Notes under the pieces: model-generated
Databases searched by the model: none
What the model was told of the DNA's origin: nothing
What the model saw: only the letters and a program-made list of their open reading frames with translations
IMG/VR virus record: IMGVR_UViG_3300043446_005562
Span: 186,001-250,000 of that record
Reading direction: 5' to 3' (one strand)
DNA length: 64,000 nucleotides
Made by a program: the position numbers and the translations under genes
Shown: positions 1 through 64,000 of the stretch, one piece after another
Layout of the letters: every line of letters starts with the position of its first letter
Numbering within the stretch: position 1 is the first letter of the stretch

Positions 1-430
1 CCCATTTGTCAAGGGTCGCCTTGTCCTGAATGGTCTCTTTCATTTCGCCCTTATCATCAAGCACATGAATGTAGCTTAGGATAAGTCCATTTTTGGGCAA
101 TCGGTCGTAGGCAATGGTCTGGGCTTTTGGGCTGGTAAACCATTCCATGCCAAAATGATAGTTTTCTGGAATCTGGGCTATGGTATCAGCCCCAAGGTTC
201 TCAAAATGTCTAATAGCCGGTTCAAAGTAACGACTGAGTACTCGATCGATGTACGTAATTTCAGCGTTCCTTTTAAAGAAGCGGAACTTACTCGTATTAG
301 GATCTTTTTGGGCGCCAAAGAAGGCCCCATCCATTTTTTCATTTACAATTACAGTTTTGTTTAAAAGGCCATCTAAGAAGTCCTTTCCGCGTTTGTCATA
401 AACGTCTCTTAAGTGTGATAGTCCTGGCAT
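1..430 (-). CDS. Partial ORF (runs off left edge, absent from ORF track): ligase/nucleotidyltransferase-like protein
   Basis: ATG at 430 reads MPGLSHLRDVYDKRGKDFLDGLLNKTVIVNEKMDGAFF..., open to position 1; EKMDG matches the KxDG motif I of RNA/DNA ligases. Confidence 0.55.
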   Translation of the reverse strand, partial: MPGLSHLRDVYDKRGKDFLDGLLNKTVIVNEKMDGAFFGAQKDPNTSKFRFFKRNAEITYIDRVLSRYFEPAIRHFENLGADTIAQIPENYHFGMEWFTSPKAQTIAYDRLPKNGLILSYIHVLDDKGEMKETIQDKATLDKW

Positions 431-435
431 AGTAT

Positions 436-1032
436 TTAGTCTAGTGAACCGAAATCGCCTCTGCTCATAGCTGCGGCAAATTCTCTATCGGCTTTTGAAT
501 CTTTAGCGATATTAAGCCCGATAACGCGCTCGGCAATTTCCGGATTTTGTTTTAAAAATTTAATTAGGGCTCCTGTATCAATGTCCTGGTATTCTCCAGA
601 TCCACCAAATTCAACAAGCTCTTTTTCTAACCTAAACATTGGCGATCTATTAGTCAGCTCAAGGTGCCAAATGCTAAACGTTATGATTTGACCGTTGCGC
701 TCCATGTGATCGGCCATATCTGTCAAATCTTTGACTACGTCAGCTAACGCGTATTCCTTGTCCATTGCCCTGTCCCATTCGTTCCATTGCTTTCCATCAA
801 CCTTTATGTTGATTGGAGTAGATGCGTTGGAGAATCCGGGCACCAATACAGTTTCCAGATTTGGGCACAGTTCAAATATTTCAGCCAGATCCACTGCAAA
901 ATCCTCAATAGTTTCGCCCCTTAGACCGTGATCAGGTAGAAGACCCTTTGCTTTTAACCAGGCTCTGCGCTGTCTGTGAGCTGATTCGGCTATAAATTCG
1001 GTGAATCCTTTAAGATTTTTCATGCAAGACAC
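436..1032 (-). CDS. Hypothetical protein with N-terminal capsid-targeting-like motif (probable start at 1023)
   Basis: MKNLKGFTEFIAE resembles the T4 internal-protein CTS. Confidence 0.65.
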   Translation of the reverse strand: MSCMKNLKGFTEFIAESAHRQRRAWLKAKGLLPDHGLRGETIEDFAVDLAEIFELCPNLETVLVPGFSNASTPINIKVDGKQWNEWDRAMDKEYALADVVKDLTDMADHMERNGQIITFSIWHLELTNRSPMFRLEKELVEFGGSGEYQDIDTGALIKFLKQNPEIAERVIGLNIAKDSKADREFAAAMSRGDFGSLD

Positions 1033-1039
1033 TTTCTTG

Positions 1040-1648
1040 TTATTTATTAGGCTCGATGCCTAAAAGTCTGTAACACTCAGCATTAAAGCTCTGGGCTGAT
1101 GCTGAATCAAAATGATTGAATGAAATGCTTAGGCCGTTATTTGAGCTTGAATTTGCAAGCCAGGTATTGCCAATATCCAATAGATGTGCCATGGTCGACT
1201 GTTCTTCTTGGGTTGAATGAGCTCCATCCCAAGTGTCCTTGGCTCTAGCTGAATCGCCGGTTTGGCCTGCAACCGATACGACCAGAGTTTTGCAATTTTT
1301 AAATAGATCAGAACTTAAGAGCGAAAAGTACTCTAACTCGGCTTTAGTTTTAGACAATCTGCCTCTAAGAATTGCCCATGTGTATGCTGAAACAATCGCT
1401 CGATCAAATATCCAAATCTTATCTTTGTATTCGGGCCGCTGATTCATTTCCATAATGGTCATGATGTTGCCAAGGCTAAAGTAGTGTAGGCTCGGACTCT
1501 TTTCATCGGAGACCATATCAAGAGTCTTGATGTGATTTGCGAAATAGAACTTGTAATACTCTAACCTTGGATCAGAGCACTCTTTTAAAAAGTTATTGAT
1601 TAAAAATGTTTTGCCCGAGTGTCTTGGGCCCTCAATGAATAATATCAT
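1040..1648 (-). CDS. P-loop nucleotide/NMP kinase-like protein
   Basis: N-terminal FIEGPRHSGKT Walker A and IFDRA motif typical of thymidylate/deoxynucleoside kinases. Confidence 0.65.
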   Translation of the reverse strand: MILFIEGPRHSGKTFLINNFLKECSDPRLEYYKFYFANHIKTLDMVSDEKSPSLHYFSLGNIMTIMEMNQRPEYKDKIWIFDRAIVSAYTWAILRGRLSKTKAELEYFSLLSSDLFKNCKTLVVSVAGQTGDSARAKDTWDGAHSTQEEQSTMAHLLDIGNTWLANSSSNNGLSISFNHFDSASAQSFNAECYRLLGIEPNK

Positions 1649-2175
1649 ACAATTCTAAGACGATCGGTCTCAGCAAATTCTTCAAGTGAACGCGCTGTAT
1701 CCCAATCAATTTTAATTATTTTACTCTTATCTACGAAAATAAAGTCGATATCGATGTTCAAGCCGGCGTCTAGGAACCAGGCTGTGTACTTTATGATCTC
1801 ATACAGGGAATCCTCAAAGATTGTAATTGAGGTGGCTTCATTTTGCCGAATCAAATCAATCGCTAATTCAGCCTTTTCGCCTTCCCGGCCCAAAAAGAAG
1901 GTTTTTTCAAATCTAATCTTGTGCTCGGCCAACAGCTCAATCACCCTTGGCTGACAAGCTTTCACTCGATGGGTTATCAAGTAGTTTAGGGCGTCATCTT
2001 GGGTTCTTTCAATTGTATTTTGAATGCCTCGAATGTTGAACTTTTGGTCTAGCGACTCCGGTGAGTCAAACCATTCGTAAGGCAACTTGCCCTTGGCCTC
2101 ACTGCATGTGTAGCCGGGTACCCTGAATAGGGTTTCATCAAAATCAAATACGTTAATGTGCACTTTAGTTTCCAT
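1645..2175 (-). CDS. HAD-superfamily phosphatase
   Basis: VFDFDETLF motif I, ITHR motif II, IFEDS motif IV. Confidence 0.7.
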   Translation of the reverse strand: METKVHINVFDFDETLFRVPGYTCSEAKGKLPYEWFDSPESLDQKFNIRGIQNTIERTQDDALNYLITHRVKACQPRVIELLAEHKIRFEKTFFLGREGEKAELAIDLIRQNEATSITIFEDSLYEIIKYTAWFLDAGLNIDIDFIFVDKSKIIKIDWDTARSLEEFAETDRLRIV

Positions 2176-2233
2176 GCAGTTCTTTTACTGATAAATAAAC
2201 TTGTAGTTTTAATTATAATGTACCAAATCTAGT

Positions 2234-2704
2234 ATGTCAAGAATCCTAAGAACAACCCGCGAATACAACGGCAACCGGTATCATCTGGTTAGGGACTGCG
2301 TGCAGCATCAGAAGCCATTCGCGATCTATAATTTCACTTCTTCCAAGCAGTACGATCAGTTCTTGAGCGATCTGGACTCATTTGGCAAGCTTAATTACTG
2401 CGTGCAGACCATTACTTCACTGGCAGAGGTTCACAAACAGATTAGAATGGTGTATCCCAGCATTTTTGTGACCAATGAGGGCACTGATGTTAAGATCGAT
2501 GACTTCAAAAAGATCATAAAGGGCTCAATCTCCCACTATAAACTGGATTCCATTGTGTGTCTGTACGACGGCACAGTATCAGTCTTCTACAAGAACGGTC
2601 AACATCACTCAATCGGCAATACCATCTACTCAAGCAATCAAATCAATGAATTTAACAGCGATTTCTATCAAATCGAGAGCACGTATTATACCTTCATAAT
2701 GTAA
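2234..2704 (+). CDS. Hypothetical protein
   Basis: 156-aa ORF, GATAAATA late-promoter-like motif upstream. Confidence 0.6.
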   Translation: MSRILRTTREYNGNRYHLVRDCVQHQKPFAIYNFTSSKQYDQFLSDLDSFGKLNYCVQTITSLAEVHKQIRMVYPSIFVTNEGTDVKIDDFKKIIKGSISHYKLDSIVCLYDGTVSVFYKNGQHHSIGNTIYSSNQINEFNSDFYQIESTYYTFIM

Positions 2705-2737
2705 AACTTAAAGGGTTTTTTAGGTAAAATACTTGTA

Positions 2738-3184
2738 ATGGAAGAACTTACACCCCAACCAAAAAGAACGATCGCCGAGGTCTTTCGTAGCAAACGAGAG
2801 GATTATTCCGGCGAAATTTATACTGGCATTAAGTTATTGGAAAACGTTCGCAAGATTCCAGAGGCCCAAGTGACATTTTTAAGTCTCAGACAGCGAATCT
2901 TAGAAGAAAATCACACTCTGATTGAGCACTTTACCAATTTAAAAAAGAGCTATCGTGAAAAAAAGGGTGAGGAATGGATTGAGGCCTCAAAGAGCAGCCA
3001 GCTACGATTTAATTCCAACGAAAAGACCACAATCGTGGACGGTAAAACCGCAACGATTAAGGAAAAATTAGAACAGATTGAAAATCAAATCGGCTTCTAT
3101 TCAGAATCCATAAAAACAATAGACGCCGTCCTATTTGGGATAAAAACGCGTATTGATGTTCAAAAACTATTGGATGGACATTAA
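2738..3184 (+). CDS. UvsY-like recombination mediator (putative)
   Basis: 148-aa helical/coiled-coil protein directly upstream of UvsW, as in T4-like synteny. Confidence 0.45.
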   Translation: MEELTPQPKRTIAEVFRSKREDYSGEIYTGIKLLENVRKIPEAQVTFLSLRQRILEENHTLIEHFTNLKKSYREKKGEEWIEASKSSQLRFNSNEKTTIVDGKTATIKEKLEQIENQIGFYSESIKTIDAVLFGIKTRIDVQKLLDGH

Positions 3185-3199
3185 AATTATCCAACATGA

Positions 3200-4729
3200 T
3201 TGTTAACTTTTAAACTTGCTTCAGATAAACAGCATTTACAGCTAATAAGCCACGATACCAAAGGCGAATTAAAGGATTTGCAACTCTATTTTAGAAAGAG
3301 ACAAAAAGGCTATCACTTTAATAAACTATATCAACGTAAGCTGTGGGACGGTTACGATAAATTCATTGATAAGGACCTAAAAATCGGCGTGGGTCTTTGG
3401 AAAGAGATCTTGAATTTCGGTAAGAAATACGAATACGAAATTAATATTGACGGTCTCGACAATCTCTTAAATCTATCATTTACCAAGGATCAATTGGACA
3501 AGTTTGCGTCAGTTTTACTTGATGGGACTGGCATTGACGTTCGCGATTATCAATTGGAAGCGGCTCATCGTGCCCTAAAATACAAGTTCTGTTCTCAAGA
3601 GCTTGCAACCTCAGCCGGAAAGACCTTAATCCTATTTCTATATCTCTCCTTTCTTAAGCGTAAGGGCGTAATTTCCAGAGAAAAAAAGGCGCTAATCGTT
3701 GTTCCCAATATTTCGCTGGTTGGCCAAACCGCTGAGAAATTTGAGAAAGATTACAAAACTGGCCTGCTTGATTGGACCGTTCTGCAAATCGGCGGCTCCA
3801 ATAAATATTCAGATAAATTATTCGAGGACTCGGACCTAGTTATCTCAACCTATCAGAGTCTAAAGAACCGAGACGCTTCATTTTTTGAGAAATTTAGTTG
3901 TCTCTGTATTGATGAGGCTCACACAAGTCGAGGCAATTCAATCCGGGATATTCTGCTTGCCTGTAAGAACGTCGAATACAAATTGGGTCTCTCGGGTACA
4001 ATTAAAATCGAGGAAGAGTACTCTGACTTTTTTAAGATTCAGGAATTCTTGGGTCCATTGAGTATGGTGCTCAAGTCTAATTTTCTGATTGAACAGCAAC
4101 ACTCGCCAAATGTCTACATCAAGATGCTTTCGCTTCAGTATCCGGAGTCTGAACCGTTCGTTAAGAAGTATCTGGAATTACGTGAGCGTGGCCAAGCTGG
4201 TAAGGAACTCTTTACTGCCGAGCGGGAATTTATTGTATCGTACGAACCTAGAATCAATTTTATTGCGAGCCTATGCAAAAAATTAGAAGGCAATAAGCTC
4301 ATCCTATTCATTAATGTCAAGGACCAATACGGTCAGCGAATTTGCGATAAGATCCGGGAAGAGAATCCCAATGCCTACTACATTGATGGAGGCGTTGGCG
4401 ATAAGGATCGAAGCGATTACAAGGAGAACATGGAAAGGGGTCAAGGAGTTGTGCTCATTGCCTCATACGGAACCTTCTCAACTGGTATTGACCTTAAGAA
4501 CGTGAATCACATTATTTTTGCGGAGAGCTACAAATCCGAAATCACAATTCGTCAGTCAATTGGTCGAGGCATGCGTAAACTCGCTGGCAAACATCAAGTC
4601 GTTGTTTACGATCTCATTGACGATCTTGATGGCTATATTGTAAAACACGGTCAAGCTAGAGAAAAGATCTACAAGAAGGAACAGTTCATTCTTTCAAAAC
4701 ATTCATTTGATTTGGGCAAGTTCCTATAA
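3200..4729 (+). CDS. uvsW: UvsW-like SF2 DNA helicase
   Basis: RDYQ Q-motif, ATSAGKT Walker A, DEAH, GLSGT, TFSTGID and QSIGRGMR motifs; about 500 aa. Confidence 0.9.
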   Translation: MLTFKLASDKQHLQLISHDTKGELKDLQLYFRKRQKGYHFNKLYQRKLWDGYDKFIDKDLKIGVGLWKEILNFGKKYEYEINIDGLDNLLNLSFTKDQLDKFASVLLDGTGIDVRDYQLEAAHRALKYKFCSQELATSAGKTLILFLYLSFLKRKGVISREKKALIVVPNISLVGQTAEKFEKDYKTGLLDWTVLQIGGSNKYSDKLFEDSDLVISTYQSLKNRDASFFEKFSCLCIDEAHTSRGNSIRDILLACKNVEYKLGLSGTIKIEEEYSDFFKIQEFLGPLSMVLKSNFLIEQQHSPNVYIKMLSLQYPESEPFVKKYLELRERGQAGKELFTAEREFIVSYEPRINFIASLCKKLEGNKLILFINVKDQYGQRICDKIREENPNAYYIDGGVGDKDRSDYKENMERGQGVVLIASYGTFSTGIDLKNVNHIIFAESYKSEITIRQSIGRGMRKLAGKHQVVVYDLIDDLDGYIVKHGQAREKIYKKEQFILSKHSFDLGKFL

Positions 4730-4733
4730 AAGC

Positions 4734-4784
4734 GAAAACCTCCCGGATAGCGATATCGAGAGGTTTTCAATAGCCGAGGCTATT
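4734..4784. terminator. Twin hairpins between convergent genes (bidirectional terminator-like)
   Basis: GAAAACCTC/GAGGTTTTC and AATAGCC/GGCTATT inverted repeats. Confidence 0.6.
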
Positions 4785-4801
4785 ACGGCCCTAAGTCCGT
4801 A

Positions 4802-5587
4802 TTATCTTTCTTGAATTTGTTCTATTGCCCATTCGGTGAACCACTTTTGGGCGCTCTGGGCAAATTTCCTAGGTCGTTCGCTAATTTCTCTTAGATCATT
4901 CCAAATCTGTTCAGCTCTAGCCTTTTCTTTTGTCAGCGCTTCGCGTATATGATCCGCGTCCTTTTTAAAGTACTCTAGTTGATCAGGAGTCTCAGCTAGA
5001 CCGAGTTTAACAAGTCTCAAGAATTTTGGATCATGCGCAAGCTTAATTAGTTCGGCCCACCAATCTTCATCCTCCTTTGCTTCAGTCTTAGTATCATGAT
5101 AAGTCATTAGATCATCTTCAATTGAATTAATAAACGCTTCGCCGCTTACATCGGGCACAATGATCAACCAGCCGCCGCTGTTGCCGCCCCAACCAGTATT
5201 TTCAATCCACGAATAGTACTCCTGAATATCCTCCTGAAAGAATTCACGCTGATCCTCAATCCAACTCCACCACATGCTGTCCAATTCATCATCACTTAGT
5301 TCTTCTTCAGTCATTCCAACTCCATGTCGGATTGCATCAAAATCCGGCCATGTATGAATTTTTGCGTCTATTGCAAAGTGATCCTCTCTAAAATTACGGC
5401 CTTCCCTATTCCACCAATACTCGTTTTCAAGTTCTCCCCACATGCGCTGAACTTCGTCCATTAGCTCAGGAATTCCTTCTTCAAAATAAAAGTCCTGATA
5501 GTCTTGACCGTAATCTCTAGCCAGAGACATGTCTTGTTCTTGCCATCGACGTATTTCAGTAATAAATTGTGTGAACGTCTTTACCAT
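4802..5587 (-). CDS. Acidic hypothetical protein with CTS-like N-terminus
   Basis: MVKTFTQFITE. Confidence 0.7.
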   Translation of the reverse strand: MVKTFTQFITEIRRWQEQDMSLARDYGQDYQDFYFEEGIPELMDEVQRMWGELENEYWWNREGRNFREDHFAIDAKIHTWPDFDAIRHGVGMTEEELSDDELDSMWWSWIEDQREFFQEDIQEYYSWIENTGWGGNSGGWLIIVPDVSGEAFINSIEDDLMTYHDTKTEAKEDEDWWAELIKLAHDPKFLRLVKLGLAETPDQLEYFKKDADHIREALTKEKARAEQIWNDLREISERPRKFAQSAQKWFTEWAIEQIQER

Positions 5588-5952
5588 TATCTACCCATTT
5601 TGCTTATTTCTATTGCCTGTAGTTGTTTGATTGCCTTTTCTCGACTGGGATGAGTTCCCAATACCTTTTTACCACTCTTATCAGTTACGACCCATTTGTT
5701 ACCGCGCTTAAGCACCTTTTCATTTAGTGCTTGATATTCAGAAAAACGAATAACTCGATTTTCGGATAGGGCGGGTTCCATTATAGCTTGTGGTTTTGGC
5801 TGTTGTATTGAGATGGACTCAACCTTATTCACAAGTTCACTAACCTTATCCCTAATCAATTCTAATTTTTGAATTTGATCTTGCGTCAACGATTCATTAG
5901 ACTCTTCAACAACAAAGAGATATTCAATAAAAGAATCGAGCTGATTTTCCAT
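5587..5952 (-). CDS. Hypothetical protein with basic C-terminal domain after an internal CTS-like motif
   Basis: RVIRFSEYQALNE followed by KRGNKWVVTDKSGKKVLGTH. Confidence 0.65.
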   Translation of the reverse strand: MENQLDSFIEYLFVVEESNESLTQDQIQKLELIRDKVSELVNKVESISIQQPKPQAIMEPALSENRVIRFSEYQALNEKVLKRGNKWVVTDKSGKKVLGTHPSREKAIKQLQAIEISKMGR

Positions 5953-5954
5953 GG

Positions 5955-6563
5955 TTAAATTGATATTTTTGAAGCAATTACCAAGCCAAGTATAAGCTTA
6001 GTATAAATTAATTGAAAATGATAATAGGTCAAAATGATGGAGTACTCTTCCTTGCTCAGGCTCACCAGACCCTTTTTTAAATTTAGATGACCTAGGTGAT
6101 TTAGGACGCGAATCATCTGATTCTTGTCACGAATTAGACTTGCTAAAATCTCGCCCATCGTTGAGTAACTCAAGCTTGTTCGATTGTCCTGAATAAGCCC
6201 GCACCAGTCCTCTGCTGCCTCAACTGCGTCTCGTTTAGCCAGAATGTCCTTTGATTTAAGACCTCGATTTATGGTTTTAAGAATTCGGTCAAGATCCTTG
6301 ATTTTTGAGGCAACCTCGCTAATCCAGTAGAGTTCCTGTTCAAAAATAACGATTGCAATATTACTCTTTTCCCGTGTATAGCTAAATTTAATCAGCTTTG
6401 GGTCTATTGGTCTAATCAGAGCAACTTCATCCTCTTCAAATAAAAAGCTAGGAGACTTTGGCATTTCGCCAATCTCTATCTCAAATTCACCAAACGGGAA
6501 GTTCTGCAGAAACGGATACTTCTTTGTGAGTATCCTAGATTGCTTACTGGGTGAAATTATCAT
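5955..6563 (-). CDS. Hypothetical protein
   Basis: 202-aa ORF tightly packed, AATAAATA motif upstream. Confidence 0.6.
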   Translation of the reverse strand: MIISPSKQSRILTKKYPFLQNFPFGEFEIEIGEMPKSPSFLFEEDEVALIRPIDPKLIKFSYTREKSNIAIVIFEQELYWISEVASKIKDLDRILKTINRGLKSKDILAKRDAVEAAEDWCGLIQDNRTSLSYSTMGEILASLIRDKNQMIRVLNHLGHLNLKKGLVSLSKEEYSIILTYYHFQLIYTKLILGLVIASKISI

Positions 6564-6629
6564 CCTTGTACTTTTTGGTTATTTATTTGGTACATTAAAC
6601 CAAAATACTCTTTATTAATACAAGACTGC

Positions 6630-8087
6630 ATGCAGAATAATCTCGAACATCAAATCAAGTCACTAGATCTTAAACAGAATGCCATTAAGATCTTGATTAA
6701 CTCATTTTACGGAGCCTTCGGTAACCGATATTTCTATTTTCATAACAATGATATTGCGCAGTCAATCACGCTGCAAGGCCAAGACCTAATCAAATTTTCA
6801 ATTCGTGCGGTGAATCACTATTTCACCAATAAGTGGCATCTTGATACCGAATTACACCAAAAATTAGGTATTGCCGGTCGAAGAATAACTCCAATCACAA
6901 AAGAGGCCGCAATCTACACAGATACTGATTCTGTCTATTTGTGTTTTGACTATGCAATCCAATCGGTTGAGGGTCTGTCCATGACCAATCAAGAGTCCCT
7001 AGAATTCTGCTTGGCAATCAATCGCCATCGGCTTAAGGAGTATTTTGAACAAGCCTTTGAAAAGTATTCAACTCATTTCAATACGGATAATCGTCAAAAT
7101 TTCGAGCTTGAGAATCTCTCCAAGTCTGGCATTTGGCTTGCAAAAAAGAAGTATATCTTAAAGGTATCTTACAAGGACAACAAGCATGAAAAGCTATTAG
7201 ACAAAGAGTCACTAATCATCAAAGGTCTAGAGGCAATTCAGGCATCATATCCAATCTGGGCTAGAAATCACCTGCAGTCTCTCTATTCATATCTATTGGA
7301 TATTGGATATGCGCTTGACCTTGAGAAAGATCTTATTCCAAAACTCTCTGATCTTCGTAAAGAGTGCGATGCTCTCTCAGTCGAAGAGGCATCATTCAAC
7401 TTTTCAGTACGAGTATACGAAGACTACCTAAAAAGTCTGGTTCCATTGGTTATGGAAAAGGGTATGCCGATCTACGGCCGTGCTGCAGCGTATCACAATC
7501 ACCTAATTAAAAAGAATAATAGTCAAAAGTACGCTTTGATTAGAAGTGGTTCAAAGATTAAATTCTATTACGCAGCTCCAAACGAGCATGATTTTGATAT
7601 CTTTGCCTACGCGCCAGGCGCCTTTCCCGAAGAGTTGGCTGTGCCGCTTGATCGTGAACAACAGTTCTTTAGATTAATCGTTGAGCCAATCAATAAATTA
7701 CTTGTTGCAATGGGCTATCCTGAATTAACGCCAGGTTTAACTCGTAAGATTGAAATCATTAAGTCAAGAAGTCGTAAGGCTGAGTTCACCGCTGAAGAGA
7801 CATATCCTCTCTACTCGGTCAATGCTGAGACCCTTGAATACGCCGAGATTCCAGCAAGCTGTCAAGAATACGTGAGTAATCCTGACCTAAAGGTTCCAGC
7901 CGAACTCTTTACCGTTTATATTTCAGCAATCTCTAAATTTGGACTAAATACAGTAATTGTGCCAAATCATGAATTGCATAAGTATCGAGAAAGAGTTGCA
8001 AAGAAGAAAGGGCTTGAGATTGAATTGCCAAAGCCCGAACCCAAACCCAAAAAGACCAAAGCGGTAAAAGAAGTAAATGAAGCGTGA
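6630..8087 (+). CDS. Family B DNA polymerase, C-terminal (fingers/palm/thumb) subunit only; gp43B-like
   Basis: KILINSFYG (region III), ITLQGQ, YTDTDS (region I), KKKY; no exonuclease or region II. Confidence 0.9.
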   Translation: MQNNLEHQIKSLDLKQNAIKILINSFYGAFGNRYFYFHNNDIAQSITLQGQDLIKFSIRAVNHYFTNKWHLDTELHQKLGIAGRRITPITKEAAIYTDTDSVYLCFDYAIQSVEGLSMTNQESLEFCLAINRHRLKEYFEQAFEKYSTHFNTDNRQNFELENLSKSGIWLAKKKYILKVSYKDNKHEKLLDKESLIIKGLEAIQASYPIWARNHLQSLYSYLLDIGYALDLEKDLIPKLSDLRKECDALSVEEASFNFSVRVYEDYLKSLVPLVMEKGMPIYGRAAAYHNHLIKKNNSQKYALIRSGSKIKFYYAAPNEHDFDIFAYAPGAFPEELAVPLDREQQFFRLIVEPINKLLVAMGYPELTPGLTRKIEIIKSRSRKAEFTAEETYPLYSVNAETLEYAEIPASCQEYVSNPDLKVPAELFTVYISAISKFGLNTVIVPNHELHKYRERVAKKKGLEIELPKPEPKPKKTKAVKEVNEA

Positions 8088-9198
8088 AGAAGTAGTCTAT
8101 TTTATTGAAACTCTGCTCAGAAAGAGATTTCACGATAATCTTGAAAAACAAAAGATCGAGGACGATTCGGATCGCAAGCTTAATTTTGCTTGCCCAATCT
8201 GCGGAGACTCTGAGAAAAAATCTTCAAAGAAGCGTGGTAATCTCTATCTAGACACAGGCGCCTACAAGTGTTTTAACGACGGTTGTATGGCATACATGAC
8301 GCTTGGCGAGTTTGTTGCAAAGATGAGTCGCGAGCACGGCATCATGTTGCCAAGCTTTGTGATGGACATTGAGTACAAACCTGCCAGGGTAAAAAGAGAT
8401 GACAATCAGCTCATCAGATTCTTGACATCAGACACTGGCGAATTGGTTAAGATCACCGATATCATAAACAGATTTAGCCTTAGACGACTTGATCAGATTG
8501 AGGGCGAGTCTCGTGCGCTTGACTATATTAAGGGTCGAGACCTCAATCTTATTGAGGATTTTGGCGATTGCCTCTATACGGATCCATCAGACAGTCGAGT
8601 CTATATTTTCAACTTTGATAAAAAATCCGGTCGAGTGTTGGGATTTTCAATGAGAAGTCTCAATCCAAACGCTGAACGAAAATACATAATCAAATCGTAT
8701 ACCGACCTGGCGACAGTATTCATTCAAAAGAACATTTCTAAACAGCTGGTTGAGGATGCCAATTTTTTAAACAACTACTTTAATATCTTGAACGTTGATT
8801 TCTCCAAGCCAATTCTAATGGCGGAGGGTCAATTTGACTCCCTGCTACTCTCTAACTGTATTGCAACTTCCGGCGTTAGTAAAGCTCGCAGCATTCTTTC
8901 AAATCTTGGCGCAAAGAGCGGAGTTCGAATCATATTCGATAGGGATAAGGCAGGCCGTACTCAAATGATGCAGTTCATTAAGCAGGGTTACTCAATATTT
9001 TTGTGGAATAAAGCGCTTAACGAAATTAAATCAATGTGCGAGAGCGCATCCGAATACATCAGCCTAGCTCACATAAAGGACATAAATGATCTTTTTTCGT
9101 TTATTCGTAAAAAGAAGCCCGATTACACTCTTGAAAAATTTAACTCTTGGATCAATGGTAATTTTAGCGAGACCGTCTACGACATGGTCTACCTATAA
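8077..9198 (+). CDS. DNA primase (T4 gp61-like)
   Basis: CPICGDS...CFNDGC zinc ribbon; TOPRIM motifs EGQFDS and DRDKAG. Confidence 0.85.
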   Translation: MKREEVVYFIETLLRKRFHDNLEKQKIEDDSDRKLNFACPICGDSEKKSSKKRGNLYLDTGAYKCFNDGCMAYMTLGEFVAKMSREHGIMLPSFVMDIEYKPARVKRDDNQLIRFLTSDTGELVKITDIINRFSLRRLDQIEGESRALDYIKGRDLNLIEDFGDCLYTDPSDSRVYIFNFDKKSGRVLGFSMRSLNPNAERKYIIKSYTDLATVFIQKNISKQLVEDANFLNNYFNILNVDFSKPILMAEGQFDSLLLSNCIATSGVSKARSILSNLGAKSGVRIIFDRDKAGRTQMMQFIKQGYSIFLWNKALNEIKSMCESASEYISLAHIKDINDLFSFIRKKKPDYTLEKFNSWINGNFSETVYDMVYL

Positions 9199-9201
9199 AT
9201 A
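9194..9201 (+). promoter_or_regulatory. T4-type late promoter TATAAATA
   Basis: Exact TATAAATA just upstream of the head-completion/portal genes; also at 50799-50806 (+), 17010-17017, 27291-27298 and 39156-39163 (-). Confidence 0.65.
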
Positions 9202-9206
9202 ACCTT

Positions 9207-9713
9207 ATGAAACCTAAAGAGACCAAGAGCATTAAGACATTTTTAAAGCCCAGAGCGGGTGCAATTAGACAAGGCTATTTCAAACCGGCAAATCCTAACA
9301 AGTATTTAGGGGACCCTAACCAGATCATTTTTAGATCAAGCTGGGAATTCAAGTTTTTAAAATGGTGCGATTCAAGCCCAACGATTATTGCCTATTCCTC
9401 TGAACCTGTCGGTATTGTCTACTACAGCCCACTGGACAAGCGTGGTCATACCTATTACGTTGATTTTTACATTGTGACAAAGGACAGTGAAGGTAACGAA
9501 CAAAAATGGCTTATTGAGGTCAAGCCCAATAAGTACGTCAAGCCACCGACCGCTCCTGAGCGCATGACCAACAAACAGACTGCAAATTACGTTTATGCAG
9601 CCAAGCAGTACATCATAAATCAGGCCAAATTTGAAGCGGCCAAGGATTTTGCAGCCCAACGGGGTCTTAAATTCGGCATAATAACCGAAAACTTTCTGTT
9701 CAAATCAATATAA
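9207..9713 (+). CDS. Head completion nuclease (T4 gp4-like, TnsA fold)
   Basis: KYLGDPNQIIFRSSWE, YYVDF, IEVKP, KFEAA...FGIITE motifs. Confidence 0.85.
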   Translation: MKPKETKSIKTFLKPRAGAIRQGYFKPANPNKYLGDPNQIIFRSSWEFKFLKWCDSSPTIIAYSSEPVGIVYYSPLDKRGHTYYVDFYIVTKDSEGNEQKWLIEVKPNKYVKPPTAPERMTNKQTANYVYAAKQYIINQAKFEAAKDFAAQRGLKFGIITENFLFKSI

Positions 9714-9722
9714 AAGACTATT

Positions 9723-10373
9723 ATGGCAATTAAACTCCTACAAGACTATGTACAGGATGGCATCGTCAAAGATTTTGAACAGCCCGTTCCAAATTACAGA
9801 TTTGACACGGAAGGAATTGCCTATAATTTTAGAGCCCTAGCCCCAGGTCATATTTACACCTTTGTTTCGCTTAGGGAGCGCGGAGCAGACGGTCTACCGA
9901 GCCTTGACGAATATCAAATAAGCCCGACCAAGAGTAAAAAGCCCTATGCTGACAATCGTCCAATCTTTCTTTCGCTTGGTCAGGAAGGTCCAATGGAAAT
10001 TGGTCTAAACTTGAAACTGATGCCCATTCAATTAAGAAAAAATTTTATTCGAGTGTACTTAAAGAACACGGTACTACCGGTAATTGAAAATATGGTTGAC
10101 TCGAAAGACAATTTACCCGAATTAACTCAAAGACTTAGATCACCAGAAATTAAAAAATTACTCCTGGTGGACAGGCAGTACATTAAGCTGGCTAGCGATC
10201 TATCAAGCTTTAATTTTGAGTTCCTGGTTGATAAATATAACAGAGAAGAGATGAGATTCTTGAAAATGATAGATTGGCCAGCCGTTCCAAAACTTGGAGA
10301 ATCCGAGTATGTGCAGGACAAGACAATTGTTTCCAAGACTCCAATCTCATATTTCTTGACAAAATTTACATAA
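9723..10373 (+). CDS. DNA end protector (T4 gp2-like), putative
   Basis: PGHIYTF...P.FLSL...GLNL pattern and position next to gp4-like gene. Confidence 0.5.
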   Translation: MAIKLLQDYVQDGIVKDFEQPVPNYRFDTEGIAYNFRALAPGHIYTFVSLRERGADGLPSLDEYQISPTKSKKPYADNRPIFLSLGQEGPMEIGLNLKLMPIQLRKNFIRVYLKNTVLPVIENMVDSKDNLPELTQRLRSPEIKKLLLVDRQYIKLASDLSSFNFEFLVDKYNREEMRFLKMIDWPAVPKLGESEYVQDKTIVSKTPISYFLTKFT

Positions 10374-10380
10374 CATATAA

Positions 10381-12072
10381 ATGGCAGGATTCCTAGACAG
10401 TAACCCAATGAGATCTTTAAGATCTAGACTCACAGAGCTGAGTAAGTTTGGTATGAAATACGACGACCTACTGGTTAAAAATTCACAGGCAATAGGCTTT
10501 ATTGAAGGCCAAATGCGTTCATCTGGCACATCGTTGGGCGATGATTTAATGAGAGCCACACTAGCTCTATCCGATACAACATCTGCACTAAAGACAAAAT
10601 CAATTGCCTTTTTTCAAATGGACTATATTTCAAAGCGCGAAAGGCTTAGAGATATTGCCTCAAACGGCGAGATTGAATTTGTATTAGAGACAATCACCGA
10701 CGACTGTATTGTATTCGATGATGATAACCGTTTCTGTTATGCAAACGACCTAGTCGGCGAAATCCAGTACATGGGTGCAAACAAAAAGCAACGCCTTGAA
10801 TTTCAAGAAAAGGTTTTGACCAAATACCAAGATACATTTCAAAACATTTACAGCAAATGGGGTTTTGATCAAGGAATCTCGGCTTGGCAGTATTTTTATC
10901 AATGGCTGATTGAAGGTCATTTGGCATTTGAAATTATCTATGATGATCTGCTAAAACCCACTCAAATTATAGGTTTCAAAGAACTGGATCCAGCATCTCT
11001 CTATCCGGAAATGAAAAAGGATGCTAAGGGATCGCTGATTTTGCAATGGCAACAAAAGGATCCGGTTTCAAAAACCAACCGGACTCTATCTGATTCGCAA
11101 ATCATCTATATTTCCTACTCAAATCACATGCGAACCAAACGAGTTAGTTTTGTTGAGAGACTTGTTCGTTCGTTCAATATGTTACGTATCATTGAGCATT
11201 CAAAGGTTATTTGGCATACAATGCACGCCCCAATTCGTTTGGTAACAACTGTGCCGATTGGCACCAAATCAATGCAAAAAGCCAAGGAAGACGTTCGCGA
11301 ATTCACAAATACTCTCAAGGAGGATATTTACTTCGACGGCGACTCTGGCGAATTAAAGGTTGACGGTAAACCCAATATCCTATTCTATAAAAACTATGTG
11401 GTTCCAGTAAATGATCAGCAACAGCAGGTTAAGATTGAACCGCTAGAATACACCGGTCCAAACCTAGCCGGTTCCGAACTACTGAAGTACTTTCATGAAA
11501 AATTAAAAATGGATTCTAAAATTCCGGGTACTCGATTCGCAGAAGGCGGTGGAGCATTCACCTTGAATTCAGAAGGCATTTCACGAGAAGAAATTCGCTA
11601 TAATAAATTCATTCAGCGCTTGCGGTCAGCCTTTAAGGAGCTGATCACAAAGCCTCTCTATCTGCAAATGTGTTTGGACATGAAGGAGTTACAGAATGAT
11701 CCAAAGTTTGCAAACGCGGTTGGTGTTAGCTGGTACAATGATAATGTATTTGAAGAGATCAAGACTCAAGATCTTATCAACAAACGTCTTGCAACAGTCA
11801 ATGCCCTTAAGGCCGTGGTTGACGATGAAAACAAGCCTTACTTCTCTACCGAATTCTTGATTCGCGAATACTTAAAAATGAGCGATGAAGATATTCAAAA
11901 GAACAAGGACTATCAATCAGTTCAGGCCGGCGAAGCTGAAGAGGCGAAGGGCGGCGGAGCGGGTGGACCTGGAGGAGCGGGAGGCGGCGGCGGTGCAGCA
12001 GCAGCTGGTGCAGCGGCAGCAGAAGGTGGCGGAGAGTTCAAAACTGAGCTTGGAGCTAAGGGCCAATTATAA
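10381..12072 (+). CDS. Portal protein (T4 gp20-like)
   Basis: 563 aa; WLIEGHLAFEIIY, LRIIEHSKVIW, AFKELITKPLYLQ patterns; Gly/Ala-rich C-terminal tail. Confidence 0.85.
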   Translation: MAGFLDSNPMRSLRSRLTELSKFGMKYDDLLVKNSQAIGFIEGQMRSSGTSLGDDLMRATLALSDTTSALKTKSIAFFQMDYISKRERLRDIASNGEIEFVLETITDDCIVFDDDNRFCYANDLVGEIQYMGANKKQRLEFQEKVLTKYQDTFQNIYSKWGFDQGISAWQYFYQWLIEGHLAFEIIYDDLLKPTQIIGFKELDPASLYPEMKKDAKGSLILQWQQKDPVSKTNRTLSDSQIIYISYSNHMRTKRVSFVERLVRSFNMLRIIEHSKVIWHTMHAPIRLVTTVPIGTKSMQKAKEDVREFTNTLKEDIYFDGDSGELKVDGKPNILFYKNYVVPVNDQQQQVKIEPLEYTGPNLAGSELLKYFHEKLKMDSKIPGTRFAEGGGAFTLNSEGISREEIRYNKFIQRLRSAFKELITKPLYLQMCLDMKELQNDPKFANAVGVSWYNDNVFEEIKTQDLINKRLATVNALKAVVDDENKPYFSTEFLIREYLKMSDEDIQKNKDYQSVQAGEAEEAKGGGAGGPGGAGGGGGAAAAGAAAAEGGGEFKTELGAKGQL

Positions 12073-12090
12073 AGCTAATCTAATTTTTTA

Positions 12091-13002
12091 ATGAAATCTA
12101 AAGTAACTGTAATAGGTGGGGCAGGCTTCATCGGGTCTCACCTGGTATCACTCCTGTTAAAGAATAACTATAGGGTAATAGTAATAGATGACTTTTCAAC
12201 GGGATCACCTGACAATCTTAAAAATGATCTGGCAAATCCAGATCTTTTTTGTTTTAAATTCGATATTCTAACGGATTCACGGGTCAAATTGGCAACCCTA
12301 ATCGGCGGCTCAACTCACGTGTTCCATCTAGCCGCAAAGACCTCCGTTGAAGAGTCCTTACAGAATCCTCCAAGCTATCTTAAAGCCAATCTTTTGGGAA
12401 CAGTTGCGGTGGTTGAGGCAATGAAGCGAGCTAGAATCAAGCACATTATCTTTAGCTCAACCAGTGCAGTATACGGAGAGACCAACTCCTTTCCAACTCA
12501 TGAAGACTGCACGCCAAATCCAATATCACCGTATGCCATGAGTAAACTTATGGCTGAAAATTTCCTAAAGGATCAATCCGATATTTCAAGCGTAAGTTTA
12601 AGATATTTTAACGTGTATGGAGATCGCCCAAATTTACGTGGGTCGTATCGACCAGTGATGTCAGTTTTCTTGGAAAAATTTGCAAATGGGGAACCTCTAC
12701 CTATTATAAATGGAGGTTCGCAAAGTAGAGATTTCATTAACGTTGAGGATGTTGCCCTAGCAAATCTAGCCGCAATGAAAGTTCAGCAAGGTCATGCTCT
12801 ATTCAATGTTGGGTCGGGCACAGACTTGAGCATCAAGCTCATAGCCGATTCAATCTCAGCCAATCAAATAGAGGCAGCTCCTCGAGTAGAACCAACTCGT
12901 TCACTTGCAGATATTAGTAAAATTAAAAAAGAATTGGATTGGACTCCAAGAGTAAAATTTGATGAGTGGATTAGTCCTCGTATAGCGCGGCAAACGATCT
13001 AA
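12091..13002 (+). CDS. NAD-dependent epimerase/dehydratase (GalE/HldD-like extended SDR)
   Basis: GGAGFIG, HLAA, SSTSAVYG, YAMSK (YxxxK), RYFNVYG, SRDFINV. Confidence 0.9.
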   Translation: MKSKVTVIGGAGFIGSHLVSLLLKNNYRVIVIDDFSTGSPDNLKNDLANPDLFCFKFDILTDSRVKLATLIGGSTHVFHLAAKTSVEESLQNPPSYLKANLLGTVAVVEAMKRARIKHIIFSSTSAVYGETNSFPTHEDCTPNPISPYAMSKLMAENFLKDQSDISSVSLRYFNVYGDRPNLRGSYRPVMSVFLEKFANGEPLPIINGGSQSRDFINVEDVALANLAAMKVQQGHALFNVGSGTDLSIKLIADSISANQIEAAPRVEPTRSLADISKIKKELDWTPRVKFDEWISPRIARQTI

Positions 13003-13345
13003 CGCCGTCTATTGTTATGTCCAGGCCCAGTGAGGTTTTGTAAATATCGGATATATCGTCTAGCGTAAATGCCCTTGCACCGATTGCGTACTTCTTAGAC
13101 ATCATTACGTAATTTTGAATTTGAGTATGAGCCTCTTTTTCAAGCGAATCCAATGGATAGCCTTCAAATTCAAATAGGTATTTTGTAGTATCCAGACCAA
13201 AATCAGGTTCACCAAGCACTTCGCCCTTTTTGGTCAATAGGGTCATTCTAATCTGCTCAATGGTATTTTCAATATCATTTTCGCAAGAAAACAATCCTTC
13301 TCGATAATTTGGGTCACCCGGCGCTCTAAAATAAAAGTCTATCAT
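12971..13345 (-). CDS. Baseplate wedge gp25/GPW-like protein
   Basis: EQIRMTLLTKKGEVLGEPDFG motif. Confidence 0.75.
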   Translation of the reverse strand: MIDFYFRAPGDPNYREGLFSCENDIENTIEQIRMTLLTKKGEVLGEPDFGLDTTKYLFEFEGYPLDSLEKEAHTQIQNYVMMSKKYAIGARAFTLDDISDIYKTSLGLDITIDGVRSFAALYED

Positions 13346-13350
13346 AGTTC

Positions 13351-14085
13351 TTAAAAATTAACTAGGAACATCCAGTCTGCTGAATTTTCGCCCTTCATCA
13401 TGTCCATTACTGCAGTAAGTTCAGCTTCAGCTTTTGTAACTAGAGTTGCGTAATTGGGTTTTACTCCGCCTGGTAAACTATAGTCAAATGCGGTTAACAG
13501 GTCGCCCAATCTGATTTTGGACTTTGCTCTGACGTATCGTTGAAATACTTCATCTTCGTATAGATCCTCGGCGTCTATTTTTTTAGCAACTTGAACAACT
13601 GTTTCAGCCAATGGAGTTCTTCCCATTATTGTTAGCTTTTTAGTGTTTTTATTGTAATCGTAAGCTAGGGTATCAATTGTAAAATTCTTTGCAATATCTA
13701 GGAATGAAAATAGAACTGTCCTGTACATTAAAGATTCACCAATGAACGGTGTCAAGAATATCTCCGAGCCAATGAACTTATTGTCCGCGAAATCTTTATC
13801 AAGAGTTCCAAAAATACTACCGCCCTTTGCTTCGCGAACCTGGTGCACAAACTGTACGCAGTCTGGCATTTGAATAGCTCTCTCCTTTTTGAAAAGAGGA
13901 TTTGTAAAAACGTCTTTCGGTAATAGTAAGTATCTGGGCTCAATTGCATGTCGCCAATTATCATAAAAATAGCGCTCAGCGTTGGTAATAACACGCACTA
14001 TTTCCGCTTCTGGAATTGAATAAGGTAGAGCCTTTGCAAAGGTCATCTCATTTTGAATATCAAGTATTAGTTCGGCTTGAGTCAT
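13351..14085 (-). CDS. Neck/head-tail adaptor protein (gp13-like), putative
   Basis: 244 aa; C-terminal YVRAKSK...G...F...LPGGVKPN...AEAE pattern of T4-like neck proteins. Confidence 0.55.
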   Translation of the reverse strand: MTQAELILDIQNEMTFAKALPYSIPEAEIVRVITNAERYFYDNWRHAIEPRYLLLPKDVFTNPLFKKERAIQMPDCVQFVHQVREAKGGSIFGTLDKDFADNKFIGSEIFLTPFIGESLMYRTVLFSFLDIAKNFTIDTLAYDYNKNTKKLTIMGRTPLAETVVQVAKKIDAEDLYEDEVFQRYVRAKSKIRLGDLLTAFDYSLPGGVKPNYATLVTKAEAELTAVMDMMKGENSADWMFLVNF

Positions 14086-14098
14086 TTAATTAGATAAT

Positions 14099-14473
14099 TT
14101 AGGCCTTTGGCTGTTGCGCATCGGCTGTTTTTTGAGCATCCATTCTTTTAGACGCATCTAACAATTTGGCGTCAAGATCACGTTTTTTAGTTTCATAATC
14201 TGCTGCCTTTGGATCAAGTTTCTTGAGTTCAATATTAATATTATCAATCTCAACCTGAATTTCTAACGCCTTGGTCGACTCATCAATCTTTTGGGTTTTA
14301 GAGTAGTCAGGCTCAGTTGTGTCTAATGGGGTCAAATTTGCGCGTTTTACCTGGTTAATGGTCTTTTCCTTTTTAACTGGATCAGCCGGTTTAACGTCAA
14401 GCGCGTGTTTCTTGGGATCAACTAGCTCGTTGCCCTTTTTGAAATCGTCAAATTTTAAGATTCTATTCTTCAT
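14099..14473 (-). CDS. Hypothetical protein with CTS-like N-terminus
   Basis: MKNRILKFDDFKKGNE. Confidence 0.6.
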   Translation of the reverse strand: MKNRILKFDDFKKGNELVDPKKHALDVKPADPVKKEKTINQVKRANLTPLDTTEPDYSKTQKIDESTKALEIQVEIDNINIELKKLDPKAADYETKKRDLDAKLLDASKRMDAQKTADAQQPKA

Positions 14474-14492
14474 TTAAGTCTTATTCTTTTTA

Positions 14493-15914
14493 TTATTTAT
14501 CAAGCCCGCTATTCAGCGTTGATTTGTGGAATTTAGCATTATCGGGTTCATCTTTACAAAAATCGTTAAAGGTTTTAACCTTTCTTTCTTCAGGATTGGC
14601 GCCGTATCGATTAGACAACGGATTGGTCTTGAGATCAAATCTAGAATAGGGCTGAGTTGTTACCCAATGAGACGGTAGACCGCCGACTGGCACATTCACA
14701 TCGTTAGGCATCACATTTGGATCAATTTGCTGATCAAATGAGTCTGCTGGAATATCATAGGTGCCGACCTCTTCCTTAAGTTCAATTTGACCTGTAACTA
14801 TTTGCCAAATGAGCTCCTTATCCGAGCCTTCAGGTAATCCCTTAAAGAAATTTTGTTTGTCTTTTGCCCGAATGAACCCTCTCATTAGGGTACCCGAAAC
14901 TCCATCTGAGTCCTTTTTATTAGGATCCGCTGAGTTTGCCATAGCCTGACTTATCTCAGGTCTCTCGGTTTCAATTCTTTCAAGCTGTCTGATTCCGCCC
15001 AACCATTTTTCCATTGCTGCAAATCTACCCATATCTTCAGGTAGAGCATAGAGATTTATTTTATTATTGGGAGCGTCTTGTGTTTTGCCAAGGGCTTCAA
15101 CCCATTCGTATGATGATCTAACTGGTGTTACCTCAGCCGGATGAATCTTAATAGCTGAGTTCTTTTTGAAATAGAGTTTAAGTATCTCAACCGCCATTTT
15201 ACCTGTAATACCATCCTCAGGCTTTGGCGAAACAAACACGTGAAATTCATCGTTTTGAGCCGCGTACTTCTCAATCATTTTATAGTGACCAAGATGGGGC
15301 GGTTTGAATTTACCGGTAAAGATTCCAATTCTCTTAATTTCAAGTTTTGGTAGGTGTTTTGCCTTTACTCGATAGGTATTCACTGTGATTGGCAGCTCAG
15401 CTTCAAGCTCCTTAGCCAATTTTAAATTATTGACATCATCATCGAAAAATTTAAAATCTCGATAGCCCATTTCATAGAGTCTTCTAAATGCCTGCTGTTT
15501 CTTTTCAGCAACCGACCCGTGAAAACCTTCAGCCGGATCGTTAACTGCAATAACAAATTTTGGATGAATATCAATACCGTTTTCCAAAAAGAATTCACGA
15601 ATCATTGAACCCTTGTTGCGAGCGGTGATGATTCCAACCGCAGTTGAGTTTTCGTAAGTTTCTTTTAATATGCCAAGTATCTTCTCAACAAGCCGACCAG
15701 CCTTTAAAATTTGAGGATCTTCAAATTGGCTGTAATTAACCTCATGATGAGGCTGATGCTCGTATTCATTAAATTCCTGTGGAGTTAAATGAAAAATTTC
15801 ACCGGTTTTAGAGTCCTTCACAGCGATTCTTGCATTAGTAACAACTAATGTATCATCAAGATCAAATATGGTAATAGATTCTCCGCTAAAAGCCATTTCA
15901 TTTACTGATTTCAC
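14493..15914 (-). CDS. HAD phosphatase fused to HxGH nucleotidyltransferase (cytidylyltransferase-like)
   Basis: IFDLDDTLV...ITAR...FFDDD (HAD) followed by GKFKPPHLGH and GVSGTLMR (HIGH-class NTase). Confidence 0.75.
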   Translation of the reverse strand: MKSVNEMAFSGESITIFDLDDTLVVTNARIAVKDSKTGEIFHLTPQEFNEYEHQPHHEVNYSQFEDPQILKAGRLVEKILGILKETYENSTAVGIITARNKGSMIREFFLENGIDIHPKFVIAVNDPAEGFHGSVAEKKQQAFRRLYEMGYRDFKFFDDDVNNLKLAKELEAELPITVNTYRVKAKHLPKLEIKRIGIFTGKFKPPHLGHYKMIEKYAAQNDEFHVFVSPKPEDGITGKMAVEILKLYFKKNSAIKIHPAEVTPVRSSYEWVEALGKTQDAPNNKINLYALPEDMGRFAAMEKWLGGIRQLERIETERPEISQAMANSADPNKKDSDGVSGTLMRGFIRAKDKQNFFKGLPEGSDKELIWQIVTGQIELKEEVGTYDIPADSFDQQIDPNVMPNDVNVPVGGLPSHWVTTQPYSRFDLKTNPLSNRYGANPEERKVKTFNDFCKDEPDNAKFHKSTLNSGLDK

Positions 15915-15919
15915 TTAAA

Positions 15920-16984
15920 TTAAACCTTTAATTTTTGAGCAGCTGTCATCATGCACTCCATTAGGTATTCATGACACTCATTAAGATAAGATTCATAATT
16001 TTGAGACTCATCGTCTGTCATATCATGTTTATGAGCTTCATGAATAAGCACCTCTTCACAAATTCTCTTGATTGCCTGCTTTGCGCTGTCCGATAGACCT
16101 GGAACGTAACCTTCTGGCATGGCTGACCAACACTCATTCACGAACTGGTCAAACGTATTTGACACCCTACCCTCTGCTAATTTATTGCCATAGGCATGAA
16201 ATGGAACTGACGATCCGGGGTGCATTACGTTCCCTGAAATGCCGTGTTCTCGACTGGTGTACTGTGAAAAGCTAATACCTGTAACATCATCCAATGGAAT
16301 AACTTCACCGTTGTCTGCTGTGATTTCACCAGTCCTTAGGTCTAATTGAGAAGTTGGATCAGATACTGTGTACTGCTCCCGATAGGCATGAAATTTGATG
16401 GGTTGTTTGGGACCATCTTCCCATTCTTTAATTAAATGTGAAAATACTTTATGATAGTAATTTGGATCATTGCGCTTTTCGCGGTCGGTCTGCATTGCTG
16501 TTTTATTATAGACTGCTTGGCTTGGAACACCACCGGTTGTATCAACTTCCTCTGCTTCAATCGAATCATTGTCAATATGCTCAATCTCCTCATCCCCGGC
16601 CCATCTAGTAACCTCCGCTTCAATTCTGTACTCAATTCCCTCATGCTCACCAACCAGGACAGCATAGCCTAGTCCATCTTCCCAGGTGGTGTATTGGGTA
16701 TCAAGATCAAAATCAACGATTGCCTCTTCTCCCCAAACCGTTCTAATTTTTATGAAAGTCTCGCTACCAATAATTCTTCTAACCTTATAACCTGCTGCTT
16801 GAATTTCAGCCAGATCCTCCGGTTTATTACTCATGATTTTAATAACCGCAGGTTTACCGGGTTGGGCTAAACCCAAACCCTTAAGTCTTCTGTAATTATC
16901 TTGATGCGATTTTGGATTTGCACCGTACTGTGAAACTTCGTCTTCTGCGAATTTTGGAATTCTTCTTTTGCCAAATTTGCCCAT
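15920..16984 (-). CDS. Acidic hypothetical protein (late promoter upstream)
   Basis: 354-aa ORF; internal NTFDQFVNE motif; TATAAATA at 17010-17017. Confidence 0.65.
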   Translation of the reverse strand: MGKFGKRRIPKFAEDEVSQYGANPKSHQDNYRRLKGLGLAQPGKPAVIKIMSNKPEDLAEIQAAGYKVRRIIGSETFIKIRTVWGEEAIVDFDLDTQYTTWEDGLGYAVLVGEHEGIEYRIEAEVTRWAGDEEIEHIDNDSIEAEEVDTTGGVPSQAVYNKTAMQTDREKRNDPNYYHKVFSHLIKEWEDGPKQPIKFHAYREQYTVSDPTSQLDLRTGEITADNGEVIPLDDVTGISFSQYTSREHGISGNVMHPGSSVPFHAYGNKLAEGRVSNTFDQFVNECWSAMPEGYVPGLSDSAKQAIKRICEEVLIHEAHKHDMTDDESQNYESYLNECHEYLMECMMTAAQKLKV

Positions 16985-17012
16985 AAATAAAACCCTTTTT
17001 TTGTAGGGTTAT

Positions 17013-17777
17013 TTATATGGAACTGTTGATATCGGAAACGACCCCTCGTTTAGACACTGCGACCCCGGCGCAGTGGTTTGCATACCGAATAGCCGCATCC
17101 AGATCACGAGTTTGTGCGTATTTGGCGACCAGACCCGCCAGGAAAGAATCGCCCGCTCCGGACACGTCCTTTACCTCAACCCGTTTTTCGGGTTCAATCT
17201 CAACCTTGCCGATTCTTGCGCCCCGATCGCCAAGCGTAACAATTACTTTGAATCCAAAATCCTTTAAGAAGGCCGGATCGTGATTTGGATTGGCCCATTC
17301 CTTTGAGTTAATTTTAATCCAGGAGAAGCCTCTGGCCCAATAGCCAAGCGGTTTTTTAGTGTCAATAAAGCTCACCTTTGCAATTGTAGCAATATGGCTA
17401 AGGGTTTCGGTGTCTAAAAAACCTTTGCAGTAATCGGACACAACGACAATATCGGCCGCCATGATTCGGTCGGTCAATCGATCGTCGAGCTTTAGCGGCT
17501 CAACTGGGCCATCGTGATCCACTCTCAATAGAATATAGTTAGAGGCCAGATCAACATAACGATGTTTAATGATATCGCCGCTCTCCTGTTTTAAAAATTT
17601 GACCTCGGCCCCAGGTAAAAGGTCTTTGATATTGGCATAGACATTTGCAGCCATGCCGCCATTGGTCACCTTTTGCCCGCTAACAAACACTGGGGTTGGA
17701 GCCTCAGGATTAAGCCGGGTACAAGTTCCGTATTCAAACACATCGAGGCAATCCTCGCCAATCACTAAAATCTTCAT
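17013..17777 (-). CDS. PfkB-family sugar kinase, RfaE/HldE domain I-like (heptose-7-phosphate kinase)
   Basis: RLNPEAPTPV, GGMAANV, VSDYCKG, DVSGAGDSFLAG, AVSKRG. Confidence 0.85.
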   Translation of the reverse strand: MKILVIGEDCLDVFEYGTCTRLNPEAPTPVFVSGQKVTNGGMAANVYANIKDLLPGAEVKFLKQESGDIIKHRYVDLASNYILLRVDHDGPVEPLKLDDRLTDRIMAADIVVVSDYCKGFLDTETLSHIATIAKVSFIDTKKPLGYWARGFSWIKINSKEWANPNHDPAFLKDFGFKVIVTLGDRGARIGKVEIEPEKRVEVKDVSGAGDSFLAGLVAKYAQTRDLDAAIRYANHCAGVAVSKRGVVSDINSSI

Positions 17778-17789
17778 GCAAATATGGTT

Positions 17790-19763
17790 TTATTTTATAC
17801 AGAGCTTATCGCTCTTCGCCTTATGGGTGATCACCAGATGATCCCCTTCCTTGATCTTATTGTCTATATAGGCTTCAGCAATGAGGTCCTCTATGTGTGA
17901 CTGGATCACTCTCTTTAGGGGTCTGGCTCCAAACTTTGGATCATAGCCCTTTTCAATTAAAAAGTCCTTTGCTGCCTTGGTAACCTCAATCGTGTAGCCG
18001 TTCTCTTTGACCCTTTTTTCAAGGTCAATAATATCAATCTCAATGATTTTACGAACGTCTTCTTTTTCCAAAGAGTTGAAAATTATAATATCGTCAATTC
18101 GATTTATGAATTCTGGCGCAAACTGCTTGCTCACAGCTTTTTGTAATACCTGATTCGCAAGATCCTTTTGCATTTCAATGCTCGATGCGGTTGCAAAACC
18201 AATGCCTGCACCAAAGTCCTGTAGACCCTTGACACCAACGTTTGAGGTCATGATGATCACCGTGTTCTTGAAATCGATTTTACGACCCAAACCGTCCGTC
18301 ATGTGGCCTTCATCCAACACCTGCAATAGCGTATTGAAGATGTCCGGGTGAGCCTTTTCAATTTCATCCAATAGAATCACCGAATAGGGTTTGCGCTTAA
18401 CCTTTTCGGTCAATTGCCCGCCATTTTCGTAACCCACATAGCCCGGAGGCGCGCCCAGCATTTTGCTTGACGTAAATTTCTCGCCGTATTCGCTCATGTC
18501 GATTCTAATCAACGCATCCTCAGATGAGAACATGAATTTTGCGAGCTGCTTAGCCAATTCAGTTTTACCGACGCCAGTTGGGCCCAAGAACATGAAAGTA
18601 CCGATTGGTTTCTTTTTGGACTTTAAACCTGCCCTCGCTCTTTGAATTGCTCTAGTTAATTTTTTAACAGCATCAGACTGGCCAATCACGCTTTTAGAGA
18701 GGGTCTCTTCCATGCGGGCAATCTTTTCCAATTCCGAACCTTGTAAGCGACTCACTGGAATGCCAGTCATAGTTGCAACAACTGCTGCAATGTCGGACTC
18801 ATTAACGGTAAGTCGATTGATCTTGAGAGAGTCCTCCCATTTCTTTTTTTCTTCCGCAATTTCGTCCATTACCTTTAGAGCCTCGTCCCTAAGCTTGGCC
18901 GCAGCTTCGTACTGTTGAGACTTGACAGCTTTGTCCTTTTTCTCGGTGACTGCTGCCAATTTTTCCTCAAGTTTTTTAATTGAATCTGGTACAACCACTC
19001 CGTTGATGTGAACGTTTGAACCCGCTTCATCCATTAAATCAATCGCCTTATCCGGTAAAAATCTGTCCTGAATGTATCGATCGCTGTAGTTAACGCATGC
19101 GTCCAATGCCTCATCCGTATAGTGTACTGAATGATGATCCTCGTATTTGGACCTAATGTTTTCCATGATTTGGCGAGTCTCTTCTGGACTTGAAGGATTC
19201 ACGACGATCTGTTGAAAACGACGATTAAGAGCCCCGTCCTTTTCGAATGATCCCCTAAATTCGTCCACAGTAGTTGCGCCAATGCACTGAATCTCTCCAC
19301 GACTCAGAGCCGGTTTAAGAATGTTAGCCGCGTCCAACGAACCGCTTGCTGAACCAGCTCCGACCAGAGTATGAATCTCATCTATGAAAAGAATGATGTT
19401 GGCATTCTGTTGCACCTCTTGAATGATTTGCTCCATGCGCTCTTCGAACTGACCTCGATATTTTGTGCCGGCGACCAGGTTCGCAAGTTCAAGCGAAATT
19501 ATCTTTTTATCAAATAGAACTCGTGGACATGTGCGATTAACAATCATCTCAGCTAGACCTTCCACGATTGCGGTTTTACCAACGCCCGGCTCTCCAATCA
19601 AGATGGGATTATTTTTCTTTCTGCGTGCCAGGATTTGGCTGCATCTCTTTATCTCTTGCGCACGACCGACTACTGGATCCAATTTGCCTTCAAATGCTAA
19701 TTGAGTTAGGTCCTTACCGAAGGAGTCCAACATTGGAGTTTTACTCTGTGATTGTTTTGCCAT
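17790..19763 (-). CDS. clpC: ClpC/ClpA-type AAA+ protease ATPase lacking the N-terminal domain
   Basis: GEPGVGKT, FIDEIH, RFLPDKAIDL, UVR-like middle coil, GPTGVGKT, LLDEIEKAH, GIGF ClpP-binding loop, GARPL. Confidence 0.9.
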   Translation of the reverse strand: MAKQSQSKTPMLDSFGKDLTQLAFEGKLDPVVGRAQEIKRCSQILARRKKNNPILIGEPGVGKTAIVEGLAEMIVNRTCPRVLFDKKIISLELANLVAGTKYRGQFEERMEQIIQEVQQNANIILFIDEIHTLVGAGSASGSLDAANILKPALSRGEIQCIGATTVDEFRGSFEKDGALNRRFQQIVVNPSSPEETRQIMENIRSKYEDHHSVHYTDEALDACVNYSDRYIQDRFLPDKAIDLMDEAGSNVHINGVVVPDSIKKLEEKLAAVTEKKDKAVKSQQYEAAAKLRDEALKVMDEIAEEKKKWEDSLKINRLTVNESDIAAVVATMTGIPVSRLQGSELEKIARMEETLSKSVIGQSDAVKKLTRAIQRARAGLKSKKKPIGTFMFLGPTGVGKTELAKQLAKFMFSSEDALIRIDMSEYGEKFTSSKMLGAPPGYVGYENGGQLTEKVKRKPYSVILLDEIEKAHPDIFNTLLQVLDEGHMTDGLGRKIDFKNTVIIMTSNVGVKGLQDFGAGIGFATASSIEMQKDLANQVLQKAVSKQFAPEFINRIDDIIIFNSLEKEDVRKIIEIDIIDLEKRVKENGYTIEVTKAAKDFLIEKGYDPKFGARPLKRVIQSHIEDLIAEAYIDNKIKEGDHLVITHKAKSDKLCIK

Positions 19764-19783
19764 TTATGTTTATTTCTTTTTTA

Positions 19784-20413
19784 TTAGTCCCACCAGCCGC
19801 GTAGACCGCTGCCGTCAAACTGTTTTTCCCAATTTTCCCAACTCTTTCTGTGTTCAATATTGTCAGTCGTATTTTCAAATTTTGAATAGTCCTGGCCCTT
19901 TATTAGGTGCCATAACTCATTCCATGAAGACTCTTCGATTTCCCTAGCCCTTGCAAATACTCGTGAATTGTGTTCCTTTTCGGCGGGCGTATCCTGATCC
20001 TTAAGCTGTACATAACCCTCTTTCTCAGCAGGTTCAAACTCCCATGGGTGATGTATGATCTCGCCCAGCTCATCCTCAGCCAATTCAATGAAGTCATCAT
20101 CAATGAAGTGTTGCATGAGCTCAGCCGCACGTCTCATTGCCCAAATCTTTTTTGAACTTGTGCTCTCTATCTCATGCCCACGCTCTTCAATTTTTGAGGC
20201 CATGTCCACTAGCGCGGTTTGCATTAGCGGTAGGACCGCATAGGTTCCGCTCCACCATCTGTAATTCCAGACGGCTTTACGAAATCGCCAAATATTCTTG
20301 ATGCCAGCTGGCAAATCATATCTAAAGAAGTCCCAAGTCTTCCAATACCATTTTTCTCGATCAATCATTGCCTTGAAACTTTCAAAGAATGAGTCAGCTA
20401 ATTTTACTTTCAT
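19784..20413 (-). CDS. Hypothetical protein (Trp-rich)
   Basis: 209-aa ORF in co-directional array. Confidence 0.65.
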   Translation of the reverse strand: MKVKLADSFFESFKAMIDREKWYWKTWDFFRYDLPAGIKNIWRFRKAVWNYRWWSGTYAVLPLMQTALVDMASKIEERGHEIESTSSKKIWAMRRAAELMQHFIDDDFIELAEDELGEIIHHPWEFEPAEKEGYVQLKDQDTPAEKEHNSRVFARAREIEESSWNELWHLIKGQDYSKFENTTDNIEHRKSWENWEKQFDGSGLRGWWD

Positions 20414-20414
20414 T

Positions 20415-20696
20415 TTAATTTGTTGATTGATTAATTATTGTACTATCCGATTGAGATTTCGGCTTTGGCTCCTCGCAGTGTTTCTTTCTACACTGGGCCG
20501 GGATCCTTACCGTATCAGGCTTGGAATAAACTATCTTTTGAACAACGATCGTGTCCTTTTTGATTGTTTTGGGTTCGGGTTTAGCCGGGTCAGCCAGGCT
20601 ATTGTGAGCTAATGCAACAAGTACCATGAGTATCATGATGAAGGCTATGGCAATAATACTTGAACCCAGTATGGTCAATTTTGTGTACTTAGTCAT
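20415..20696 (-). CDS. Hypothetical membrane/secreted protein
   Basis: N-terminal hydrophobic helix. Confidence 0.6.
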   Translation of the reverse strand: MTKYTKLTILGSSIIAIAFIMILMVLVALAHNSLADPAKPEPKTIKKDTIVVQKIVYSKPDTVRIPAQCRKKHCEEPKPKSQSDSTIINQSTN

Positions 20697-23243
20697 TGAT
20701 GTGAGATATTATTGATTGTAGTGAGTGCTTTACGTTTTTTCTAAATGCCATTTCCATCTCAGTACGTCGATGTTCAACTTCGTTGACGAAGGCTTGATAT
20801 AGTGATCTATGAGTCTTTTGAGAAATCTTAATGGTGTAACCAAACACGTGATTAATAACAATCATTTCATAATCGGTTAGAATTATCAAAAGCTCCTTGT
20901 GATCGTTCTTTAAAAAGTATTTACCGCTGATTGGACTAATGAGCAATTCACTATCCTGCTTCATCAGCATCTTTTTGAAGAGTAGGGCAGCATCTTTTTC
21001 TGAGCTTGTTACGTCAAATGGTAATTTCTCAACTGGATTAAAAGATTTCAACATTTTTATTGAAAGTCTCTGTGAAATTCTACGGAACCTGTGAATTATT
21101 GGCTTGGCTCGTTGCAGTAATTGATCGGAATTCATGATTTAATTGTACTCAAAATTTAAACAAATTTCCTATTATTTTATCAAAATCAATTGACTCGTTT
21201 GTGGGTCTCTTTGGCAGCTCGTATTCTTTGAAATCTTCACTAACTCTACACTCCTCAACAGTTTTCCATAGGCTCTGAATATCATAGCAGATAGGTGAGC
21301 CGTCCTTGTCCCAGGCCTGATTGATCTCGCCACTTAGAGAATCTCTTTCGTATAGGTACCAGTCAATCCAGTCTCGGCCAACCTCGCCGTAATACGCGCT
21401 TAATAAAAGGTGTATTACCTCAGAGTATTCCTCCTCATACGTAATTAGATCAATCCCTAATTTATTAGCAGCAAAGCTGCGTTCGTGTTGATTTTTGAGT
21501 TGAGTGATAATTCTTTCAAATACTTCAAGCTTCATATTAGTCCTTTGTTTCGGTTTCTTTTAACAATATTAAAAAGTCTTCAAGCGCGGTCTCGATGCCC
21601 GCTGCAATTAAATTGGTTAGATCCTCTTCGGTTGAGACCAAATTCATGCTTTGAGCCAGGGCTAGTGATTTAACGGTCATTGTTGCATGATCCTTTGCAA
21701 TTTCCGGAATGCTCACTTTATTACTTTCCATTCGATTCACCGATTTTAAATAATTCGTAATTACTATTTCTGGTCTTGAATTTAATGTATCCTTCCCTTT
21801 CTTCCACGATTTCAGTAACTCCCGTTGTCTGCCAAGTGAATGAAAATGTAAATGGAGACATCATTAAACTTCTGCCCAGCCCAATTTCATTGTGCTTAGC
21901 TTTAAAACGACCGTCGTCCTCATTAAATTCAAGCCAAATTATCTCTTTAGACTTTTTAGTCAATCCGTCGCGTTCGCGAACCAGTTTCCAATTGAATTCA
22001 TTTTCAATTACTCCTTGTTCAATAGCAACCTTCAAGACATTATCTTCCGTTAATGTCATTGGTATTGAGTCTCGTTTAATCTTACTCATGTTGTTTTATG
22101 TTTTTTTCTAATCTACCAAATGTTTTATCATCAAGTCGATGATTGAGTCGCCTAGATATTTCAAGGTACACTGGCATCTCCAACTCGGCAGCATAGTTCT
22201 TTTCAAAAAGCCGAATCAATTTTCGAGCAGCTGACTCTTGAAGCGGATGTTCGCACGAGTCAATTACCTTTTCTATCCAATTTGCGACGTCGCCGTAGTG
22301 TTTACTTATTGCTGCCATTTATAAAATCATTAAATTCTTTTTGAATCTTGTTAACTCTAAGTTCTGCCAGGATGGCGACTCCCACCCACAGAGTGCAGTT
22401 AACTTTCCAGAGATCAATGGGTCGATCGAATACAAAGTCAGTTGTGTAACTTACGATTAGAGTAACAAGCATGAATGCGTACAAAATTTTTGAGAATGTG
22501 TTCATATTTATACTATACTATTTTAATTCTTCGTTTATCCTATTTTGAATGTCTTGCGCAATTTTAATCGCGCCAAATTTTGAAATCCAGGTACCAAGCA
22601 GAGGTCCGCCATTGAATTCTATGTACTCTATCAGATTTTGATGTTGGCAATTTTTAAGCCAATTCAGCGCGTGCACGCTAATAGTTTCCGCATAGAATTG
22701 CTCATCAGTTTCAATTAGTCGATTCTCTTCCATGCTATTTAATGAATTTATAGGTTATTGAATCGCCGACTTGAGTGTAACTACTGCAAGGCACTGTGTC
22801 TCCATTTGAGAGCACCGCGTTCCAACTGGGATTAATTTCGTCGTGTACTGAAATAGGTCTTTTCTTGTAAACCTCAATTACCTTGAATCTCTCAATGGCA
22901 ACGCATTCAGGTTCTTTTATCTCGCATGCTGCAAGTCCAATTGCGCAAACGATCAATAGTGTCAAGTTTTTCATTTTTCTATAAAGGATTCTCTGGTGAT
23001 AGCAATAATTCGTTCACGTTGACTCTTTGTGAGCATGAAACGGTCTTGCCAAATTTGATTTAGTGCAGCGCCAAGCTCTTGCTCGGTATAGGTTGCTCCC
23101 GAAAAAGAGGTGGATTCTGAGGAGTCTTCGCCAAACTCTTCTTTTAATTCTTCGTACAGGTCCTTACGCTCATGGTAGCTAAGTTCGGACAAGACGTCAT
23201 CGATGTCAACATCGACGTCAGTAGTAACAGTAATGTAGCTCAT
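20689..23243 (-). other. Array of nine small tightly packed hypothetical CDSs (20689-21135, 21149-21535, 21537-21740, 21721-22089, 22082-22318, 22302-22505, 22518-22733, 22735-22974, 22971-23243)
   Basis: Co-directional, overlapping or abutting starts and stops; no recognisable motifs; AGTATAAT motif upstream at 23265-23272. Confidence 0.65.
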
Positions 23244-23278
23244 AATTAAGATTTTGTCTTAATTATTATACTACAGTT

Positions 23279-23437
23279 TTAGTACTTTAGTTTTTTGGTT
23301 TTGGATTTTTTGCTCTTTTTGGGGTTAAGGCCAAACCAATATGGATTGCCGCTTTGTGCAACTTGAGCCTGTTGCAGGAATCTCTGATAACTTTGAGACT
23401 CTTCAATGAAATTTGTGAATGATTTGATGTGTTGCAT
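23279..23437 (-). CDS. 52-aa ORF missed by the track, CTS-like N-terminus and Lys-rich tail
   Basis: MQHIKSFTNFIEESQSYQRFLQQAQVAQSGNPYWFGLNPKKSKKSKTKKLKY; ATG abuts the stop of the upstream gene. Confidence 0.7.
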   Translation of the reverse strand: MQHIKSFTNFIEESQSYQRFLQQAQVAQSGNPYWFGLNPKKSKKSKTKKLKY

Positions 23438-23839
23438 TTATCCAAATTTACCAAACATCATGGTAACAATAATACCTGCAATTGACGTGACAATGATCCA
23501 TAAAAATTTGGTCACGGTGTCCTTCCAATTCATGAGCTCTTTGTGTTCGTCAATGATTTTGGAATAGTCACGTTCTGCATCCTCCTTCTTCTTTCTGAAT
23601 TCGGTGTTCTTATTGACCCTAACCACAAGGCCATCCTCTGGATCGAGTAGCTGCTTTTTGATTAGTCTTAAATCGTCGTGCATGTCTTCCTGAGAAGACT
23701 CTATTGAGGCAATTTTTTCCTGAATTACCTTTATTTCGCCATTAGGCATTTTGGACTTGATTAAATCAAGCGCATCAAGTATTTCATTCATCATGCCATC
23801 AACATTACCTTCATGGGATCTAGGAGTACGTCCGCTCAT
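23438..23839 (-). CDS. Coiled-coil protein with C-terminal TM helix
   Basis: FLWIIVTSIAGIIVTMMFG. Confidence 0.6.
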   Translation of the reverse strand: MSGRTPRSHEGNVDGMMNEILDALDLIKSKMPNGEIKVIQEKIASIESSQEDMHDDLRLIKKQLLDPEDGLVVRVNKNTEFRKKKEDAERDYSKIIDEHKELMNWKDTVTKFLWIIVTSIAGIIVTMMFGKFG

Positions 23840-23863
23840 GGTATTATCGAAATAGTAATTTTA

Positions 23864-24184
23864 TTACATTAGGTCAGGATTCTGACCGTCATTGTCTTGA
23901 ACATCGTTTGCATCAGTAGCTTCTTCGCCAGTCTCTGCTTGATCATCTTGGGCACCGGTTTCTACCTCAGTTTCAGTATTAACTGGCTCGTCCATCATCA
24001 TTAGATTAGGTTCCATTGGTTGTTGTTCATGACCCATTGGCTCTTGCGCAGGTGCAGGCAATTCCATGTGACCGTGTGGTTGATCCATGTGAATGTTTGC
24101 ATCAGCTGAAGGTTGATTATCTAATCCTTGAGACACGAAATCTTCAAAGCTAAGAATTCTACTTTTTGGTTGTGAATTTTCCAT
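23864..24184 (-). CDS. Acidic low-complexity protein with CTS-like motif
   Basis: RILSFEDFV; GATAAATA upstream. Confidence 0.6.
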   Translation of the reverse strand: MENSQPKSRILSFEDFVSQGLDNQPSADANIHMDQPHGHMELPAPAQEPMGHEQQPMEPNLMMMDEPVNTETEVETGAQDDQAETGEEATDANDVQDNDGQNPDLM

Positions 24185-24256
24185 TATTGGATGGGTAATT
24201 TTTGTTTATTTATCTGTAAGGGTCGGAACAATTTGAGCCTCGCTCTTGTCAAATTG

Positions 24257-25033
24257 TTAAGAATTAAGTTCGGTTCCGCAACTTGGGCAGAACTTCCAAT
24301 TACTCTTTTTTATTCTGGCGCCGCAACCTGTGCAATAGCTACGGATTTCACCAACTTCTACCGGTTTTTGGCTCTGCGGTAGAATCTTATAATGATACAC
24401 CGAGCATGCCCATGAATTAAATGAACCGTATCCGTTGATAAAACTTTGATCGGATTTTGCGCCCTTTTCAACACGGCCAGTTTCAATAGATCCAGCCGGC
24501 GGTACTGTCGCACTGCTAGTTAAAGATAAGGTTCCGATTGAACCGGAATTCATTGAACAGTACACGGTGTTTACTGTTGAGCCAGCGTAAGACAAATTGG
24601 TGGTCCAGCTTGGATTTGCGTATTGCGCGTACAGGTTAGGTGAGTCTACTTCAGAATAGAAATCAACCTTTACGTTGCCGTTGTTTGCGATTGCCATCTT
24701 GACCTCAGCCGATTCCTCAACATCATAGGTTGAAAATTTAAACTTACGATCTTCATCGATGAATCTTTCCAGATAGACTCTTTGGCCGGGATTCACAATG
24801 ATTCCTCCGCTGGATATGAGTCGGCCGTTAATGCTAATCTTGGCTAGAACCTTTACGTTTTTTGGATTGAATAATTCTATCTCAAAATGAGATTCGTCCT
24901 TTAGGTACACGGTTGATCCGCTGTACACCTTTAGACGATTTTTGCTCTTTGTAATGTGAGCTTCAGGTTTTGGGTCATAGTTCGAATAGGTAAGTGAACT
25001 GCCCAAATTTAGGGTGTTTGTTTGTTGGTACAT
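24257..25033 (-). CDS. Hypothetical protein with C-terminal zinc ribbon
   Basis: CTGCG...KFCPSCG. Confidence 0.7.
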   Translation of the reverse strand: MYQQTNTLNLGSSLTYSNYDPKPEAHITKSKNRLKVYSGSTVYLKDESHFEIELFNPKNVKVLAKISINGRLISSGGIIVNPGQRVYLERFIDEDRKFKFSTYDVEESAEVKMAIANNGNVKVDFYSEVDSPNLYAQYANPSWTTNLSYAGSTVNTVYCSMNSGSIGTLSLTSSATVPPAGSIETGRVEKGAKSDQSFINGYGSFNSWACSVYHYKILPQSQKPVEVGEIRSYCTGCGARIKKSNWKFCPSCGTELNS

Positions 25034-25147
25034 AGTAGTTATGTTATTTTTTGCTCATCTCTTTGTAACCCTTATTGATTACTCAAAGGCCCGCGGACCC
25101 GAGACGAACAGAGCGAGGCTCTATGTTCCAATAATATTTATACTAAA

Positions 25148-25167
25148 ATCCAAAAAAGGTTTTGGAT
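25148..25167 (-). terminator. Hairpin terminator after tRNA-Arg
   Basis: ATCCAAAA-CCTT-TTTTGGAT followed by T-rich sequence on the minus strand. Confidence 0.55.
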
Positions 25168-25244
25168 TGGCGATCCCGACAGGATTCGAACCTGTGGCCC
25201 ACAGATTAGAAATCTGTTGCTCTATCCAACTGAGCTACGGGACC
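25168..25244 (-). tRNA. tRNA-Arg(UCU)
   Basis: Cloverleaf, ACAGA-TTTCTAA-TCTGT anticodon arm, CCA encoded. Confidence 0.95.
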
Positions 25245-25268
25245 ATTGTTTAATTAATATACTATTTG

Positions 25269-25349
25269 TACCTCGGGTGGGACTCGAACCCACAAGCATT
25301 TCGCACTCGATCTTAAGCCGAGCGTGTTTACCAATTTCACCACCGAGGC
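25269..25349 (-). tRNA. tRNA-Leu(UAA)
   Basis: Type II cloverleaf, CTCGG-CTTAAGA-TCGAG. Confidence 0.95.
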
Positions 25350-25350
25350 A

Positions 25351-25427
25351 TGGGGTGACGGAGGGGAATCGAACCCCCGACCTTCTGAACCACAATCAGA
25401 CGCTCTAACCTGCTGAGCTACCGCCAC
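25351..25427 (-). tRNA. tRNA-His(GUG), no encoded G-1
   Basis: TCTGA-TTGTGGT-TCAGA, C73, CCA encoded. Confidence 0.93.
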
Positions 25428-25429
25428 AG

Positions 25430-25499
25430 AGGTCAATGTTGGAATCGAACCAACTCCGTGGGATTTGCAGTCCCATTGGCCTCCACGACCGAACTGACC
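25430..25499 (-). tRNA. tRNA-Cys(GCA) with shortened D-loop
   Basis: TGGGA-CTGCAAA-TCCCA, U73, D arm GGTC-GTGGA-GGCC. Confidence 0.85.
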
Positions 25500-25500
25500 T

Positions 25501-25538
25501 AATAAAAAATGGGGCTTAAACTTGCGCTTAAGCCCCAT
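25501..25538 (-). terminator. Intrinsic terminator immediately upstream of the Cys-His-Leu-Arg tRNAs
   Basis: Perfect 11-bp stem ATGGGGCTTAA/TTAAGCCCCAT plus TTTTTATT. Confidence 0.85.
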
Positions 25539-25562
25539 GTAAGGTTTTAGTTTTCCATCACA

Positions 25563-25634
25563 TCACGACTTAAGTCCCTCAGATCTAGATCTGTGAGTAC
25601 ATAAACTTAATCGATGTAATGATAAGGTTTTCAT
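25563..25634 (-). CDS. Putative attenuator leader peptide (23 aa)
   Basis: MKTLSLHRLSLCTHRSRSEGLKS; lies between an AT-rich promoter-like motif and the terminator. Confidence 0.7.
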   Translation of the reverse strand: MKTLSLHRLSLCTHRSRSEGLKS

Positions 25635-25668
25635 GTTAATAATATACTATAAAATTGCTTTTCGGTTT

Positions 25669-26877
25669 TTATTTATTATCGGACCTGCCTAATTTACGTT
25701 TCACAGCTTCTCTGGTTTTTTCCATCTTTGCTGCGTAACTTGGATTCTTCTTTTTATTAAAATTAATCTGTTGATTTAGTGAACCTGATATTTTTTGTAG
25801 GTTCCTGCCTCTAGTTTTAATTAACCAATTAGCTAATGCATTTACTCCAAGTTCTTTAAATTTGCCGTTTGCGTCTGGTGCGTTAGAATCATGCCATTCA
25901 AGTCGCTTCTTTTCGGATACTGCATAATTATCTTCAATTGCTTGATCTACGATTTGTTCAATTTGAGCATCCGTAAATCCTAGATTTAACATAGGCTGTC
26001 TGAAAGACCATTTTAATTTATGAGTGAGTCTCTGTTTAATTTGTTCGGGAGTGGTTGCATAGTATCTAGTATCTCTGTGATTCACAAATACTTTACATAC
26101 GGCTTTAACTCGACGAACCATCTTCATTGGCTCTTTAATCAACTGTGCCATTCTTGAGGCTTTACCCTCATCGAATCCATAGCTGTTGAATAGACCATTC
26201 GCTCTCATCATGTCCTTTTCTTCAGGCTGAACTGCTTCAACGTCGATAAAATTGTTACTAGCTAAACCTAGTGCTTTTAATCTATTGTAATTACGTTGCT
26301 GATTTTCACGAATCTCTGACATTCTTTGAAATTCTGAGAGTATTCGTTGACTGCGATCGTATTCTTCTCCTCCGTATTTTCCCGAATAGTAGGCAAGAAC
26401 TGAAACTCCATTCATTAGATCAGAATATGCAGATACTCTTGTTGTATCAGGATCCTTCTTCTGTAGAGAAATAATATCTAACAGAATATCTTCTAGGAAA
26501 TCTAGCGCCGAGTTTGCATTAATTTGAGCTGGCTCGCTTTCAAGATCATCGTCCTCAATAATATTAACGTAATTTGTAACTTGATCCGCCAATTGTTTTA
26601 CTTCAGCCTCTGTGTTAGGCATCTCGGTGTTAACTGAAGATTTTTTAATCTTCTTTAGCGAAAATACTGGAACCTTTGCAATGGTTCCGTTGCTGCCTGT
26701 AAATTTGATTTTTGCGAACTCTCCATCAATTGATAATAATTGACCGTGACCACGATAAGTATCAACCCAATCCCCAGGTTCTAATTCTGGATTGTCCTCG
26801 TTCTTTGCAAACTCTGAGTCAGGGTCTTGTAAAAATTTATCAAGATCGAAATCTTCGAATAGTTTAACGTGTTTCAT
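25669..26877 (-). CDS. Multi-segment hypothetical protein with CTS-like N-terminus
   Basis: MKHVKLFEDF; 402 aa. Confidence 0.65.
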   Translation of the reverse strand: MKHVKLFEDFDLDKFLQDPDSEFAKNEDNPELEPGDWVDTYRGHGQLLSIDGEFAKIKFTGSNGTIAKVPVFSLKKIKKSSVNTEMPNTEAEVKQLADQVTNYVNIIEDDDLESEPAQINANSALDFLEDILLDIISLQKKDPDTTRVSAYSDLMNGVSVLAYYSGKYGGEEYDRSQRILSEFQRMSEIRENQQRNYNRLKALGLASNNFIDVEAVQPEEKDMMRANGLFNSYGFDEGKASRMAQLIKEPMKMVRRVKAVCKVFVNHRDTRYYATTPEQIKQRLTHKLKWSFRQPMLNLGFTDAQIEQIVDQAIEDNYAVSEKKRLEWHDSNAPDANGKFKELGVNALANWLIKTRGRNLQKISGSLNQQINFNKKKNPSYAAKMEKTREAVKRKLGRSDNK

Positions 26878-27271
26878 TGTACTTAATGATCAGTTCTCCT
26901 AAAACTTCAATTTTTCCAACGATTCTTTGAAAGTCCATCTGCTTTAGCGCAATGGCTTTAGTTGAACCGTCAATTGATGTTAGATGCTCCGATAATTCTT
27001 TTTTGGCCTCAGCTAGATTGAATTTTCCAGCTGCAGCTTTTTGATAGTATGGAAGTTTAACTTTAAAATGCTGATACGTCAAGAGGGCATCGCCGCCCTT
27101 TTCCTTGGCATTCTGAGCAATCTTTGAGGCTCCGCCCAAACGATTCTTTGCGAACTGTTCAAGAGTTTCAACCTGTTTGGCTTCATGCAGAGCATTGAAA
27201 TCCATGAATGTTGTAGCAATCTTGGTCTTCGGTAAGGTCTTTTGGTGTAATTCCCAGTTAATAATTGACAT
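26864..27271 (-). CDS. Hypothetical protein
   Basis: 135 aa, TATAAATA upstream. Confidence 0.6.
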   Translation of the reverse strand: MSIINWELHQKTLPKTKIATTFMDFNALHEAKQVETLEQFAKNRLGGASKIAQNAKEKGGDALLTYQHFKVKLPYYQKAAAGKFNLAEAKKELSEHLTSIDGSTKAIALKQMDFQRIVGKIEVLGELIIKYNETR

Positions 27272-27289
27272 CAGCTTGACTAGTTTAGG

Positions 27290-29026
27290 TTATTTATACT
27301 CAACCTTGACTCTAGACCTGAACTCCGGTGGAAATTGGGTGCCGGCGTTCTTGAAAAGATCAGAAAAACAGCCGTCTATTAGATAGGTTACTGCCCAGTC
27401 TTCTGGGGTTCTGATTGATCGTCCAACTCCCTGTAAAACCGAGACTGACGTCTTCCAGTTATACCATTTTTGAGAATAGTTTAGCTTGGCAGCAACGTAC
27501 TTGTCACCAAGATGAGGATACGGCACCTTTAAGAAGATTTGAAATCTGGACAGGTCGTCTACTAGATTTAGACCCTCAAGTAGAGATGGACCCATTGCAA
27601 CGAGTCCACGAGTCTTCTTCATCTTCTTGAGCATCTTCTCCTTTTCATCAGAGCCTTTGTAGAGCAGCACTCTTTTTCTAAGCTCCTTAGGCAGATTCTT
27701 CCAAACCTTTTGACCAAGCTCATAGGAGCCGGTGTGAATGATGCCGGACTCGGTCGAATGAGTCTTTAGAATTTCCGAAACTCGATTGACTGCCCATTCT
27801 AAATTATCGGCCAGAAATCTGGCTGACAATTTTTTACCCGGATAGAAAAAGATCGGCGACTTATCCCATTTAAAATGAGTCTCAATCTTGAAGTACTTTG
27901 CGGCCTTGATACCGTGATTTCGCATAAAGTCTTGGGTGTTTCCCATCGTAGCGGTCATCAGCAGTTTAAAGCCGAATTTATTAAAGAAGTGCTTGTGTAG
28001 TAGGTAGTATTCGTCAATGCAATTGAACGTGATTGAGGTTTCGCCCGGGTTCTTAACCATTTTTTCAAGACCGGTCTTCTCGATTATTTCGCAATAGTCT
28101 TCAAGCTTACAGTGAACGTCCTTTAACCAATCTGTTAAGTTAAAAGTTGCCAACCAATCCTGTGGAACATCGTTCTCTCCAAACTCCTTACCTGCAACCT
28201 CCCGAATGTCGGCAGTTGCCTTAACAAGTCCACCCAAGATTTTTGTTATCTCTTTTAGGTGAGCTAGGATAACGGCGGGTGCCTCCTCTAAATAGATCTC
28301 CTCAATGTTCTTTTTGAGTCCAATTAGATTAACACTGGGCACCTTAAGTCCCAAGTCACCAATGTTCTCAAGAGTCTTCTCAACCTTTTTGTAAATGTCA
28401 TGGGAAACGATTGGGCTAAAATGACTCTGTACAATGTCTAGTAGCTTATGAGCCTCATCACAGACCACAAAGTCTCTTTGTGGAAATGGGGAGCCTTTGC
28501 CCTTGCCCTGCTGCTGTTGCTCAACGTAGTTTCTCTGAATTAGTGCGTACGGATAGGTGAGTAGCGCAACTGGCGATTTTATTGCCTTTTTTCTGGCAGT
28601 TAAGTATCCGCACTGTTTAAAACAAGGTAGCGATTCTGCAGCTTCGTATGATATGCCCTTGCTCTTACAGTCGCCGACCGAAAAACGTTCTCCGTTAACC
28701 GCGCATTCATAGTTATCAACTCCCTTAATATTACCCCAATTCCAGAGCTGCATGCCTCGAAAGTCTTTGACGTACTGCTCATGTAGAGCCAGATCGGATG
28801 CAAGAATATAGCCGCGGTTGCCTTTGAAGGCCAGAAAATCAGCAAAAAGCATTGCAATGACGGATTTACCCGAACCAGTCGGTGCGTCTAACAGAAAGAT
28901 TCCATTTGGATCTTCGTCGTATGCTTCAATTATTGAGAGAATTGCCTCTTTCTGCTGGGGTCTAAACTCAAACATTGGATGTTTACCCTTGACAAATTGT
29001 TCAAATTCAGCCTTTAAATTACTCAT
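27290..29026 (-). CDS. DinG/XPD-family ATP-dependent helicase with Fe-S cysteines
   Basis: RPQQ, APTGSGKS, four Cys between motifs Ia and II, CDEAH, MTAT, LQGVGRSIR. Confidence 0.85.
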   Translation of the reverse strand: MSNLKAEFEQFVKGKHPMFEFRPQQKEAILSIIEAYDEDPNGIFLLDAPTGSGKSVIAMLFADFLAFKGNRGYILASDLALHEQYVKDFRGMQLWNWGNIKGVDNYECAVNGERFSVGDCKSKGISYEAAESLPCFKQCGYLTARKKAIKSPVALLTYPYALIQRNYVEQQQQGKGKGSPFPQRDFVVCDEAHKLLDIVQSHFSPIVSHDIYKKVEKTLENIGDLGLKVPSVNLIGLKKNIEEIYLEEAPAVILAHLKEITKILGGLVKATADIREVAGKEFGENDVPQDWLATFNLTDWLKDVHCKLEDYCEIIEKTGLEKMVKNPGETSITFNCIDEYYLLHKHFFNKFGFKLLMTATMGNTQDFMRNHGIKAAKYFKIETHFKWDKSPIFFYPGKKLSARFLADNLEWAVNRVSEILKTHSTESGIIHTGSYELGQKVWKNLPKELRKRVLLYKGSDEKEKMLKKMKKTRGLVAMGPSLLEGLNLVDDLSRFQIFLKVPYPHLGDKYVAAKLNYSQKWYNWKTSVSVLQGVGRSIRTPEDWAVTYLIDGCFSDLFKNAGTQFPPEFRSRVKVEYK

Positions 29027-29739
29027 TATTTCCAGTAGTTTTGGTCCTTGTAAAAATAGGATTCGTTATTGCGATTAAGCCAATTTCTAAAAACCAGGCC
29101 TATCATTTTAAAGTACCCGTATCTTTTAAACCTTCGATTATCCTGCGTAATTAAATCCGGTACGAGCTTGAATTTTTTTGGCTTGATCTTTCGACTTAGC
29201 AGCCAATCTTCGCTTTGATGAGCGGCTTCGTCAAATCCTCCAAGTTCTAAAAATATGAGTCGCCTAACGAGTATAAAACCGCCTATTGCAAACGGTTTCG
29301 TTTTGGAAAGGTACCATGTGACTAGTCGATTAATGCTAAATATTAATTTAGCTCGAATGTCAAACTCACCACGATATTTTGGACAAGTTCCAATCATTGC
29401 CAAATTTTCATTCATTAAGCAGGTTAGCGCTCGTGAGACGACCGTTTTATCAGTAAATGTAATATCCGCATCAATGAACAGCAGATATGGTGTGGTAGCG
29501 AGGTCCGCGCCGGCATTACGGCCAACCGCCGGTAATCCTCCCTTAACTATCTCAACTCTTAGATCAAGTTGCTTCTTTAACTTTTCAATGATGCTGAGGG
29601 TTGAGTCAACTGAGCCAGCGTCCGCAATTATTATTCTCACGCCTTCCGTACCAAGCTGTCTTTTAATATGTCGAAGAGTTCTGCCAATATAGAGCTCTTC
29701 GTTGTAGCATGGAATGACGATTGTGAGCAGATCCTGCAT
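29026..29739 (-). CDS. GT2-family glycosyltransferase
   Basis: IVIPCYNEE, DAGSVD, GRNAGA, FIDAD, EDW. Confidence 0.9.
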   Translation of the reverse strand: MQDLLTIVIPCYNEELYIGRTLRHIKRQLGTEGVRIIIADAGSVDSTLSIIEKLKKQLDLRVEIVKGGLPAVGRNAGADLATTPYLLFIDADITFTDKTVVSRALTCLMNENLAMIGTCPKYRGEFDIRAKLIFSINRLVTWYLSKTKPFAIGGFILVRRLIFLELGGFDEAAHQSEDWLLSRKIKPKKFKLVPDLITQDNRRFKRYGYFKMIGLVFRNWLNRNNESYFYKDQNYWK

Positions 29740-30434
29740 TAGATGAATAGGGTTAATTTTTGAGAATTTAGATTAAATCCAGAAGTTTCGTATATTACGT
29801 ACGAAGTATTTTCAATCCAGTCACCGGTATTTAGATAGCGAACTCCATCGATCTGTTTGTCGGCCGGCGTATGAATGTGACCGCAGATAACCGTATGACA
29901 ATTTCTCTTTTTTGCTTGCCTTACCATTTCATTTTCAAAGTCGGTCATGAAAGAGATAGCCGCTTTGACATTATCCTTTAGGTATTTGGATAGGCTTGTC
30001 TTTTTATTAAACTTCTTTAGTAGTCTATCGATTACTATTGCTAAATCGTAACCGATTGAGCCAAGCATGCCTAACCAGTGCATCTTTACAATACCATCAT
30101 AGCGATCACCATGACAAAACCAGATACCGGCCTCACAAAATTCGTCAACTACCTTTATTCCACCTATCGTAACTGGTAAATATTCTCTAAGAAATTCATC
30201 GTGATTGCCAGCGATCCAGATAACCTCATGCTCCTTTGAGACCTTTAATAACTTTCTAATGAGGCGAGTGTGTTCAACCGAAAATTTCTTGTACTTTTTA
30301 AACAACCAACCGTCAATTATATCGCCGACCAGAATCAATCGGTCGAATTCGGTATTTTTTAGTAGTGCTATTACACCCTCGGTATTACAACCTTTAGAGC
30401 CAATGTGAACGTCCGATATTACTAGAGTTTTCAT
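29739..30434 (-). CDS. UDP-2,3-diacylglucosamine diphosphatase-like metallophosphoesterase (LpxH-like)
   Basis: ISDVHIG, VGDIIDGW, AGNHD, HGDRYD, CGHIH, NTGDW. Confidence 0.8.
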   Translation of the reverse strand: MKTLVISDVHIGSKGCNTEGVIALLKNTEFDRLILVGDIIDGWLFKKYKKFSVEHTRLIRKLLKVSKEHEVIWIAGNHDEFLREYLPVTIGGIKVVDEFCEAGIWFCHGDRYDGIVKMHWLGMLGSIGYDLAIVIDRLLKKFNKKTSLSKYLKDNVKAAISFMTDFENEMVRQAKKRNCHTVICGHIHTPADKQIDGVRYLNTGDWIENTSYVIYETSGFNLNSQKLTLFI

Positions 30435-30436
30435 AA

Positions 30437-30935
30437 TTAATCCTTTTCCCAGCCTTCCTCGGCATGGTCATATTCACAGCAGGGAAACTGTCGACCCTTA
30501 TCGTCAACGTGAGTCCAAACCTTGCCTTCCTTAATCCATACCCAAGGTTCATCCGATTTTCCCGGAAGTTCAGGTCTTTCTAAAGGCGGATGATAGGCAT
30601 TTACGTCAGTGTGTCTGTGATTACATTCACAACCTCTTGGAACGCAATCATCACAAGAATAGTCGTTCTCTTTGCTTGAATATCCGGGCAAGTAAACCCA
30701 GGTTGCGATCTTACCGCAATCGCATAATTCTTTACCAGCTATCAACATCAGTTAAATCTATTTCAGTTCCAGTTAAATGACTAAAGAGACGTAATTCACT
30801 ACCAATTCCATTCGGTGTACATTTCCAAGTAAGTAGCCCAACCTCACCATATATAGCCTTAATATGACTAATCCATTTATCAAACTTCTTCTGCTGCTTG
30901 TCATTTAATTCTATAATTATTTGTTTATTTGCCAT
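30437..30935 (-). other. Two small hypothetical CDSs (30437-30748 Cys-rich; 30732-30935)
   Basis: Tightly packed ORFs. Confidence 0.6.
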
Positions 30936-30952
30936 TGCATGTATTTAAAAAG

Positions 30953-31059
30953 TAGTCGGTCCGGGACTCGAACCCGTATGCTGTTGCCAGCGGGGACTTG
31001 TACAATCCCTGTGTCTGTCCATCGGCAGTTGTACACCTGCTCGCTTTCACCACCCGACT
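30953..31059 (-). ncRNA. Aberrant tRNA-like RNA (Leu-type scaffold, hairpin inserted in D-loop)
   Basis: AGTCGG/CCGACT acceptor, TTCGAGT T-loop, long variable arm, GGGAT-TGTACAA-GTCCC arm. Confidence 0.7.
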
Positions 31060-31065
31060 GAAAAA

Positions 31066-31142
31066 TGGAAGAGGGGGGAATCCAACCCACCGTCACGGCC
31101 GTTAGGGCTTGCTCTCATGTAGTGTCACTGAGCTACTCTTCC
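31066..31142 (-). ncRNA. Aberrant tRNA-like RNA with truncated anticodon arm
   Basis: Perfect GGAAGAG/CTCTTCC acceptor, GCTC/GAGC D-stem, TTGGATT T-loop, GCC-CTAAC-GGC arm. Confidence 0.6.
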
Positions 31143-31146
31143 CTTG

Positions 31147-31224
31147 TACCCTCTGAGAGACTCGAACTCTCACCCGAAGACTAGATCCTAAGTCTAGCGC
31201 GTCTACCAATTCCGCCAAGAGGGC
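31147..31224 (-). tRNA. tRNA-Leu(UAG)
   Basis: CTAGA-CTTAGGA-TCTAG, type II. Confidence 0.95.
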
Positions 31225-31235
31225 ATTCTATGAAA

Positions 31236-31661
31236 TTAATCGATTAGTGTTTCCATTTTAAAAGTTACAATCCACCTAGCGCAATCTTGAGGTAGTCGAT
31301 TAATGTGTTTGTAATTATTGATGTATCCCATCATGTTTGCAGACCCAATCGCATTTGCTGAATGTACCATCACTTTACAAACTGGGGCTCCATTCATCCA
31401 TTGCTCTACTAACCACTTTGTACAATCCATTCCTGTTTTTTCAGTAATGTTGTCGTAGTTAAGAGTGTAGTTATGATACACGTTGGTGTGCCATTCTTTC
31501 ATGGCTGAGTCACCTAAGTCGTGATCTAAGCTAATAAGAGCAATGTTCTCTAATCCAATTTCAGTTACCTTAGCTACAAACTCTTCGTAGTTACGTACTA
31601 CTGTCCAATCTTCTTTATTGATTGGAGTTCTTACGTCGTCTAGGTAAATATTGTATTTCAT
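31236..31661 (-). CDS. Cyclic-phosphate-processing receiver-like domain protein
   Basis: IYLDDVRTP, ISLDHDLG, TGMDC, VHSANAIG. Confidence 0.7.
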   Translation of the reverse strand: MKYNIYLDDVRTPINKEDWTVVRNYEEFVAKVTEIGLENIALISLDHDLGDSAMKEWHTNVYHNYTLNYDNITEKTGMDCTKWLVEQWMNGAPVCKVMVHSANAIGSANMMGYINNYKHINRLPQDCARWIVTFKMETLID

Positions 31662-31667
31662 GTAGCT

Positions 31668-31675
31668 ATTATACT
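31668..31675 (-). promoter_or_regulatory. Recurrent (A/G)GTATAAT promoter-like motif
   Basis: Same motif upstream of minus-strand units at 23265, 34178, 37047, 38683, 42799 and 62740 (GGTATAAT at 39169 and 50317). Confidence 0.65.
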
Positions 31676-31697
31676 AAGTTAAATCAGCTAGGGTTTA

Positions 31698-32777
31698 CTA
31701 GTCTCCGCCTTTTAGCAAAAATTTATTTGAGATTACCTTAAACGAAATTGATCTAACCATATTTCGGATTACCAAACCTTCACGCTCCGTACTTTCACAC
31801 AGGGCAGATTTGCCCTCGGCGAACTGCAACAGCTCTTCAATTGTATTGGGCAGTAGAAAATGATTATGAAGCATGGGTACCGTTTCAAGGCCCAATTCAT
31901 TGATCGTTTTTTCCAATTGGGCTTTAATGTAGTACTGATGTTCGTCGATATCGAAGATATTAAAGAACTTCAGAGTTTGACCCTTCAGCCTGTATGGATT
32001 GCCCTGAATTCCTTCACCGATAATCTCTCCTTGAAAGGAAACATTTTTACCAAGACTACGCATCTTTGTCTCAAGATCCAATTCTCTGGCAACCTTCCAC
32101 ATTGTGTTGTCTTCAGTCTCAAGCAGCTCAAGATTTCTAGAACAGATGCCAAATTCGCCATCCTTTACGTAGGCTGTGAAAGAGGATCCATCTAGCTTTT
32201 CAGTAACATAGAAGGAGGTTTTTGTGTAGCCCTCATACTCGTTGGTCAAGTTCTGCACTCGCTCTTCATCTGTTTTTGGAATGAACGATGGAAAAAGACC
32301 CTTGGCCACACCAGCTAATGAAGCCGGTACCGGCGGTTCATACTTAATGATTCCCAAGTGTTTACTTACATCCAATCCTTCTTCAATCACCAGCGCATCA
32401 TCGTAAGGCCCCAGTTGTAGCTGCTCTCCCCATGGCTGTTCACTGACTCCAACGACCATTTCCTCAGCACAGTTTAGAGTTTCAAGCGGTAGGACTAGAC
32501 CTTGCGATACTTGGCCTCTGAGCTTAATCGTCTTTAATCGAAAGCCTTCAGAGCCGTCCGCTAATTTTCGATAGGAACTCTTACGTAAGAACTCAAACTC
32601 CTCCTTTATTGGCAGGAACGAGTCAATTTCGCAATAGATGCACAGATCTCCCGGTTTGTACTCGCCCTTTTTGCAAACGACGTTCCAGTTATTGATCTGT
32701 ACGACTTCAATCACGTCAGCTCCTTCGATCGGTCTAACGTCTCTGACTCTTTGAATACTTGCTAATTTTCTTTCCAT
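31698..32777 (-). CDS. RNA ligase, DRB0094 family
   Basis: RKLASIQ, YCEIDS, IKLRGQVSQG, PKTDEERVQN, TEKLDGSS, QGEIIGEGIQGN, EGLV, FKVISN. Confidence 0.9.
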   Translation of the reverse strand: MERKLASIQRVRDVRPIEGADVIEVVQINNWNVVCKKGEYKPGDLCIYCEIDSFLPIKEEFEFLRKSSYRKLADGSEGFRLKTIKLRGQVSQGLVLPLETLNCAEEMVVGVSEQPWGEQLQLGPYDDALVIEEGLDVSKHLGIIKYEPPVPASLAGVAKGLFPSFIPKTDEERVQNLTNEYEGYTKTSFYVTEKLDGSSFTAYVKDGEFGICSRNLELLETEDNTMWKVARELDLETKMRSLGKNVSFQGEIIGEGIQGNPYRLKGQTLKFFNIFDIDEHQYYIKAQLEKTINELGLETVPMLHNHFLLPNTIEELLQFAEGKSALCESTEREGLVIRNMVRSISFKVISNKFLLKGGD

Positions 32778-32779
32778 TT

Positions 32780-33324
32780 TTATTCTTTGTATATTTCGGC
32801 AAGTTTGCGTTCTATTTCATAACACTTTTCGGATGGAACTCCATCTGCGTAAAATCTAAATGAATTGAACTTGCTCTTGATTTGACTGAACTTAAAATCC
32901 GGTAATTTGCTTAGGCTCTCAAACTCCGCGTCTAAATACTCAATTACTTCCGGTTTATCTAGTGCAAGCCCATAGTGGCCCTTTTTTAAAAAGGCACCCC
33001 ACTTTTTGTTAAACTCATCAGAGGTTGTAGGTTTCATATATCGTTTTTAATAATTTAATTGTACTAAAAAGGCAGTGGTCGGGTTTCCCAATCCGAGTAA
33101 GAGGTCCATTCGACAAGATCGTCAACTTGACCCTCTTCGATCACATGAGCGACCATAATCTCCTGCTTCTCATTCTTTCCGACTGCGACCATTCTGCAGC
33201 CTTCACATAGAACAGGCATGTAAGTATTTGGTTCAAGGGACTCAGCTATTTTCTGAACGTCTATTTCCGGTTCAAAATCTTCGCCCCACATTTCGGTTGC
33301 GCATCGATTACAAAAGTCTGCCAT
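32780..33324 (-). other. Two small hypothetical CDSs (32780-33037; 33064-33324 with CxxC pairs)
   Basis: Co-directional ORFs. Confidence 0.6.
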
Positions 33325-33325
33325 A

Positions 33326-33829
33326 TTATTGTCTGTTTAAAATTTTAAGAGCGTAGCCGTTGATCATAGGTCTGCCTGTGTTATAACAGCCCAGCACCAG
33401 ACCCCAATCGCCGTACTTTTTATAGAGGTTTGAGAGCAGCTTCATTGAGATCTTTACATTTAATTCCAAGTCGTTTAATAGCTGCTTTGAAGTAATTTGT
33501 TTGCCCCAAGTTGCGGTTGCGGTCGGCACCTGAATCTGCATTGCACCGTAGGCATGAGCTGAAGACACAAGTTTTGGATTGTATCCCCAGTCGAATGGGC
33601 CGTGATAGCCGCTTTCAGTTTCAGCAACGCCCATCGCAATGTTGAAGGGTACGTTGTACTGCTTTGAGTAGGTCTGCAGATAATCGTACAGCCTAATACA
33701 AGGTGGCGCTTTTTTTAGTGAAACTTTGGAGAGATCTAGGGTTCTATCCCCGTGCTTAGCTGTTTCGTAAGACCAGGCTGCGCCAAATAATAACAGCACT
33801 CCAAAGATTAGAGTTGATCTTAGTGACAT
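33326..33829 (-). CDS. Lytic transglycosylase (SLT domain) with signal/TM segment
   Basis: AETESG, GAMQI, LGCYNTG. Confidence 0.8.
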   Translation of the reverse strand: MSLRSTLIFGVLLLFGAAWSYETAKHGDRTLDLSKVSLKKAPPCIRLYDYLQTYSKQYNVPFNIAMGVAETESGYHGPFDWGYNPKLVSSAHAYGAMQIQVPTATATWGKQITSKQLLNDLELNVKISMKLLSNLYKKYGDWGLVLGCYNTGRPMINGYALKILNRQ

Positions 33830-34152
33830 TACTTCGCGATTTGGTCATACTTCCTAGAAGCATAAAGGTTAAAAATCATTAGTCCTACCGAATCTTGATA
33901 CACGGTGTAGGTACCGTCCGCTCTATCGATTACAAGAAGTTCATTGCGCTCGTTGATCGCAACTGAGGTTGTGGATAGAGGTTTTGTATTCTTAAGTGGG
34001 GATTTCTTTGCGTGACTCATCATTACCCAATAGTAATAGCCAATAAAGAATCCAGTTATCATTGCGACCGCAACAATAAGCAGATTACCAAGTTTCTTTG
34101 CAAAGACGTTTAAACGAGCCAATGCATTCGTGATCATGAGTTTCTTGTCCAT
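33829..34152 (-). CDS. Single-TM hypothetical protein
   Basis: LLIVAVAMITGFFIGYYYW. Confidence 0.6.
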   Translation of the reverse strand: MDKKLMITNALARLNVFAKKLGNLLIVAVAMITGFFIGYYYWVMMSHAKKSPLKNTKPLSTTSVAINERNELLVIDRADGTYTVYQDSVGLMIFNLYASRKYDQIAK

Positions 34153-34208
34153 AACTTTGTTTTATAGGTTTAAAACTATTATACTAAAAAATGGGGCGAG
34201 CGGTCTTT

Positions 34209-34589
34209 TTAGTATTCTTTTGGACTTTCGATGTCCTTTAAGTCTGGAAATTTAGTGTACAGTTTATGATAGATTCTGTCAAATCTGCGATCCTGATCCC
34301 GTTGAAATCGATCGCCCGCTTCAAATACATTGCGCTGAATGTTTGATTGTTCTTCTCGAATGGATCTAAATTCCCATTCAAGATTCTTTCGAATCTCTTC
34401 AGTGTTCTCTTCCAATCTTCGATAAAGATCTTCCCGAACTGAATGAAGTGTGTTAGCAAGACCTGTTAGATCATTACTTAATTGATTGTTGATTGCTTGT
34501 GCCTTACGTAACCCCAACCCAATCCATCCAAGATAGATTACGGCCAAAGTGCCTAGTACGCTCAACACGACAGTTGAAATTATTGTCAT
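34209..34589 (-). CDS. N-terminal TM plus coiled-coil protein flanked by a 10-bp inverted repeat
   Basis: Hydrophobic N-terminus; TGGGGCGAGC/GCTCGCCCCA at 34192-34201 and 34610-34619. Confidence 0.6.
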   Translation of the reverse strand: MTIISTVVLSVLGTLAVIYLGWIGLGLRKAQAINNQLSNDLTGLANTLHSVREDLYRRLEENTEEIRKNLEWEFRSIREEQSNIQRNVFEAGDRFQRDQDRRFDRIYHKLYTKFPDLKDIESPKEY

Positions 34590-34651
34590 ATATTTAGGGT
34601 GTTTTTAGTGCTCGCCCCAAATATTTTACTCTATCGTAAACTTAGGTTTTG

Positions 34652-35506
34652 TTAAAAGCCGTTGGTTGAAGTGTTATAAAAAACTTTACCAGTCACGTCG
34701 GTCGTCTTGGTGATGGTCGGCGTTGAATAGTTAAAGGTTAATACATCACCGCCTGTGTTCTCTCCGAATTGAATTCTAATTGGATAATAAGTGCCGGACG
34801 TTAAAGCAACTGAGCCGGATCTTTCAACCGTTCCATGGAGTCCTCCATTATTCACAGTTGCATTGCCTGTGGTAAAGCCGCTAATTGCATTACTTCCAAC
34901 CCAAACATAGGAAGCATCATCGCTTGATGTGTAAAAGGTATAGGTTTCAGTCGTAGTTGGTTTAAAATAACCCAACCATTGACAACTAAATACTTCTCCA
35001 TCATTTGAGGATGGTTCGGAAATCACTGTAGTTTGAACTGATGTTGCCGGGTTAGCACCGAATGTCGTTGGCGTAGCGGTCGCAAAAAAGCTTACGTTAT
35101 CACTAAAATATCCAGAATAGGTTGTTTTGTAGAGACCCGCTGCATACGGTACAAATGTTGTAAAATAATTATTGGTATTCAACCAATCATACGCCAATTG
35201 AGCTGTTGCAAAGGGTCCACTTGCGCCAGCAACAGCATTTGCAATACTTAAAAAACTTGCATCTGTCAAGCTACTCGATCTCCAAAAACCAACGGTTCCG
35301 TTGTTCAGGCCGTTTGGTGTGGGCTGATTTGCTGCAGCAACGTCCTTTGCGATAATATAGCCCAGTGATTCGTCTGGACCCATCCACCAGGTAAGACCGG
35401 TCGCGCCAAAGCCGGCGCTTGGGGTACCGTATGCCAGGTTTCCAAGCTGGGTTGTTCCGCCGATTGCGGCGCCAGTATTACGAGTGAAGGGTCGTGATGT
35501 TGCCAT
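34652..35506 (-). CDS. PA14/GLEYA-domain protein (putative virion or surface carbohydrate-binding protein)
   Basis: WLGYFKP...YTFYTSSDDASYVWVG...GTYYPIRIQFGENTGG; AATAAATA upstream. Confidence 0.75.
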   Translation of the reverse strand: MATSRPFTRNTGAAIGGTTQLGNLAYGTPSAGFGATGLTWWMGPDESLGYIIAKDVAAANQPTPNGLNNGTVGFWRSSSLTDASFLSIANAVAGASGPFATAQLAYDWLNTNNYFTTFVPYAAGLYKTTYSGYFSDNVSFFATATPTTFGANPATSVQTTVISEPSSNDGEVFSCQWLGYFKPTTTETYTFYTSSDDASYVWVGSNAISGFTTGNATVNNGGLHGTVERSGSVALTSGTYYPIRIQFGENTGGDVLTFNYSTPTITKTTDVTGKVFYNTSTNGF

Positions 35507-35531
35507 CCAGTAACTAGATCTTTCTAGTTAT

Positions 35532-36623
35532 TTATTCTTCTTGATTCCAGAAAGGTTTTTGATAATCTGGTCGAATCTGCTTCCAGATCTGCTGACTGGG
35601 ATCCCGACCGTTCAGCAAGCAGAATAGGGTGCTCCAAGCGGTTTGCGGAACATTTTCTTGAATCCACAAGGCCTCGTCCTTTCTGGTCTTGAAACCCTGT
35701 TCAGATAATTGATTTAGATAATTTTGCGCAGACCTCATTCGCATGACATGTGCAACTTTTAGGGCAGCCTCCCACTGTCTAACCCATGCATCAAATTCAT
35801 CGGGCACCATCTCTAAAAATTGATCAAGTTCTTCGCCCCGGCTCAGGTGCTCCCAAATATCGACATTAGAAAAATTGGTCAAGAGCCGGTGCAATCGAAC
35901 GTATTCTTCGAATTTAATCTTCATTCTAAAATTTCCGGGCTGGAATCTTAGAACAAAACCTTCAGCCTTTCTAGTATTCATGGCCTTTAGGCTTTCATAG
36001 AGTTCAGGACTAAAATTAAAATGTTGCTCAGTTTTTACCAGATCAGATTTGCTAATTCCGTTTGACCTAAAAAAAGCGCACGCGGTTGTCCAGTGCAATT
36101 CAGTACCCTCAGAGATGGCGCTCAGAAAAACCACCCTGGGCTTGGAACCGTAATCAACAACTATACGATTCTTGGGATAGATGATTTCGCACAAGTAGGT
36201 TACTCGACGCTCAAATTGACGTAGTCCAAAATATTTCTCTTTTAGAATTTTTAAACCCTCAACTGCCTGATCCGAATGAAATGAACCTCGAGTGGCCATG
36301 TGCCAGGCGTCAGCATAATAGAATAGAATTCCCAATGAGCCGTCCATTTTTTGCTGCACATAAACGTAATCACCTTTGACTGGAATTTGACCAGTCTGCG
36401 CAGCCTCCTCGTAATTAAAGAATTTATTGAAACCCCTAGCCACAATCTCGCCTGAATCATCCATGATGAGACCTCGACACTGTAGAGTCACTTCATCCCA
36501 TGCCGAATCGTATTGGCATTTTCTAGAGTAATTGTAAATTGTCAACGGTAATTTGTTATGCCGATTGGCAACGACCAATCCACGGTTGACGTAATCCTTT
36601 AAGATAGTTTGAGTTAGGGTCAT
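35532..36623 (-). CDS. T4 Rnl1-like RNA ligase
   Basis: IYNYS, CRGLI, RGFNKFFN, QKMDGSLG, ATRGSF, EII, EGFV, KIKFEEY. Confidence 0.9.
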   Translation of the reverse strand: MTLTQTILKDYVNRGLVVANRHNKLPLTIYNYSRKCQYDSAWDEVTLQCRGLIMDDSGEIVARGFNKFFNYEEAAQTGQIPVKGDYVYVQQKMDGSLGILFYYADAWHMATRGSFHSDQAVEGLKILKEKYFGLRQFERRVTYLCEIIYPKNRIVVDYGSKPRVVFLSAISEGTELHWTTACAFFRSNGISKSDLVKTEQHFNFSPELYESLKAMNTRKAEGFVLRFQPGNFRMKIKFEEYVRLHRLLTNFSNVDIWEHLSRGEELDQFLEMVPDEFDAWVRQWEAALKVAHVMRMRSAQNYLNQLSEQGFKTRKDEALWIQENVPQTAWSTLFCLLNGRDPSQQIWKQIRPDYQKPFWNQEE

Positions 36624-37028
36624 TTATAATTTAATTTCAAAACGAGCTCTCATCTGCTCTACTTTTTCAGCCGGCACTCCATGAGAATTAATGCCACCGT
36701 GCCTATTTTCAACAATGATTGAGAAAACTCGATAGTTCCATTCCTTTGCTAAATCGTAATAGGCTTGCATTTCCCACTCTTGAGTAAATGTATTCGAGAC
36801 CACAATCACGGAATTTTGACCGGTTGTGTGATTTAGTATCATGGCGGTTTCCACATCACCATAACACCACTGATGAGCCTCCTTTAATTTAGAGGCATCG
36901 AATCGATATTCGCTATTCTCATCCAAGAAAAATCTGTCTGTTTCAAAATGAGAACCTCCAAGCTCTTTAGCTAGTGTTGATTTGCCCGCACCCGGCAAAC
37001 CTCGTAAAAGAAATAGTGTCTTTGTCAT
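36624..37028 (-). CDS. Polynucleotide 5'-kinase-like P-loop protein (AAA_33), no phosphatase domain
   Basis: RGLPGAGKST, ETDRFF, VSNTF, HGVP. Confidence 0.8.
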   Translation of the reverse strand: MTKTLFLLRGLPGAGKSTLAKELGGSHFETDRFFLDENSEYRFDASKLKEAHQWCYGDVETAMILNHTTGQNSVIVVSNTFTQEWEMQAYYDLAKEWNYRVFSIIVENRHGGINSHGVPAEKVEQMRARFEIKL

Positions 37029-37059
37029 GCTATTTTAGTTAATGATATTATACTAAAAG

Positions 37060-37141
37060 TGGGAGTAGGTGGACTCGAACCACCGAACTCAGAAGAGGAG
37101 GGATTTACAGTCCCTTGCAATTGCCGCTATGCGATACTCCC
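37060..37141 (-). tRNA. tRNA-Tyr(GUA)
   Basis: AGGGA-CTGTAAA-TCCCT, type II. Confidence 0.95.
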
Positions 37142-37281
37142 AAAATAAGGAAAGGGGAAGATGGTTGTGTGGACGACCCCTTTTACGATTGGCTTTACTC
37201 TGCTAATGATCTGCCAACTCCGATGCTGCCAGTCGACCATTAGTCTCAAACTATTGACAGCTCATTCCCCAATCAACCTTG

Positions 37282-37356
37282 TCGGGGTGGCAGGATTCGA
37301 ACCTACGACCTCCTGCTCCCAAAGCAGGCGCGATAACCGGACTACGCTACACCCCG
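37282..37356 (-). tRNA. tRNA-Pro(UGG)
   Basis: CCTGC-TTTGGGA-GCAGG. Confidence 0.95.
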
Positions 37357-37438
37357 AAAATCAATACGCTTTCGCCCCCTGTATGGCGTATTACTGATGC
37401 TTAAGGTCGGCCTTAACCGTTAAGGGAGCCACCAGTTG

Positions 37439-37511
37439 AGCGGATGGCGAGAATCGAACTCGCATCTCCAGCTTGGAAGGCTGGAGTAATAAGCCATTAT
37501 ACGACATCCGC
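37439..37511 (-). tRNA. tRNA-Gly(UCC)
   Basis: CCAGC-CTTCCAA-GCTGG, U73. Confidence 0.95.
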
Positions 37512-37518
37512 TTATTTG

Positions 37519-37591
37519 AGCGGGAGACCGGGTTCGAACCGGCGACCTCAACCTTGGCAAGGTTGCGCTCTACCAACTGAGCTACTCCCGC
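37519..37591 (-). tRNA. tRNA-Gly(GCC)
   Basis: CAACC-TTGCCAA-GGTTG, U73. Confidence 0.95.
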
Positions 37592-37595
37592 AATT

Positions 37596-37776
37596 GGGTA
37601 GGATCAGACGTGTTCTGCCTACTAGGCAGGTCTGCCTACCGAGACCTCGTCGTTAACTTTCGTCAGAGCGTACCGAGACACCATTTGTTTTTCGACTTGA
37701 GGTAGTCACGGCCGCCTCTGGTCCTCTCAAGTCTATTTCGTATCGTGGCAAGATGCGGCTCGACCCTGATACGCTG
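37596..37776 (-). ncRNA. Candidate structured ncRNA between tRNA-Thr and tRNA-Gly
   Basis: Multiple helices, including GACTTGAG/CTCAAGTC and GGTAGG/CCTACC. Confidence 0.5.
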
Positions 37777-37778
37777 TG

Positions 37779-37851
37779 AGCCTCCTGCCGGGATCGAACC
37801 AGCGACCTACTGATTACAAATCAGTTGCTCTACCAGCTGAGCTAAGGAGGC
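37779..37851 (-). tRNA. tRNA-Thr(UGU)
   Basis: ACTGA-TTTGTAA-TCAGT. Confidence 0.95.
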
Positions 37852-37934
37852 AAGATGAACCGTCACAGTGGTTCAGTCTGGTCATTTTCTTCTTCAGTCA
37901 TCGGTAAACCGCGACCTTCTGACGGTGACATCCA

Positions 37935-38011
37935 TGGTGGACCGTGAGAGACTCGAACTCTCGACCCCCTGCGTGCAAGGCAGGTGCTCTAGCCAACTGA
38001 GCTAACAGCCC
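37935..38011 (-). tRNA. tRNA-Ala(UGC)
   Basis: CCTGC-CTTGCAC-GCAGG, G3:U70, CCA. Confidence 0.95.
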
Positions 38012-38017
38012 ATTTTG

Positions 38018-38089
38018 TAGCCCGTACGAGAATCGAACTCGTCTCTCATCCGTGAAAGGGATGCGTCCTAACCGATAGACTAACGGGCC
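38018..38089 (-). tRNA. tRNA-Glu(UUC)
   Basis: CATCC-CTTTCAC-GGATG. Confidence 0.95.
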
Positions 38090-38211
38090 AAATAAAAACA
38101 TAATACTACTTTAATAGCGCTTACCCAATTTTACAACAGAGCGCGTTACCTTGCTAGACCGTTATTGGGCAACGACTTCTAACAATCCTACCTACCCATA
38201 TTATGTTTTTG

Positions 38212-38283
38212 CGGTCCCACCGGGAATCGAACCCGGCACTTTGCCGTGACAGGGCAATATTATAGCCGATTAACTATGAGACC
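38212..38283 (-). tRNA. tRNA-Asp(GUC)
   Basis: TTGCC-CTGTCAC-GGCAA, G73. Confidence 0.95.
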
Positions 38284-38289
38284 TTTTGC

Positions 38290-38480
38290 TCCTTATAAAT
38301 CCTTCCCGTGCACAGAACAAGAAACTGGGGAGACGTTGTTTCTACTTTTATGAAAGGCTTGGGTACCCTCTCCCACCGTTTCGCAGGTTGAAGCGTCCAT
38401 CTCCACGCCGTCCCTGTGGAACTACAGTGGCTGGTTGTTGCGGCATGCTGCGCTGTGATGGAACATTCGCACAAGCATTG
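38290..38480 (-). ncRNA. Candidate structured ncRNA between tRNA-fMet and tRNA-Asp
   Basis: At least five complementary pairs plus a possible pseudoknot. Confidence 0.55.
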
Positions 38481-38482
38481 AC

Positions 38483-38557
38483 TGGTTGCGGGTGCTGGAA
38501 TCGAACCAGCGATCTTTGGGTTATGAGCCCAACGAGTTACCATTTCTCCGACCCGCG
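38483..38557 (-). tRNA. Initiator tRNA-fMet(CAU)
   Basis: C1:A72 mismatch, three G-C pairs in TTGGG-CTCATAA-CCCAA, CCA. Confidence 0.95.
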
Positions 38558-38562
38558 ATGTG

Positions 38563-38633
38563 TTGTCCCGCAAGGATTCGAACCTCAATTCTCTGGACCA
38601 AAACCAGATGTGCTGCCGTTACACCACAGGACA
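38563..38633 (-). tRNA. tRNA-Gln(UUG)
   Basis: TCTGG-TTTTGGT-CCAGA. Confidence 0.93.
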
Positions 38634-38704
38634 ATTTACTATCTCCAATACGTCAAAGAACCTAATTCTCTTTGTATAGAATATTATACTATATTCCAGA
38701 GATC

Positions 38705-38778
38705 TGGCACGAGTGGAGAGATTCGAACTCCCATCAACGGTTTTGGAGACCGGTATGCTACCATTGCACCACACACGT
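38705..38778 (-). tRNA. tRNA-Trp(CCA)
   Basis: CCGGT-CTCCAAA-ACCGT, CCA end. Confidence 0.92.
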
Positions 38779-38782
38779 ATTT

Positions 38783-38859
38783 TGGTTGGAATAGTAGGAT
38801 TTGAACCTACGACCTCATGAGTATCAGTCATGCGCTCTAACCAACTGAGCTATATTCCA
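38783..38859 (-). tRNA. tRNA-Ile(GAU)
   Basis: CATGA-CTGATAC-TCATG, CCA end. Confidence 0.93.
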
Positions 38860-38862
38860 ATT

Positions 38863-38938
38863 TGGTGGTGCGGGGCAGGATCGAACTGCCGACACCAGGA
38901 TTTTCAGTCCTGTGCTCTACCGTCTGAGCTACCGCACC
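38863..38938 (-). tRNA. tRNA-Phe(GAA)
   Basis: CAGGA-CTGAAAA-TCCTG, CCA end. Confidence 0.95.
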
Positions 38939-38942
38939 GGGT

Positions 38943-38978
38943 AAAACAAAAAACCTCGAATTTTTTAGGTTCGAGGTT
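38943..38978 (-). terminator. Intrinsic terminator immediately upstream of the large tRNA array
   Basis: AACCTCGAA/TTCGAGGTT stem plus TTTTGTTTT. Confidence 0.85.
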
Positions 38979-39002
38979 CAGTGTTTCGTAGTTAATATTT
39001 CC

Positions 39003-39134
39003 TTAACTTAATCCGCTTGAACCTCGCAATGCCCCAAAATCTTTAATCGCTTCCGTTGCATTCACAGTAATTGTGCCTGCCGGATACTGATTCCAGTTTT
39101 GAGAAATTTTTGATGTGTTCGCGTAGTTTTGCAC
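39003..39134 (-). CDS. Putative attenuator leader peptide (43 aa, GTG start)
   Basis: MQNYANTSKISQNWNQYPAGTITVNATEAIKDFGALRGSSGLS; two promoter-like motifs upstream; contains the antiterminator segment. Confidence 0.7.
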   Translation of the reverse strand: MQNYANTSKISQNWNQYPAGTITVNATEAIKDFGALRGSSGLS

Positions 39135-39196
39135 GGTTTAAGTTTTTTGTCTAGTTATTTATAAAGCTATTATACCAACTTTTCGGAAAAAGGTTC

Positions 39197-40054
39197 TTAG
39201 TGTTGAATAATTTTCTTGGAGGTTCCGTCATCATACAGATAAATCATGATTTCATCTTTGCGGATATATTGAACCGGCCTGCCTAACATATCAACCACAC
39301 CAATTAATTTGGGTTCACGTTTAGTAAAAGTTTTAATTCCGCTTGTAGTGCAAGTTTCAATTGTAATACGTGTGAAGAAGAATGTATCTTGGTCCAAGCA
39401 TTTATTATACCATTGAGTTGCAATCAAGTAATGACCATCATGAGGGAATTTGTATTTGATAATGCGAGCATCATTACCCGGTCCTTTCTGCCAAACCAGA
39501 TCGCTATCATTAAAATCGTAATACATGTACAGCTGATCATCACTCATAGAATCCCAGTCGTGCTGATTTAGAGAATCTAGCATAGGTCCATTCCAAATAT
39601 AAGAATACCACTGCCAACAAGTATCGCCTTTCTTCCAAGGACCCAGAGTCATTTCACCAACCATACTATCATTACAGGTTCCGGTAGTACTCTTTAAATT
39701 ATAGACAAACTTAGAGTTGGGAAAATAAATCAATTCAATAGGACGATAAATCAGAGTATCGCATCCTTTACAACGGTTTTTCACTACGACACGCAAGTAA
39801 TACTTACCCTTTTTGTTGAATTGAACTTCGCAAATACCCCTATACGAATAGACAGTATCTAATTTTTTGGTTTGAAGATCAATTACTGTAAACATGTAAT
39901 CGACACAAGTATCATCCAATACTTGACCGCTTAAATACCATTTGTAAAGGTTACGCTGATTCCATTGTTGAAGTTTTAACGTGCTCCAATCACATTTTGC
40001 AGAGGCAGTAGCTGATGCAACGAAAAGCAGAACTGCTAATAGTAGTTTTTTCAC
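39197..40054 (-). CDS. Secreted Cys-containing beta-rich protein with CTD-like C-terminus
   Basis: Signal peptide; C-terminal LIGVVDMLGRPV...IYLYDDGTSKKII resembles Flavobacteriales sorting-type tails. Confidence 0.6.
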   Translation of the reverse strand: MKKLLLAVLLFVASATASAKCDWSTLKLQQWNQRNLYKWYLSGQVLDDTCVDYMFTVIDLQTKKLDTVYSYRGICEVQFNKKGKYYLRVVVKNRCKGCDTLIYRPIELIYFPNSKFVYNLKSTTGTCNDSMVGEMTLGPWKKGDTCWQWYSYIWNGPMLDSLNQHDWDSMSDDQLYMYYDFNDSDLVWQKGPGNDARIIKYKFPHDGHYLIATQWYNKCLDQDTFFFTRITIETCTTSGIKTFTKREPKLIGVVDMLGRPVQYIRKDEIMIYLYDDGTSKKIIQH

Positions 40055-40109
40055 GCCGATCTTATACTAATCAGCACGCAATAAGTTTTTAATGGAAATG
40101 TAAAAAAGA

Positions 40110-40742
40110 TTAGTCTTGAGTCTGGGCTTCCAGGAAAGAAACTACGTCAGAGTAAATTGTCTCTTTATCTGAATTGCTTACGTCCAGCTCATCAAGCAAA
40201 TATCCGCGTTCTGGCACCAGCCTGTTAAAATCGTAGTCCGGTCCGCTACGGCCAAAGAATTCGCCGTGAACTCTAATGTCCCCTGTGTGCGTGACCTCAA
40301 GGGAAGTTTTAGCATAAACGCTATCCCAATTGTATTCCATCTGACGGCGACATGCGTCTTCATACTCGTATTCGGTCATCTGCTTGTCTTCATCGTGAAC
40401 CAAATCCTCTTGGCCCAGCATTCGGATTGCATCTGCTTGAGAACCCGAAGACAATACGTATTCGTCAAACGCAGCCGAAAACCAATTCGCAAGATCATAG
40501 TCATAAAGTCTAATCCATTGGTATCGCGGTATTCTATCAAATCCAGAGTTTGATAGTAGCAGCATTTGAACATAATCCTCCTCATCAATAAAAATTGAAC
40601 TCTCGCCTGTCTCCCTAACCAGGCTTGCCGCTCTGTGCTCCAGTCTAGTCAATTCGTCAGTAAGACCCAATTGAGCAAGGCGGCCTAATCTGTCCTCGTT
40701 CTCGGTTATGAATTGATTAAATCTCTTAAGGGAATGATTCAC
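40110..40742 (-). CDS. Acidic hypothetical protein with CTS-like N-terminus
   Basis: MNHSLKRFNQFITE. Confidence 0.7.
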   Translation of the reverse strand: MNHSLKRFNQFITENEDRLGRLAQLGLTDELTRLEHRAASLVRETGESSIFIDEEDYVQMLLLSNSGFDRIPRYQWIRLYDYDLANWFSAAFDEYVLSSGSQADAIRMLGQEDLVHDEDKQMTEYEYEDACRRQMEYNWDSVYAKTSLEVTHTGDIRVHGEFFGRSGPDYDFNRLVPERGYLLDELDVSNSDKETIYSDVVSFLEAQTQD

Positions 40743-41396
40743 TTAGTATCTGCGTAATTTTGCTAGGGCTCTTTTAGCCGCTTCACCGCGCTCGCGAATG
40801 TTGTCCTTTTCCTCTTGTGACATGTGTTTGTACTGTGCATGCTCAGGATCGGAACCCCAACGCTCAAGGTGATCTAGCGCGCTAACGTCTTGTCGATAGC
40901 CGTGTACCAAATCATCATTGCTGTCGCCCTCTTCATTGCGGCCTCTACGGTAAGGATAATTACCAGCTCCCTTATGATAACGGCCGTATTCGTACACCTC
41001 ATCATTTGGATCGTACTCGTCCTCGTCGTACCAGGTCGCGGGATCAAACTCTTCAGCAACTGCTCTGGTAAATTTTGGATCGGTTTGCAAAAATTCAATG
41101 GCTGAGTCAATTTCAGCCGGATCAGAGGTTTCAACGTATTCGTCGCCTTGTGCAACAGCCAACTGTAGATTGGCAATATTGAAGTCTGAAATTCCATAGA
41201 AATCGCCAAGCTCATGAAAGCCATGGCCCTCTTCTCTCTGTGATGGCGTGTATTCGGTTTCGCCCTCTACCTCGGCTGTGCAAATATAATCACGGCCGTC
41301 CATTGTGAATTCAAAATCTTCAACGGTAATCATTTGGGGTCCGCCGTGATGAGATTCATTCACGAATTGGCCGAAATTTGCTACAAAATTCTTCAT
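40743..41396 (-). CDS. Acidic hypothetical protein with CTS-like N-terminus
   Basis: MKNFVANFGQFVNE. Confidence 0.7.
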   Translation of the reverse strand: MKNFVANFGQFVNESHHGGPQMITVEDFEFTMDGRDYICTAEVEGETEYTPSQREEGHGFHELGDFYGISDFNIANLQLAVAQGDEYVETSDPAEIDSAIEFLQTDPKFTRAVAEEFDPATWYDEDEYDPNDEVYEYGRYHKGAGNYPYRRGRNEEGDSNDDLVHGYRQDVSALDHLERWGSDPEHAQYKHMSQEEKDNIRERGEAAKRALAKLRRY

Positions 41397-41414
41397 TAAG
41401 TAATATCTTTCTTG

Positions 41415-42306
41415 TTATTTATCCAAGACTCTGTCTATTACTTCAATAGAAATGTATCCATCAGGAGAGTCCCGTTTGACCCGAATGGTCATTTCCGAAT
41501 GACCTCTAACAAAGAGCACATCGTCAACCGCTTCCGCCAGATCATCCGTACACAGGTTTGGGTGCACAATGCCCGGCTGATATGGATCCGTTTCAATCTT
41601 TTCGGTGAATTCCGCAACAAGCCGCTTAAGCTCTTCTTGCTCGGCCCGACTTCTAAATTCCGACCCTTTCATTGGATTAGCCTACGTATTTTGCAAAATT
41701 CGCTGCCGCAATCTGAGCCTCTTCATAGGTCTTGATTACCTTGGCCCCGCGTTGTCTAAAAGGAATGTGGCCGACTGCCCACTCGTTGAGAGTCTGACCT
41801 TCTGGAATTTCACCAAGGTGCTTTGCAAAGTATCTTTCGTACTGTAAAAGCTCATCATCGCCCGGCACCCAAGTTGCATCGAATAGGCGATCACCTTTGC
41901 CGAAGGCACAGGCCGCTCTATGCGAATAACCAACCCATTGTTTGGTCGATTTCTTCCACGCGGTGAATACGTGAGTTCCCTTTTTGGCAGTAAGACCGTT
42001 CTTGAGATACCAATAGCCTCTCTCCAAATCGCCAACGTATCCGCCGTCTGGGTGCATGCACGAGTTTTCTAGAGAGTGCTCGCCTTTCGGCCCAAAGGTA
42101 TGAGTTTCAATTCTTAAACCTGTTGTGTTCAGAATTGACGCGATTGCTTCCGGTCTGGGTTCACGAGTATCGATTCGACTTACCAACTTGGTAAAGCCCA
42201 AGTTTAGATGAACCTTGTTTAATTTGTTTGAACCGCTCGAATAGTGAGGGTGCTTTTCAAATTTTAGCCTGATTTTGCCCGAGTAGGGCGTTTGATTCTT
42301 TATCAT
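41415..42306 (-). other. Two hypothetical CDSs (41415-41672; 41677-42306)
   Basis: Co-directional ORFs. Confidence 0.6.
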
Positions 42307-42317
42307 GTTATCTGTTT

Positions 42318-42689
42318 TTAAATTTTATTCCATTTGTTATTGGAGTCTAGCACAAAACTGCCGATCCATTCATAAGACCATTCGGTTGGATTTATCATCG
42401 ACAAAAATAGGTTAGAGTCCCGACCAACATAGAGATGATAGGCTTGACCTATGATGGGTTCAAATGCAAATTTAGCATTGTAGACCAATTCGTTCCATTT
42501 GTACTCTTCAACCAATTTTTGATACTCGGCCTTTAGCTCATTGAACTTTGTCTGCAAGCTGGCATTTGCCTTGACCGAGCTCCTGGCCTTCCATGCGCTG
42601 ATGTCTTCTATCTTGATTGCCGGCGCTCCAACATTACTTGCATAGGGTAAAAGCCCCGGATTATCAGCTACATTGTCTGGCTTTTTCAT
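42318..42689 (-). CDS. DUF2452-like protein (Bacteroidota-associated family)
   Basis: LLPYASNVGAPAI...AKFAFEPIIGQAYHLY...LSMINPTEW. Confidence 0.7.
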   Translation of the reverse strand: MKKPDNVADNPGLLPYASNVGAPAIKIEDISAWKARSSVKANASLQTKFNELKAEYQKLVEEYKWNELVYNAKFAFEPIIGQAYHLYVGRDSNLFLSMINPTEWSYEWIGSFVLDSNNKWNKI

Positions 42690-42699
42690 TGATACTATT

Positions 42700-42787
42700 T
42701 GGCGGAGAGGGAGGGATTCGAACCCCCGTTAGCTTTCACTAAAACGGTTTTCAAGACCGCCGCATTCGACCGCTCTGCCACCTCTCC
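42700..42787 (-). tRNA. tRNA-Ser(UGA)
   Basis: GCGGT-CTTGAAA-ACCGT, long variable arm, G73, CCA. Confidence 0.95.
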
Positions 42788-42823
42788 TGATTTATTATAT
42801 TATACTACCTTAGTCAAAAAAAT

Positions 42824-43819
42824 TTACGGATAGGGTTCAATATAATTTTCTATTTGATCTACCGATTTACTAAAGACTAAGAGATCATTATCGTAAACCT
42901 CAAATTTTGAAACTCCGCCCCTAATTTCGTTAAAGGTCCATTCACCGTCTATTGTAAAAGTATGCTCAAAAATTTCGTAATTTGAAAAATCGCCGTAGAC
43001 CTTTACCTTTCTGCGTAGAGTGGAATTTTTTCTATTCAAAGAGAATAATATGGTTTGGTCCCCGTATTTGTAAACATCGGTTGAACACTCATGCATTGAT
43101 TCCGGCAAATGAGAATTGGAAATAGACTGATTCCACACAGTATCGTTCAATACTTCAGCCAAATCATTCTCGATGTAAATTTGATCCTTGTCTAATTTAC
43201 TAATGTAATGATACATCAATTTTTCAACAGTAACAAAATCCTGATTACCGTATTCTCTGTTCAATAAATCTGAGTAATCCTGCTCATTTTTTATCTCTGG
43301 AAAGTTATCTAGAAAAAAGTCAATTTCGCTGAAAAAATATTGAAAAGTATTTACCTTAGCTGGCTCATTGATGTAAAATTTGGCCTTTTTACCCGCAGCT
43401 GCACACGCAAGTGGAGTGTCGATAAAATCTTGCAAAGTTCTTTCACCAATCAAAGTATCATATTCAATTCGTCTAAAATGGGTGTAACCTAGGTCCTTTG
43501 CCAGTTTTAAACTTCTGAATAGATTTATGAGCACCGACAGTCCATGCTTTTGAGTGTGAACTTGTAGAGTAAAAAATTTTAGGTCATTAACTACTCTCCA
43601 CAATAAAAATCTCTCATAATTCTCGTATTTGCCTTCAAATAGAGTATTACTCTTGTCGTAGAAAAGATAGTCAACTCGTTCGGCAATGCTTTTATCCAGC
43701 ACACTATTTGTAATCAACAGAACTGGATCAATTGGATTCACCCTATTCAAAAAATTAATCAGCAATTCGTGTTGTTGGTCCCGATCCACGAATGCATCTA
43801 TGATTGTTATTGTCTTCAT
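42824..43819 (-). CDS. Hypothetical glycosylation-island protein (paralogue of 46348-47325)
   Basis: Shared N-terminal pattern II.AF...LL..L...V.YL.YD.SN...H...V..N....AK..GY.....EYD. Confidence 0.6.
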
Positions 43820-44661
43820 TGTTTTATAGCTAATGTATCAATACCAAATTCAATGATTTTATAATTTAAACTCTGTAAATAGTCAATACACGGTTGATAA
43901 GTATTTATGAATTTAGCATGTTCATTTTCAAAAATAATGAATTTGGGCAAGTACTTTAAGCCCATAATCAATTCAGCATCATAACCTTCAATATCAGTAT
44001 GCAGCCAATCGTACTCTTGATAGTTATTGGACTCAATGAGTTCATTTATTGAAACGCTTTGCCTTTTTTCGGTCAAGATCTCTTCGTCTTTCAAGAATCG
44101 CTGATTTACCTGCTTCACGACCGAGTCTGTGTATCCCGCTCCGCCCGTGTGCCATTCAATTAATCCACCGTCTACTGTTACAATTTCGTTTACCAGGGTA
44201 CAGTTGGCTAGGCCATCATAATTTTTTTGTAACTCTTTAAATTGAGGCTCGGAACCCTCTATGATTATGCAATCTGTGTCTTGATCCCTTACCGATTGTA
44301 CCCAATGTCCCCAAACTCCATTGTGAGATCCTATAACAATGCCTTTGGTATTCTTGTTATATTTACAATAGAAATTAAAGAATTTGTCCAAATCTCCACC
44401 GTCGTATAGCGAATTGTATTCTCTGGTAAAAATAACATTTCTCTGTTGATCCATGACAGTTATGTTCCATCTACTATTGCCGCCGCCATTCCATTCTGAC
44501 CAGTGGCCTGGTAACAATTGAGTTTCCCAGCCCTCTCCAGCCAGATCATTGAAACTAACGATCAGGGGTTCTTTTATTATGAGAGCCAGCGCAGGATCTA
44601 ATTCTATTTTAAATGTAAAAAGCTCAGGATTCTGCTGATTGTGCAATTTAAAGTGTATCAT
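43816..44661 (-). CDS. FkbM-family methyltransferase with extra N-terminal domain
   Basis: VIGSHNG, IIEG, LHTDIEGYD, IFEN. Confidence 0.7.
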   Translation of the reverse strand: MIHFKLHNQQNPELFTFKIELDPALALIIKEPLIVSFNDLAGEGWETQLLPGHWSEWNGGGNSRWNITVMDQQRNVIFTREYNSLYDGGDLDKFFNFYCKYNKNTKGIVIGSHNGVWGHWVQSVRDQDTDCIIIEGSEPQFKELQKNYDGLANCTLVNEIVTVDGGLIEWHTGGAGYTDSVVKQVNQRFLKDEEILTEKRQSVSINELIESNNYQEYDWLHTDIEGYDAELIMGLKYLPKFIIFENEHAKFINTYQPCIDYLQSLNYKIIEFGIDTLAIKQ

Positions 44662-44735
44662 AGTATATTGTTTGTTTTATTAGCGTTTGGTTCTTTATTT
44701 TACTATTAATAATGATAAGGATCTTATCCATTTTA

Positions 44736-45638
44736 TTAGAGTAATTTTTCTTCCCAGTACTGCACGAAACTGTTTATAGTTTTTTGATCTATTTTTTCCA
44801 ATTCCTGTAAATGATTTCTAACCAAGCCGACCGTATCATTAGCCCATTTTAAATCATCTAAGCCATAGGCTACTCCAAACATTTGAGTAGGATTGCTTAA
44901 TCTATATTCCAACGGAGTAGTGTTTTTGTCCGGATTCAATATTATTGATTTACAACCGCATAAAGCGGCCGCTGCAGTAATATATGATTTAGAATCAAAT
45001 GTGACCAAATACTCAAATTTATTAAATTCATCGGATAGTTCACTGAATTTACCATCAAGCATCAAACTAGTTAAATTTTTTGCATTGAATTTATCAACAA
45101 AATCTAAACCCCAGTCTGGAGTGTACTTATGATTGATAAAACAAAAACCATTTCTTTTAGCGTTTTTGCTAGTGTACGTTTCTAATTTATAGTCAGTTAC
45201 AATTAATTTTTGCTGTTTTATATTTTTTGGTACAAAAAAGGATCCATAATTGTATATTAGATCAGTTTCGTCATAACTTTTCCATTTTTCATGATCATCA
45301 TGTAAAATCCATCTACACGTATGTATTGTTCCAAATGGATTGTGCCACGTATTTTGGTTGTATATTGAAATGGTTTTATGTAGATCATACGCAAACGGCT
45401 CCCAACTAAACTCCGAATCCCAAGGATTACCTTTTTCTTCAGTCTTTGAAGTTGGAATCGTATTAATATTTTCATGGGGATAGCACGGTTCATCAAAAAC
45501 ATATACAATGTGTCCTCGATTTGCTAACTCATAGGCCAGTTTGTGAACTGCGATTGAACCTCCCCTATTTTCAAAACCAATAGAACATAGCGTATCAACG
45601 ATAAATGTTAGCTTTCCTTCCTCGTTTTTTAAAAGCAT
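44736..45638 (-). CDS. Glycosyltransferase-like protein (GT-B type)
   Basis: GGSIAVHKLAYELANRGH; YITAAAALCGCKSII. Confidence 0.55.
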   Translation of the reverse strand: MLLKNEEGKLTFIVDTLCSIGFENRGGSIAVHKLAYELANRGHIVYVFDEPCYPHENINTIPTSKTEEKGNPWDSEFSWEPFAYDLHKTISIYNQNTWHNPFGTIHTCRWILHDDHEKWKSYDETDLIYNYGSFFVPKNIKQQKLIVTDYKLETYTSKNAKRNGFCFINHKYTPDWGLDFVDKFNAKNLTSLMLDGKFSELSDEFNKFEYLVTFDSKSYITAAAALCGCKSIILNPDKNTTPLEYRLSNPTQMFGVAYGLDDLKWANDTVGLVRNHLQELEKIDQKTINSFVQYWEEKLL

Positions 45639-45640
45639 AG

Positions 45641-46351
45641 TTATTTTTTCTTTAAGACTATTTTTAAGTTATCATAGTGATCGTAGTGATTACCAATTAA
45701 CTCCCATTCTATTCTGCCAGCCAGCGCCTCTTGATATAGATGTGCGCCCTTGCCGATCATTGGATATTGAATAGCTACATTACTCTCGGTTCCATTCTGA
45801 AACCATTGTAGCAAACTATTATTTCTCCAATTGTCATCAATTATTATGATACTGCCAGGTTTCATCAGCCTCTCGATTGCTGTGAATTCTTTCCATACAT
45901 GAAGCGCGCTCGGAAAAGGATCGAACAGCTGAAAATCATAACTATCTAGATGAATGATATTTGGGATGATTGGAGGAGTCTTCAAGAATTCTATTGAGTC
46001 TTGACAATAGGTTTTGTACTTTAGATTAGGTAGTTGAGTTTTAAAAATAATTTCACTATTTTCGCAGGCTGACTGATCTAGATCGACCGAATGCATTTGC
46101 CCACCGTATTGATCTATTGCGTGCGCAAAAAATAATCCAAATAGTCCATACTCCAGATGACCACTAACGCCAGTTTCTATTAAATTAATTTCGTCAAATT
46201 GAAAATTCTCGGAAAGACAATCGACTAGTGTGTTCATCTGACGTACTCTTAACTGATATCCCTTATGATTATAATAGTCTTCTACCTTATCCTCAAGATA
46301 TTGATTGTACTGTACAATTGAATTCAATAGGATCTGCTTCAAATTTTTCAT
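45641..46351 (-). CDS. Class I SAM-dependent methyltransferase
   Basis: LIETG, SVDLD, DSIEFL, IHLDSYD, IIIDD. Confidence 0.7.
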   Translation of the reverse strand: MKNLKQILLNSIVQYNQYLEDKVEDYYNHKGYQLRVRQMNTLVDCLSENFQFDEINLIETGVSGHLEYGLFGLFFAHAIDQYGGQMHSVDLDQSACENSEIIFKTQLPNLKYKTYCQDSIEFLKTPPIIPNIIHLDSYDFQLFDPFPSALHVWKEFTAIERLMKPGSIIIIDDNWRNNSLLQWFQNGTESNVAIQYPMIGKGAHLYQEALAGRIEWELIGNHYDHYDNLKIVLKKK

Positions 46352-47325
46352 GATGTAATTTGATTTTTTTGAATAAGGAAGTTTTTACTTTTGAACAACT
46401 CTAAATTAGTTTCATTTAATTCTACCGACTTGGTTAGAGTATCATCAATATAAATTTTTATCTTGATAGGCAAAGTCATTTCACAAAGTCTTGTCATTGT
46501 CCACGACGATGGCGGCGGACACGAGTATGTACGAATAGTATCGTTGACTGAAACTGCAATATTATAGTTTCCGCCATGCTCATTGTAGATGAACAGCTCT
46601 AAATGATCAGCTGTCGTATTGTATATTGGAATGACCCAATTCAGGCCTCTAGAATTATGAGAATCTATTAAATCTATTTTTCCAGAAATTTTGACCAGAT
46701 TCGAAACATCATAATGATACACACTTCGGTTGTTTGAGACTAGTCTTGAAAAAATATGCTCAGTATGTTTGGATTCAGATTCACGTAACTCATTGATGAT
46801 TTTTTCATTAGTCATTGGTGATTCAATTTCTAGATTGTCTACTCGAAAAGCCCAGTATGGGCCATGCGTCCAACCTATTTCAAAGTCTCTGACTAAAACC
46901 GTATCGTAATCTATTAATATTTTACTTGCATCAGTGATAGCTTTAAGATTCTCTGGCAGTAAATCGTACTCAACATAGTGTAAATTTCGATAGCCATTGA
47001 ATTTTGCAAAATTAATTGAATTATAGATCATTCCGTATACGGCCAAATGAGTGCTCTTTGAGAAGATCAATGTTGAATTTATAAAAAAATCAGGGTGATT
47101 AAATTCAAAAGAATTTGTAAGATCAAAGTCTTCAAGAATATTGTTGAATCTATCGTATATTACAAAATCAACAAGTTCACAAAAGGTTTCACCAATTGGG
47201 CAATGACTCATTATCAATAAATCGTAAGACTTTCGATAGTCCTGTAATTTTAATAATAACTCAAGTAAGATTTGCCTTTTTTCCGGAGTCGGACAGTGCG
47301 CCGAAATTGCTATTAGTTCTTTCAT
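46348..47325 (-). CDS. Hypothetical glycosylation-island protein (paralogue of 42824-43819)
   Basis: See paralogue. Confidence 0.6.
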   Translation of the reverse strand: MKELIAISAHCPTPEKRQILLELLLKLQDYRKSYDLLIMSHCPIGETFCELVDFVIYDRFNNILEDFDLTNSFEFNHPDFFINSTLIFSKSTHLAVYGMIYNSINFAKFNGYRNLHYVEYDLLPENLKAITDASKILIDYDTVLVRDFEIGWTHGPYWAFRVDNLEIESPMTNEKIINELRESESKHTEHIFSRLVSNNRSVYHYDVSNLVKISGKIDLIDSHNSRGLNWVIPIYNTTADHLELFIYNEHGGNYNIAVSVNDTIRTYSCPPPSSWTMTRLCEMTLPIKIKIYIDDTLTKSVELNETNLELFKSKNFLIQKNQITS

Positions 47326-47918
47326 ACTTTAAGAGCGGGAGTTCCAATATAGGTTCCAGGTTGATCGATATTTTTAGTTACGCCAGCGTTCATTCCAATT
47401 ACAGCATCATCACATACTGATAATTTTTGTTTGATACATGATCGAGTACCGAAGTAAACTCGATTACCGATCGTTTCATTTCCTGAAATTTGTACACCTG
47501 GTGCAGTTGTAAAATAATCTCCGATTATGCAATCATGACCGATTGTAGTTATTAAATTTATGTGAGCGTGTTTACCTATTTTTACATTAGTTGTTATTAT
47601 AGAGCCAGCGCAAATAATGCTACCTTCCCCAATTTCAACGTCCGGCCCATGAATTTGAGCGGACGAATTGATGTGAGTAAAAAATTTAGTATTGGCTGGC
47701 AAACTTTCTACGATTCGCTGTCTGTGATTTGAGTCAGCTATTGCGACGACTAACGTATATTCAAGAGGATCAAATTTAGATAGAGGTAGAATCAGTGGAT
47801 CACTTCCATTAAAGTATGCATCATCTACGAAAAAAACCGTATTTTCTCGTTCACTCGGGTTTAGACTCCAGTATACTTCTCTACCAAATCCTCCTGCTCC
47901 AACTATTCCCTTTCTCAT
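47322..47918 (-). CDS. Sugar O/N-acetyltransferase, NeuD/PglD family
   Basis: GAGGFGREV, hexapeptide repeats, GHDC, GTPA. Confidence 0.9.
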   Translation of the reverse strand: MRKGIVGAGGFGREVYWSLNPSERENTVFFVDDAYFNGSDPLILPLSKFDPLEYTLVVAIADSNHRQRIVESLPANTKFFTHINSSAQIHGPDVEIGEGSIICAGSIITTNVKIGKHAHINLITTIGHDCIIGDYFTTAPGVQISGNETIGNRVYFGTRSCIKQKLSVCDDAVIGMNAGVTKNIDQPGTYIGTPALKV

Positions 47919-48544
47919 TGATTATAAATTTCAAATTTTGATAGATCCGGATATGGCAATTCTAGATCTGCCTGTTTTTTCTTGGAACCATCGAGATTGT
48001 AAAACTGATTCATTAATAAAAGACCTCGAGCCGCCAGTTCAGGCATCATGTAAAAATTCCAACCGAGCATGTCAAAGTGATCATCATGATACGAACACTC
48101 TCTACGACCAGAATATCTTGCACGTTTGAACCAATGATATGCTTCTAAGTTATCGGTTAAGATTGCACCGCCCTTACTTAATTTGAAGTGCTTGTACGGC
48201 CCAGTGAATGAAATACACATGTGAGTGCCGGGCTTGTACATGTCAGCAGTGAAGCTCAGTGCTGAATCCCAAACTCGGGTTGGTTCTAGTTGATACGCGC
48301 CTTTGATTGTTTTGCCCTCAACTGGTCTAAATTTAACCTTTGCACCAGCGTGAATGATTTCGCATGGGACTGAAGGATAGGTTCTGGCCGGAATGGTTAT
48401 CTCCTGACCAGTAACTTTTTCATAGTAGAGCGCAAGGAATAGAGCATTACTTTGATTATCCACAGTAATACAGTAAGGTGCACCAGTGTAGTCACATAAA
48501 GCTTTTTCAAAGTCTTCGGTTATTTTATAGACACCATTTGCCAT
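47915..48544 (-). CDS. Compact DegT/DnrJ/EryC1/StrS aminotransferase
   Basis: NQSNALFLAL, IPARTY, DSA, SFTGPYKH (catalytic Lys), GGAILTD, GWNFYM. Confidence 0.8.
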   Translation of the reverse strand: MANGVYKITEDFEKALCDYTGAPYCITVDNQSNALFLALYYEKVTGQEITIPARTYPSVPCEIIHAGAKVKFRPVEGKTIKGAYQLEPTRVWDSALSFTADMYKPGTHMCISFTGPYKHFKLSKGGAILTDNLEAYHWFKRARYSGRRECSYHDDHFDMLGWNFYMMPELAARGLLLMNQFYNLDGSKKKQADLELPYPDLSKFEIYNQ

Positions 48545-48589
48545 AATTAATTTGTTTTAGATATTTTACTCCAAAGACCTTGTCGGTTT

Positions 48590-48820
48590 TTAGAAAGGTC
48601 TCTCCCCAATTAGGGCTTCTCTGTGCCAGAGCGGAGTTCGATATTGAATCAGTTTGTCAACCATTTCTCGAATTGGCATGCCGAATTTTTGACACCGATC
48701 CGAGATGGGACGATCATCGTCTCCTTCCGGTTGTAACCACTCCTCGTAAAAGAAACCTAGTGCATGATCGTGACCATACACTAGGAGTTTGTCAGCTGCG
48801 CGTTTTGTGTATCTGCTCAT
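48590..48820 (-). CDS. Hypothetical protein
   Basis: 76-aa ORF abutting the next gene. Confidence 0.55.
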   Translation of the reverse strand: MSRYTKRAADKLLVYGHDHALGFFYEEWLQPEGDDDRPISDRCQKFGMPIREMVDKLIQYRTPLWHREALIGERPF

Positions 48821-49473
48821 ACTTCTATTTGAATAGGATTTTGATAGTAAAGTTCATATCTTAAATCAACGACTGACGCATTCACAAAAGTTGTGCCGCC
48901 CTCTTCATGAACTCCTCTGGCCTCATGAATGTGGCCAAACACATGCACCTTGGGCTTGATCCGCTTGACCTTTTCAAGTAGATACGGACAGCCGACGTGC
49001 AATTGAGTGTGTTGAGTAAGATCAAGAATTCCATTCGGCGGACCGTGCGTAATGAGAACATCAATTCCATCCGGAATCATGTCCCAGTGCTTGCGAATCT
49101 CTGGTCCAGTTCGATTGAACGCCCAATTGTGGAACCACGGAGTTATTGGACTACCCCAAAATTTAATACCTTCAATCGTTACGCCGCTATCGTTTAGATA
49201 GGTGATGCCCGGATATTTGGCAAGCAGCTTGGCCGCTTCTTCGGGATCAGCCTCAAATAGGAAATCATGGTTGCCTGCAATTAGGATCTTGTGCGCGTAG
49301 GGTAGCTCGCTAAACCAGTCTAAAAACTGTTCAACCTCAAAGTAGGTACCTCGGCCTGAAACATCACCAGCGTGCACCAAGATAGGACCGCCTTCCAACA
49401 TTGACGTCATGTCATCGCGCTCAACATCGTTTTTAACAAGCCAATGAGTATCGCTAATAAACGTGATTTTCAT
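48817..49473 (-). CDS. Metallophosphoesterase (MPPED/239FB-like)
   Basis: ISDTH, HAGD, AGNHD, ITHGPP, FGHIHE. Confidence 0.9.
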   Translation of the reverse strand: MKITFISDTHWLVKNDVERDDMTSMLEGGPILVHAGDVSGRGTYFEVEQFLDWFSELPYAHKILIAGNHDFLFEADPEEAAKLLAKYPGITYLNDSGVTIEGIKFWGSPITPWFHNWAFNRTGPEIRKHWDMIPDGIDVLITHGPPNGILDLTQHTQLHVGCPYLLEKVKRIKPKVHVFGHIHEARGVHEEGGTTFVNASVVDLRYELYYQNPIQIEV

Positions 49474-49479
49474 GATTCT

Positions 49480-49752
49480 CTATTTTAATTCAGTTATTAA
49501 TTCAATGATATCTGATTTTTGTCTGATGCCGGTAACAGTCTTTACTATTTTACCTTCTTTTTCAAAAACCATTTGCGGAATTGATTTTACGTTGTACTGC
49601 CTACAGAGCTCAGCCGATTCATCAGCATTCACCTTCACAATCTCAACTCCGCTTTCTGGTTTATTATACTCAACAATTAAACTTTCGATCGTGGGTGCCA
49701 TTGCTTTGCAGGGTCCGCACCATGGAGCCCAAAAATCAATTACTTTTAACAT
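49480..49752 (-). CDS. trxA: Thioredoxin
   Basis: DFWAPWCGPCK, SIP. Confidence 0.92.
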   Translation of the reverse strand: MLKVIDFWAPWCGPCKAMAPTIESLIVEYNKPESGVEIVKVNADESAELCRQYNVKSIPQMVFEKEGKIVKTVTGIRQKSDIIELITELK

Positions 49753-49763
49753 TTGCCTTTTTA

Positions 49764-50000
49764 TTATTTTATGATTGTATCCGGTTTTTTAGGCTCTCTA
49801 ATCTGAAATTGCTCGTTGACATGGCCGCATGCCGTGCAAATGAAAGTTGGCACGGGCACAATCATGTCCTCGGCTGATCCAGTTAAAAGCCTTGAAATTT
49901 TCCTTAGGTAACTTGCCTCCTTGAAGGTTGAGTTTTCGCATTTTTCACAGACGATTGCGGTTGAATTTTCTAGACCGACCCTCACTTGTTGATTCTCCAT
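49764..50000 (-). CDS. Small zinc-binding hypothetical protein
   Basis: CEKC and CTACGH. Confidence 0.65.
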   Translation of the reverse strand: MENQQVRVGLENSTAIVCEKCENSTFKEASYLRKISRLLTGSAEDMIVPVPTFICTACGHVNEQFQIREPKKPDTIIK

Positions 50001-50059
50001 ATATGAATTTTGATTTGTATATTATTTTACTTCAATGCGGAATTTGGTTTACTGCTAAA

Positions 50060-50085
50060 TAAAAAAAGGGAGCTTACAGGCTCCC
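50060..50085 (-). terminator. Intrinsic terminator
   Basis: GGGAGC/GCTCCC stem plus T-run on the minus strand. Confidence 0.7.
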
Positions 50086-50109
50086 TCAGCGTCAGTCTCA
50101 GTAATTTAA

Positions 50110-50298
50110 TTACTTTACTGTTGGAGTGCAGCATGCAGCAGTATCAGCTTTTGTTGCAGCTGAGTCTACTACGGTCGAGTCAACTTTAACTAGAGTTGAG
50201 TCGGTCGCATTGGCTGTTGCTTCGGTGGTTCCTGTGGTGCAGCTAACTGCGAACATTGTCGCGATAGCGATAGCAAAGATTGCTTTTTTCATAGTCAT
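50110..50298 (-). CDS. Small lipoprotein
   Basis: Signal peptide ending FAVSC; Thr/Ala/Asp-rich. Confidence 0.7.
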   Translation of the reverse strand: MTMKKAIFAIAIATMFAVSCTTGTTEATANATDSTLVKVDSTVVDSAATKADTAACCTPTVK

Positions 50299-50334
50299 TT
50301 GTTTTTTTGTAAAACTATTATACCATACCTGGTG

Positions 50335-50739
50335 CTAAAGTTTCCCATTCTTTTTATTTAACTCCCTAATTTGCTGAAGCACCCAGCGCTGAGCCTCGTC
50401 CGCATGTTTGGTGGACTTGTTATTGGCTGTAATTTCATACGGATGATTATCGTAGTTACGGCCATACCTTTCAAAATAGTCATCGTACTTTTCAAAGATC
50501 GGCTGCCTGAAATGAGTGTACTCATGGATCACGGTCGTGACCCAATCCTTAAGCGTCTTGTGCCGCTTTGGATTAAGTAGAATTAGATTGTCTAATTCGT
50601 CGTAACTACCCAAGTAGTCAACTCGAGAATCCAACTTTATGCGTAGAGTTTCAAGATCCGCGAATCTGCTTGGGCCGTACTTTTCAATGCACCAGTCCAG
50701 GGCAAGAAGAGCACTTTTTCTGGAGATAAGCTTAACCAT
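50335..50739 (-). CDS. Zincin-like metallopeptidase domain protein
   Basis: IHEYTH...HPYE. Confidence 0.6.
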   Translation of the reverse strand: MVKLISRKSALLALDWCIEKYGPSRFADLETLRIKLDSRVDYLGSYDELDNLILLNPKRHKTLKDWVTTVIHEYTHFRQPIFEKYDDYFERYGRNYDNHPYEITANNKSTKHADEAQRWVLQQIRELNKKNGKL

Positions 50740-50826
50740 TCGGTACTCTCAATGATTTCTTTATTATTTATTTGGCCCGCTTAGTTGAGACCTCGCTTTA
50801 TAAATAAACAAAAAACTTTTTAGTCG

Positions 50827-51657
50827 ATGGCACTTCTAAAAAACGGATCCTCTGGCCCAGAGGTTTCTAAGCTCCAGTCATTCCTGGGCATCCCAGCGGA
50901 CGGCCAATTTGGTCCAGGTACCGAAGCAAAGGTAAAGGAATGGCAGGCTGCACACGGGTTAAAGGCGGACGGTATTGTTGGAGAGGACACTCTTGCAAAA
51001 ATGCTTGGAACACCGGCCCCAGCGGCACAATCTCAAACGACGATTCCAGCGTCAAGTTTCAAACTGGAAAAATTAAAAGGGCATGTGCCCGATGCAGTCC
51101 TGGCTCAGATTCCTGACACGGCTGCAAAATTCGGAATTACTAATGTTTTAAGATTAGCTCATTTCTTGGCTCAATGCGGTCACGAATCCGGCGGATTTAA
51201 GGCGGTTAGTGAGAACCTAAATTACTCAGCGGACGGTCTAAAAAAGATCTTTCCAAAGTACTTTCCCGGCAATCTAAACGAGTCCTATGCCAGACAACCT
51301 GAAAAAATCGCTAACCGCGTCTATTCTTCAAGAATGGGTAACGGCGACGAGACCTCAGGCGATGGCTTTAAGTTTAGGGGCCGCGGCTACATTCAATTGA
51401 CTGGAAAGTCTAACTATTCAGCATTTGATAAGTTCGTGGACGACGATATCATCGGTAATCCAGATCTAGTATCCACAAAGTATCCATTGGCATCAGCTGC
51501 TTTCTTTTTTAACAATAACGGTCTATGGACGGTTTGCGATAAAGGAGCTGACGATGCAACGGTTACTGCAGTTACCAAACGAGTTAACGGTGGAACCATT
51601 GGATTAGAGGATCGTCTAAAGCACTTTAAGGAGTATTATTCTCTACTAACTACTTAA
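50827..51657 (+). CDS. Endolysin: peptidoglycan-binding domain plus GH19 lysozyme
   Basis: ADGQFGPGT/ADGIVG PG-binding repeats; AHFLAQCGHESGG, FRGRGYIQLTGKSNY, VNGG; late promoter upstream. Confidence 0.9.
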   Translation: MALLKNGSSGPEVSKLQSFLGIPADGQFGPGTEAKVKEWQAAHGLKADGIVGEDTLAKMLGTPAPAAQSQTTIPASSFKLEKLKGHVPDAVLAQIPDTAAKFGITNVLRLAHFLAQCGHESGGFKAVSENLNYSADGLKKIFPKYFPGNLNESYARQPEKIANRVYSSRMGNGDETSGDGFKFRGRGYIQLTGKSNYSAFDKFVDDDIIGNPDLVSTKYPLASAAFFFNNNGLWTVCDKGADDATVTAVTKRVNGGTIGLEDRLKHFKEYYSLLTT

Positions 51658-51671
51658 AATAATTTTAAAAA

Positions 51672-53600
51672 ATGAAGAATTTCTTTGTCGGATTAATAAT
51701 TGTACTTGCCTCTCTGGTTGGGTCCAACCCAGCCTTTGCTCAATCCGGTCCACCCGCTCCAGGCTGGGGGATCTATGCTCTAATCGACACCACCTATCAA
51801 GTTGGAACCTATTCGCAGGGTGTATCCCATGCAAAGATCACTCTTAAGAACAGCGTTACCACAAAATACACAGGTGTTCAGTTTAGACTCTTTTACGATA
51901 AAAACGCGTTTGCCTCTGCCTCAGTTGCACTAATTGGTTCAGCAACGAACCTTGACCTGCAAGCGGTTGACAATAACGCAAACGGTTATGTTACCATTTC
52001 TTTGGTTTACACGGGTAACAGCGCAACCTACACAATACCGGACGGCGAAAGATTTGACGTGACGTTCACTCACGTTGCGCCCAATGCCTTTTTTGGCTTA
52101 GCTTCAATCTCTAACCTAACCTGGTCCGGTGCACAATCATACAGCCAATACGCATCATCTCAACCTGGTCTAGATACCGTGCTTACTCTACACAGCTACA
52201 ACGGGCAATGGTTAAGGGATACCCTAAAATTCCACGGCACATTCACCAACGTTACCGGCTCACCCGCTAAAAACCTAACACTTTCTCTTGAAAAGAAGGT
52301 AAAGGTTGGAGGTACCTGGTCCCAGCACGCTGCCTATACTACGAATCTACAGGGTAAATTTTCAATCGCTGAATTGATTGACACAACCTATTACGATGTT
52401 CGCTTGGCAATCAAGGGCGATACGATGGGAGTTGGTAATGTAATCTCAACCGCTGATGCTCAACTAATTAATCAGTGGATTCTAGGCAACGGTACTCCAC
52501 AGGCCTGGGATTTTTATACTGGAGATATTAACGGCTCAAACGGTTTGACCATCACCGATGCCTATGGAGTTTTTGGTAGAATCTCTGGCCGATTCAACTC
52601 TTGGCCCAATGGCGTAAAGGATCTTAAGTTCTTTACTCAAGCCGAGTACGCTGCAATCACAGGCTCGCCAAATACAAACTACACCGCAACCTATACCGGC
52701 ACAACCAACTTCTACTACAATATTTTACCAGGTCAGCCAGATTCGGTTAATTATTATGTGTTGGTACCGGGCGATGCAAACGGTACAGGCTATCACATGG
52801 CTCGTTTGACACCTATCACGATCCTGCCAACGCCCAATCCCAATTATCCATCTCAATTGGAAAACATAATTGACATGACCGCTGAATACGACTTTCCAAC
52901 CGATCATGTTGAGATCAACATGCCTTCAATTAAGGTTACAGCCGGCAATCTGGTTGAAATTCCAGTAACCGTTAAAACCTTTGGTAAGCAGATCTCATCT
53001 CTACAATTGGGAATGTTATACGATTCAAGCGCTCTTGACTTTAAAGAATTAAGCAATTCGGACAAATCAATGCTGTGGCTCTCTTCAATCAATCCAATGG
53101 ACGGTATGGTTGAATGGTCGGGTTACGATCCATCTGCAAACAAGGACTACATGATTCCGGACGGCTACAATATCTTTACTCTTAAATTCATAGCTAAACA
53201 GCCACAATCAAACTGGTCTCAATCACCACTATGGACAACTCGTAAATTTACGGGCGATGCTAATTCCAAGGACATGAGCGTGACACCAACTAATGGAATC
53301 TTGATTGTTGCAAAGATGGCCGCTCCAATCGGTCCAAACGAGGCCGAGGAGTCAATGATCGTCTATCCTAATCCAACGACCGGCGATTTCAGCGTTAACT
53401 TCACAGTTAAGAACAGCGGTCACGTTACCCTCTACATTCTAAATAACCGCGGTATAGTTGAACACCTAATCTTAGACAAGGACATGCCAGAAGGAAACTA
53501 CGTTTACTCTTCAAACATTTCTAATCTAGCTTCAGGTCTTTACATTGCAACTCTACAGCAAAAAGGAGAGGTGAAGACCTCAAAAATTATTAAAGAATAA
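51672..53600 (+). CDS. Secreted cohesin-dockerin-cohesin protein with T9SS type A C-terminal sorting domain
   Basis: Signal peptide; cohesin-like GVQFRLFYD and LQLGMLYD; dockerin-like GDINGSNGLTITDA; C-terminal IVYPNPTT...SNLASGLY...KIIKE. Confidence 0.75.
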   Translation: MKNFFVGLIIVLASLVGSNPAFAQSGPPAPGWGIYALIDTTYQVGTYSQGVSHAKITLKNSVTTKYTGVQFRLFYDKNAFASASVALIGSATNLDLQAVDNNANGYVTISLVYTGNSATYTIPDGERFDVTFTHVAPNAFFGLASISNLTWSGAQSYSQYASSQPGLDTVLTLHSYNGQWLRDTLKFHGTFTNVTGSPAKNLTLSLEKKVKVGGTWSQHAAYTTNLQGKFSIAELIDTTYYDVRLAIKGDTMGVGNVISTADAQLINQWILGNGTPQAWDFYTGDINGSNGLTITDAYGVFGRISGRFNSWPNGVKDLKFFTQAEYAAITGSPNTNYTATYTGTTNFYYNILPGQPDSVNYYVLVPGDANGTGYHMARLTPITILPTPNPNYPSQLENIIDMTAEYDFPTDHVEINMPSIKVTAGNLVEIPVTVKTFGKQISSLQLGMLYDSSALDFKELSNSDKSMLWLSSINPMDGMVEWSGYDPSANKDYMIPDGYNIFTLKFIAKQPQSNWSQSPLWTTRKFTGDANSKDMSVTPTNGILIVAKMAAPIGPNEAEESMIVYPNPTTGDFSVNFTVKNSGHVTLYILNNRGIVEHLILDKDMPEGNYVYSSNISNLASGLYIATLQQKGEVKTSKIIKE

Positions 53601-53616
53601 AAAAACCAATAAAACC

Positions 53617-53946
53617 ATGTCAGAAGAAACAAACGTACAGGATCAAAATGACGGCACCTGGTCAGGTCTCAAGAAAACCTTGATCGCCACTTTAACTACC
53701 GTAATTACGGGAGGCGGTGTCTGGTTGGGAACCTTCCTTTATGGGGGGCATGAAGAACCCAAGGCCGAGCCAAAAACTGAACAGGCAGCACCAGCTCCTG
53801 CACCAGTTATTGTTAATGTTCAGCAAACTCAAGAGAACACTCAACAACAAAAAGCGGGTGGAACAACAACAATCATCAAGGAAAAGATTGTTGAGAAGCC
53901 AGCAAAGAAAGAAAAAAAGAGCGAGACTGAAGACTCTCCTTGGTAA
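53617..53946 (+). CDS. Single-TM protein with Pro/Gln/Lys-rich extension
   Basis: LIATLTTVITGGGVWLGTFLY. Confidence 0.6.
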   Translation: MSEETNVQDQNDGTWSGLKKTLIATLTTVITGGGVWLGTFLYGGHEEPKAEPKTEQAAPAPAPVIVNVQQTQENTQQQKAGGTTTIIKEKIVEKPAKKEKKSETEDSPW

Positions 53947-53962
53947 AAATACGTAATTTAAA

Positions 53963-54319
53963 ATGTCACTGAAAAAACTCTTAATTGGCGAAAACGCCTA
54001 CGTTAAGGTGGAAGACAAGAATCGCTTCTACTATATGTTACAACAAATGCAGGCCAATCGTTGGAAGATTACAGCGATCGTGTTGGGCCTGTTCTTCTTT
54101 ATTATTTTAGGTATCAATTCAGCCGTTTTCTTTGGAGTTACAATCCAAGAATCATGGAAGGAAATGTTACTAATTTTATTGGGAGCGTTTGTTGGTAATC
54201 TAAACAAGGTTGTTGATTACTGGTTTAATTCAGAAGATCGCGACAAGATGCTGATTCAAAAGGTAGATGAAGAGGACGGAACTTCGCTATCAAACGTAAC
54301 AACAAATAGCCCAGAATAA
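53963..54319 (+). CDS. Two-TM membrane protein (holin-like, uncertain)
   Basis: Two hydrophobic helices, then VDYWF and a charged tail. Confidence 0.5.
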   Translation: MSLKKLLIGENAYVKVEDKNRFYYMLQQMQANRWKITAIVLGLFFFIILGINSAVFFGVTIQESWKEMLLILLGAFVGNLNKVVDYWFNSEDRDKMLIQKVDEEDGTSLSNVTTNSPE

Positions 54320-54320
54320 C

Positions 54321-55040
54321 ATGAAAAAGCTAGCAATACTCTTTGCGCTTTTCCTAAATTCAGCCATGTGTGTTGCTCAGATTGGTTCAATCAAGTCTGA
54401 GCAATACCAAGCTGACTTTGAAAAGAAAATGTCGCTTGACTCTGTGCCCGAATACAAGGACACAATCAAGATTCCCGTGCAGATTCTAAAAATTGGAATC
54501 AGCTCGGATCTTTACGAAATGTATCCAGAATTAAAGGACAAGCGTGTTGGACTTGGTGTTACCAATATTGTGTTGGAATACCTAGAGTACACCAACCGAT
54601 TCGTCTTTACTGAGGATAAGTTGGAGATTAAGGAGCGCATGATTAATCAGTTCAAAGCATCGGACAAGGGATTCACCGAGAACAAAATGGACGGTCGTGG
54701 TAAGATCAAACTTGCAAAATACTTTGTCTATATTGAAGTTTACGATTTTTCGGTGTCAGACGATGAGGTTGTGAAGGTGAACGGCCAATCGCAAACAACC
54801 CAAATTACGAGACTTGGCTTACAGGTTAAATTCGTTGATGCTGAGACCGGCGAAATCATAATGGGCTCAGGACTGGGCGAGGCCAAGACAGTAAAAACGG
54901 TTTCAATCTTGGAAGGTATTGACGATACTGAAATTAAATTTAATCAATCCCATATTGGTATAACCACCAAAAAAGCTTTGGAAACCGCTGCTGCTCGAAT
55001 AGTTAATCGCATGATAAAAAAGGGAATTTTTAAATCTTAA
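54321..55040 (+). CDS. CsgG-like (curli assembly/transport family) protein
   Basis: Signal peptide; LGVTNIVLEYL..TNRF, YFVYIEVYDF, GLQVKFVDAETGEI, KKALETA. Confidence 0.7.
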   Translation: MKKLAILFALFLNSAMCVAQIGSIKSEQYQADFEKKMSLDSVPEYKDTIKIPVQILKIGISSDLYEMYPELKDKRVGLGVTNIVLEYLEYTNRFVFTEDKLEIKERMINQFKASDKGFTENKMDGRGKIKLAKYFVYIEVYDFSVSDDEVVKVNGQSQTTQITRLGLQVKFVDAETGEIIMGSGLGEAKTVKTVSILEGIDDTEIKFNQSHIGITTKKALETAAARIVNRMIKKGIFKS

Positions 55041-56623
55041 TGCATGTCAAGAAAATCATATTCATACTATTTTTAATTATCTCAAATGTTGCAATCGGTC
55101 AAATCAATTATTCATACATTGACCCTTGTACTGGGATAAAGAAAACAATTCAGGTGCCGTCTAACGGCGTGACCGTTACCTATTACGGTCAAATACACAC
55201 ATTTCAACCGACCGATTTTTACAGCGGAGTTTTTGAGAATTGGGCAAATGGCGTTTACGCATCATTCGGCTCCAATAATCCATGCGCAAGCATTGTCGGC
55301 ATGCCAACCGGTCTAACCGTTGCTCAGAGCAGCGCGTTGAATTTTCTAGGAATAATTAATTCGCTCGATGCGGTCAAGGATTTAGCGGGAGGAGGAACGA
55401 ATTTTCTTTCTGGTACAATTGAGAGTACTAAAAAATCTGAAAAAAAGGAAAAGAAAGATGATAATACTAACTCTACTTCTGTTAATGCTGGTGCCGCTAG
55501 CGGTCAAACTGGTAATTCGGCAACATCGCCGCAATCTGGGAATAAAGGCGAAGCTCAATCGGCTGGTGGATCTCAAGGCCAATCTGGAGGCGAGGCTCAA
55601 TCAAGCGGTGGGAGCCAACCGGCTAGCCAAAAGCCTGATCAAACGGGCGGATCTGGATCGGGCCAAGCTGGCGGAGGAAGCGGATCAAACGGCAGCGGCT
55701 CACCACAAAATCCAGGATCGGAAACCTCAGGTGGATCAGCCCAGGGATCAACAACCGGATCAGGTGGACAAACAACTGGCTCGAGTTCAAATAATAGTTC
55801 AACTTCTCAAAATGGGTCTTCCTCTGGAGGAGGCTCACAGGGAGGCGGACAAAATGATGCAACAAAAAAAGTAACCACAACACCCGCTGGGGAATCCAAA
55901 ACGGATCAGCCATCTGGCTCGGGTAAAACCGATCTGGTTGGATCGTCAGTTAATAATGTGCAGCGAGTTGATGCAAAAAACGGCAATCGACCCAATATCA
56001 TAGCCTCAAGCGATTTTGTTGGATTTAATTTTAAAAATTCAGATGTCTCATACGGCGGTAAATTTACCGGAGGCTATACCTCAGCCAGATGGGACGGCGC
56101 TCGAGCTCATGGACTACTCATTGACTACACGACCGCACTAAAGGGTCCAAACATTAGCGGCTTCTATGCATTCATTAAGCCCAAAAGAATTGACCTTATC
56201 TCAACCACGCTAACTCTTGGTCTTGACATAAAAAAATCAATTTACGGAACGATTGCGCTGGGTCAAATGTGGGATATCAACAAGAAGAAAAACGTTAAAG
56301 CTGTTTATCTTTTAACTGGCTCTTACGGTAGTGTCTATGATCAAGCATTCATTGGTACGGCAGCAATTGCGGGCGGCATGTGGGATCTTAAACTCGGTAA
56401 AAGAATTGATGCTAAAATAATGGGTCTCTATGTTTACGCACCGTATGTTAGCTATTACAACGATATTTTGCTAAAGTCGCCTCACGTTGTTTTACCAATT
56501 CTTGGGTGCAATATTAAAATCACAAATAAATTCAAGATAAACATTAACGGTGGTGGCGCTTGGGCTCTAAAAGAAAACACCCTAAATTACACAGTAATGA
56601 TGGGTACCAGATTATTGTTATGA
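55040..56623 (+). CDS. Secreted protein: N-terminal domain, Ser/Gly/Gln low-complexity linker, C-terminal outer-membrane beta-barrel-like domain
   Basis: Signal peptide; about 140-aa S/G/Q tract; alternating amphipathic strands at the C-terminus. Confidence 0.65.
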   Translation: MHVKKIIFILFLIISNVAIGQINYSYIDPCTGIKKTIQVPSNGVTVTYYGQIHTFQPTDFYSGVFENWANGVYASFGSNNPCASIVGMPTGLTVAQSSALNFLGIINSLDAVKDLAGGGTNFLSGTIESTKKSEKKEKKDDNTNSTSVNAGAASGQTGNSATSPQSGNKGEAQSAGGSQGQSGGEAQSSGGSQPASQKPDQTGGSGSGQAGGGSGSNGSGSPQNPGSETSGGSAQGSTTGSGGQTTGSSSNNSSTSQNGSSSGGGSQGGGQNDATKKVTTTPAGESKTDQPSGSGKTDLVGSSVNNVQRVDAKNGNRPNIIASSDFVGFNFKNSDVSYGGKFTGGYTSARWDGARAHGLLIDYTTALKGPNISGFYAFIKPKRIDLISTTLTLGLDIKKSIYGTIALGQMWDINKKKNVKAVYLLTGSYGSVYDQAFIGTAAIAGGMWDLKLGKRIDAKIMGLYVYAPYVSYYNDILLKSPHVVLPILGCNIKITNKFKININGGGAWALKENTLNYTVMMGTRLLL

Positions 56624-57804
56624 GAAAACTTATATTACTGCTAGTTACGGCGATTGCGCTTTCAATTACACTCACGGCTCAGCCTTTTACCTATTCAGGT
56701 TACGTTTACGGCGCAAACGGCCAGGGTCTTCAAAACATTCCGGTCAAACTGTTTGGCAAACGAACTGACCCATACGAGATTAGCTTTCCAACCTACAGCC
56801 CAGCTGGTGCATTTAATTCCGGCACGGTGATTCCATCTTCCGACGACGCGACTCATGGACCCTTTAATATAGGCTTCACCTTTAGCTTCTTTGGTAATAA
56901 CTACACCCAATTCTATGTTGGGTCAAACGGCTGGATTGGTTTTTCTTCTGCTCAAACAACAGGTTATACTGCTCAATACATTCCAAATGCAGGTTCGCCA
57001 AAGAACGTTATCATGGCGGACTGGGAAGACCTCTATCCAGGTTCAGCCAATATCTACTACACAACGGTTGGCACTTCGCCCAATCGTAAATTAATAGTTT
57101 CATTCAATGCAGTGCCGCATTACGGCTGTCGTACTAATCTGCACACATTTCAATTTGTGCTGTACGAATCAAGCAATGTGATTGATGTCTATTATCAGGA
57201 CAAGCCCCTGTGCTCAGGCAATAACTCAACCGCAGGCTTGGTCAATATTGATAATACGAATGTCGTACCGGTTGGCGGCAAGAATGCCTCTGCCTGGTCG
57301 GCGACCAATTACGCAGTTCGATACACGCCAGCCGTGCCGGAAACTTCTTTTTCGCTAAAGGGTACCTATTCAACCAGTGCAACCGGTCAATACACAATAA
57401 ATCCAAATCTGGATGCACAGTCTTATCAATTTGAAATTCGACTAGAATCATTATCGGTTGCATTACCTACACCGACTGATGCGCAATATCCAACCGAGAT
57501 AAGTCTCTATAATATTACGCCAACCTCCAAGCTCTATTACACGATGGACGTCAACGGCGATGGCCGATTCACGGTCACGGATTCATACAATATCTATGCT
57601 CGCATAAATAACAGACCAGGTTTTTGGATCTCTCCAATTGCAGACTATCGAATATTCACACCAGCCCAGTGGACCACAATTAATTCAGGCACCACTGACA
57701 TGAGGGGTACGATTCCCGGTGTTCAGTCAATGATCATCTTCACTCCAACAAACGGTGGTTCAACCAATTTTTATCTGTTGAGAACTGGCATAAAAACACA
57801 ATAA
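56620..57804 (+). CDS. Secreted protein with nidogen-like domain and dockerin-like motif (true start probably 56620)
   Basis: MRKLILLLVTA signal; NIGFTFSFFGNNYTQFYVGSNGWIGF; MDVNGDGRFTVTDSY. Confidence 0.7.
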   Translation: MRKLILLLVTAIALSITLTAQPFTYSGYVYGANGQGLQNIPVKLFGKRTDPYEISFPTYSPAGAFNSGTVIPSSDDATHGPFNIGFTFSFFGNNYTQFYVGSNGWIGFSSAQTTGYTAQYIPNAGSPKNVIMADWEDLYPGSANIYYTTVGTSPNRKLIVSFNAVPHYGCRTNLHTFQFVLYESSNVIDVYYQDKPLCSGNNSTAGLVNIDNTNVVPVGGKNASAWSATNYAVRYTPAVPETSFSLKGTYSTSATGQYTINPNLDAQSYQFEIRLESLSVALPTPTDAQYPTEISLYNITPTSKLYYTMDVNGDGRFTVTDSYNIYARINNRPGFWISPIADYRIFTPAQWTTINSGTTDMRGTIPGVQSMIIFTPTNGGSTNFYLLRTGIKTQ

Positions 57805-57809
57805 CTAAC

Positions 57810-58271
57810 ATGAAAAAACTAATCTTTACCCTATTAATTTTTATCTCAACCCAAGTCACGGCCTTTTCCCAAACTGATCGATGTTTTAGCATTGATACTG
57901 TGTACTCAACTGCAAAGTTTAGAGAATTGGGCAAACGCGATATTAGGTTCGGTGTCAAGCAGATGACCGAGGAATTGATCTCTGAGAAGTTCTGTATTAA
58001 GCCAGGGTCGTCAAGTGTCAAGGTTGAAATATTCTATTTTGGCTTGCCGAGAAAGGAACTTAGGCTGCTTGGAGTTGGACGAGAAGAGGCAATCACGCAG
58101 GTCGGAATCAGGCTGCACATTGATGGTAAAGCATACGAGGGCTATGGCGAATCGGAAACTGAGATTAGAACAATAATGTTGGAGGTGGTGGAAGAGTCTG
58201 TACCTTTTTCCAAAATGACTCTGTCCAATTCCATTAAAAAAGCCCTGGTTCAATGCGTTTCGCAATTATAG
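57810..58271 (+). CDS. Secreted protein, possibly distant CsgG-like fold
   Basis: Signal peptide; FGVKQMTEEL...GESET...NSIKKAL pattern parallels 54321-55040. Confidence 0.5.
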   Translation: MKKLIFTLLIFISTQVTAFSQTDRCFSIDTVYSTAKFRELGKRDIRFGVKQMTEELISEKFCIKPGSSSVKVEIFYFGLPRKELRLLGVGREEAITQVGIRLHIDGKAYEGYGESETEIRTIMLEVVEESVPFSKMTLSNSIKKALVQCVSQL

Positions 58272-58714
58272 CTCTAATCGTTTGGCTGGCAGCTGGCTCA
58301 GCACAGGCTCAAATTCAAATACCCGATGTGGGAGACGGCTGGCGACCAAAGGTCGACTCGGCGATTGCTGTGATTAAGGCCCATGATCCAGTCGCTCACA
58401 AGCGCCTGCTTGAAAACTGTAAATCGATTCAATTCATTATCGCGGGAGAGTCAACCACTCAACCGCCCAGCGTAATTGCAATATCGGTAAACGACATGCG
58501 ATTAAACTCAATCAACAACATTGCTGCCATTCTGGTACACGAGTCGTATCATTTGTACATTGCAAATCAGGGCATAAAGCTTGATCCAAACGTTGAGGAG
58601 TATCAGGCCTACTCAATAGAATATGAATTTTTATTTAAAATTCCTGACCTTGAGGATTGGCTATTCGAGAATGCGCTCAACCGCATGCTCTATTATAAAT
58701 CCAAGATAAAATGA
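58253..58714 (+). CDS. Secreted zincin-like metalloprotease
   Basis: Signal peptide; VHESYH...EEYQAY. Confidence 0.6.
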   Translation: MRFAIIALIVWLAAGSAQAQIQIPDVGDGWRPKVDSAIAVIKAHDPVAHKRLLENCKSIQFIIAGESTTQPPSVIAISVNDMRLNSINNIAAILVHESYHLYIANQGIKLDPNVEEYQAYSIEYEFLFKIPDLEDWLFENALNRMLYYKSKIK

Positions 58715-59496
58715 AAACCTTAATTACATTGGCTTTAATGCTAGCATCAATTGCAGCAGTCGGTCAGACAAGTCCACCTCCACCGCCCAAGGCGCCAGCT
58801 GAGGATTTTGGCAATACTCAAAATAATATTATGGGCGCGCAGGCCAGATCTTTTGGCGGCGGCTCAATAATTAGACCCAACCCAGTGCTGACCTCAGCCG
58901 ATTTTAGTTTCATACAGAATCCAACCTTTGAATCGGGTTGGCGCTATGGTACTGGCTTGGGATACAGTAATGTAAATTTGGGTAAGGGTTATGGTGTCAA
59001 CGTTATTTTGACATTTGACTTGACCCAACAAACCTATTCGGGTTTCTATCGCAATGGAGACTGGTACTTTCATCTCAACTTTGGAAAAATGGGTCTTGTC
59101 AGAAACATTGGCGCAAGCGCAACCAGAGTTTGGGAATTCGATAAAACAACTGTCGGTGTACAGCTTGGAGTATCCGATGTTGAGAGCATGGATTTAAAAA
59201 ATCAGTATTACGTTGCGGTGCCCTATCTTGTTTTTCTAGCGGATCGAGAGATTAGATTAAGCAAAAGACTTGAATGGAAGCCTGAGATTTTCATAACTAC
59301 TTGTTCGCCATACTATGACATTGGTAAAAAATTTAGCAGCACATCCACAACATTCAACGCGGTCGTTGGCAACAACATCTCAATCGCAGTTCACAAGAAA
59401 TTCAGGCTAAATGTTAATTGGCGTGCAAATATGAACACAACTCCAAACTGGGGTGTCATGCACAACATTCTAGTCGGAACAACTTTAAAATTTTAA
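58711..59496 (+). CDS. Putative outer-membrane beta-barrel protein
   Basis: Signal peptide; amphipathic strands; C-terminal Phe (TTLKF). Confidence 0.6.
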   Translation: MKTLITLALMLASIAAVGQTSPPPPPKAPAEDFGNTQNNIMGAQARSFGGGSIIRPNPVLTSADFSFIQNPTFESGWRYGTGLGYSNVNLGKGYGVNVILTFDLTQQTYSGFYRNGDWYFHLNFGKMGLVRNIGASATRVWEFDKTTVGVQLGVSDVESMDLKNQYYVAVPYLVFLADREIRLSKRLEWKPEIFITTCSPYYDIGKKFSSTSTTFNAVVGNNISIAVHKKFRLNVNWRANMNTTPNWGVMHNILVGTTLKF

Positions 59497-59528
59497 ACCC
59501 AGATAAATATTATTAAAAAATAAAGAAT

Positions 59529-60119
59529 ATGAATTACACAAGAGAACAAATTGAAAAGGCGGTCAAGGCCAAGGGTTATGCATGGTTTGAGGGCGCAAAG
59601 GACTATGATGTCAATATTGTTGGTATTAGAAATTCTAGCACCGGCCAAAAGGTCACTAACGTGTTTGATGATCTGTTGACCGTGTCCTATAAATTAAACG
59701 GTGAATGGCACTTTCATGCCTGGGCCGCAACAACCGATCCCGGTAAAAAGGGGGTTATGGAGTATCATAATGCAGCTGGCGTTGCTCGACTGGTTGAGGG
59801 TCAATATCGTGGATCGCATGCAATCGGTCTACACCAGGGTAAGTACGAAGCCCTAAAGCAGGCTAAAAACGTCAAGGTGTATCGCGATGCAAATCGTGAT
59901 CTAACTTACGATGAAACCAAAATTCAGGAAGGAATCTTTGGAATCAACATTCACAAAGCTGGAGCGGACTCAACCTATGTTGAAAACTGGTCAGAAGGTT
60001 GTCAAGTATTTAAAAAGTCAGCGGACTTTGATCAGTTCTTGGCCATCTGTAAAAAATCACAAGCAATTCACGGTAATTCCTTTACCTATACGCTAATTGA
60101 ATCTGCGGACATTGTATGA
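59529..60119 (+). CDS. YkuD/L,D-transpeptidase-like cell-wall enzyme
   Basis: ATTDPG; GINIH...WSEGCQV His/Cys catalytic pattern. Confidence 0.6.
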   Translation: MNYTREQIEKAVKAKGYAWFEGAKDYDVNIVGIRNSSTGQKVTNVFDDLLTVSYKLNGEWHFHAWAATTDPGKKGVMEYHNAAGVARLVEGQYRGSHAIGLHQGKYEALKQAKNVKVYRDANRDLTYDETKIQEGIFGINIHKAGADSTYVENWSEGCQVFKKSADFDQFLAICKKSQAIHGNSFTYTLIESADIV

Positions 60120-60859
60120 GATTAATATTTCTATTACTACTAATTATTCCTATTGAAGCCTTTAGTCAAACTAAGGGCTTCATTTCAATAGGTGGCGATT
60201 GGAATTCAGGTAACTTTCAGTCGATTGGCCTGACACTGCGGTCGGAGATTAAAAAGGACAGTGGCAACTATCAATGGGCGATTGCGCCCAACTTTAGATG
60301 GAGCGAACAGTCAAAGGTTGGTGGAGGAGACCTAAATCTCTATGAGAACGAGCTCTACTTGACAGGTAATTTGACACGATCATTGGTCAAGAGCTGGAAG
60401 GTGATAGGCTTTTCCGAAAACGAAAAATCCTATTTAAGAAAAATAGACTTGCGATCAGCTGCTGGTTTTGGAATTGGGGTTGATCTACTCAATCTAAAAG
60501 GAGTTCGGCTCTCAGTGTCTGAACTTATTCTACCTGAATACTATTGGTCAAGCCTGAACACTGAACTAAATAACTTTACGGTTAGGGGCTCGACCCGATT
60601 CAAGCTTGAGATCAGCGGTAAGATTTTAAAGTTCTCATCAGTCAATCTAATTCAACCGGCCATCTATTCAAGTCGACAGGTTAGCTTTGCGGATAATCTA
60701 AACATTCGCAGTAATTCTTCAATCTCTACCAAGTTAAAGGATCGCTATGAGGTTGGTGTGTTACATACCTTAACCTATCAGGGATATCCCTACTACATCA
60801 ATAAGACGATTGTGCCAATGCAACAGGGCGCATCCATCTTTGTTAAGTGTACTTTTTAA
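60116..60859 (+). CDS. DUF481-like outer-membrane beta-barrel protein
   Basis: Signal peptide; GNFQS, ENEKSYLRKIDLR, C-terminal Phe. Confidence 0.6.
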   Translation: MRLIFLLLLIIPIEAFSQTKGFISIGGDWNSGNFQSIGLTLRSEIKKDSGNYQWAIAPNFRWSEQSKVGGGDLNLYENELYLTGNLTRSLVKSWKVIGFSENEKSYLRKIDLRSAAGFGIGVDLLNLKGVRLSVSELILPEYYWSSLNTELNNFTVRGSTRFKLEISGKILKFSSVNLIQPAIYSSRQVSFADNLNIRSNSSISTKLKDRYEVGVLHTLTYQGYPYYINKTIVPMQQGASIFVKCTF

Positions 60860-60860
60860 T

Positions 60861-61370
60861 TTAGAGATTTTCCAGACCGTCAGCAAGAGTGGAGTCCCAA
60901 TCCTTGGAGTCGTCAACTGGTTTCTTAGCCTTGCTGCGAGTCATCTCTTCAGGCGTCAATAGGGCTCTGCCGAATTTTTTGACACGATCTGCGTATCTGG
61001 TCTTGACGCGATCGCTGATTGCAAGCGGCTCGCCCTCATCGTCAATTCTGACAAATTTCATGTTAGTATGAGTCACGACCTTTTGGACTCCAGTATAGAC
61101 ATTGTGCTTTCTAACCTCAATGTAGAGAGTGACTGACGTTGTGCCAAATTCTTTAACGCTACCGTAGATCTTTAGGATATTACCTGACTTAACTGGCAAT
61201 TTAAAAACAAGCTCATCTATTTTTAGGGTGACCACGCGTTGAGTATCGCAGATTTGAGAAGCATAACTTGCGGCAGCATCATCAATGATCGATAGGATTA
61301 TTCCACCGAACATGTTATTGTGAACTCCAATATCTCCCTGCTTGCAGATGTAGGTACTAATTAATTCCAT
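60861..61370 (-). CDS. Acyl-CoA thioesterase (HotDog fold, YciA-like)
   Basis: HNNMFGG...IDDAA, VTLKIDELVFKLPV, FVRIDDEG. Confidence 0.85.
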   Translation of the reverse strand: MELISTYICKQGDIGVHNNMFGGIILSIIDDAAASYASQICDTQRVVTLKIDELVFKLPVKSGNILKIYGSVKEFGTTSVTLYIEVRKHNVYTGVQKVVTHTNMKFVRIDDEGEPLAISDRVKTRYADRVKKFGRALLTPEEMTRSKAKKPVDDSKDWDSTLADGLENL

Positions 61371-62731
61371 TACTTAACTGTTGCTTTTAAATTTTTCTTT
61401 AGTTCAGCCAGATCCTCACGATACATGTCAATTGGATCCTTCTTTTTAATCTCGGCCAAAAGAGCCTTTTTGTCAGCAACCTCTTTTAAAAGCTGTTCAT
61501 AGGTTTCCTTGGTCAAGGAATGAATTGGCATGTTAAGCAAATAGTTGTAAGAGCCGTTGACCTCATCAAAATCTGCCGTTTGCAAGTAGAGAATGATCTC
61601 CTTACGCGGAACGTTGTTGATCTTCAACTTGCCGTCGATTATCAACTTAACGAATCTTGCCCGATTGGAAAGGTACGTAAGTTCCTCATTGTACTTGTTG
61701 ATGAGATAGGCCTTGCGCTTTGCATAGAAGGTTGATCTAAACTTGACAAAGTATTCCACCAGTTGGGGCACCGTATCAAAGATGATAAGCTTGCCGCGCT
61801 CGTCCAAACAGGTTAGGTTCTCAGTCTCGGTCTCAACCATTTTTAGAGTCTGTTCAAGACGACCCTTTGCAATTAGGTCAGCAAGGGTTGCTCTTGAAAA
61901 TTTAAGAGTGTAGTTGATACCGTTTGCTGAGTTGTCCTCATACGAAAAGATGATACCTCTATCCTGTAGAGAATTAAGATGAGCTTCGTATTTTTGAAAG
62001 GTTATGGACGGCGGCAGTTCAGAGATCTCGACTGTTGTTGTGTTTGCAACTCGATACTCTCCACGCATCATGTACTGATTTGTACCCGCAACCTGTTCGA
62101 CAGGTCCACGATACTCATTCCACCAGGGCAGAAGCTTGCCAACCTTTTTACCGTCCAACACTTTAAGACAGGCATCAACTAGATCAAGTGGATTACGATT
62201 TAAGATGTTTGTTGCAAAACCAACCGCAATACCCGAACTACCGTTCAACAAGACAGTTGGAATGATTGGTAAAAAATACTTGGGCTCTATCAAATTACCC
62301 TCTTCAACCTGATTCTCAAGCAGTTCAAAGTCCTTGTACAGCAGCCTAAAGTTACCGGTTAATTTCGTTGAGATATATCGAGCCGCGCCCGCTTCTGGCG
62401 AACGTAGGGAACCGAACTGACCAATCTCTTCTAGGAGTGGCAGGGAATTCTTAAATGACTGCGCCATGCCAATGATTGCACCATTTAGTGAACCGTCACC
62501 GTGATGGTAGTGGGCCTCGGATGCGATGCGGCCACCTAATTGAAATATCTTTAGGGGTTTTTCGGAGCCATTACGCCAAACCTTATCTGCAATAAAGATA
62601 ATCTTACGTGCAGTAGGTTTAAAACCGTCTATCACTGACGGTATTGCTCGATTCTCTAGCGTGTACATGCCGTACATTGCGTAGTCCTGATCGAGATATT
62701 CGGTTATTGTTTTATTCTGTAATTGATTCAT
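61370..62731 (-). CDS. Type II DNA topoisomerase, GyrA/ParC-like subunit (T4 gp52-like)
   Basis: RAIPSVIDGFKP..RK, YHHGDGS, AARY (catalytic Tyr), PIIPTVLLNGSSGIAVGF. Confidence 0.93.
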   Translation of the reverse strand: MNQLQNKTITEYLDQDYAMYGMYTLENRAIPSVIDGFKPTARKIIFIADKVWRNGSEKPLKIFQLGGRIASEAHYHHGDGSLNGAIIGMAQSFKNSLPLLEEIGQFGSLRSPEAGAARYISTKLTGNFRLLYKDFELLENQVEEGNLIEPKYFLPIIPTVLLNGSSGIAVGFATNILNRNPLDLVDACLKVLDGKKVGKLLPWWNEYRGPVEQVAGTNQYMMRGEYRVANTTTVEISELPPSITFQKYEAHLNSLQDRGIIFSYEDNSANGINYTLKFSRATLADLIAKGRLEQTLKMVETETENLTCLDERGKLIIFDTVPQLVEYFVKFRSTFYAKRKAYLINKYNEELTYLSNRARFVKLIIDGKLKINNVPRKEIILYLQTADFDEVNGSYNYLLNMPIHSLTKETYEQLLKEVADKKALLAEIKKKDPIDMYREDLAELKKNLKATVK

Positions 62732-62746
62732 CCGGTATTATTATAC

Positions 62747-63127
62747 TTAAATTATGTCTAAACAGACTGGTGTCAAGAATTTATGATCTTCAGGTAGAGC
62801 AAATAACTCGGCAATATGGTTTTGAACAAAGAGTTCGCTTTCCTCAGTAAGTTTATTTCCCCAAAGAGTTGCCTGATCAAAATGATTCAGTTTAGCAAGT
62901 CTCACGAACTCATTGTAATCCTTGTCGAGTATGTATCCCTTTAATGGAACAATTCGGCCAACGCATGTATTCCAAGTAAACTTACGACCATTGTAAGTTA
63001 TCCAATAGTAATCCATTTCATCTTCACCGACCGCCACAAGTCTTTCAATTTTCCACGAATCTGTTATAACGAATTGCCCCTTAAGATTTTCAAATTCTGT
63101 TTTTATTGAGCTTAAATTATCTTCCAT
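62747..63127 (-). CDS. Hypothetical protein between topoisomerase subunits
   Basis: 126-aa ORF. Confidence 0.6.
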   Translation of the reverse strand: MEDNLSSIKTEFENLKGQFVITDSWKIERLVAVGEDEMDYYWITYNGRKFTWNTCVGRIVPLKGYILDKDYNEFVRLAKLNHFDQATLWGNKLTEESELFVQNHIAELFALPEDHKFLTPVCLDII

Positions 63128-63211
63128 TTTAGAATTTTTGAATTGTTGAAAATGATCTGGCCTGATCCAGGTGGTTCTGTAACAGGTTTAGAAAGTTGAC
63201 AAAGCGACGGA

Positions 63212-64000
63212 TCATAACGACAGTTTTAAAAGTTTCTCCTTACGCATTGCTGAGTCTGTGCCGAACCAGTCATTGAGACTCTCCTTGTACTTCTTATCGT
63301 TCTGCATTTTGACCAATACTGGATTGTGAATGATATCTCGATACTCAATGTCTTCTAGGGCAGCAAGTCCCTTTTTGTACTCAACGTCCCAGCCCTTGGC
63401 ACCAGTTTTCTTTTCCCAGGCCTGATACTCCTCGTTAGAATAGAACGGCTTGACCTCCTTGCCCTTTTTTGCAACAACCAATGGAGTCATTACCTTGAAG
63501 ACTCGGCCCTGATCAAAGAGCTCTGGCCAATACTTATTAAAGAAGTTCATTAGCAGACCTGCGATGGAGTCGCCGTCCGGATCCGCGTCAGTATAGATAT
63601 ACACGCTGCCATATCTCAGGTCACTCGGTTCCTCTCCTAATTTGATTCCTAATGATGCCATAAGCTGGACAGCTTCATCATTCTGGATGACCCCAGAGTT
63701 TGTCATTTCACTAACGTTTAGGAACTTACCCTTTAGTGGAAAGGCTCCAAATGTCTGGGGATCTCTGAATTTCCGAACGGCTGACAGCGCTGACATTCCT
63801 TCGAATATTCCAAGCACGCATTTCTTACGGTCCTTGCCCTTTGCATCAATCAGCTTAAGTACTTTAGTTGAGGCTAGCGACTTATTTAATTTTCTGAGTT
63901 CAGCGCGCTCTTCGGCCGCTTTCTTCTGTTCAATCCAGTCAAGTAACGAAGAGACCACCTCAGACGCAAAGACCGACTTCACGAATTTTTCAGAAACTTG
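63212..64000 (-). CDS. Type II DNA topoisomerase, GyrB/ParE-like subunit, C-terminal TOPRIM part (truncated by window edge)
   Basis: EGMSA, PLKGKFLN, TDADPDG, YKKGL. Confidence 0.92.
   Translation of the reverse strand, partial: QVSEKFVKSVFASEVVSSLLDWIEQKKAAEERAELRKLNKSLASTKVLKLIDAKGKDRKKCVLGIFEGMSALSAVRKFRDPQTFGAFPLKGKFLNVSEMTNSGVIQNDEAVQLMASLGIKLGEEPSDLRYGSVYIYTDADPDGDSIAGLLMNFFNKYWPELFDQGRVFKVMTPLVVAKKGKEVKPFYSNEEYQAWEKKTGAKGWDVEYKKGLAALEDIEYRDIIHNPVLVKMQNDKKYKESLNDWFGTDSAMRKEKLLKLSL

Follow-up and report, generated by a model that had tools for sequence, protein, structure and literature searches.

In bacteriophage T4, the internal head proteins IPII and IPIII carry a short N-terminal capsid-targeting sequence (CTS), MKTYQEFIAE, which is cut after its glutamate; the T4 record NC_000866 shows MKTYQEFIAE/A (the slash marks the cut) in both ipII and ipIII, in agreement with the original prediction. 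Genetic work on T4 has assigned residues 4 and 7 of the CTS to targeting and residues 8 and 10 to processing (PMC9026906), and the internal proteins found in T-even phages are diverse, with the CTS as their only common feature (PMC3012670). The T4 prohead protease gp21 acts at [LI]-x-E in gp22, gp23, gp24, gp67, gp68 and Alt; the gp23 site in NC_000866 reads F-G-S-F-L-T-E/A, and C-terminal and internal cleavage sites also occur in Alt (PMC5694885). In the phiKZ-like giant phages, a gp21-related protease processes many head-internal and ejection proteins, cutting them after Glu (PMC5694885, PMC9026906).

We analysed a window of 64,000 nucleotides, together with the rest of the 252,618-bp genome from which it derives, that of an uncultivated T4-related jumbo phage which probably infects Bacteroidota. 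The original prediction had reported T4-like capsid-targeting sequences at eight N-termini and at three internal or C-terminal positions of the window, and all eleven motif strings were found to be present. The numbers given with them did correspond to open reading frames; however, they denoted the low (3′) ends of minus-strand genes, the motifs themselves being at the high ends, as at 985–1023, 5555–5587 and 41355–41396. In the genome as a whole, an N-terminal tag of the form M-K-x-[LIV]-K-x-F-x-x-F-[ILV]-x-E was found in ~37 of ~275 genes (~13%, or about one in eight), with lower and upper estimates of about 27 and 37. These ~37 genes have the pair Ar-x-x-Ar (Ar, aromatic) within residues 4–9, the position of the first aromatic varying over that range. 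In 17 canonical genes [ILV]-x-E follows the second aromatic directly, in ~10 more it follows after a spacer of 1–4 residues, and ~10 of the 37 are partial and lack it. The tags are 10–17 residues long, with an aliphatic residue at P3.

The motif is real and lies far above chance. A PSSM trained solely on the eight N-terminal sites of the original prediction, with scores of at least 8 at the N-terminus being counted, retrieved 13 of the 179 genes outside the window where about one was expected (0.56 from internal decoys and 1.3 from shuffled N-termini), which bears out the presumed enrichment over background. The strict class pattern was matched 39 times in the proteome versus ~10 times expected from composition. 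Fourteen of these matches fall at protein residues 4–8, 17 are scattered elsewhere and eight lie in one protease-scaffold protein, whose scaffold part accounts for 8 of the 25 matches away from N-termini although it makes up 0.8% of the proteome residues. A scan independent of gene calls gave 16 ATG-proximal sites versus none in the reversed genome, and an internal Met was followed by the motif in only 2 of 1228 cases. An unbiased gapped-pattern search ranked l..a..a, +.a..a and a..a..E highest among N-terminal enrichments (p 1e-9 to 1e-13).

Five of the eight N-terminal cases in the window proved canonical, all of them, like the other six genes listed in the original prediction, on the minus strand. 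The canonical tag MKNLKGFTEFIAE (985–1023) opens a 195-aa ORFan (436..1023) with no Pfam, PHROG or Atlas match; the tag is retained in its G002 orthologue, which is 62% identical overall. The most probable start codon of this gene is the ATG at 1023 and not the GTG further upstream, and a late-promoter-like ATAAATAA (1040..1047, minus strand) lies 24 nt upstream of that ATG. The 261-aa acidic ORFan at 4802..5587 begins with MVKTFTQFITE (5555–5587), its orthologue in G003 still starting ...SFKQFIIES at 25% identity; a second ATAAATAA (6579..6586, minus strand) heads the operon that runs from 6563 to 4802. A 52-aa basic protein (23279..23437) carries MQHIKSFTNFIEE at 23399–23437. The remaining two canonical genes encode acidic ORFans. 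In the 210-aa product of 40110..40742 the tag NHSLKRFNQFITE (40701–40739) is read only with the GTG start at 40742, and the orthologue in G002 starts MKRSLKRFNEFITE. In the 217-aa product of 40743..41396, which has homologues in close relatives only and a promoter-like element at 41415–41422, the tag is MKNFVANFGQFVNE (41355–41396). An AF2 model of the latter protein showed no structure for residues 1–18 (pLDDT <40), which precede a folded domain, and its tag is thus modelled as a disordered extension.

The three other N-terminal cases retain the K-x-F-x-x-F core but lack [ILV]-x-E. These are MKNRILKFDDFKKGNE (14426–14473) in a 124-aa protein (14099..14473) with a promoter-like element 27 nt upstream (14493–14500), SRILSFEDFV (residues 8–17, 24134–24163; kept in G002) in a very acidic 106-aa protein (23864..24184; element at 24206–24213), and MKHVKLFEDF (26848–26877) in a 402-aa ORFan (25669..26877) with no family or Atlas match, the second gene behind an element at 27290–27297. 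Only one of the three internal or C-terminal cases is canonical, namely NTFDQFVNE (residues 276–284, 16133–16159) in the 354-aa product of 15920..16984, the third-best internal PSSM match of the proteome and conserved in G002; the same protein has a second site, YESYLNE (15977–15997), and its gene a promoter-like element at 17009–17016. The 121-aa product of 5587..5952 combines an N-terminal variant, SFIEYLFVVEE (5902–5934), with a gapped internal site, RFSEYQALNE (5719–5748, minus strand), which is unchanged in G002 but degraded in G003. Finally, a 473-aa protein with a cytidylyltransferase-like domain (PF01467; 14493..15914) has near its C-terminus the core-only copy VKTFNDF (14559–14579), without a Glu site and conserved in G002. 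Such copies are conserved in orthologues and could, as originally suggested, be internal or C-terminal processing sites, comparable to those of T4 Alt; the polyproteins of the original suggestion found no support. The window also holds a head-module gene on the plus strand, that of the portal protein (10381..12072; phrog_213, E=1.6e-61, with a BLASTP match to T4 gp20).

Once residues 1–20 were removed, the 37 tagged proteins showed no mutual BLASTP match at E<=1e-3, and most had no recognisable function in family searches including Pfam, PHROG and Atlas. The original suggestion of injected proteins acting as anti-defence or takeover effectors accordingly found no support. Several tags are followed by A/P/G-rich linkers. 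The cargo domains that were recognised include PG_binding_1, VanY and CHAP; none of the proteins bearing them has a hydrophobic signal-peptide N-terminus, which fits wall hydrolases delivered by the virion. Some tagged proteins resemble cytoplasmic enzymes, namely a NUDIX and an ATP-grasp protein, whose tags are weak, and a protein that bears a HAD-like DxDG motif.

The genes for the major capsid protein (MCP) and the protease-scaffold lie outside the window, at genome positions 159538–163250. The product of the latter joins a prohead protease of the gp21 family and a scaffold in a single 660-aa polypeptide. Its protease part matches Peptidase_S77 (PF03420, 37.3 bits, above cut-off), and in BLASTP the His and Ser motifs GELDHP and SSRAAG align with T4 gp21. 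Its scaffold part carries ~11 tandem 14-residue repeats of the form Y-x-x-Y-[LIV]-[AG]-E (7–8 strict, plus near-matches), conserved across relatives down to 58% identity. The repeats favour Tyr where the tags favour Phe, and a residue-identity matrix built from the repeats retrieved only one N-terminus above decoys (genome 159054), so the likeness between scaffold and tag holds at class level only. The MCP belongs to the Gp23 family, accompanied by a broad T4 core, and its site F-[DE]-N-A-G-S-[LI]-N-E (here F-D-N-A-G-S-L-N-E, a single aromatic followed by a spacer) is conserved in five relatives, with indels immediately after the Glu.

The original prediction had placed late-promoter motifs before several of the tagged genes, and all 11 window genes were indeed found to lie behind ATAAATAA-like elements. 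Genome-wide, ATAAATAA is found ~25–30 nt upstream of 20 of the 37 tagged genes versus 33 of 237 others (p=3e-7). The element is also present before the genes for protease-scaffold, tail tube and sheath, and it is because of this association with structural genes that we regard it as a candidate T4-like late promoter; BLAST identified no gp55 homologue in the genome.

Set against T4, the tag shows the same architecture: an N-terminal stretch of 10–19 residues on otherwise unrelated proteins, with aromatics at 4 and 7, I/L (I/L/V here) at 8 and Glu at 10, a predicted cut after that Glu by a gp21-family protease, putative late expression, and dispersed, fast-evolving genes. The scaffold and the MCP carry [ILV]-x-E as do the T4 gp21 substrates, the aromatic spacing of the T4 gp23 site is that of the tag, and the internal and C-terminal copies parallel the Alt sites. 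The present phage is a distant uncultivated relative; ~27–37 of its genes are tagged, whereas the same scan gave 4–5 ATG-proximal matches in T4. Its tags read F..F and end in -N/T-E-S, whereas T4 has Y..F and -A-E-A; the first aromatic moves between residues 4 and 9 and spacer variants occur; and most of the cargo is acidic, with wall hydrolase domains among it. Protease and scaffold, unlike T4 gp21 and gp22, are fused, with ~11 regular tandem 14-residue site repeats, and T4 gp22 gave no strict match to the class pattern.

The match to the T4 determinants, the gp21-family protease, the scaffold repeats and the late-promoter-like elements strongly support, in silico, the original reading of a T4-like CTS common to unrelated proteins and cleaved behind the Glu by a protease of the gp21 type. 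We consider it likely that the motif is a T4-type CTS that doubles as a prohead-protease propeptide and has expanded into a family. Because about one in eight genes starts with such a head-loading tag, the number of proteins packaged by this phage, with no other relation to one another, is probably unusually large. We propose that, late in infection, ~27–37 such proteins would be made with a 10–17-residue tag, M-K-x-[LIV]-K-x-Ar-x-x-Ar-[ILV]-x-E, whose two aromatics, with the hydrophobic residue three positions before them, may dock the protein on the prohead scaffolding core, that is, on the ~11 motif-class repeats in the C-terminal part of the fusion protein. After closure of the shell, the protease would cut behind the Glu of [ILV]-x-E and so set mature cargo free within the head; the scaffold repeats and the propeptide of the capsid protein would presumably be cut likewise. 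At infection the cargo, peptidoglycan-active enzymes included, would exit together with the DNA. All of these steps, from docking and cleavage to packaging and ejection, are inferred from sequence. Counting against the CTS reading, 37 cargo species would be roughly ten times the T4 number; further points against it are the ~10 of 37 tags without [ILV]-x-E, the ~10 others in which a spacer of 1–4 residues intervenes, the enzyme-like cargo, the class-level scaffold likeness, the single-aromatic MCP site and a late-promoter assignment made by association, with no gp55 homologue in the BLAST search.

Three other explanations were weighed. The tag might bring proteins into the prohead and be cut there, most of them being either accessories of the core or scaffold, as T4 gp67 and gp68 are, or structural proteins of the head interior; these would be degraded or retained and not injected. 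The protease-scaffold itself, which would be expected to be degraded, has many copies of the motif. A large number of the tagged proteins are very acidic (pI 4.1–4.9), unlike the basic, DNA-associated internal proteins of T4. The small basic protein whose gene neighbours that of the MCP (genome 159054) is conserved in all five relatives, as might be expected of a structural component. For CHAP, VanY and PG-binding cargo, however, only delivery to the cell wall would make sense, and the tagged set evolves fast (56–91% identity versus 94% for the scaffold) and is lineage-restricted, much like the internal proteins of T-even phages in their arms races (PMC3012670). We regard this explanation as unlikely. 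Slightly less probable still, in our judgement, is an amphipathic N-terminal peptide that binds another partner, either the chaperones of the phage or a membrane or tail assembly site. The phage has genes for GroEL-like, GroES-like and J-domain proteins, the J-domain one directly upstream of the protease-scaffold gene, and Hsp70 client motifs loosely resemble the Lys and following hydrophobic/aromatic core of the tag. The Tenacibaculum phages PTm1 and pT24 and phage Lak-C1 have neither scaffold repeats nor the tag expansion despite their gp21-type proteases. Such a partner would leave unexplained the invariant Glu two residues past the aliphatic position, the match to all four mapped T4 CTS residues, the scaffold repeats of the same motif class and the correlation across genomes between tag and scaffold repeat type.

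A similarity at the level of DNA or RNA, due to a promoter-leader cassette that was duplicated or to an element for translation initiation, with the peptide as by-product, would agree with the many tagged genes that have ATAAATAA at a fixed distance from the start codon, but we judge it very improbable. The spacer between promoter and ATG is not conserved from one tagged gene to the next, and among paralogues the codons are mixed at conserved residues (first aromatic, TTT 8 and TTC 6; Glu, GAA 11 and GAG 6), with a third-position identity of 53%. Between orthologues, synonymous changes are about equally common within the motif (78/304 codons) and beside it (87/285), whereas non-synonymous changes are rarer within it (51 versus 76). 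The four key positions stay in the same residue class in 95% of cases versus 66% at neighbouring positions, substitutions there being F/Y/W or I/L/V exchanges. These comparisons argue that the tag is kept in orthologues by selection on the protein.

The propeptides of phiKZ, 201phi2-1 and SPN3US, jumbo phages with an S80 protease, resemble the CTS-like tag in that head proteins are cut after Glu (predicted here). They are, however, mostly longer than 100 residues, have an A/S-x-E motif without a short common N-terminal consensus, and were found by mass spectrometry, whereas the present tag is short, T4-like and recognisable from sequence. This class was rejected, as the protease here matches S77 (T4) and the tags are of 10–17 residues with an aliphatic P3.

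A more tentative extension of the CTS reading, to which we give rather less than even chances, is that the tag is a lone copy of the 14-residue scaffold repeat. Cargo would then enter the scaffold assembly by way of one inserted 'scaffold unit' helix and be released by the cut that dismantles the scaffold, giving a general packaging address in >10% of genes within a single clade of jumbo and huge phages known without cultivation, which would comprise the present lineage and LR756500. If true, this would mean a large, rapidly turning-over injected arsenal that is legible straight from sequence. LR756500, an uncultured huge phage of 462 kb for whose motif we found no annotation or publication, has the closest MCP among GenBank phages (36.5% identity). 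It likewise shows both the tag expansion, with 23 strict N-terminal tags (MKYIKEYEEF[ILV]xE), and a protease-scaffold fusion with Y-x-x-[YH]-[IV]-A-E repeats; it differs in the consensus of the first residues (Y..F) and in having a genome twice as large.

All of the peptides quoted in the original prediction, eight at N-termini and three internal or C-terminal, were found in the window. The positions given were the low ends of minus-strand ORFs, and the peptides themselves lie at the high ends, for example at window positions 985–1023, 5555–5587, 23399–23437, 40701–40739 and 41355–41396 (minus strand). Using a gene call made for this analysis (~275 genes of at least 40 aa), the motif was located at the N-terminus of about 37 products across the whole genome rather than in the window alone, with tagged genes clustered at genome positions 11–47 kb, 135–140 kb, 159 kb, 176–191 kb and 200–227 kb. 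Seventeen of these genes carry a canonical tag with the consensus M-K-x-[LIV]-K-x-F-[TS]-Q-F-[ILV]-[NT]-E-S, in about ten (spacer type) an insertion of 1–4 residues separates the second aromatic residue from [ILV]-x-E, and about ten show the core K-x-Ar-x-x-Ar alone (Ar, aromatic residue), including window genes 14099, 23864 and 25669, which are named here by their low window coordinates.

Enrichment of the motif over background was borne out beyond the sites from which it had been proposed. The 179 genes lying outside the window were scored with a matrix trained on the eight N-terminal window sites only: 13 N-termini reached at least 8, where internal decoy windows gave 0.56 and shuffled N-termini 1.3. 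In the proteome there were 39 matches to the strict class pattern [FYW]xx[FYW][ILVM]xE, versus ~10 expected from composition; 14 matches started at protein residues 4–8, 8 fell within the protease-scaffold (a gp21-family prohead protease fused to the scaffold) and 17 were scattered. A scan independent of gene calls gave 16 ATG-proximal sites and none in the reversed genome, and the motif followed an internal methionine in only 2 of 1228 cases. In an unbiased search with gapped class patterns, the top N-terminal enrichments were pieces of the motif (p 1e-9 to 1e-13).

The analogy originally drawn with the T4 capsid-targeting sequence (CTS) proved apt. According to the T4 record, ipII and ipIII begin with MKTYQEFIAE followed by Ala, ipI begins with MKTFKEF and has I-T-E|A further along, and gp23 is cut at F-G-S-F-L-T-E|A. 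Residues 4 and 7 of the T4 CTS are responsible for capsid targeting and residues 8 and 10 for processing (PMC9026906, a review of Black's work), and these four residues (Y, F, I and E) coincide exactly with the four positions conserved in the present tag. The T-even internal proteins are likewise a diverse set with the CTS as their sole common feature (PMC3012670). We consider it probable that about 13% of the genes in this lineage bear a T4-type tag that serves for capsid targeting and as a propeptide; the proteins so tagged would be packaged, cleaved and ejected. T4 itself also encodes a hypothetical 54-aa protein, gp61.1 (NC_000866, 18966–19130, L104), which begins MKTFKEFIKED and is thus CTS-like at its N-terminus, and lies outside the known internal-protein genes.

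Likeness among the tags could in principle reflect a duplicated DNA cassette or another nucleotide-level cause. This explanation was ruled out: codon choice is mixed among paralogous tags, and the stretches between promoter and ATG are unrelated from one tagged gene to another; moreover, synonymous differences were as frequent within the motif as beside it (78/304 vs 87/285 codons), with non-synonymous differences being fewer within it (51 vs 76). The similarity is a feature of the proteins. For 36 of the 37 tagged genes there is an orthologue, at 56–91% identity, in a 253-kb relative (G002) with a scaffold 94% identical; in more distant contigs, down to 25–44% identity, the tag is retained and its changes preserve residue class (F/Y/W, I/L/V). 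In 25 orthologue pairs, residue class was maintained in 95% of cases at the four key positions, versus 66% at neighbouring positions. Past residue 20 the 37 tagged proteins showed no mutual BLASTP similarity, in agreement with their description as unrelated. One protein, a relative of the window 40743–41396 product (P0011), has the tag, then an inserted domain of ~95 residues and then the conserved domain, which shows modular shuffling behind the tag.

The protease-scaffold is encoded outside the window (genome 161268–163250, minus strand, 660 aa); its N-terminal third is the protease, whose GELDHP and SSRAAG motifs could be aligned with their counterparts in T4 gp21. Its middle (~residues 288–445) consists of 11 tandem 14-residue repeats, Y-x-x-Y-[LIV]-[AG]-E-N-v-x-K-g-I-x, which are kept in five relatives down to 58% identity. 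As judged from their sequences, these repeats and the N-terminal tags are one motif at the level of residue classes: of the 25 strict matches that are not N-terminal, 8 fall in the protease-scaffold, which makes up 0.8% of proteome residues. Tyr is preferred in the repeats and Phe in the tags, and a matrix of residue identities derived from the repeats failed to lift the F-type N-termini above decoys. The sole N-terminus above decoys was that of a Y..Y-type protein at genome 159054, MKSVLSYEEYLFEKK, which is small, basic and encoded next to the capsid gene, and we therefore claim the likeness at class level only. An AlphaFold2 model of the protease-scaffold was of low confidence (pLDDT 46) and drew the repeat region as long helices, which is weak evidence, while a complex prediction of two scaffold repeats with tag residues 1–40 (score 0.00, low pLDDT) spoke neither for nor against binding. 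Residues 45–53 of the capsid protein read F-[DE]-N-A-G-S-[LI]-N-E and are kept in five relatives, where indels directly follow the Glu; we read this site as the probable propeptide junction.

ATG-proximal strict sites were then counted in other phages. T4 has 5, including those of ipII, ipIII and the uncharacterised gp61.1; G002 has 26, the 462-kb uncultured huge phage LR756500 has 23 with the consensus MKYIKEYEEF[ILV]xE, PTm1 has 3, pT24 has none and Lak-C1 has 7 that are heterogeneous and without a consensus. The protease-scaffold fusion of LR756500 also carries repeats, Y-x-x-[YH]-[IV]-A-E, whereas the scaffold repeats of PTm1 and pT24 are of a different kind and in the Lak-C1 scaffold an acidic linker takes the place of repeats. 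Among the handful of lineages compared, expansion of the tag family thus goes together with tag-like repeats in the scaffold. Tagged genes of LR756500.1 (loci L080–L103; 23 strict, ~30 loose) are commonly in tandem clusters, such as 11706–14282 and 313382–317720. The double-aromatic tag is absent from the Tenacibaculum phages PTm1 and pT24. In pT24 (LC168164, loci L059–L070) there is a weaker N-terminal enrichment of [FYW][ILV]xE (22 genes vs 7.8 expected), and the different N-terminal family seen there, M-K-x-I-x-x-Y-[ILV]-x-E-S, could be the form that the tag takes in this cultured phage.

The octamer ATAAATAA, which includes the T4 late-promoter core, was found ~25–30 nt upstream of the start codon of 20/37 tagged genes vs 33/237 others (p=3e-7), and also upstream of the protease-scaffold, tail-tube, sheath and other large structural genes. 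Elements of this type lie at window positions 1040, 6579, 14493, 17009, 24206, 27290 and 41415. Late-promoter motifs had been predicted for several of the window genes; all eleven (8/8 with N-terminal and 3/3 with internal motifs) follow such an element immediately or at a distance of one or two genes. Association with ATAAATAA and with structural genes suggests that the tagged genes are expressed late. A gp55 homologue was not found by BLAST.

Most tagged proteins are ORFans. Only five, together with the 14493 protein with its core-only internal copy, matched Pfam above the curated cut-off: PG_binding_1, VanY and CHAP proteins with good tags (genome 24758, 25125 and 27285, respectively) and NUDIX and ATP-grasp proteins with weak ones. 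None of the three wall-active enzymes (0/3) has a hydrophobic signal-peptide N-terminus, and the lack of a visible export signal is consistent with virion delivery. Tagged window proteins had no matches in PHROGs, and ESM Atlas placed tagged proteins in unnamed viral clusters only, below 0.9. Ala/Pro/Gly-rich linkers follow several tags; in the AlphaFold2 model of the window 40743 protein (pLDDT 66) residues 1–18 are unstructured and a folded domain comes after, for which no PDB fold match was obtained (TM <0.3).

Of the ORFs with internal copies, 15920 contains a canonical site (residues 276–284) that ranks in the top three of all internal matches in the proteome and is retained in G002; it has a second site at residues 330–336. 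The 5587 ORF has a spacer-type site, kept in G002 and degraded in a further relative (G003). In the 14493 ORF and the protein at genome 181288, the copies are C-terminal and consist of the core alone. Since T4 Alt is processed at both ends (PMC5694885), internal or C-terminal processing of these proteins is plausible, as had been proposed; calling them polyproteins goes beyond the evidence. The best internal match in the proteome, IARYEEFVNEN (residues 105–115), belongs to a 214-aa protein outside the window (genome 156331–156975, minus strand) that adjoins the tail-tube gene, and is kept in four relatives with class-preserving changes.

The CTS concept is already known from T4; what is new is its scale, its occurrence in distant uncultivated jumbo/huge phages and the tandem tag-like repeats of the protease-scaffold fusion. 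No paper connecting the CTS with huge phages, megaphages or moraphages was found in the literature. If the tag works as in T4, the proteins that uncultivated jumbo phages package in the head, and probably eject, could be listed from genome sequence alone, a task that normally requires virion mass spectrometry. The first proteins to consider for roles in host takeover, cell-wall breaching or anti-defence would then be ~37 fast-evolving ORFans here and ~23–30 in the 462-kb huge phage. The scaffold repeats hint at how the tag docks, and suggest a testable answer to the old T4 question of the CTS binding partner. A short portable tag for Bacteroidota-type phages could also serve to load proteins into capsids.

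The record, a single IMG/VR virus sequence (252,618 bp, GC 41%), encodes a broad T4-like core: a gp23-family major capsid protein (PF07068, E=9e-41), the gp21-family prohead protease (PF03420, above cut-off), a portal (window 10381–12072, phrog_213), terminase, sheath, DNA polymerase, primase/helicase, UvsX/UvsW, topoisomerase, NrdAB and others. Comparison at the DNA level with GenBank phages, in near and distant modes, gave no match. Its capsid protein is closest to that of LR756500 (36.5%), followed by the Prevotella Lak megaphages (~31%) and the Tenacibaculum phages pT24 and PTm1 (30–32%), and because of these relatives the host is likely to belong to the Bacteroidota. The genome fits the published description of the freshwater moraphages, which have 200–307 kb, a T4-like core and DnaJ and are a sister group to Lak (PMC12619734). 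Judged from N-termini only, a J-domain-like protein is encoded directly upstream of the protease-scaffold gene (genome 163316–164194, minus strand), and GroEL-like and GroES-like proteins at genome 124647–126227 and 139807–140133 (plus strand), all outside the window; a tagged protein with a HAD-like DxDG motif comes after the GroES-like gene.

Nineteen tRNA genes lie on the minus strand at window 25168–25499, 31146–31224, 37059–38938 and 42700–42787, and a 13-gene array accounts for the ORF-poor stretch at 37.0–38.9 kb. At window 50827–60859 (plus strand), ~10 successive genes encode products starting with Bacteroidota-style signal peptides or lipoprotein boxes, none of which carries the tag. 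A minus-strand block at window 43800–48500 has a low GC content (35% vs 41% for the genome) and could be a cluster of sugar or glycosyltransferase genes gained by horizontal transfer.

Follow-up and report, generated by a model that had tools for sequence, protein, structure and literature searches.

The DNA analysed here, a stretch of 64,000 nt that we refer to as the window, comprises bases 186001-250000 of the IMG/VR virus record IMGVR_UViG_3300043446_005562, which is 252.6 kb long, has 41% G+C and is estimated to be 93% complete. The public runs that contain the window sequence are freshwater metagenomes, and the carrier is a freshwater giant phage. All 19 tRNA genes identified in the genome with ARAGORN and Rfam lie within the window, on the minus strand, and together they leave only Val, Lys and Asn without a tRNA. 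On the same strand, the genes at the locus follow each other in the order RNA ligase, cREC, tRNA-Leu(UAG), el77, el107 and a 67-aa ORF, where el77 and el107 are our names for two tRNA-like elements of 77 and 107 nt, respectively.

The RNA ligase gene (31698..32777, minus strand) encodes an N-terminal OB domain and an RNA_ligase nucleotidyltransferase domain (Pfam PF21189 and PF09414; phrog_968), and its product is closely related to the Naegleria gruberi RNA ligase (PDB 5cot, E = 1.4e-72), which we take to be of the nick-sealing Rnl5 type. It is followed by the gene for a cREC_REC protein (31236..31661, minus strand; Pfam PF20274, 81 bits) with a predicted cyclic-phosphate-processing receiver domain. 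In jumbo phages, this domain is predicted to process 2′,3′-cyclic phosphate ends for RNA ligases, and tRNAs are found paired with RNA ligases and cREC (PMC7824862). The tRNA-Leu(UAG) gene (31146..31224, minus strand; ARAGORN and Rfam, 57.8 bits) lies directly upstream of el77 (31066..31142, minus strand), a degenerate tRNA-like element that reaches 25.8 bits with the Rfam tRNA model and thus stays below the 29-bit threshold. The acceptor and D stems of el77 are perfect, its T loop reads UUGGAUU and a stub of 3 bp and 5 nt replaces the anticodon arm; its covariation across the lineages described below is too thin for significance. Alignment with these lineages (B, including L004, C and D) delimits two TTTTT runs that frame el107 as direct repeats, one upstream (31061..31065, minus strand) and one downstream (30947..30951, minus strand). 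No promoter stands out at the el107 locus, and the sole terminator-like site consists of the T arm and the T run. Elsewhere in the window, a sub-threshold Rfam match at 25502-25588 proved to be merely a terminator hairpin. A CCA-adding enzyme was not found in the phage genome, so the CCA end would come from the host. Searches of the same genome for a TGT/DpdA gene and for a Ro60/TROVE gene were likewise negative, and the ideas of a queuosine/TGT bait and of a Y-RNA partner were dropped.

The element el107 (30953..31059, minus strand) was delimited from its sequence, its fold, a covariance model and an ARAGORN call obtained after in silico deletion, and is a tRNA-like gene derived from tRNA-Leu(UAA). 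The original prediction had described a 107-nt Leu-type scaffold with a hairpin in the D-loop and two identical loops, and all of the features that it listed are present at this position. In our numbering, element position p lies at window coordinate 31060-p. The acceptor stem is formed by positions 1-6 with 101-106, and 7:100 (7:66 in tRNA numbering) is a G.A mismatch; U8 is present and the D stem GUG/CAC is formed by positions 10-12 with 47-49. Between D-loop positions 16 and 17 sits a 21-nt hairpin, CG(A)GCAG-GUGUACAA-CUGCCG (element positions 17-37; 31023..31043, minus strand), which is recovered by sequence inspection, folding and covariance-model alignment and whose loop 7-mer is located at 31029-31035. 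The UGG of the D-loop is kept 3′ of this insert. The arm at the anticodon position, GGGAU-UGUACAA-GUCCC (element positions 51-67; 30993..31009, minus strand), is seen in the sequence and in the fold; its loop 7-mer, at 30998-31004, gives G33 and the anticodon UAC in the canonical register. Sequence and fold also define the long variable arm GCUG-GCAA-CAGC and the T arm CGGG-UUCGAGU-CCCG (together 30962..30992, minus strand), in which the T loop UUCGAGU compares with the canonical UUCRANY, the T stem has 4 bp and the fifth pair (49:65) is an A.G mismatch. The discriminator is A73, followed by a C that is encoded in the genome (C74, at 30952). The minimum free energy fold yields identical helices, the inserted hairpin included (-39.6 kcal/mol, z = -2.0), in agreement with the intact pairing that had been claimed. 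All 28 of the 28 modelled pairs are standard, and the G.A and A.G mismatches sit where a 7-bp acceptor stem and a 5-bp T stem would be completed.

Checked with tRNA detectors, as had been proposed, native el107 was missed: ARAGORN made no call with default settings, and there was no match to RF00005 even at E ≤ 10 (411-nt search; family threshold 29 bits). We then scanned deletions of 15-31 nt systematically through the D region in silico. For 65 of 221 such constructs, the ones that lack 21-27 nt, ARAGORN (default) called a full-length class-II tRNA starting from position 1 with the anticodon UAC. As the deletion of the hairpin restores the tRNA call, the hairpin is the main cause of the detector failure.

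The 7-mer UGUACAA is common to the inserted loop and the loop at the anticodon position. There are 16 copies of TGTACAA on the minus strand of the 252.6-kb genome, and only two of them, both in el107, lie in the loops of stable hairpins (-7.8 and -9.9 kcal/mol, compared with -0.4 to -5.8 for the others). The a priori chance of finding an identical 7-mer in a second loop is about 1e-4, and the twin-loop repeat in el107 exceeds chance. The core UGUACA is a self-complementary palindrome, so the identical loops are also complementary to each other (7 bp, -7.1 kcal/mol as a free duplex). Under Markov expectation, the frequency of TGTACA in the genome is unremarkable (O/E 0.78; rank 15 of 64 palindromes), and neither UACA (O/E 1.05) nor TGTACA (O/E 0.78-0.85) is depleted in the sense strands of the phage, which argues against a host nuclease of that specificity acting on mRNA; pressure from a MazF-type enzyme (UACA) or from restriction (TGTACA) was dropped as an explanation on these grounds. 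The two perfect 6-bp palindromes are 31 bp apart, a spacing near three helical turns, and might thus form a protein-binding or restriction-related DNA site that happens to lie within a tRNA-like gene. We give this reading hardly any credence, given the ordinary genome-wide frequency of TGTACA, the other TGTACAA copies, which share no common context, and the two el107 copies themselves, each of which falls precisely within a hairpin loop of the tRNA-like RNA.

The descent of the element was traced with R1, a covariance model built from the sequence and structure of el107. Its best non-self matches were all phage tRNA-Leu(UAA) genes, with 34-51 bits and alignments spanning model positions 1-107 (L115, 51.1 bits; L027, 50.5; L274, 47.4; L046, 40.7; the tRNA-Leu(UAA) of the window itself, 34.4). 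Within the D-loop, 25-28 model positions in el107 stand against 2-5 nt in normal tRNA-Leu genes, and after the insert AUGG-ACAGA-CAC of el107 aligns to the usual UUGG-CAGA-CAC. Column by column, the anticodon loop differs from CUUAAAA only by C32U, U33G and A36C, and these three changes yield UGUACAA, which matches the inserted loop and creates the palindrome. Judged by the end-to-end alignment, the long variable arm, the 3-bp D stem and A73, el107 is best assigned to the class-II tRNA-Leu lineage. The variable arm is of the tRNA-Leu(CAA/UAA) type, as seen in proteobacterial tRNA-Leu(CAA), with the nearest bacterial example in L183, a gammaproteobacterial MAG from Lake Baikal. When searched as a probe, the tRNA-Leu(CAA) arm turned up in many phyla and does not single out a host. 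The anticodon had been read as UAC (Val) with G33 in the canonical register and as GUA (Tyr) in a shifted one. The canonical reading stands, while a Tyr-derived anticodon arm, which one alignment had suggested, gave way to the simpler derivation of the loop from Leu(UAA) by three substitutions.

Would such an RNA still decode? The anticodon position holds UAC and thus no leucine anticodon (NAG or YAA), yet LeuRS ignores the anticodon, and el107 might be charged by LeuRS or by ValRS (A35, C36, A73) and read GUA as Leu or Val, or Tyr codons in the shifted GUA register. A73, the Leu-type scaffold, the 7-nt loop with UAC, the CCA end seen in RNA contigs (see below) and a phage tRNA set that lacks Val, Lys and Asn are in line with an odd but working tRNA of this kind. 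However, the 7-nt loop has G33 instead of the near-universal U33, and the 21-nt insert displaces G18-G19 within the D-loop, to the arrangement of which E. coli LeuRS is sensitive. Two mismatches fall into the 12-bp acceptor branch, at the junction of acceptor and T stems, el107 is still fused to el77 in the RNA contigs, which leaves at least part of the pool unmatured at the 5′ end, and el107 is missing from three sister lineages with the same tRNA-Leu and el77 (a comparison that left out their other tRNA genes). Taken together, these points disfavour ordinary decoding and weaken the originally considered Val or Tyr decoding to the point where we regard it as very unlikely.

Allo-tRNAs, which are charged by SerRS, had been considered as another model. 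They share with el107 the long variable arm, an odd architecture, a mismatch between anticodon and scaffold and an occurrence in phages and metagenomes (PMC5389517, PMC7609411), and are defined by a 12-bp acceptor branch in an 8/4 or 9/3 arrangement (PMC5389517). In contrast, el107 has a 7/5 branch with two mismatches, which fits tRNA-Leu column by column, and an 8/4 reading requires the G.A mismatch plus a U8.G65 wobble. With A73 instead of G73 and no clean 8/4 or 9/3 branch, the allo-tRNA label does not apply. Within those passages of a review of non-canonical tRNAs that a targeted term search returned, no hairpin inserted in the D-loop was found.

We searched widely for relatives of the element. 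No el107 homologue was found when viral-contig, metagenome and genome collections were scanned with patterns for the loop, the D-arm flank, the T arm and el77, by blastn against phage records, by blastn or nhmmer over 80 ligase loci, or by an R1 covariance search of ~1.2 Mb of phage loci. Among the DNA loci searched, el107 is present only in the strain of the window (L236 and L237). Two independent assemblies of this strain are 100% identical over tRNA-Leu, el77 and el107, and the arrangement of the DNA is identical across three independent assemblies or runs. As an orphan whose DNA copies are all identical, el107 offers no covariation. One tRNA-Leu-like scaffold with both motifs, L101, was retrieved with a pattern that itself specifies the motifs, in a scan whose 27 matches are mostly chance-like by a rough estimate; it was set aside as a member of an unrelated family, since in its relatives L113 and L115 the scaffold is retained and the motifs are missing, and its own motif match is probably due to chance.

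Close relatives of the phage were retrieved via the 67-aa ORF from JGI, ENA and Logan assemblies and fall into lineages B (L004 and L248-255), C (L240-242) and D (L243-247). In all three, the ligase, cREC, tRNA-Leu (98.7-100%) and el77 (91-95%) are kept and el107 is absent. Where the window reads CATTTTT-C-[el107]-C-TTTTT, only one run of five or six T is present in lineages B, C and D, which is compatible with an insertion that duplicated 5 bp as well as with a deletion between the direct repeats. Between cREC and tRNA-Leu, these lineages have an additional ORF (225-228 aa) that is missing from the window, which makes the region a mosaic. Given its absence from three lineages, el107 is dispensable and could be a recent passenger.

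RNA evidence came from three riverine metatranscriptomes, in which contigs of 198, 166 and 181 nt cover only 30952-31145, a span made up of el77, the spacer and el107. Depth over the flanking ORFs (30300-30697 and 31269-31676) is zero in these three RNA runs, and a DNA run from another sample covers the full 1.5 kb evenly with an exact match to the window. The RNA contigs were assembled at low depth (2.7-6.5), and one of the libraries also has an 11-kb contig of a more distant phage, hence long phage sequence, possibly DNA, is present there. Three differences separate the RNA contigs from the window, in the spacer and at el77 positions 38 and 67. The two el77 variants are lineage B alleles, so the contigs represent a second lineage carrying el107 rather than RNA editing. 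In this river variant el107 itself is unchanged, with the 3 changes falling in the 86 nt outside it (194 nt in total; p ~0.09).

Two of the RNA runs yield a circularly permuted contig: ...GACUA-C-CA is joined to A31145, followed by the AAG leader and el77, so that the unit measures 196 nt. The CA at this junction is absent from the genome and completes a CCA end, and A31145 is the first base past the encoded C74 of tRNA-Leu. At the least, the RNA ends are tRNA-type processing sites, and el77 and el107 stay joined in part of the pool. The original prediction had tied its case to expression of the element, and the contigs indeed cover el107 together with el77 and carry the CCA end; nevertheless, any tRNA-shaped transcript gets processed and CCA-tailed, hence expression is no proof of function. 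The junction could stem from a circle or concatemer made by the ligase, from template switching of the reverse transcriptase from one end to the other of a linear 196-nt RNA, or, in the river strain, from a tandem repeat at the DNA level; segmental amplification has been described for tRNA regions of T6 (PMC13096335). That the CCA-matured 196-nt RNA of el77 and el107 is joined from its 3′ end to its 5′ leader by the adjacent Rnl5-type ligase, giving a circular or concatenated mimic, appears quite improbable to us. If the junction were made by ligation, the phage RNA ligase would gain a substrate of its own, and a circular or concatenated form would be an exonuclease-proof tRNA mimic that displays the same loop twice and represents a hitherto undescribed kind of phage RNA.

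The same contigs bear on the idea that the D-loop hairpin is a small intron, excised by an endonuclease and closed by the neighbouring ligase to give a mature tRNA. Removal of the hairpin makes el107 acceptable to ARAGORN, the neighbouring genes encode a ligase and a cyclic-phosphate-processing domain, and phage L032 has three tRNAs with a conserved ~53-nt insert right after its ligase. Against this, the hairpin is kept in all RNA contigs (not decisive, as contigs may hide minor forms), the base of the hairpin lacks a bulge-helix-bulge motif, the spliced product would retain G33 and the mismatches, and splicing leaves the copying of the anticodon loop unexplained. We therefore consider an intron highly improbable.

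A more serious rival is that el107 is a young relic, namely a duplicated or acquired tRNA-Leu that was disabled by the hairpin and the loop mutations, is now neutral and is still processed through the tRNA operon and its acceptor/T-arm minihelix. Its orphan status and absence from lineages B, C and D, the 7:66 and 49:65 mismatches together with G33, and the failure of Rfam and ARAGORN to recognize the native element would all be expected of such a relic. The neighbouring el77 is degenerate as well, with the 1:72 pair broken in lineage B, and aberrant, uncalled tRNA-like genes are frequent in phage tRNA arrays. Yet every helix of el107 is intact, including the inserted one, and the three substitutions in a 7-nt loop exactly copy the inserted 7-mer, which is hard to achieve by drift; a further, weak point is that el107 is invariant between two lineages with three adjacent differences (p ~0.09). 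From the sequence, intact helices with deviations confined mainly to two loops do not look like a pattern of random decay. We consider the still-processed relic unlikely, but it is the main rival, followed by a role in loop-loop pairing.

The reading that we favour, tentatively and somewhat short of calling it probable, is that el107 is a lineage-specific, transcribed, CCA-tailed, non-decoding tRNA-like RNA that may act as bait or competitive substrate or through self-pairing. A functional RNA that does not decode is favoured by the tRNA scaffold, the intact helices, the pointed loop changes, the CCA end and the neighbouring healing and sealing genes. A 21-nt hairpin would have been gained in the solvent-exposed part of the D-loop of a phage gene of the tRNA-Leu(UAA) type, and three substitutions in the anticodon loop would then have made both loops UGUACAA. 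The scaffold appears to retain what processing by the host needs (acceptor helix, T arm, U8, the G18-G19 equivalent and A73), so the RNA would be trimmed and receive a CCA end, and it may accumulate together with el77 as an RNA of ~196 nt. With G33, an oversized D-loop and the two mismatches, it would hardly be a normal adaptor. Its gene would be an accessory one that ends a string devoted to RNA repair (Rnl5-type ligase, cREC and tRNA-Leu). The tRNA body may present two copies of one single-stranded motif to a host factor that binds or attacks the anticodon loops of tRNAs, and so serve as bait or competing substrate, and the adjoining healing and sealing enzymes could re-seal the RNA once it is cut. 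We hold such a role in tRNA conflict, loosely, to be the most likely mechanism; the adjacent Rnl5-type ligase and cREC lend context to the decoy idea of the original prediction, which had named a mistranslating tRNA and a synthetase-binding regulator as the other two candidate functions, and we know of no target nuclease or cognate defence system for el107. A scheme in which both loops are cut and the ends are then re-joined was rejected, as the product, worked out by hand, has 76 nt and no cloverleaf.

Since the motif is palindromic, pairing of one loop with the other, most plausibly across separate molecules, could replace or accompany this role. The RNA would then self-associate through kissing loops into dimers or chains, and the repeat would be structural rather than a bait. 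UGUACAA and UUGUACA can form the 7 bp mentioned above, both copies are predicted to be single-stranded in loops of 7-8 nt, the loop substitutions are those that generate the palindrome, and the unrelated tRNA-Leu-like scaffold L101 has both motifs as well. However, the relatives of L101 keep the scaffold without the motifs, L101 came from a pattern that specified them, and an intramolecular kiss seems geometrically unlikely in an L-shaped tRNA. We regard a purely structural role as decidedly unlikely. Should the twin loops serve as a bait or pairing device, the virus would be using a tRNA body as a stable carrier of a short RNA motif. Compared with other aberrant tRNA-like genes, el107 is unusually legible, with a clear tRNA-Leu parent, one hairpin and three loop bases changed and RNA-repair enzymes adjacent, and natural phage lineages with and without it both exist, while the element is detectable in environmental RNA.

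Odd tRNA-like RNAs beside phage tRNAs have been known in T4 for fifty years, and to our knowledge the T4 species 1 and 2 RNAs (rnaC and rnaD) still have no known function. They are co-transcribed with the tRNAs in one primary transcript (PMC2330249). As with rnaC and rnaD of T4, two small RNAs end a phage tRNA cluster right after a tRNA, in the order tRNA-Arg, rnaD (119 nt), rnaC (139 nt) in T4 and tRNA-Leu, el77, el107 here. With its distal position in the tRNA cluster and an RNA accumulation that is indicated indirectly, by assembled RNA-only contigs with silent flanks, el107 resembles the T4 type, its nearest known counterpart. T4 rnaC has a canonical T arm, CCGGG-UUCGAAU-CCCGG, and long extra hairpins. 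However, the RNAs are not homologous in sequence, with R1 giving only 13.4 bits on rnaC (E 0.67) and no match on rnaD, and the T4 RNAs have neither a cloverleaf with D and anticodon arms nor a duplicated loop motif, whereas el107 clearly derives from tRNA-Leu.

Recent work has shown that phages use tRNA genes as weapons against bacterial immunity that cleaves tRNAs. Examples are T5 tRNA-Tyr against the PtuAB of retron-Eco7, T5 tRNA-Lys against PARIS and the amplification of T6 tRNA-Tyr against Septu (PMC11555353, PMC11464382, PMC13096335). Like these, el107 is a tRNA-shaped RNA in a tRNA-rich region of a phage, and it lies beside RNA-repair genes. The T5 and T6 tRNAs are, however, functional decoders that replace a cleaved host tRNA, whereas el107 has G33, a D-loop hairpin and two mismatches and shows the motif twice.

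Two further kinds of tRNA mimic invite comparison. Bacterial Y RNAs (YrlA), with a tRNA-like module and Ro60/Rsr as binding partner, are non-coding mimics of the acceptor/T/D region of tRNA; RNAs of this type occur in some phages and have been connected with RNA repair (PMC7824862). The ends of el107 form an acceptor stem, in contrast to the Ro-binding stem of Y RNAs, and no match of the Rfam YrlA model to el107 was found. Engineered aptamer-tagged tRNAs likewise carry a hairpin grafted on a tRNA body with processing and stability kept (PMC7590224), but these grafts are man-made and placed in the variable or anticodon arm, whereas the hairpin of el107 is in the D-loop.

The 77-nt tRNA-like element el77 (window 31066-31142, minus strand) is located on the same strand as el107, the 107-nt tRNA-Leu(UAA)-derived element with a hairpin in its D-loop, from which it separates tRNA-Leu(UAG). 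Its D and acceptor stems are perfect and its T loop reads UUGGAUU, the position of the anticodon arm is occupied by a 3-bp/5-nt stub, and its Rfam tRNA score of 25.8 bits is slightly below the threshold. We found el77 kept in all four lineages, i.e., in that of the window (A) and in the three sister lineages that lack el107 (B, C and D), with a 1:72 pair that is G-C in A, G.A in B, G.U in C and A-U in D; covariation among the six sequences gave no significance.

Among close relatives, this locus has a mosaic makeup. Between cREC and tRNA-Leu, lineages B, C and D have an ORF (L240:282-968, L248:292-969 and equivalents) that is 225-228 aa long, matches no Pfam family and is absent from the window. 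Downstream of el107, small ORFs are followed by the genes for a calcineurin-like metallophosphoesterase (window 29739-30434, minus strand), which may belong to the RNA end-healing set, and a family-2 glycosyltransferase (29026-29739, minus strand). Record 1 of X17, one of the three river metatranscriptome runs with short contigs covering el77 and el107, is an 11-kb contig (depth 14) from a more distant phage relative, showing that this RNA library contained long stretches of phage sequence, as transcripts or as DNA. This contig aligned to the window at 30698-30763 and 31699-31747, with 801 nt in between versus 935 nt in the window, and none of tRNA-Leu, el77 and el107 aligned to the 801-nt stretch.

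Unusual tRNA-like genes were also observed at other phage loci. Directly after the RNA ligase of one phage, three consecutive genes on the plus strand (L032:5308-5430, 5439-5564 and 5571-5698) carry related inserts of ~53 nt each, which seem to interrupt the anticodon stem in its 5' strand. ARAGORN called none of the three, the first scored 49.5 bits with Rfam, and taking the insert out gives Ile(UAU) for the second and Gly(UCC) for the third. The inserts matched no ribozyme family and may represent a small, ligase-linked family of tRNA introns.

An uncalled 96-nt tRNA-like element (L027 and L028:5070-5165, plus strand) lies between an RNA ligase and tRNA-Leu(UAA). Its 7-bp acceptor stem is perfect and a T arm is present; the interior is odd and contains the hairpin GACC-(12 nt)-GGUC. 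Three tRNA-Leu-like elements (L101:1791-1907; L113:6315-6445, minus strand; L115:10038-10155), none of which was called as a tRNA, form one family with identical acceptor, D and T arms (T arm TAAGG-UGCAAAU-CCUUA), and a hypervariable middle that differs in length by ~20 nt between members; that of L115 immediately precedes a normal tRNA-Leu(UAA). Two aberrant genes within phage tRNA arrays (L265:6368-6480, minus strand; L274:1087-1203, plus strand) each have a hairpin with the loop (A)UUGUACAA, and, because the pattern that retrieved them itself specified this motif, they are not independent evidence for a motif family. On ligase-bearing phage contigs, ARAGORN called a tRNA with the four-base anticodon cgta (L046:538-620 and L048:184-266) and a tRNA-SeC(tca) (L046:4889-4963), which may be frameshift or stop suppressors.

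In the whole 252.6-kb genome of the window's phage, CATATG has 0 sites versus ~16 expected and CTATAG and GCTAGC are likewise depleted, which looks like restriction-site avoidance.

What the first reader, a model, noticed from the sequence alone, without database searches (positions are those of the whole stretch)
37596..37776. About 180-nt structured RNA candidate between tRNA-Thr and tRNA-Gly
Seen on the minus strand: CGTATC/GATACG; a perfect 8-bp GACTTGAG/CTCAAGTC; TGAC-GAAA-GTTA GNRA hairpin; nested GGTAGG-CAGA...TCTG-AT-CCTACC enclosing CTGCCT/AGGCAG; and a direct repeat GTCTCGGTA x2. There are alternative pairings (GGTAGG with CCTGCC or CCTACC). No plausible ORF. Inference: a stable or switchable ncRNA.
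Basis: partly seen in the sequence, partly recalled or inferred. Interest (0 to 1): 0.6.

Follow-up and report, generated by a model that had tools for sequence, protein, structure and literature searches.

The report
Two new phage tRNA-array RNAs
The gap between two tRNA genes of this uncultured freshwater jumbo phage holds two separate, strongly conserved folded RNAs that match no catalogued family, adding new members to the poorly understood small RNAs that phages embed in their tRNA gene clusters.

Summary
Folding energy alone is weak evidence (z = -2.1 for the whole spacer, -1.6 to +0.1 for its parts). Comparative evidence is decisive.

The 186-nt spacer is two independent modules on the minus strand, not one 180-nt RNA.

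- **Module A** (37694-37777) is two hairpins joined by a 5-bp loop-loop pseudoknot. In 15 distinct sequences, 15 of 21 pairs show compensatory changes.
- **Module B** (37596-37681) is a 69-nt core with an irregular 5' hairpin of near-constant sequence and a freely covarying 3' hairpin. This phage also carries a lineage-specific 17-nt insertion. More than 70 distinct sequences are over 99% paired.

Module B occurs in about 90 IMG/VR and 70 metagenome contigs, mostly from fresh water. It was not found in 185,579 prokaryotic genomes, GenBank phages or Rfam. In 78% of contexts a tRNA starts 4-10 nt after it, and that tRNA is usually tRNA-Gly.

My best reading is that both are small RNAs cut out of the tRNA precursor by tRNA-processing enzymes and then act in trans, like T4 species 1 and 2 RNAs. 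Their function is unknown. The proposed switch is not supported, because its alternative pairings are lineage-specific.

The parts
37778..37851 (-). tRNA-Thr(tgt), the upstream neighbour. Module A starts directly after its 3' end.
   Evidence: ARAGORN; Rfam tRNA model at 69.5 bits.
37694..37777 (-). Module A: an 84-nt RNA made of two hairpins (a1, a2) whose loops pair with each other.
   Evidence: Model R2 scores 106 bits here. 15 distinct homologues are 96.6% paired, and 15 of 21 pairs show double changes.
37739..37773 (-). Hairpin a1. The stem is CGUAUC (37773-37768) with GAUACG (37744-37739), plus GG/CC. The 16-nt loop carries GCCGC.
   Evidence: Sequence. The stem varies to CAUAUU/GAUAUG, UAUAAC/GGUUAUA, UUUAGU/GACUAAA and GAUGUAA/UUACAUC.
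37755..37759 (-). 5' strand of the pseudoknot: GCCGC in the a1 loop, pairing with 37711-37715.
   Evidence: Variants GCCGU/ACGGC, GCCAG/CUGGC, ACCAC/GUGGU and GCCAC/GUGGC. This helix is 100% paired, and 3 of its 5 pairs show double changes.
37711..37715 (-). 3' strand of the pseudoknot: GCGGC in the 24-nt a2 loop.
37694..37733 (-). Hairpin a2. The 8-bp stem is GACUUGAG/CUCAAGUC. The loop holds the conserved AGGAUYAGAG and CGUGACUAC.
   Evidence: 7 of 8 pairs covary, for example GGUGAAGA/UCUUCACC, GAGUCAGA/UCUGACUC and GAUAAACA/UGUUUAUC.
37682..37693 (-). 12-nt A-rich linker between modules A and B. Its sequence is variable.
   Evidence: Alignment A1.
37596..37681 (-). Module B: the 69-nt family core plus a 17-nt insertion, 86 nt in this phage.
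   Evidence: Model R1 scores 88.8 bits. This is the only copy in the 252.6-kb genome.
37644..37679 (-). 5' domain of module B. P1 is GUCUCG/CGAGGU, with conserved G-U and U-G pairs. An irregular internal region follows (GGUA, CG/CG, CUC/A). P2 is UGAC-GAAA-GUUA.
   Evidence: P1 C-G changes to U-A in 16 of 44 and 10 of 29 distinct sequences, and G-C changes to A-U in 2. The P2 tip varies in length and carries GNRA or UUCG loops.
37597..37640 (-). Hairpin P3 of module B. GGUAGG/CCUACC (6 bp), an AU bulge, CAGA/UCUG (4 bp), and a variable tip.
   Evidence: 9 of 10 pairs show double changes in A3 and 7 of 10 in A6. The helix is over 99% paired.
37614..37630 (-). Lineage-specific 17-nt insertion CCUGCCUAGUAGGCAGA in the P3 tip.
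   Evidence: Absent from L002, L003 and most members. Similar inserts occur in L068, L125, L150, L207 and L227.
37592..37595 (-). 4-nt spacer AAUU before the mature 5' end of tRNA-Gly. This is the inferred RNase P site that would set module B's 3' end.
   Evidence: The spacing is 4-10 nt in 73 of 94 contexts. Cleavage itself is inferred, not shown.
37518..37591 (-). tRNA-Gly(gcc), the downstream neighbour.
   Evidence: ARAGORN; Rfam tRNA model at 71.2 bits.

Best explanation
The Thr-Gly spacer encodes two independent small structured RNAs. Module A is an 84-nt double hairpin locked by a loop-loop pseudoknot. Module B has a 69-nt core: an irregular 5' hairpin of near-constant sequence followed by a covarying 3' hairpin.

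Both are transcribed on the minus strand as part of the polycistronic tRNA precursor of a freshwater jumbo phage. I propose they are released as discrete molecules by the enzymes that mature their tRNA neighbours. RNase P would cut at the 5' end of the tRNA that follows module B by 4-6 nt, and 3'-end processing of the preceding tRNA would free the 5' side. The released RNAs would then act in trans as stable folded RNAs. Their conserved unpaired nucleotides (B's internal loops, A's loop segments) would be the contact surface for a conserved partner, protein or RNA.

**Shown:** the structures, their conservation, the strand, the modularity, the position in tRNA arrays, and the absence from known families.

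**Inferred:** co-transcription, excision by tRNA-processing enzymes, stability, action in trans, and the existence of a partner. The partner and the biological role remain unknown.
For: **Real structure, module B**
- 99.1-99.5% of cells are paired.
- 8 of 20, 12 of 20 and 11 of 20 pairs show changes on both sides in three alignments.
- 0 of 500 shuffles reach the observed values, and pairing collapses to 26-60% when partners are slid by 1-3 columns.

**Real structure, module A**
- 96.6% paired, with 15 of 21 pairs showing double changes.
- The 5-bp pseudoknot is 100% paired.

**Conservation**
- The RNA is 92-95% identical where the neighbouring Rnl1 protein is only 59-82% identical.

**Strand**
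- The conserved G-U and U-G pairs in P1 and P2 would be A-C mismatches on the other strand.

**Modularity**
-.

**Position in the tRNA array**
- Both modules sit on the same strand as 14 tRNAs.
- No promoter-like or terminator-like site lies inside the spacer.
- A tRNA begins 4-10 nt after module B in 73 of 94 distinct contexts.
- A tRNA ends 2-7 nt before it in about 20 contexts.
- Where no tRNA follows (L058, L078), P3 is followed by a T-run that would end the transcript there.

**Precedent**
- T4 annotates two 'small, stable RNAs' (rnaC, rnaD), 1-6 nt apart, directly after tRNA-Arg.

**Presence in an RNA library**
- A 216-nt contig at depth 29 from a riverine metatranscriptome covers 37567-37764.

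**Not coding**
- Insertions of 6, 7, 10 and 17 nt sit at hairpin tips, and variation follows the stems rather than codons.
Against: - No ends, abundance or processing were observed. The RNA-library data are assembled contigs only, and DNA carry-over is not excluded.
- In 70 of 91 contexts no tRNA lies just upstream of module B. There it often follows an ORF or another spacer module, so its 5' end is not explained by tRNA processing.
- The tight, constant spacing to the downstream tRNA and the bias to tRNA-Gly (54 of 73) could equally mean a cis role for that tRNA.
- No partner has been identified. Rnl1 is missing from one complete genome that holds both modules, and no Ro/TROVE gene is in this genome.
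- Much of the apparent invariance of B's core is partly built in by the exact patterns used to collect members. Relaxed scans did reveal variation at positions 9-11 and 27.
Confidence: 0.55

Rival explanations
1. Module B is a cis-acting 5' leader of the downstream tRNA, above all tRNA-Gly. It would control that tRNA's folding, its RNase P maturation, or the stability of the precursor, and would have no role of its own after cleavage.
For: - A tRNA starts 4-10 nt after module B (mostly 4-6) in 73 of 94 contexts, and 54 of these are tRNA-Gly with anticodon tcc, gcc or acc.
- Module B often opens an array with no tRNA upstream.
- The nucleotide before the tRNA is usually U. From my own knowledge this suits bacterial RNase P.
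Against: - The downstream tRNA-Gly genes differ widely in sequence, and Leu, Asp, Thr, Met, Val and Tyr tRNAs also follow.
- In about 20 contexts no recognised tRNA follows. What follows instead is a T-run in L058 and L078, or another conserved module in L109, L123, L124 and L161.
- A plain leader would not need about 40 near-constant nucleotides.
Confidence: 0.2
2. One or both modules are a new class of self-cleaving ribozyme that helps to cut up the long tRNA precursor.
For: - Both have compact, pseudoknotted or irregular folds with highly conserved unpaired nucleotides and conserved G-U pairs.
- They sit at processing junctions of a polycistronic RNA.
- RNA-end repair genes, a kinase and two ligases, lie 0.6-6 kb away.
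Against: - No Rfam ribozyme model matches, even at E up to 10 on 201 nt.
- By eye, the hammerhead-like CUGACGA lies inside the covarying helix P2, and no HDV-like P2 partner exists. This is inference.
- RNase P already accounts for the downstream cut.
- Rnl1 is absent from the complete record G002, which has both modules.
Confidence: 0.07
3. One reading: a single RNA of about 180 nt that switches between alternative pairings.
For: - In this phage the two modules are adjacent.
- GGTAGG can pair with either CCTACC or CCTGCC, and GTCTCGGTA occurs twice.
- The minimum-free-energy fold of the whole spacer mixes the two halves.
Against: - The modules occur apart, alone and in reverse order.
- CCTGCC lies in a 17-nt insertion that most members lack.
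- When P1 changes C-G to U-A, the second 'repeat' copy stays unchanged.
- No cross-module pairs covary.
Confidence: 0.03
4. The conserved sequence acts at the DNA level, as a promoter or operator, a recombination site or a homing site in tRNA arrays. Alternatively it is a decayed tRNA gene with no function.
For: - Sequence conservation of B's 5' domain is extreme.
- Module B often sits at array borders.
- Arrays are visibly shuffled between phages.
Against: - Compensatory changes preserve hairpins.
- G-U pairs are tolerated on one strand only.
- Insertions are hairpin-shaped.
- ARAGORN and the Rfam tRNA model find nothing tRNA-like there.
Confidence: 0.03

Closest known systems
Phage T4 species 1 and species 2 stable RNAs (rnaC, rnaD)
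   Same: Both are small non-tRNA RNAs encoded inside a phage tRNA gene cluster. They lie on the tRNA strand and are packed 1-6 nt from their neighbours, so they occupy a tRNA-sized slot. Their function is still unknown (T4 annotation).
   Different: There is no sequence or structure homology: models R1 and R2 find nothing in T4. T4 rnaC ends in a tRNA-like T-arm (GGTTCGAATCC), whereas modules A and B have no tRNA-like arm. The sizes are 139 and 119 nt against 84 and 69 nt.
GOLLD, ROOL and freshwater-1 RNA motifs (Rfam RF02032, RF03087, RF02979)
   Same: These are phage and metagenome RNAs of unknown function found at tRNA islands (PMC12286853). GOLLD (243 bits) and freshwater-1 (71 bits, 1 bit under its cut-off) lie in the same array as module B in L071. 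Freshwater-1 at 67-69 bits, also just under the cut-off, lies in the arrays of G002 and G003.
   Different: The candidate matches none of these models. GOLLD and freshwater-1 were not found in this phage's genome. GOLLD and ROOL are 5-10 times larger and form multimeric cages. The folds of A and B differ from them.
Spacer-derived small RNAs of bacterial tRNA operons (for example 3'ETS-leuZ of E. coli; from my own knowledge, not tested here)
   Same: They are functional RNAs released as by-products of tRNA precursor processing.
   Different: Those act as short, mostly unstructured sponges that base-pair with Hfq-dependent sRNAs. A and B are compact folded RNAs, and no complementary target has been identified.
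Bacterial Y RNA-like YrlA (RF02553)
   Same: It is a phage- and bacterium-encoded ncRNA that can sit among tRNAs and next to RNA-repair genes. A weak YrlA-like hit (39 bits, cut-off 69) lies just upstream of module B in L058.
   Different: In the window, YrlA hits fall only on true tRNAs and lie far below the cut-off. There is no Ro/TROVE gene in this genome. Neither A nor B has a tRNA-like domain or a long terminal stem.

Membership tests
tRNA (RF00005) | Cloverleaf fold detectable by ARAGORN or the Rfam tRNA covariance model. | tested here: not met
   ARAGORN makes no call in 37592-37777. The tRNA model gives no hit even at E up to 10 on 201 nt.
T4 rnaC/rnaD stable RNAs | Encoded within a phage tRNA cluster, on the same strand, with tRNA-like spacing. 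| tested here: met
T4 rnaC/rnaD stable RNAs | Sequence or structure homology to rnaC or rnaD. | tested here: not met
   R1 with filters off on the T4 tRNA region scores at most 4.2 bits. R1 and R2 find nothing in the whole T4 genome, while the positive control G002 is found.
T4 rnaC/rnaD stable RNAs | Accumulates as a discrete processed stable RNA during infection. | not testable with these tools
   Only assembled contigs of RNA libraries were available. One 216-nt contig covers 37567-37764, but no ends are visible.
GOLLD / ROOL | Match to the Rfam covariance model; size above 500 nt. | tested here: not met
   No hit in the window or the spacer. GOLLD gives no hit in the whole genome, although that search had no positive control. 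The modules are 84 and 69-86 nt long.
freshwater-1 RNA (RF02979) | Match to the Rfam covariance model. | tested here: not met
   No hit in the spacer or in G000. The motif lies elsewhere in related arrays: G002:190345-190406 and L071:2378-2440.
Known self-cleaving ribozymes (hammerhead, twister, twister-sister, pistol, hatchet, HDV-like) | Match to the family model and its conserved catalytic core. | tested here: not met
   No Rfam hit at E up to 10. CUGACGA lies inside the covarying helix P2. Catalytic activity itself cannot be tested here.
Riboswitch or other switching cis-regulator | An aptamer followed by an expression platform with conserved, mutually exclusive pairings upstream of a regulated gene. 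| tested here: not met
   A tRNA follows, not an ORF. There is no terminator in the window. The alternative pairings are not conserved.
YrlA / Y RNA-like | A tRNA-like domain plus a Ro-binding stem, and a Ro (TROVE) gene in the genome. | tested here: not met
   No TROVE match in G000. YrlA model hits in the window fall on tRNAs at 25 bits or less, against a cut-off of 69.

The most novel reading that the evidence does not exclude
Module B, possibly together with module A, is a new kind of functional RNA that takes over tRNA metabolism during infection. It could be a structured leader that captures or redirects RNase P or another tRNA-binding host factor, such as a tRNA-targeting defence nuclease. 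Or it could be a new ribozyme class that processes the phage's own tRNA precursor. The tRNA islands of freshwater jumbo phages would then carry a toolkit of at least four such RNAs: modules A and B plus two further conserved spacers (C and D), alongside freshwater-1 and GOLLD.
Probability: 0.12. Interest if true: 0.85.

Novelty: new variant of a known kind. Interest (0 to 1): 0.62.

Why it matters
Phage tRNA islands are known to hold enigmatic RNAs: T4 species 1 and 2 since the 1970s, and GOLLD, ROOL and freshwater-1 more recently. None has an established function.

This finding adds two small motifs with very strong covariation support, one of them with a clean loop-loop pseudoknot. They occur in more than 100 uncultured phage contigs. 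Module B has an unusually strict position 4-6 nt ahead of a tRNA, usually tRNA-Gly.

Their small size makes them easy to study by in vitro RNase P assays, structure probing, pull-downs and structure determination. They could therefore be an entry point to what phages do with non-tRNA RNAs in tRNA arrays. They also deserve their own covariance models, so that such spacers stop being annotated as empty.

Tried and rejected
**Searches that found nothing**
- Rfam at gathering score on the window, at E up to 10 on 2.4 kb, and at E up to 10 on 201 nt. The only hit was a chance snoRNA match at 12 bits.
- blastn of the spacer against 50,697 GenBank phages. Megablast of the array hit only tRNAs.
- An exact 26-mer from the window's P3 in IMG/VR. 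That stretch is lineage-specific.
- The module B core pattern in 185,579 prokaryotic genomes.
- R1 on 54 loci chosen by Rnl1 or module A rather than by module B.
- R1 and R2 on T4, Lak-B1 and two huge uncultured phages.

**Ideas tested and dropped**
- A link to Ro/Y RNA: no TROVE gene in this genome.
- An obligate link to RNA ligase Rnl1: it is absent from the complete record G002, which has both modules.
- An obligate link between A and B: module B is present without A in G001, G003, G004 and G005.
- GOLLD in this genome: none found, but that search had no positive control.
- Thermodynamic stability as evidence: z-scores of only -2.1 to +0.1.

**Considered by eye and rejected (inference only)**
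- For module B: a hammerhead, an HDV-like fold, a kink-turn, group II intron domain V, SRP domain IV, a permuted or split tRNA, and an acceptor/T minihelix.
- For module A: a T-arm or a hammerhead.
- Base-pairing of B's CGCUCUG/GUACG with the D-arm region of neighbouring tRNA-like elements is possible in some loci but not general.

**Limits of other tools**
- Literature searches found no description of these motifs. One search failed on a term that was too short.
- Laying reads gave contigs only, so no RNA ends. Most depth over the array comes from conserved tRNAs of other organisms.

Full report
**1. The observation**

Folding energy alone is weak evidence:
- The whole spacer folds at -60.7 kcal/mol, z = -2.10, with 6 of 200 dinucleotide shuffles as good.
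- The plus strand gives z = -0.58.
- The two halves give z = -1.58 and -1.01.
- The commonest 69-nt form of module B, taken from another contig, gives z = +0.08.

The case therefore rests on comparison with relatives.

**2. Setting**

The window is part of a 252.6-kb IMG/VR virus record estimated to be 93% complete. It encodes a portal protein, DNA polymerase, helicases, topoisomerase II and a large ATP-dependent protease. The portal's nearest relatives are uncultured huge phages and the Lak megaphages, at 33-39% amino-acid identity.

The spacer lies in a run of 14 same-strand tRNA genes (37059-38938). No promoter-like or terminator-like site lies inside the spacer. Just downstream on the same strand are three RNA-end repair genes:
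- a small Pnk-like AAA_33 kinase (36624-37028);
- a T4 Rnl1-type RNA ligase (35532-36623);
- a second RNA ligase (31698-32777).

**3. Relatives, and the split into two modules**

- Loci fetched through the Rnl1 protein gave two relatives, L002 and L003, with the same Thr-spacer-Gly arrangement. The first 147 nt of the spacer are 92-95% identical, although Rnl1 is only 82% and 59% identical.
- Exact scans with conserved stretches found 34 and 12 IMG/VR contigs. They also found 70 metagenome contigs, mostly freshwater with a few labelled marine, and none of 185,579 prokaryotic genomes.
- nhmmer showed that most contigs match only the 3' half of the spacer and that two (L093, L094) match only the 5' half.

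The spacer is therefore two modules: A (37694-37777) and B (37596-37681).

**4. Module B**

The family core is 69 nt:

GUGUCUYG-NNN-CGCUCUG-[P2 tip]-YAACGA-YRAGGUC-YCG-[P3]-C

| Helix | Pairing | Notes |
|---|---|---|
| P1 | GUCUYG / YRAGGU | Includes a G-U and a U-G pair that never vary |
| Inner pairs | CG / CG | Two invariant pairs, flanked by 3-by-1 internal loops |
| P2 | 4 bp | Tip may be GAAA, GCAA, UUCG or a longer hairpin |
| P3 | 6 bp, A(U) bulge, 4 bp | Follows a 3-nt CYC linker; tip is variable |

Pair counts:

| Alignment | Sequences | Cells paired | Pairs with changes on both sides | Shuffles reaching observed | Paired when slid 1-3 columns |
|---|---|---|---|---|---|
| A2 | 16 | 99.1% | 8 of 20 | 0 of 500 | 26-52% |
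| A3 | 44 distinct | 99.3% | 12 of 20 | 0 of 500 | 26-60% |

Much of the invariance of the core was imposed by the exact patterns used for collection. I therefore scanned with each half alone and kept the 56 new loci that model R1 confirmed. These show real variation at positions 9-11 (GUA, GUC, AUC, UUC, UUU, GAA), a U27-to-C change that turns a G-U into a G-C, and a G8-C33 to A-U change. The fold is again 99.5% paired, with 11 of 20 pairs showing double changes. The covarying positions of P3, the P2 tip and module A were never part of any search pattern.

The G-U pairs fix the transcribed strand as that of the tRNAs.

The window's copy carries a 17-nt insertion (37614-37630) that forms an extra hairpin in the P3 tip. 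A few other members have similar inserts, but most have none.

The alternative partner CCTGCC is in the insertion. The second GTCTCGGTA copy does not follow the first when P1 changes.

This genome holds one copy of module B. Locus L158 holds two.

**5. Module A**

Module A is two hairpins separated by AAAUA:
- Hairpin a1 has a 6-7 bp stem, then GG/CC, then a 16-nt loop.
- Hairpin a2 has an 8-bp stem and a 24-nt loop.
- GCCGC in the a1 loop pairs with GCGGC in the a2 loop.

That pseudoknot covaries: GCCGU/ACGGC, GCCAG/CUGGC, ACCAC/GUGGU and GCCAC/GUGGC.

Model R2 found 21 full-length copies (and one end fragment), among them several divergent ones at 53-65 bits. Over 15 distinct sequences the fold is 96.6% paired, and 15 of 21 pairs show double changes. 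The pseudoknot is 100% paired, with 3 of its 5 pairs changed on both sides (the 9-sequence version is).

The conserved unpaired stretches are (A/U)GGGUCRNSCC, AUUNUGCCA, AGGAUYAGAG and CGUGACUAC.

**6. Independence of A and B**

The two modules take different arrangements in different lineages:
- Adjacent, in the window's clade.
- About 140 nt apart in L098, L104 and L149.
- In the order B, tRNA-Gly, then A in L065, L111 and L152.
- 0.7 kb apart in L130 and 7 kb apart in L113.
- A alone, before a terminator, in L093 and L094.

Four large records that hold B gave no A. They are estimated to be 38-83% complete.

**7. Position relative to tRNAs**

Over 94 distinct contexts of plus or minus 200 nt (earlier version):
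- A tRNA begins 4-10 nt after the last base of module B in 73, mostly at 4-6 nt.
- 54 of those tRNAs are tRNA-Gly (tcc 32, gcc 19, acc 3). The rest are Leu, Asp, Thr, Met, Val or Tyr.
- A tRNA ends within 12 nt upstream in only 21.

Otherwise module B follows an ORF, a terminator-like hairpin or another conserved spacer. Where no tRNA follows, one of three things is found:
- P3 is followed by a T-run (L058, L078).
- Another conserved module follows.
- A long tRNA-like element that ARAGORN does not call follows.

Module B therefore behaves as a unit that occupies a tRNA-sized slot just ahead of a tRNA. Module A likewise starts right after a tRNA and is followed by B, by a tRNA or by a terminator.

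**8. Expression**

Only assembled contigs of RNA libraries were available. In one riverine metatranscriptome, a 216-nt contig at depth 29 lies on 37567-37764, covering A, B and the start of tRNA-Gly, with 6 mismatches and 4 gap positions. Contigs identical to another spacer of this array (38296-38463) occur in two such libraries. This shows presence in RNA libraries. It shows neither ends nor strand, and it does not exclude DNA carry-over.

**9. What it is not**

- **tRNA:** not called by ARAGORN or the Rfam tRNA model.
- **Any Rfam 15 family:** no match.
- **T4 rnaC/rnaD:** not homologous.
- **GOLLD or freshwater-1:** not a match. These motifs do share arrays with module B elsewhere (L071, G002, G003). 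Neither was found in this genome.
- **Y RNA-like:** no TROVE gene, and model hits fall only on tRNAs.
- **Coding:** insertions of 6 to 17 nt sit at hairpin tips, and variation follows stems.
- **A riboswitch-type switch:** no conserved alternative pairing, no terminator, and no downstream ORF.

**10. Mechanism**

The best-supported account is that both modules are small RNAs carried in the tRNA precursor and set free by tRNA maturation. RNase P cleavage at the next tRNA would define B's 3' end a few nucleotides past P3.

The pattern in module B points to a specific, conserved partner that is not yet known. Its 5' hairpin has an almost fixed sequence, with conserved wobble pairs and asymmetric loops. 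Its 3' hairpin varies freely, and both hairpin tips vary in length. Module A's equal-length hairpins with kissing loops point to a rigid compact fold.

I put 0.95 on 'real, conserved structured RNAs' and about 0.55 on the whole processing-and-trans-action account.

The main rival, at 0.2, is a purely cis role of module B for the downstream tRNA, which the fixed spacing and the tRNA-Gly bias favour. A new ribozyme gets 0.07.

**11. Novelty**

The kind is known: non-tRNA RNAs inside phage tRNA islands (the T4 species 1 and 2 RNAs; GOLLD and ROOL in PMC12286853; freshwater-1 in Rfam). The two families are new by every search available here, and their folds differ from the known ones.

At least two more conserved spacers with compensatory changes lie in the same array, at 37142-37280 and 37357-37437. 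This tRNA island is therefore dense with undescribed RNAs.

Noticed in passing
window 37142-37280 (-): The 139-nt spacer between tRNA-Pro and tRNA-Tyr is a third conserved structured element ('module C'). It has 13 distinct variants with visible compensatory changes, for example GGGG...CCCC changing to GAGA...UCUC and CAGA...UCUG. In L109, L124, L132 and L161 it lies directly upstream of module B.
   Followed up: partly
window 37357-37437 (-): The 81-nt spacer between tRNA-Gly(tcc) and tRNA-Pro is conserved in 16 loci with 5 distinct variants. It shows compensatory changes in two hairpins (UUAAGG/CCUUAA to GUGG/CCAC, and AAUACGC/GCGUAUU to GACACGU/GCGUGUC). It may be a fourth module.
   Followed up: partly
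window 38939-39196 (-): The 258 nt upstream of the first tRNA of the array (tRNA-Phe) are conserved in 16 loci, with E down to 7e-62. This could be a promoter and leader region, a small ORF, or another RNA.
   Followed up: no
window 38284-38482 (-): The 199-nt spacer between tRNA-Met and tRNA-Asp has no homologue in the fetched loci. Contigs identical to 38296-38463 and 38289-38464 occur in two riverine RNA libraries.
   Followed up: no
window 31698-37028 (-): An RNA-end repair gene set lies next to the tRNA array: a Pnk-like AAA_33 kinase (36624-37028), an Rnl1-type RNA ligase (35532-36623) and a second RNA ligase with a PHA02142 OB-fold domain (31698-32777). This suggests a counter-measure against host tRNA nucleases.
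   Followed up: partly
L071:4079-4509 and L071:2378-2440; G002:C1:190345-190406; G003:C1:80576-80637: A GOLLD RNA (243 bits) and a freshwater-1 RNA (71 bits, 1 bit under the cut-off) sit in the same tRNA array as module B in L071. Freshwater-1 at 67-69 bits is also in the arrays of G002, about 400 nt upstream of module A, and G003. Neither motif was found in this window's genome.
   Followed up: partly
L105, L165, L071/L073, L106/L121/L153 (flanks of module B); L058:852-966: Elements of 100-130 nt have a tRNA-like acceptor stem, D-arm and T-arm (GGTTCGAATCC) but a long insert. ARAGORN does not call them. One gives a weak YrlA-like Rfam hit (39 bits, cut-off 69).
   Followed up: no
L003:1194-1271, L007:4045-4116, L004:2775-2847, L006:605-677, L165: Relatives carry tRNAs with stop-reading anticodons: tta, tca (called SeC) and cta (called Pyl). 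This hints at stop-codon recoding or suppression in part of this phage group. None was seen in the window.
   Followed up: no
L152:7911-8278 and L065:6774-7159: tmRNA genes (68-71 bits, above the cut-off) lie in tRNA arrays that also hold modules A and B.
   Followed up: no
window 34652-35506 (-): A 284-aa protein with PA14 and GLEYA carbohydrate-binding domains lies next to the RNA ligase gene. It may be an adhesin or a tail-fibre-related protein.
   Followed up: no
upstream of module B in L068, L107, L112, L146, L151, L160 (and further upstream in L058/L078): A recurring element precedes module B: a short hairpin followed by a tRNA D-arm-like AGCTCAGTTGGTAGAGC, then ACGTAYAAAAASCCCATCCTGTTATTTT. 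Its AGAG..CGTAC segment is complementary to B's GTACGCTCT. This is unexplained.
   Followed up: no
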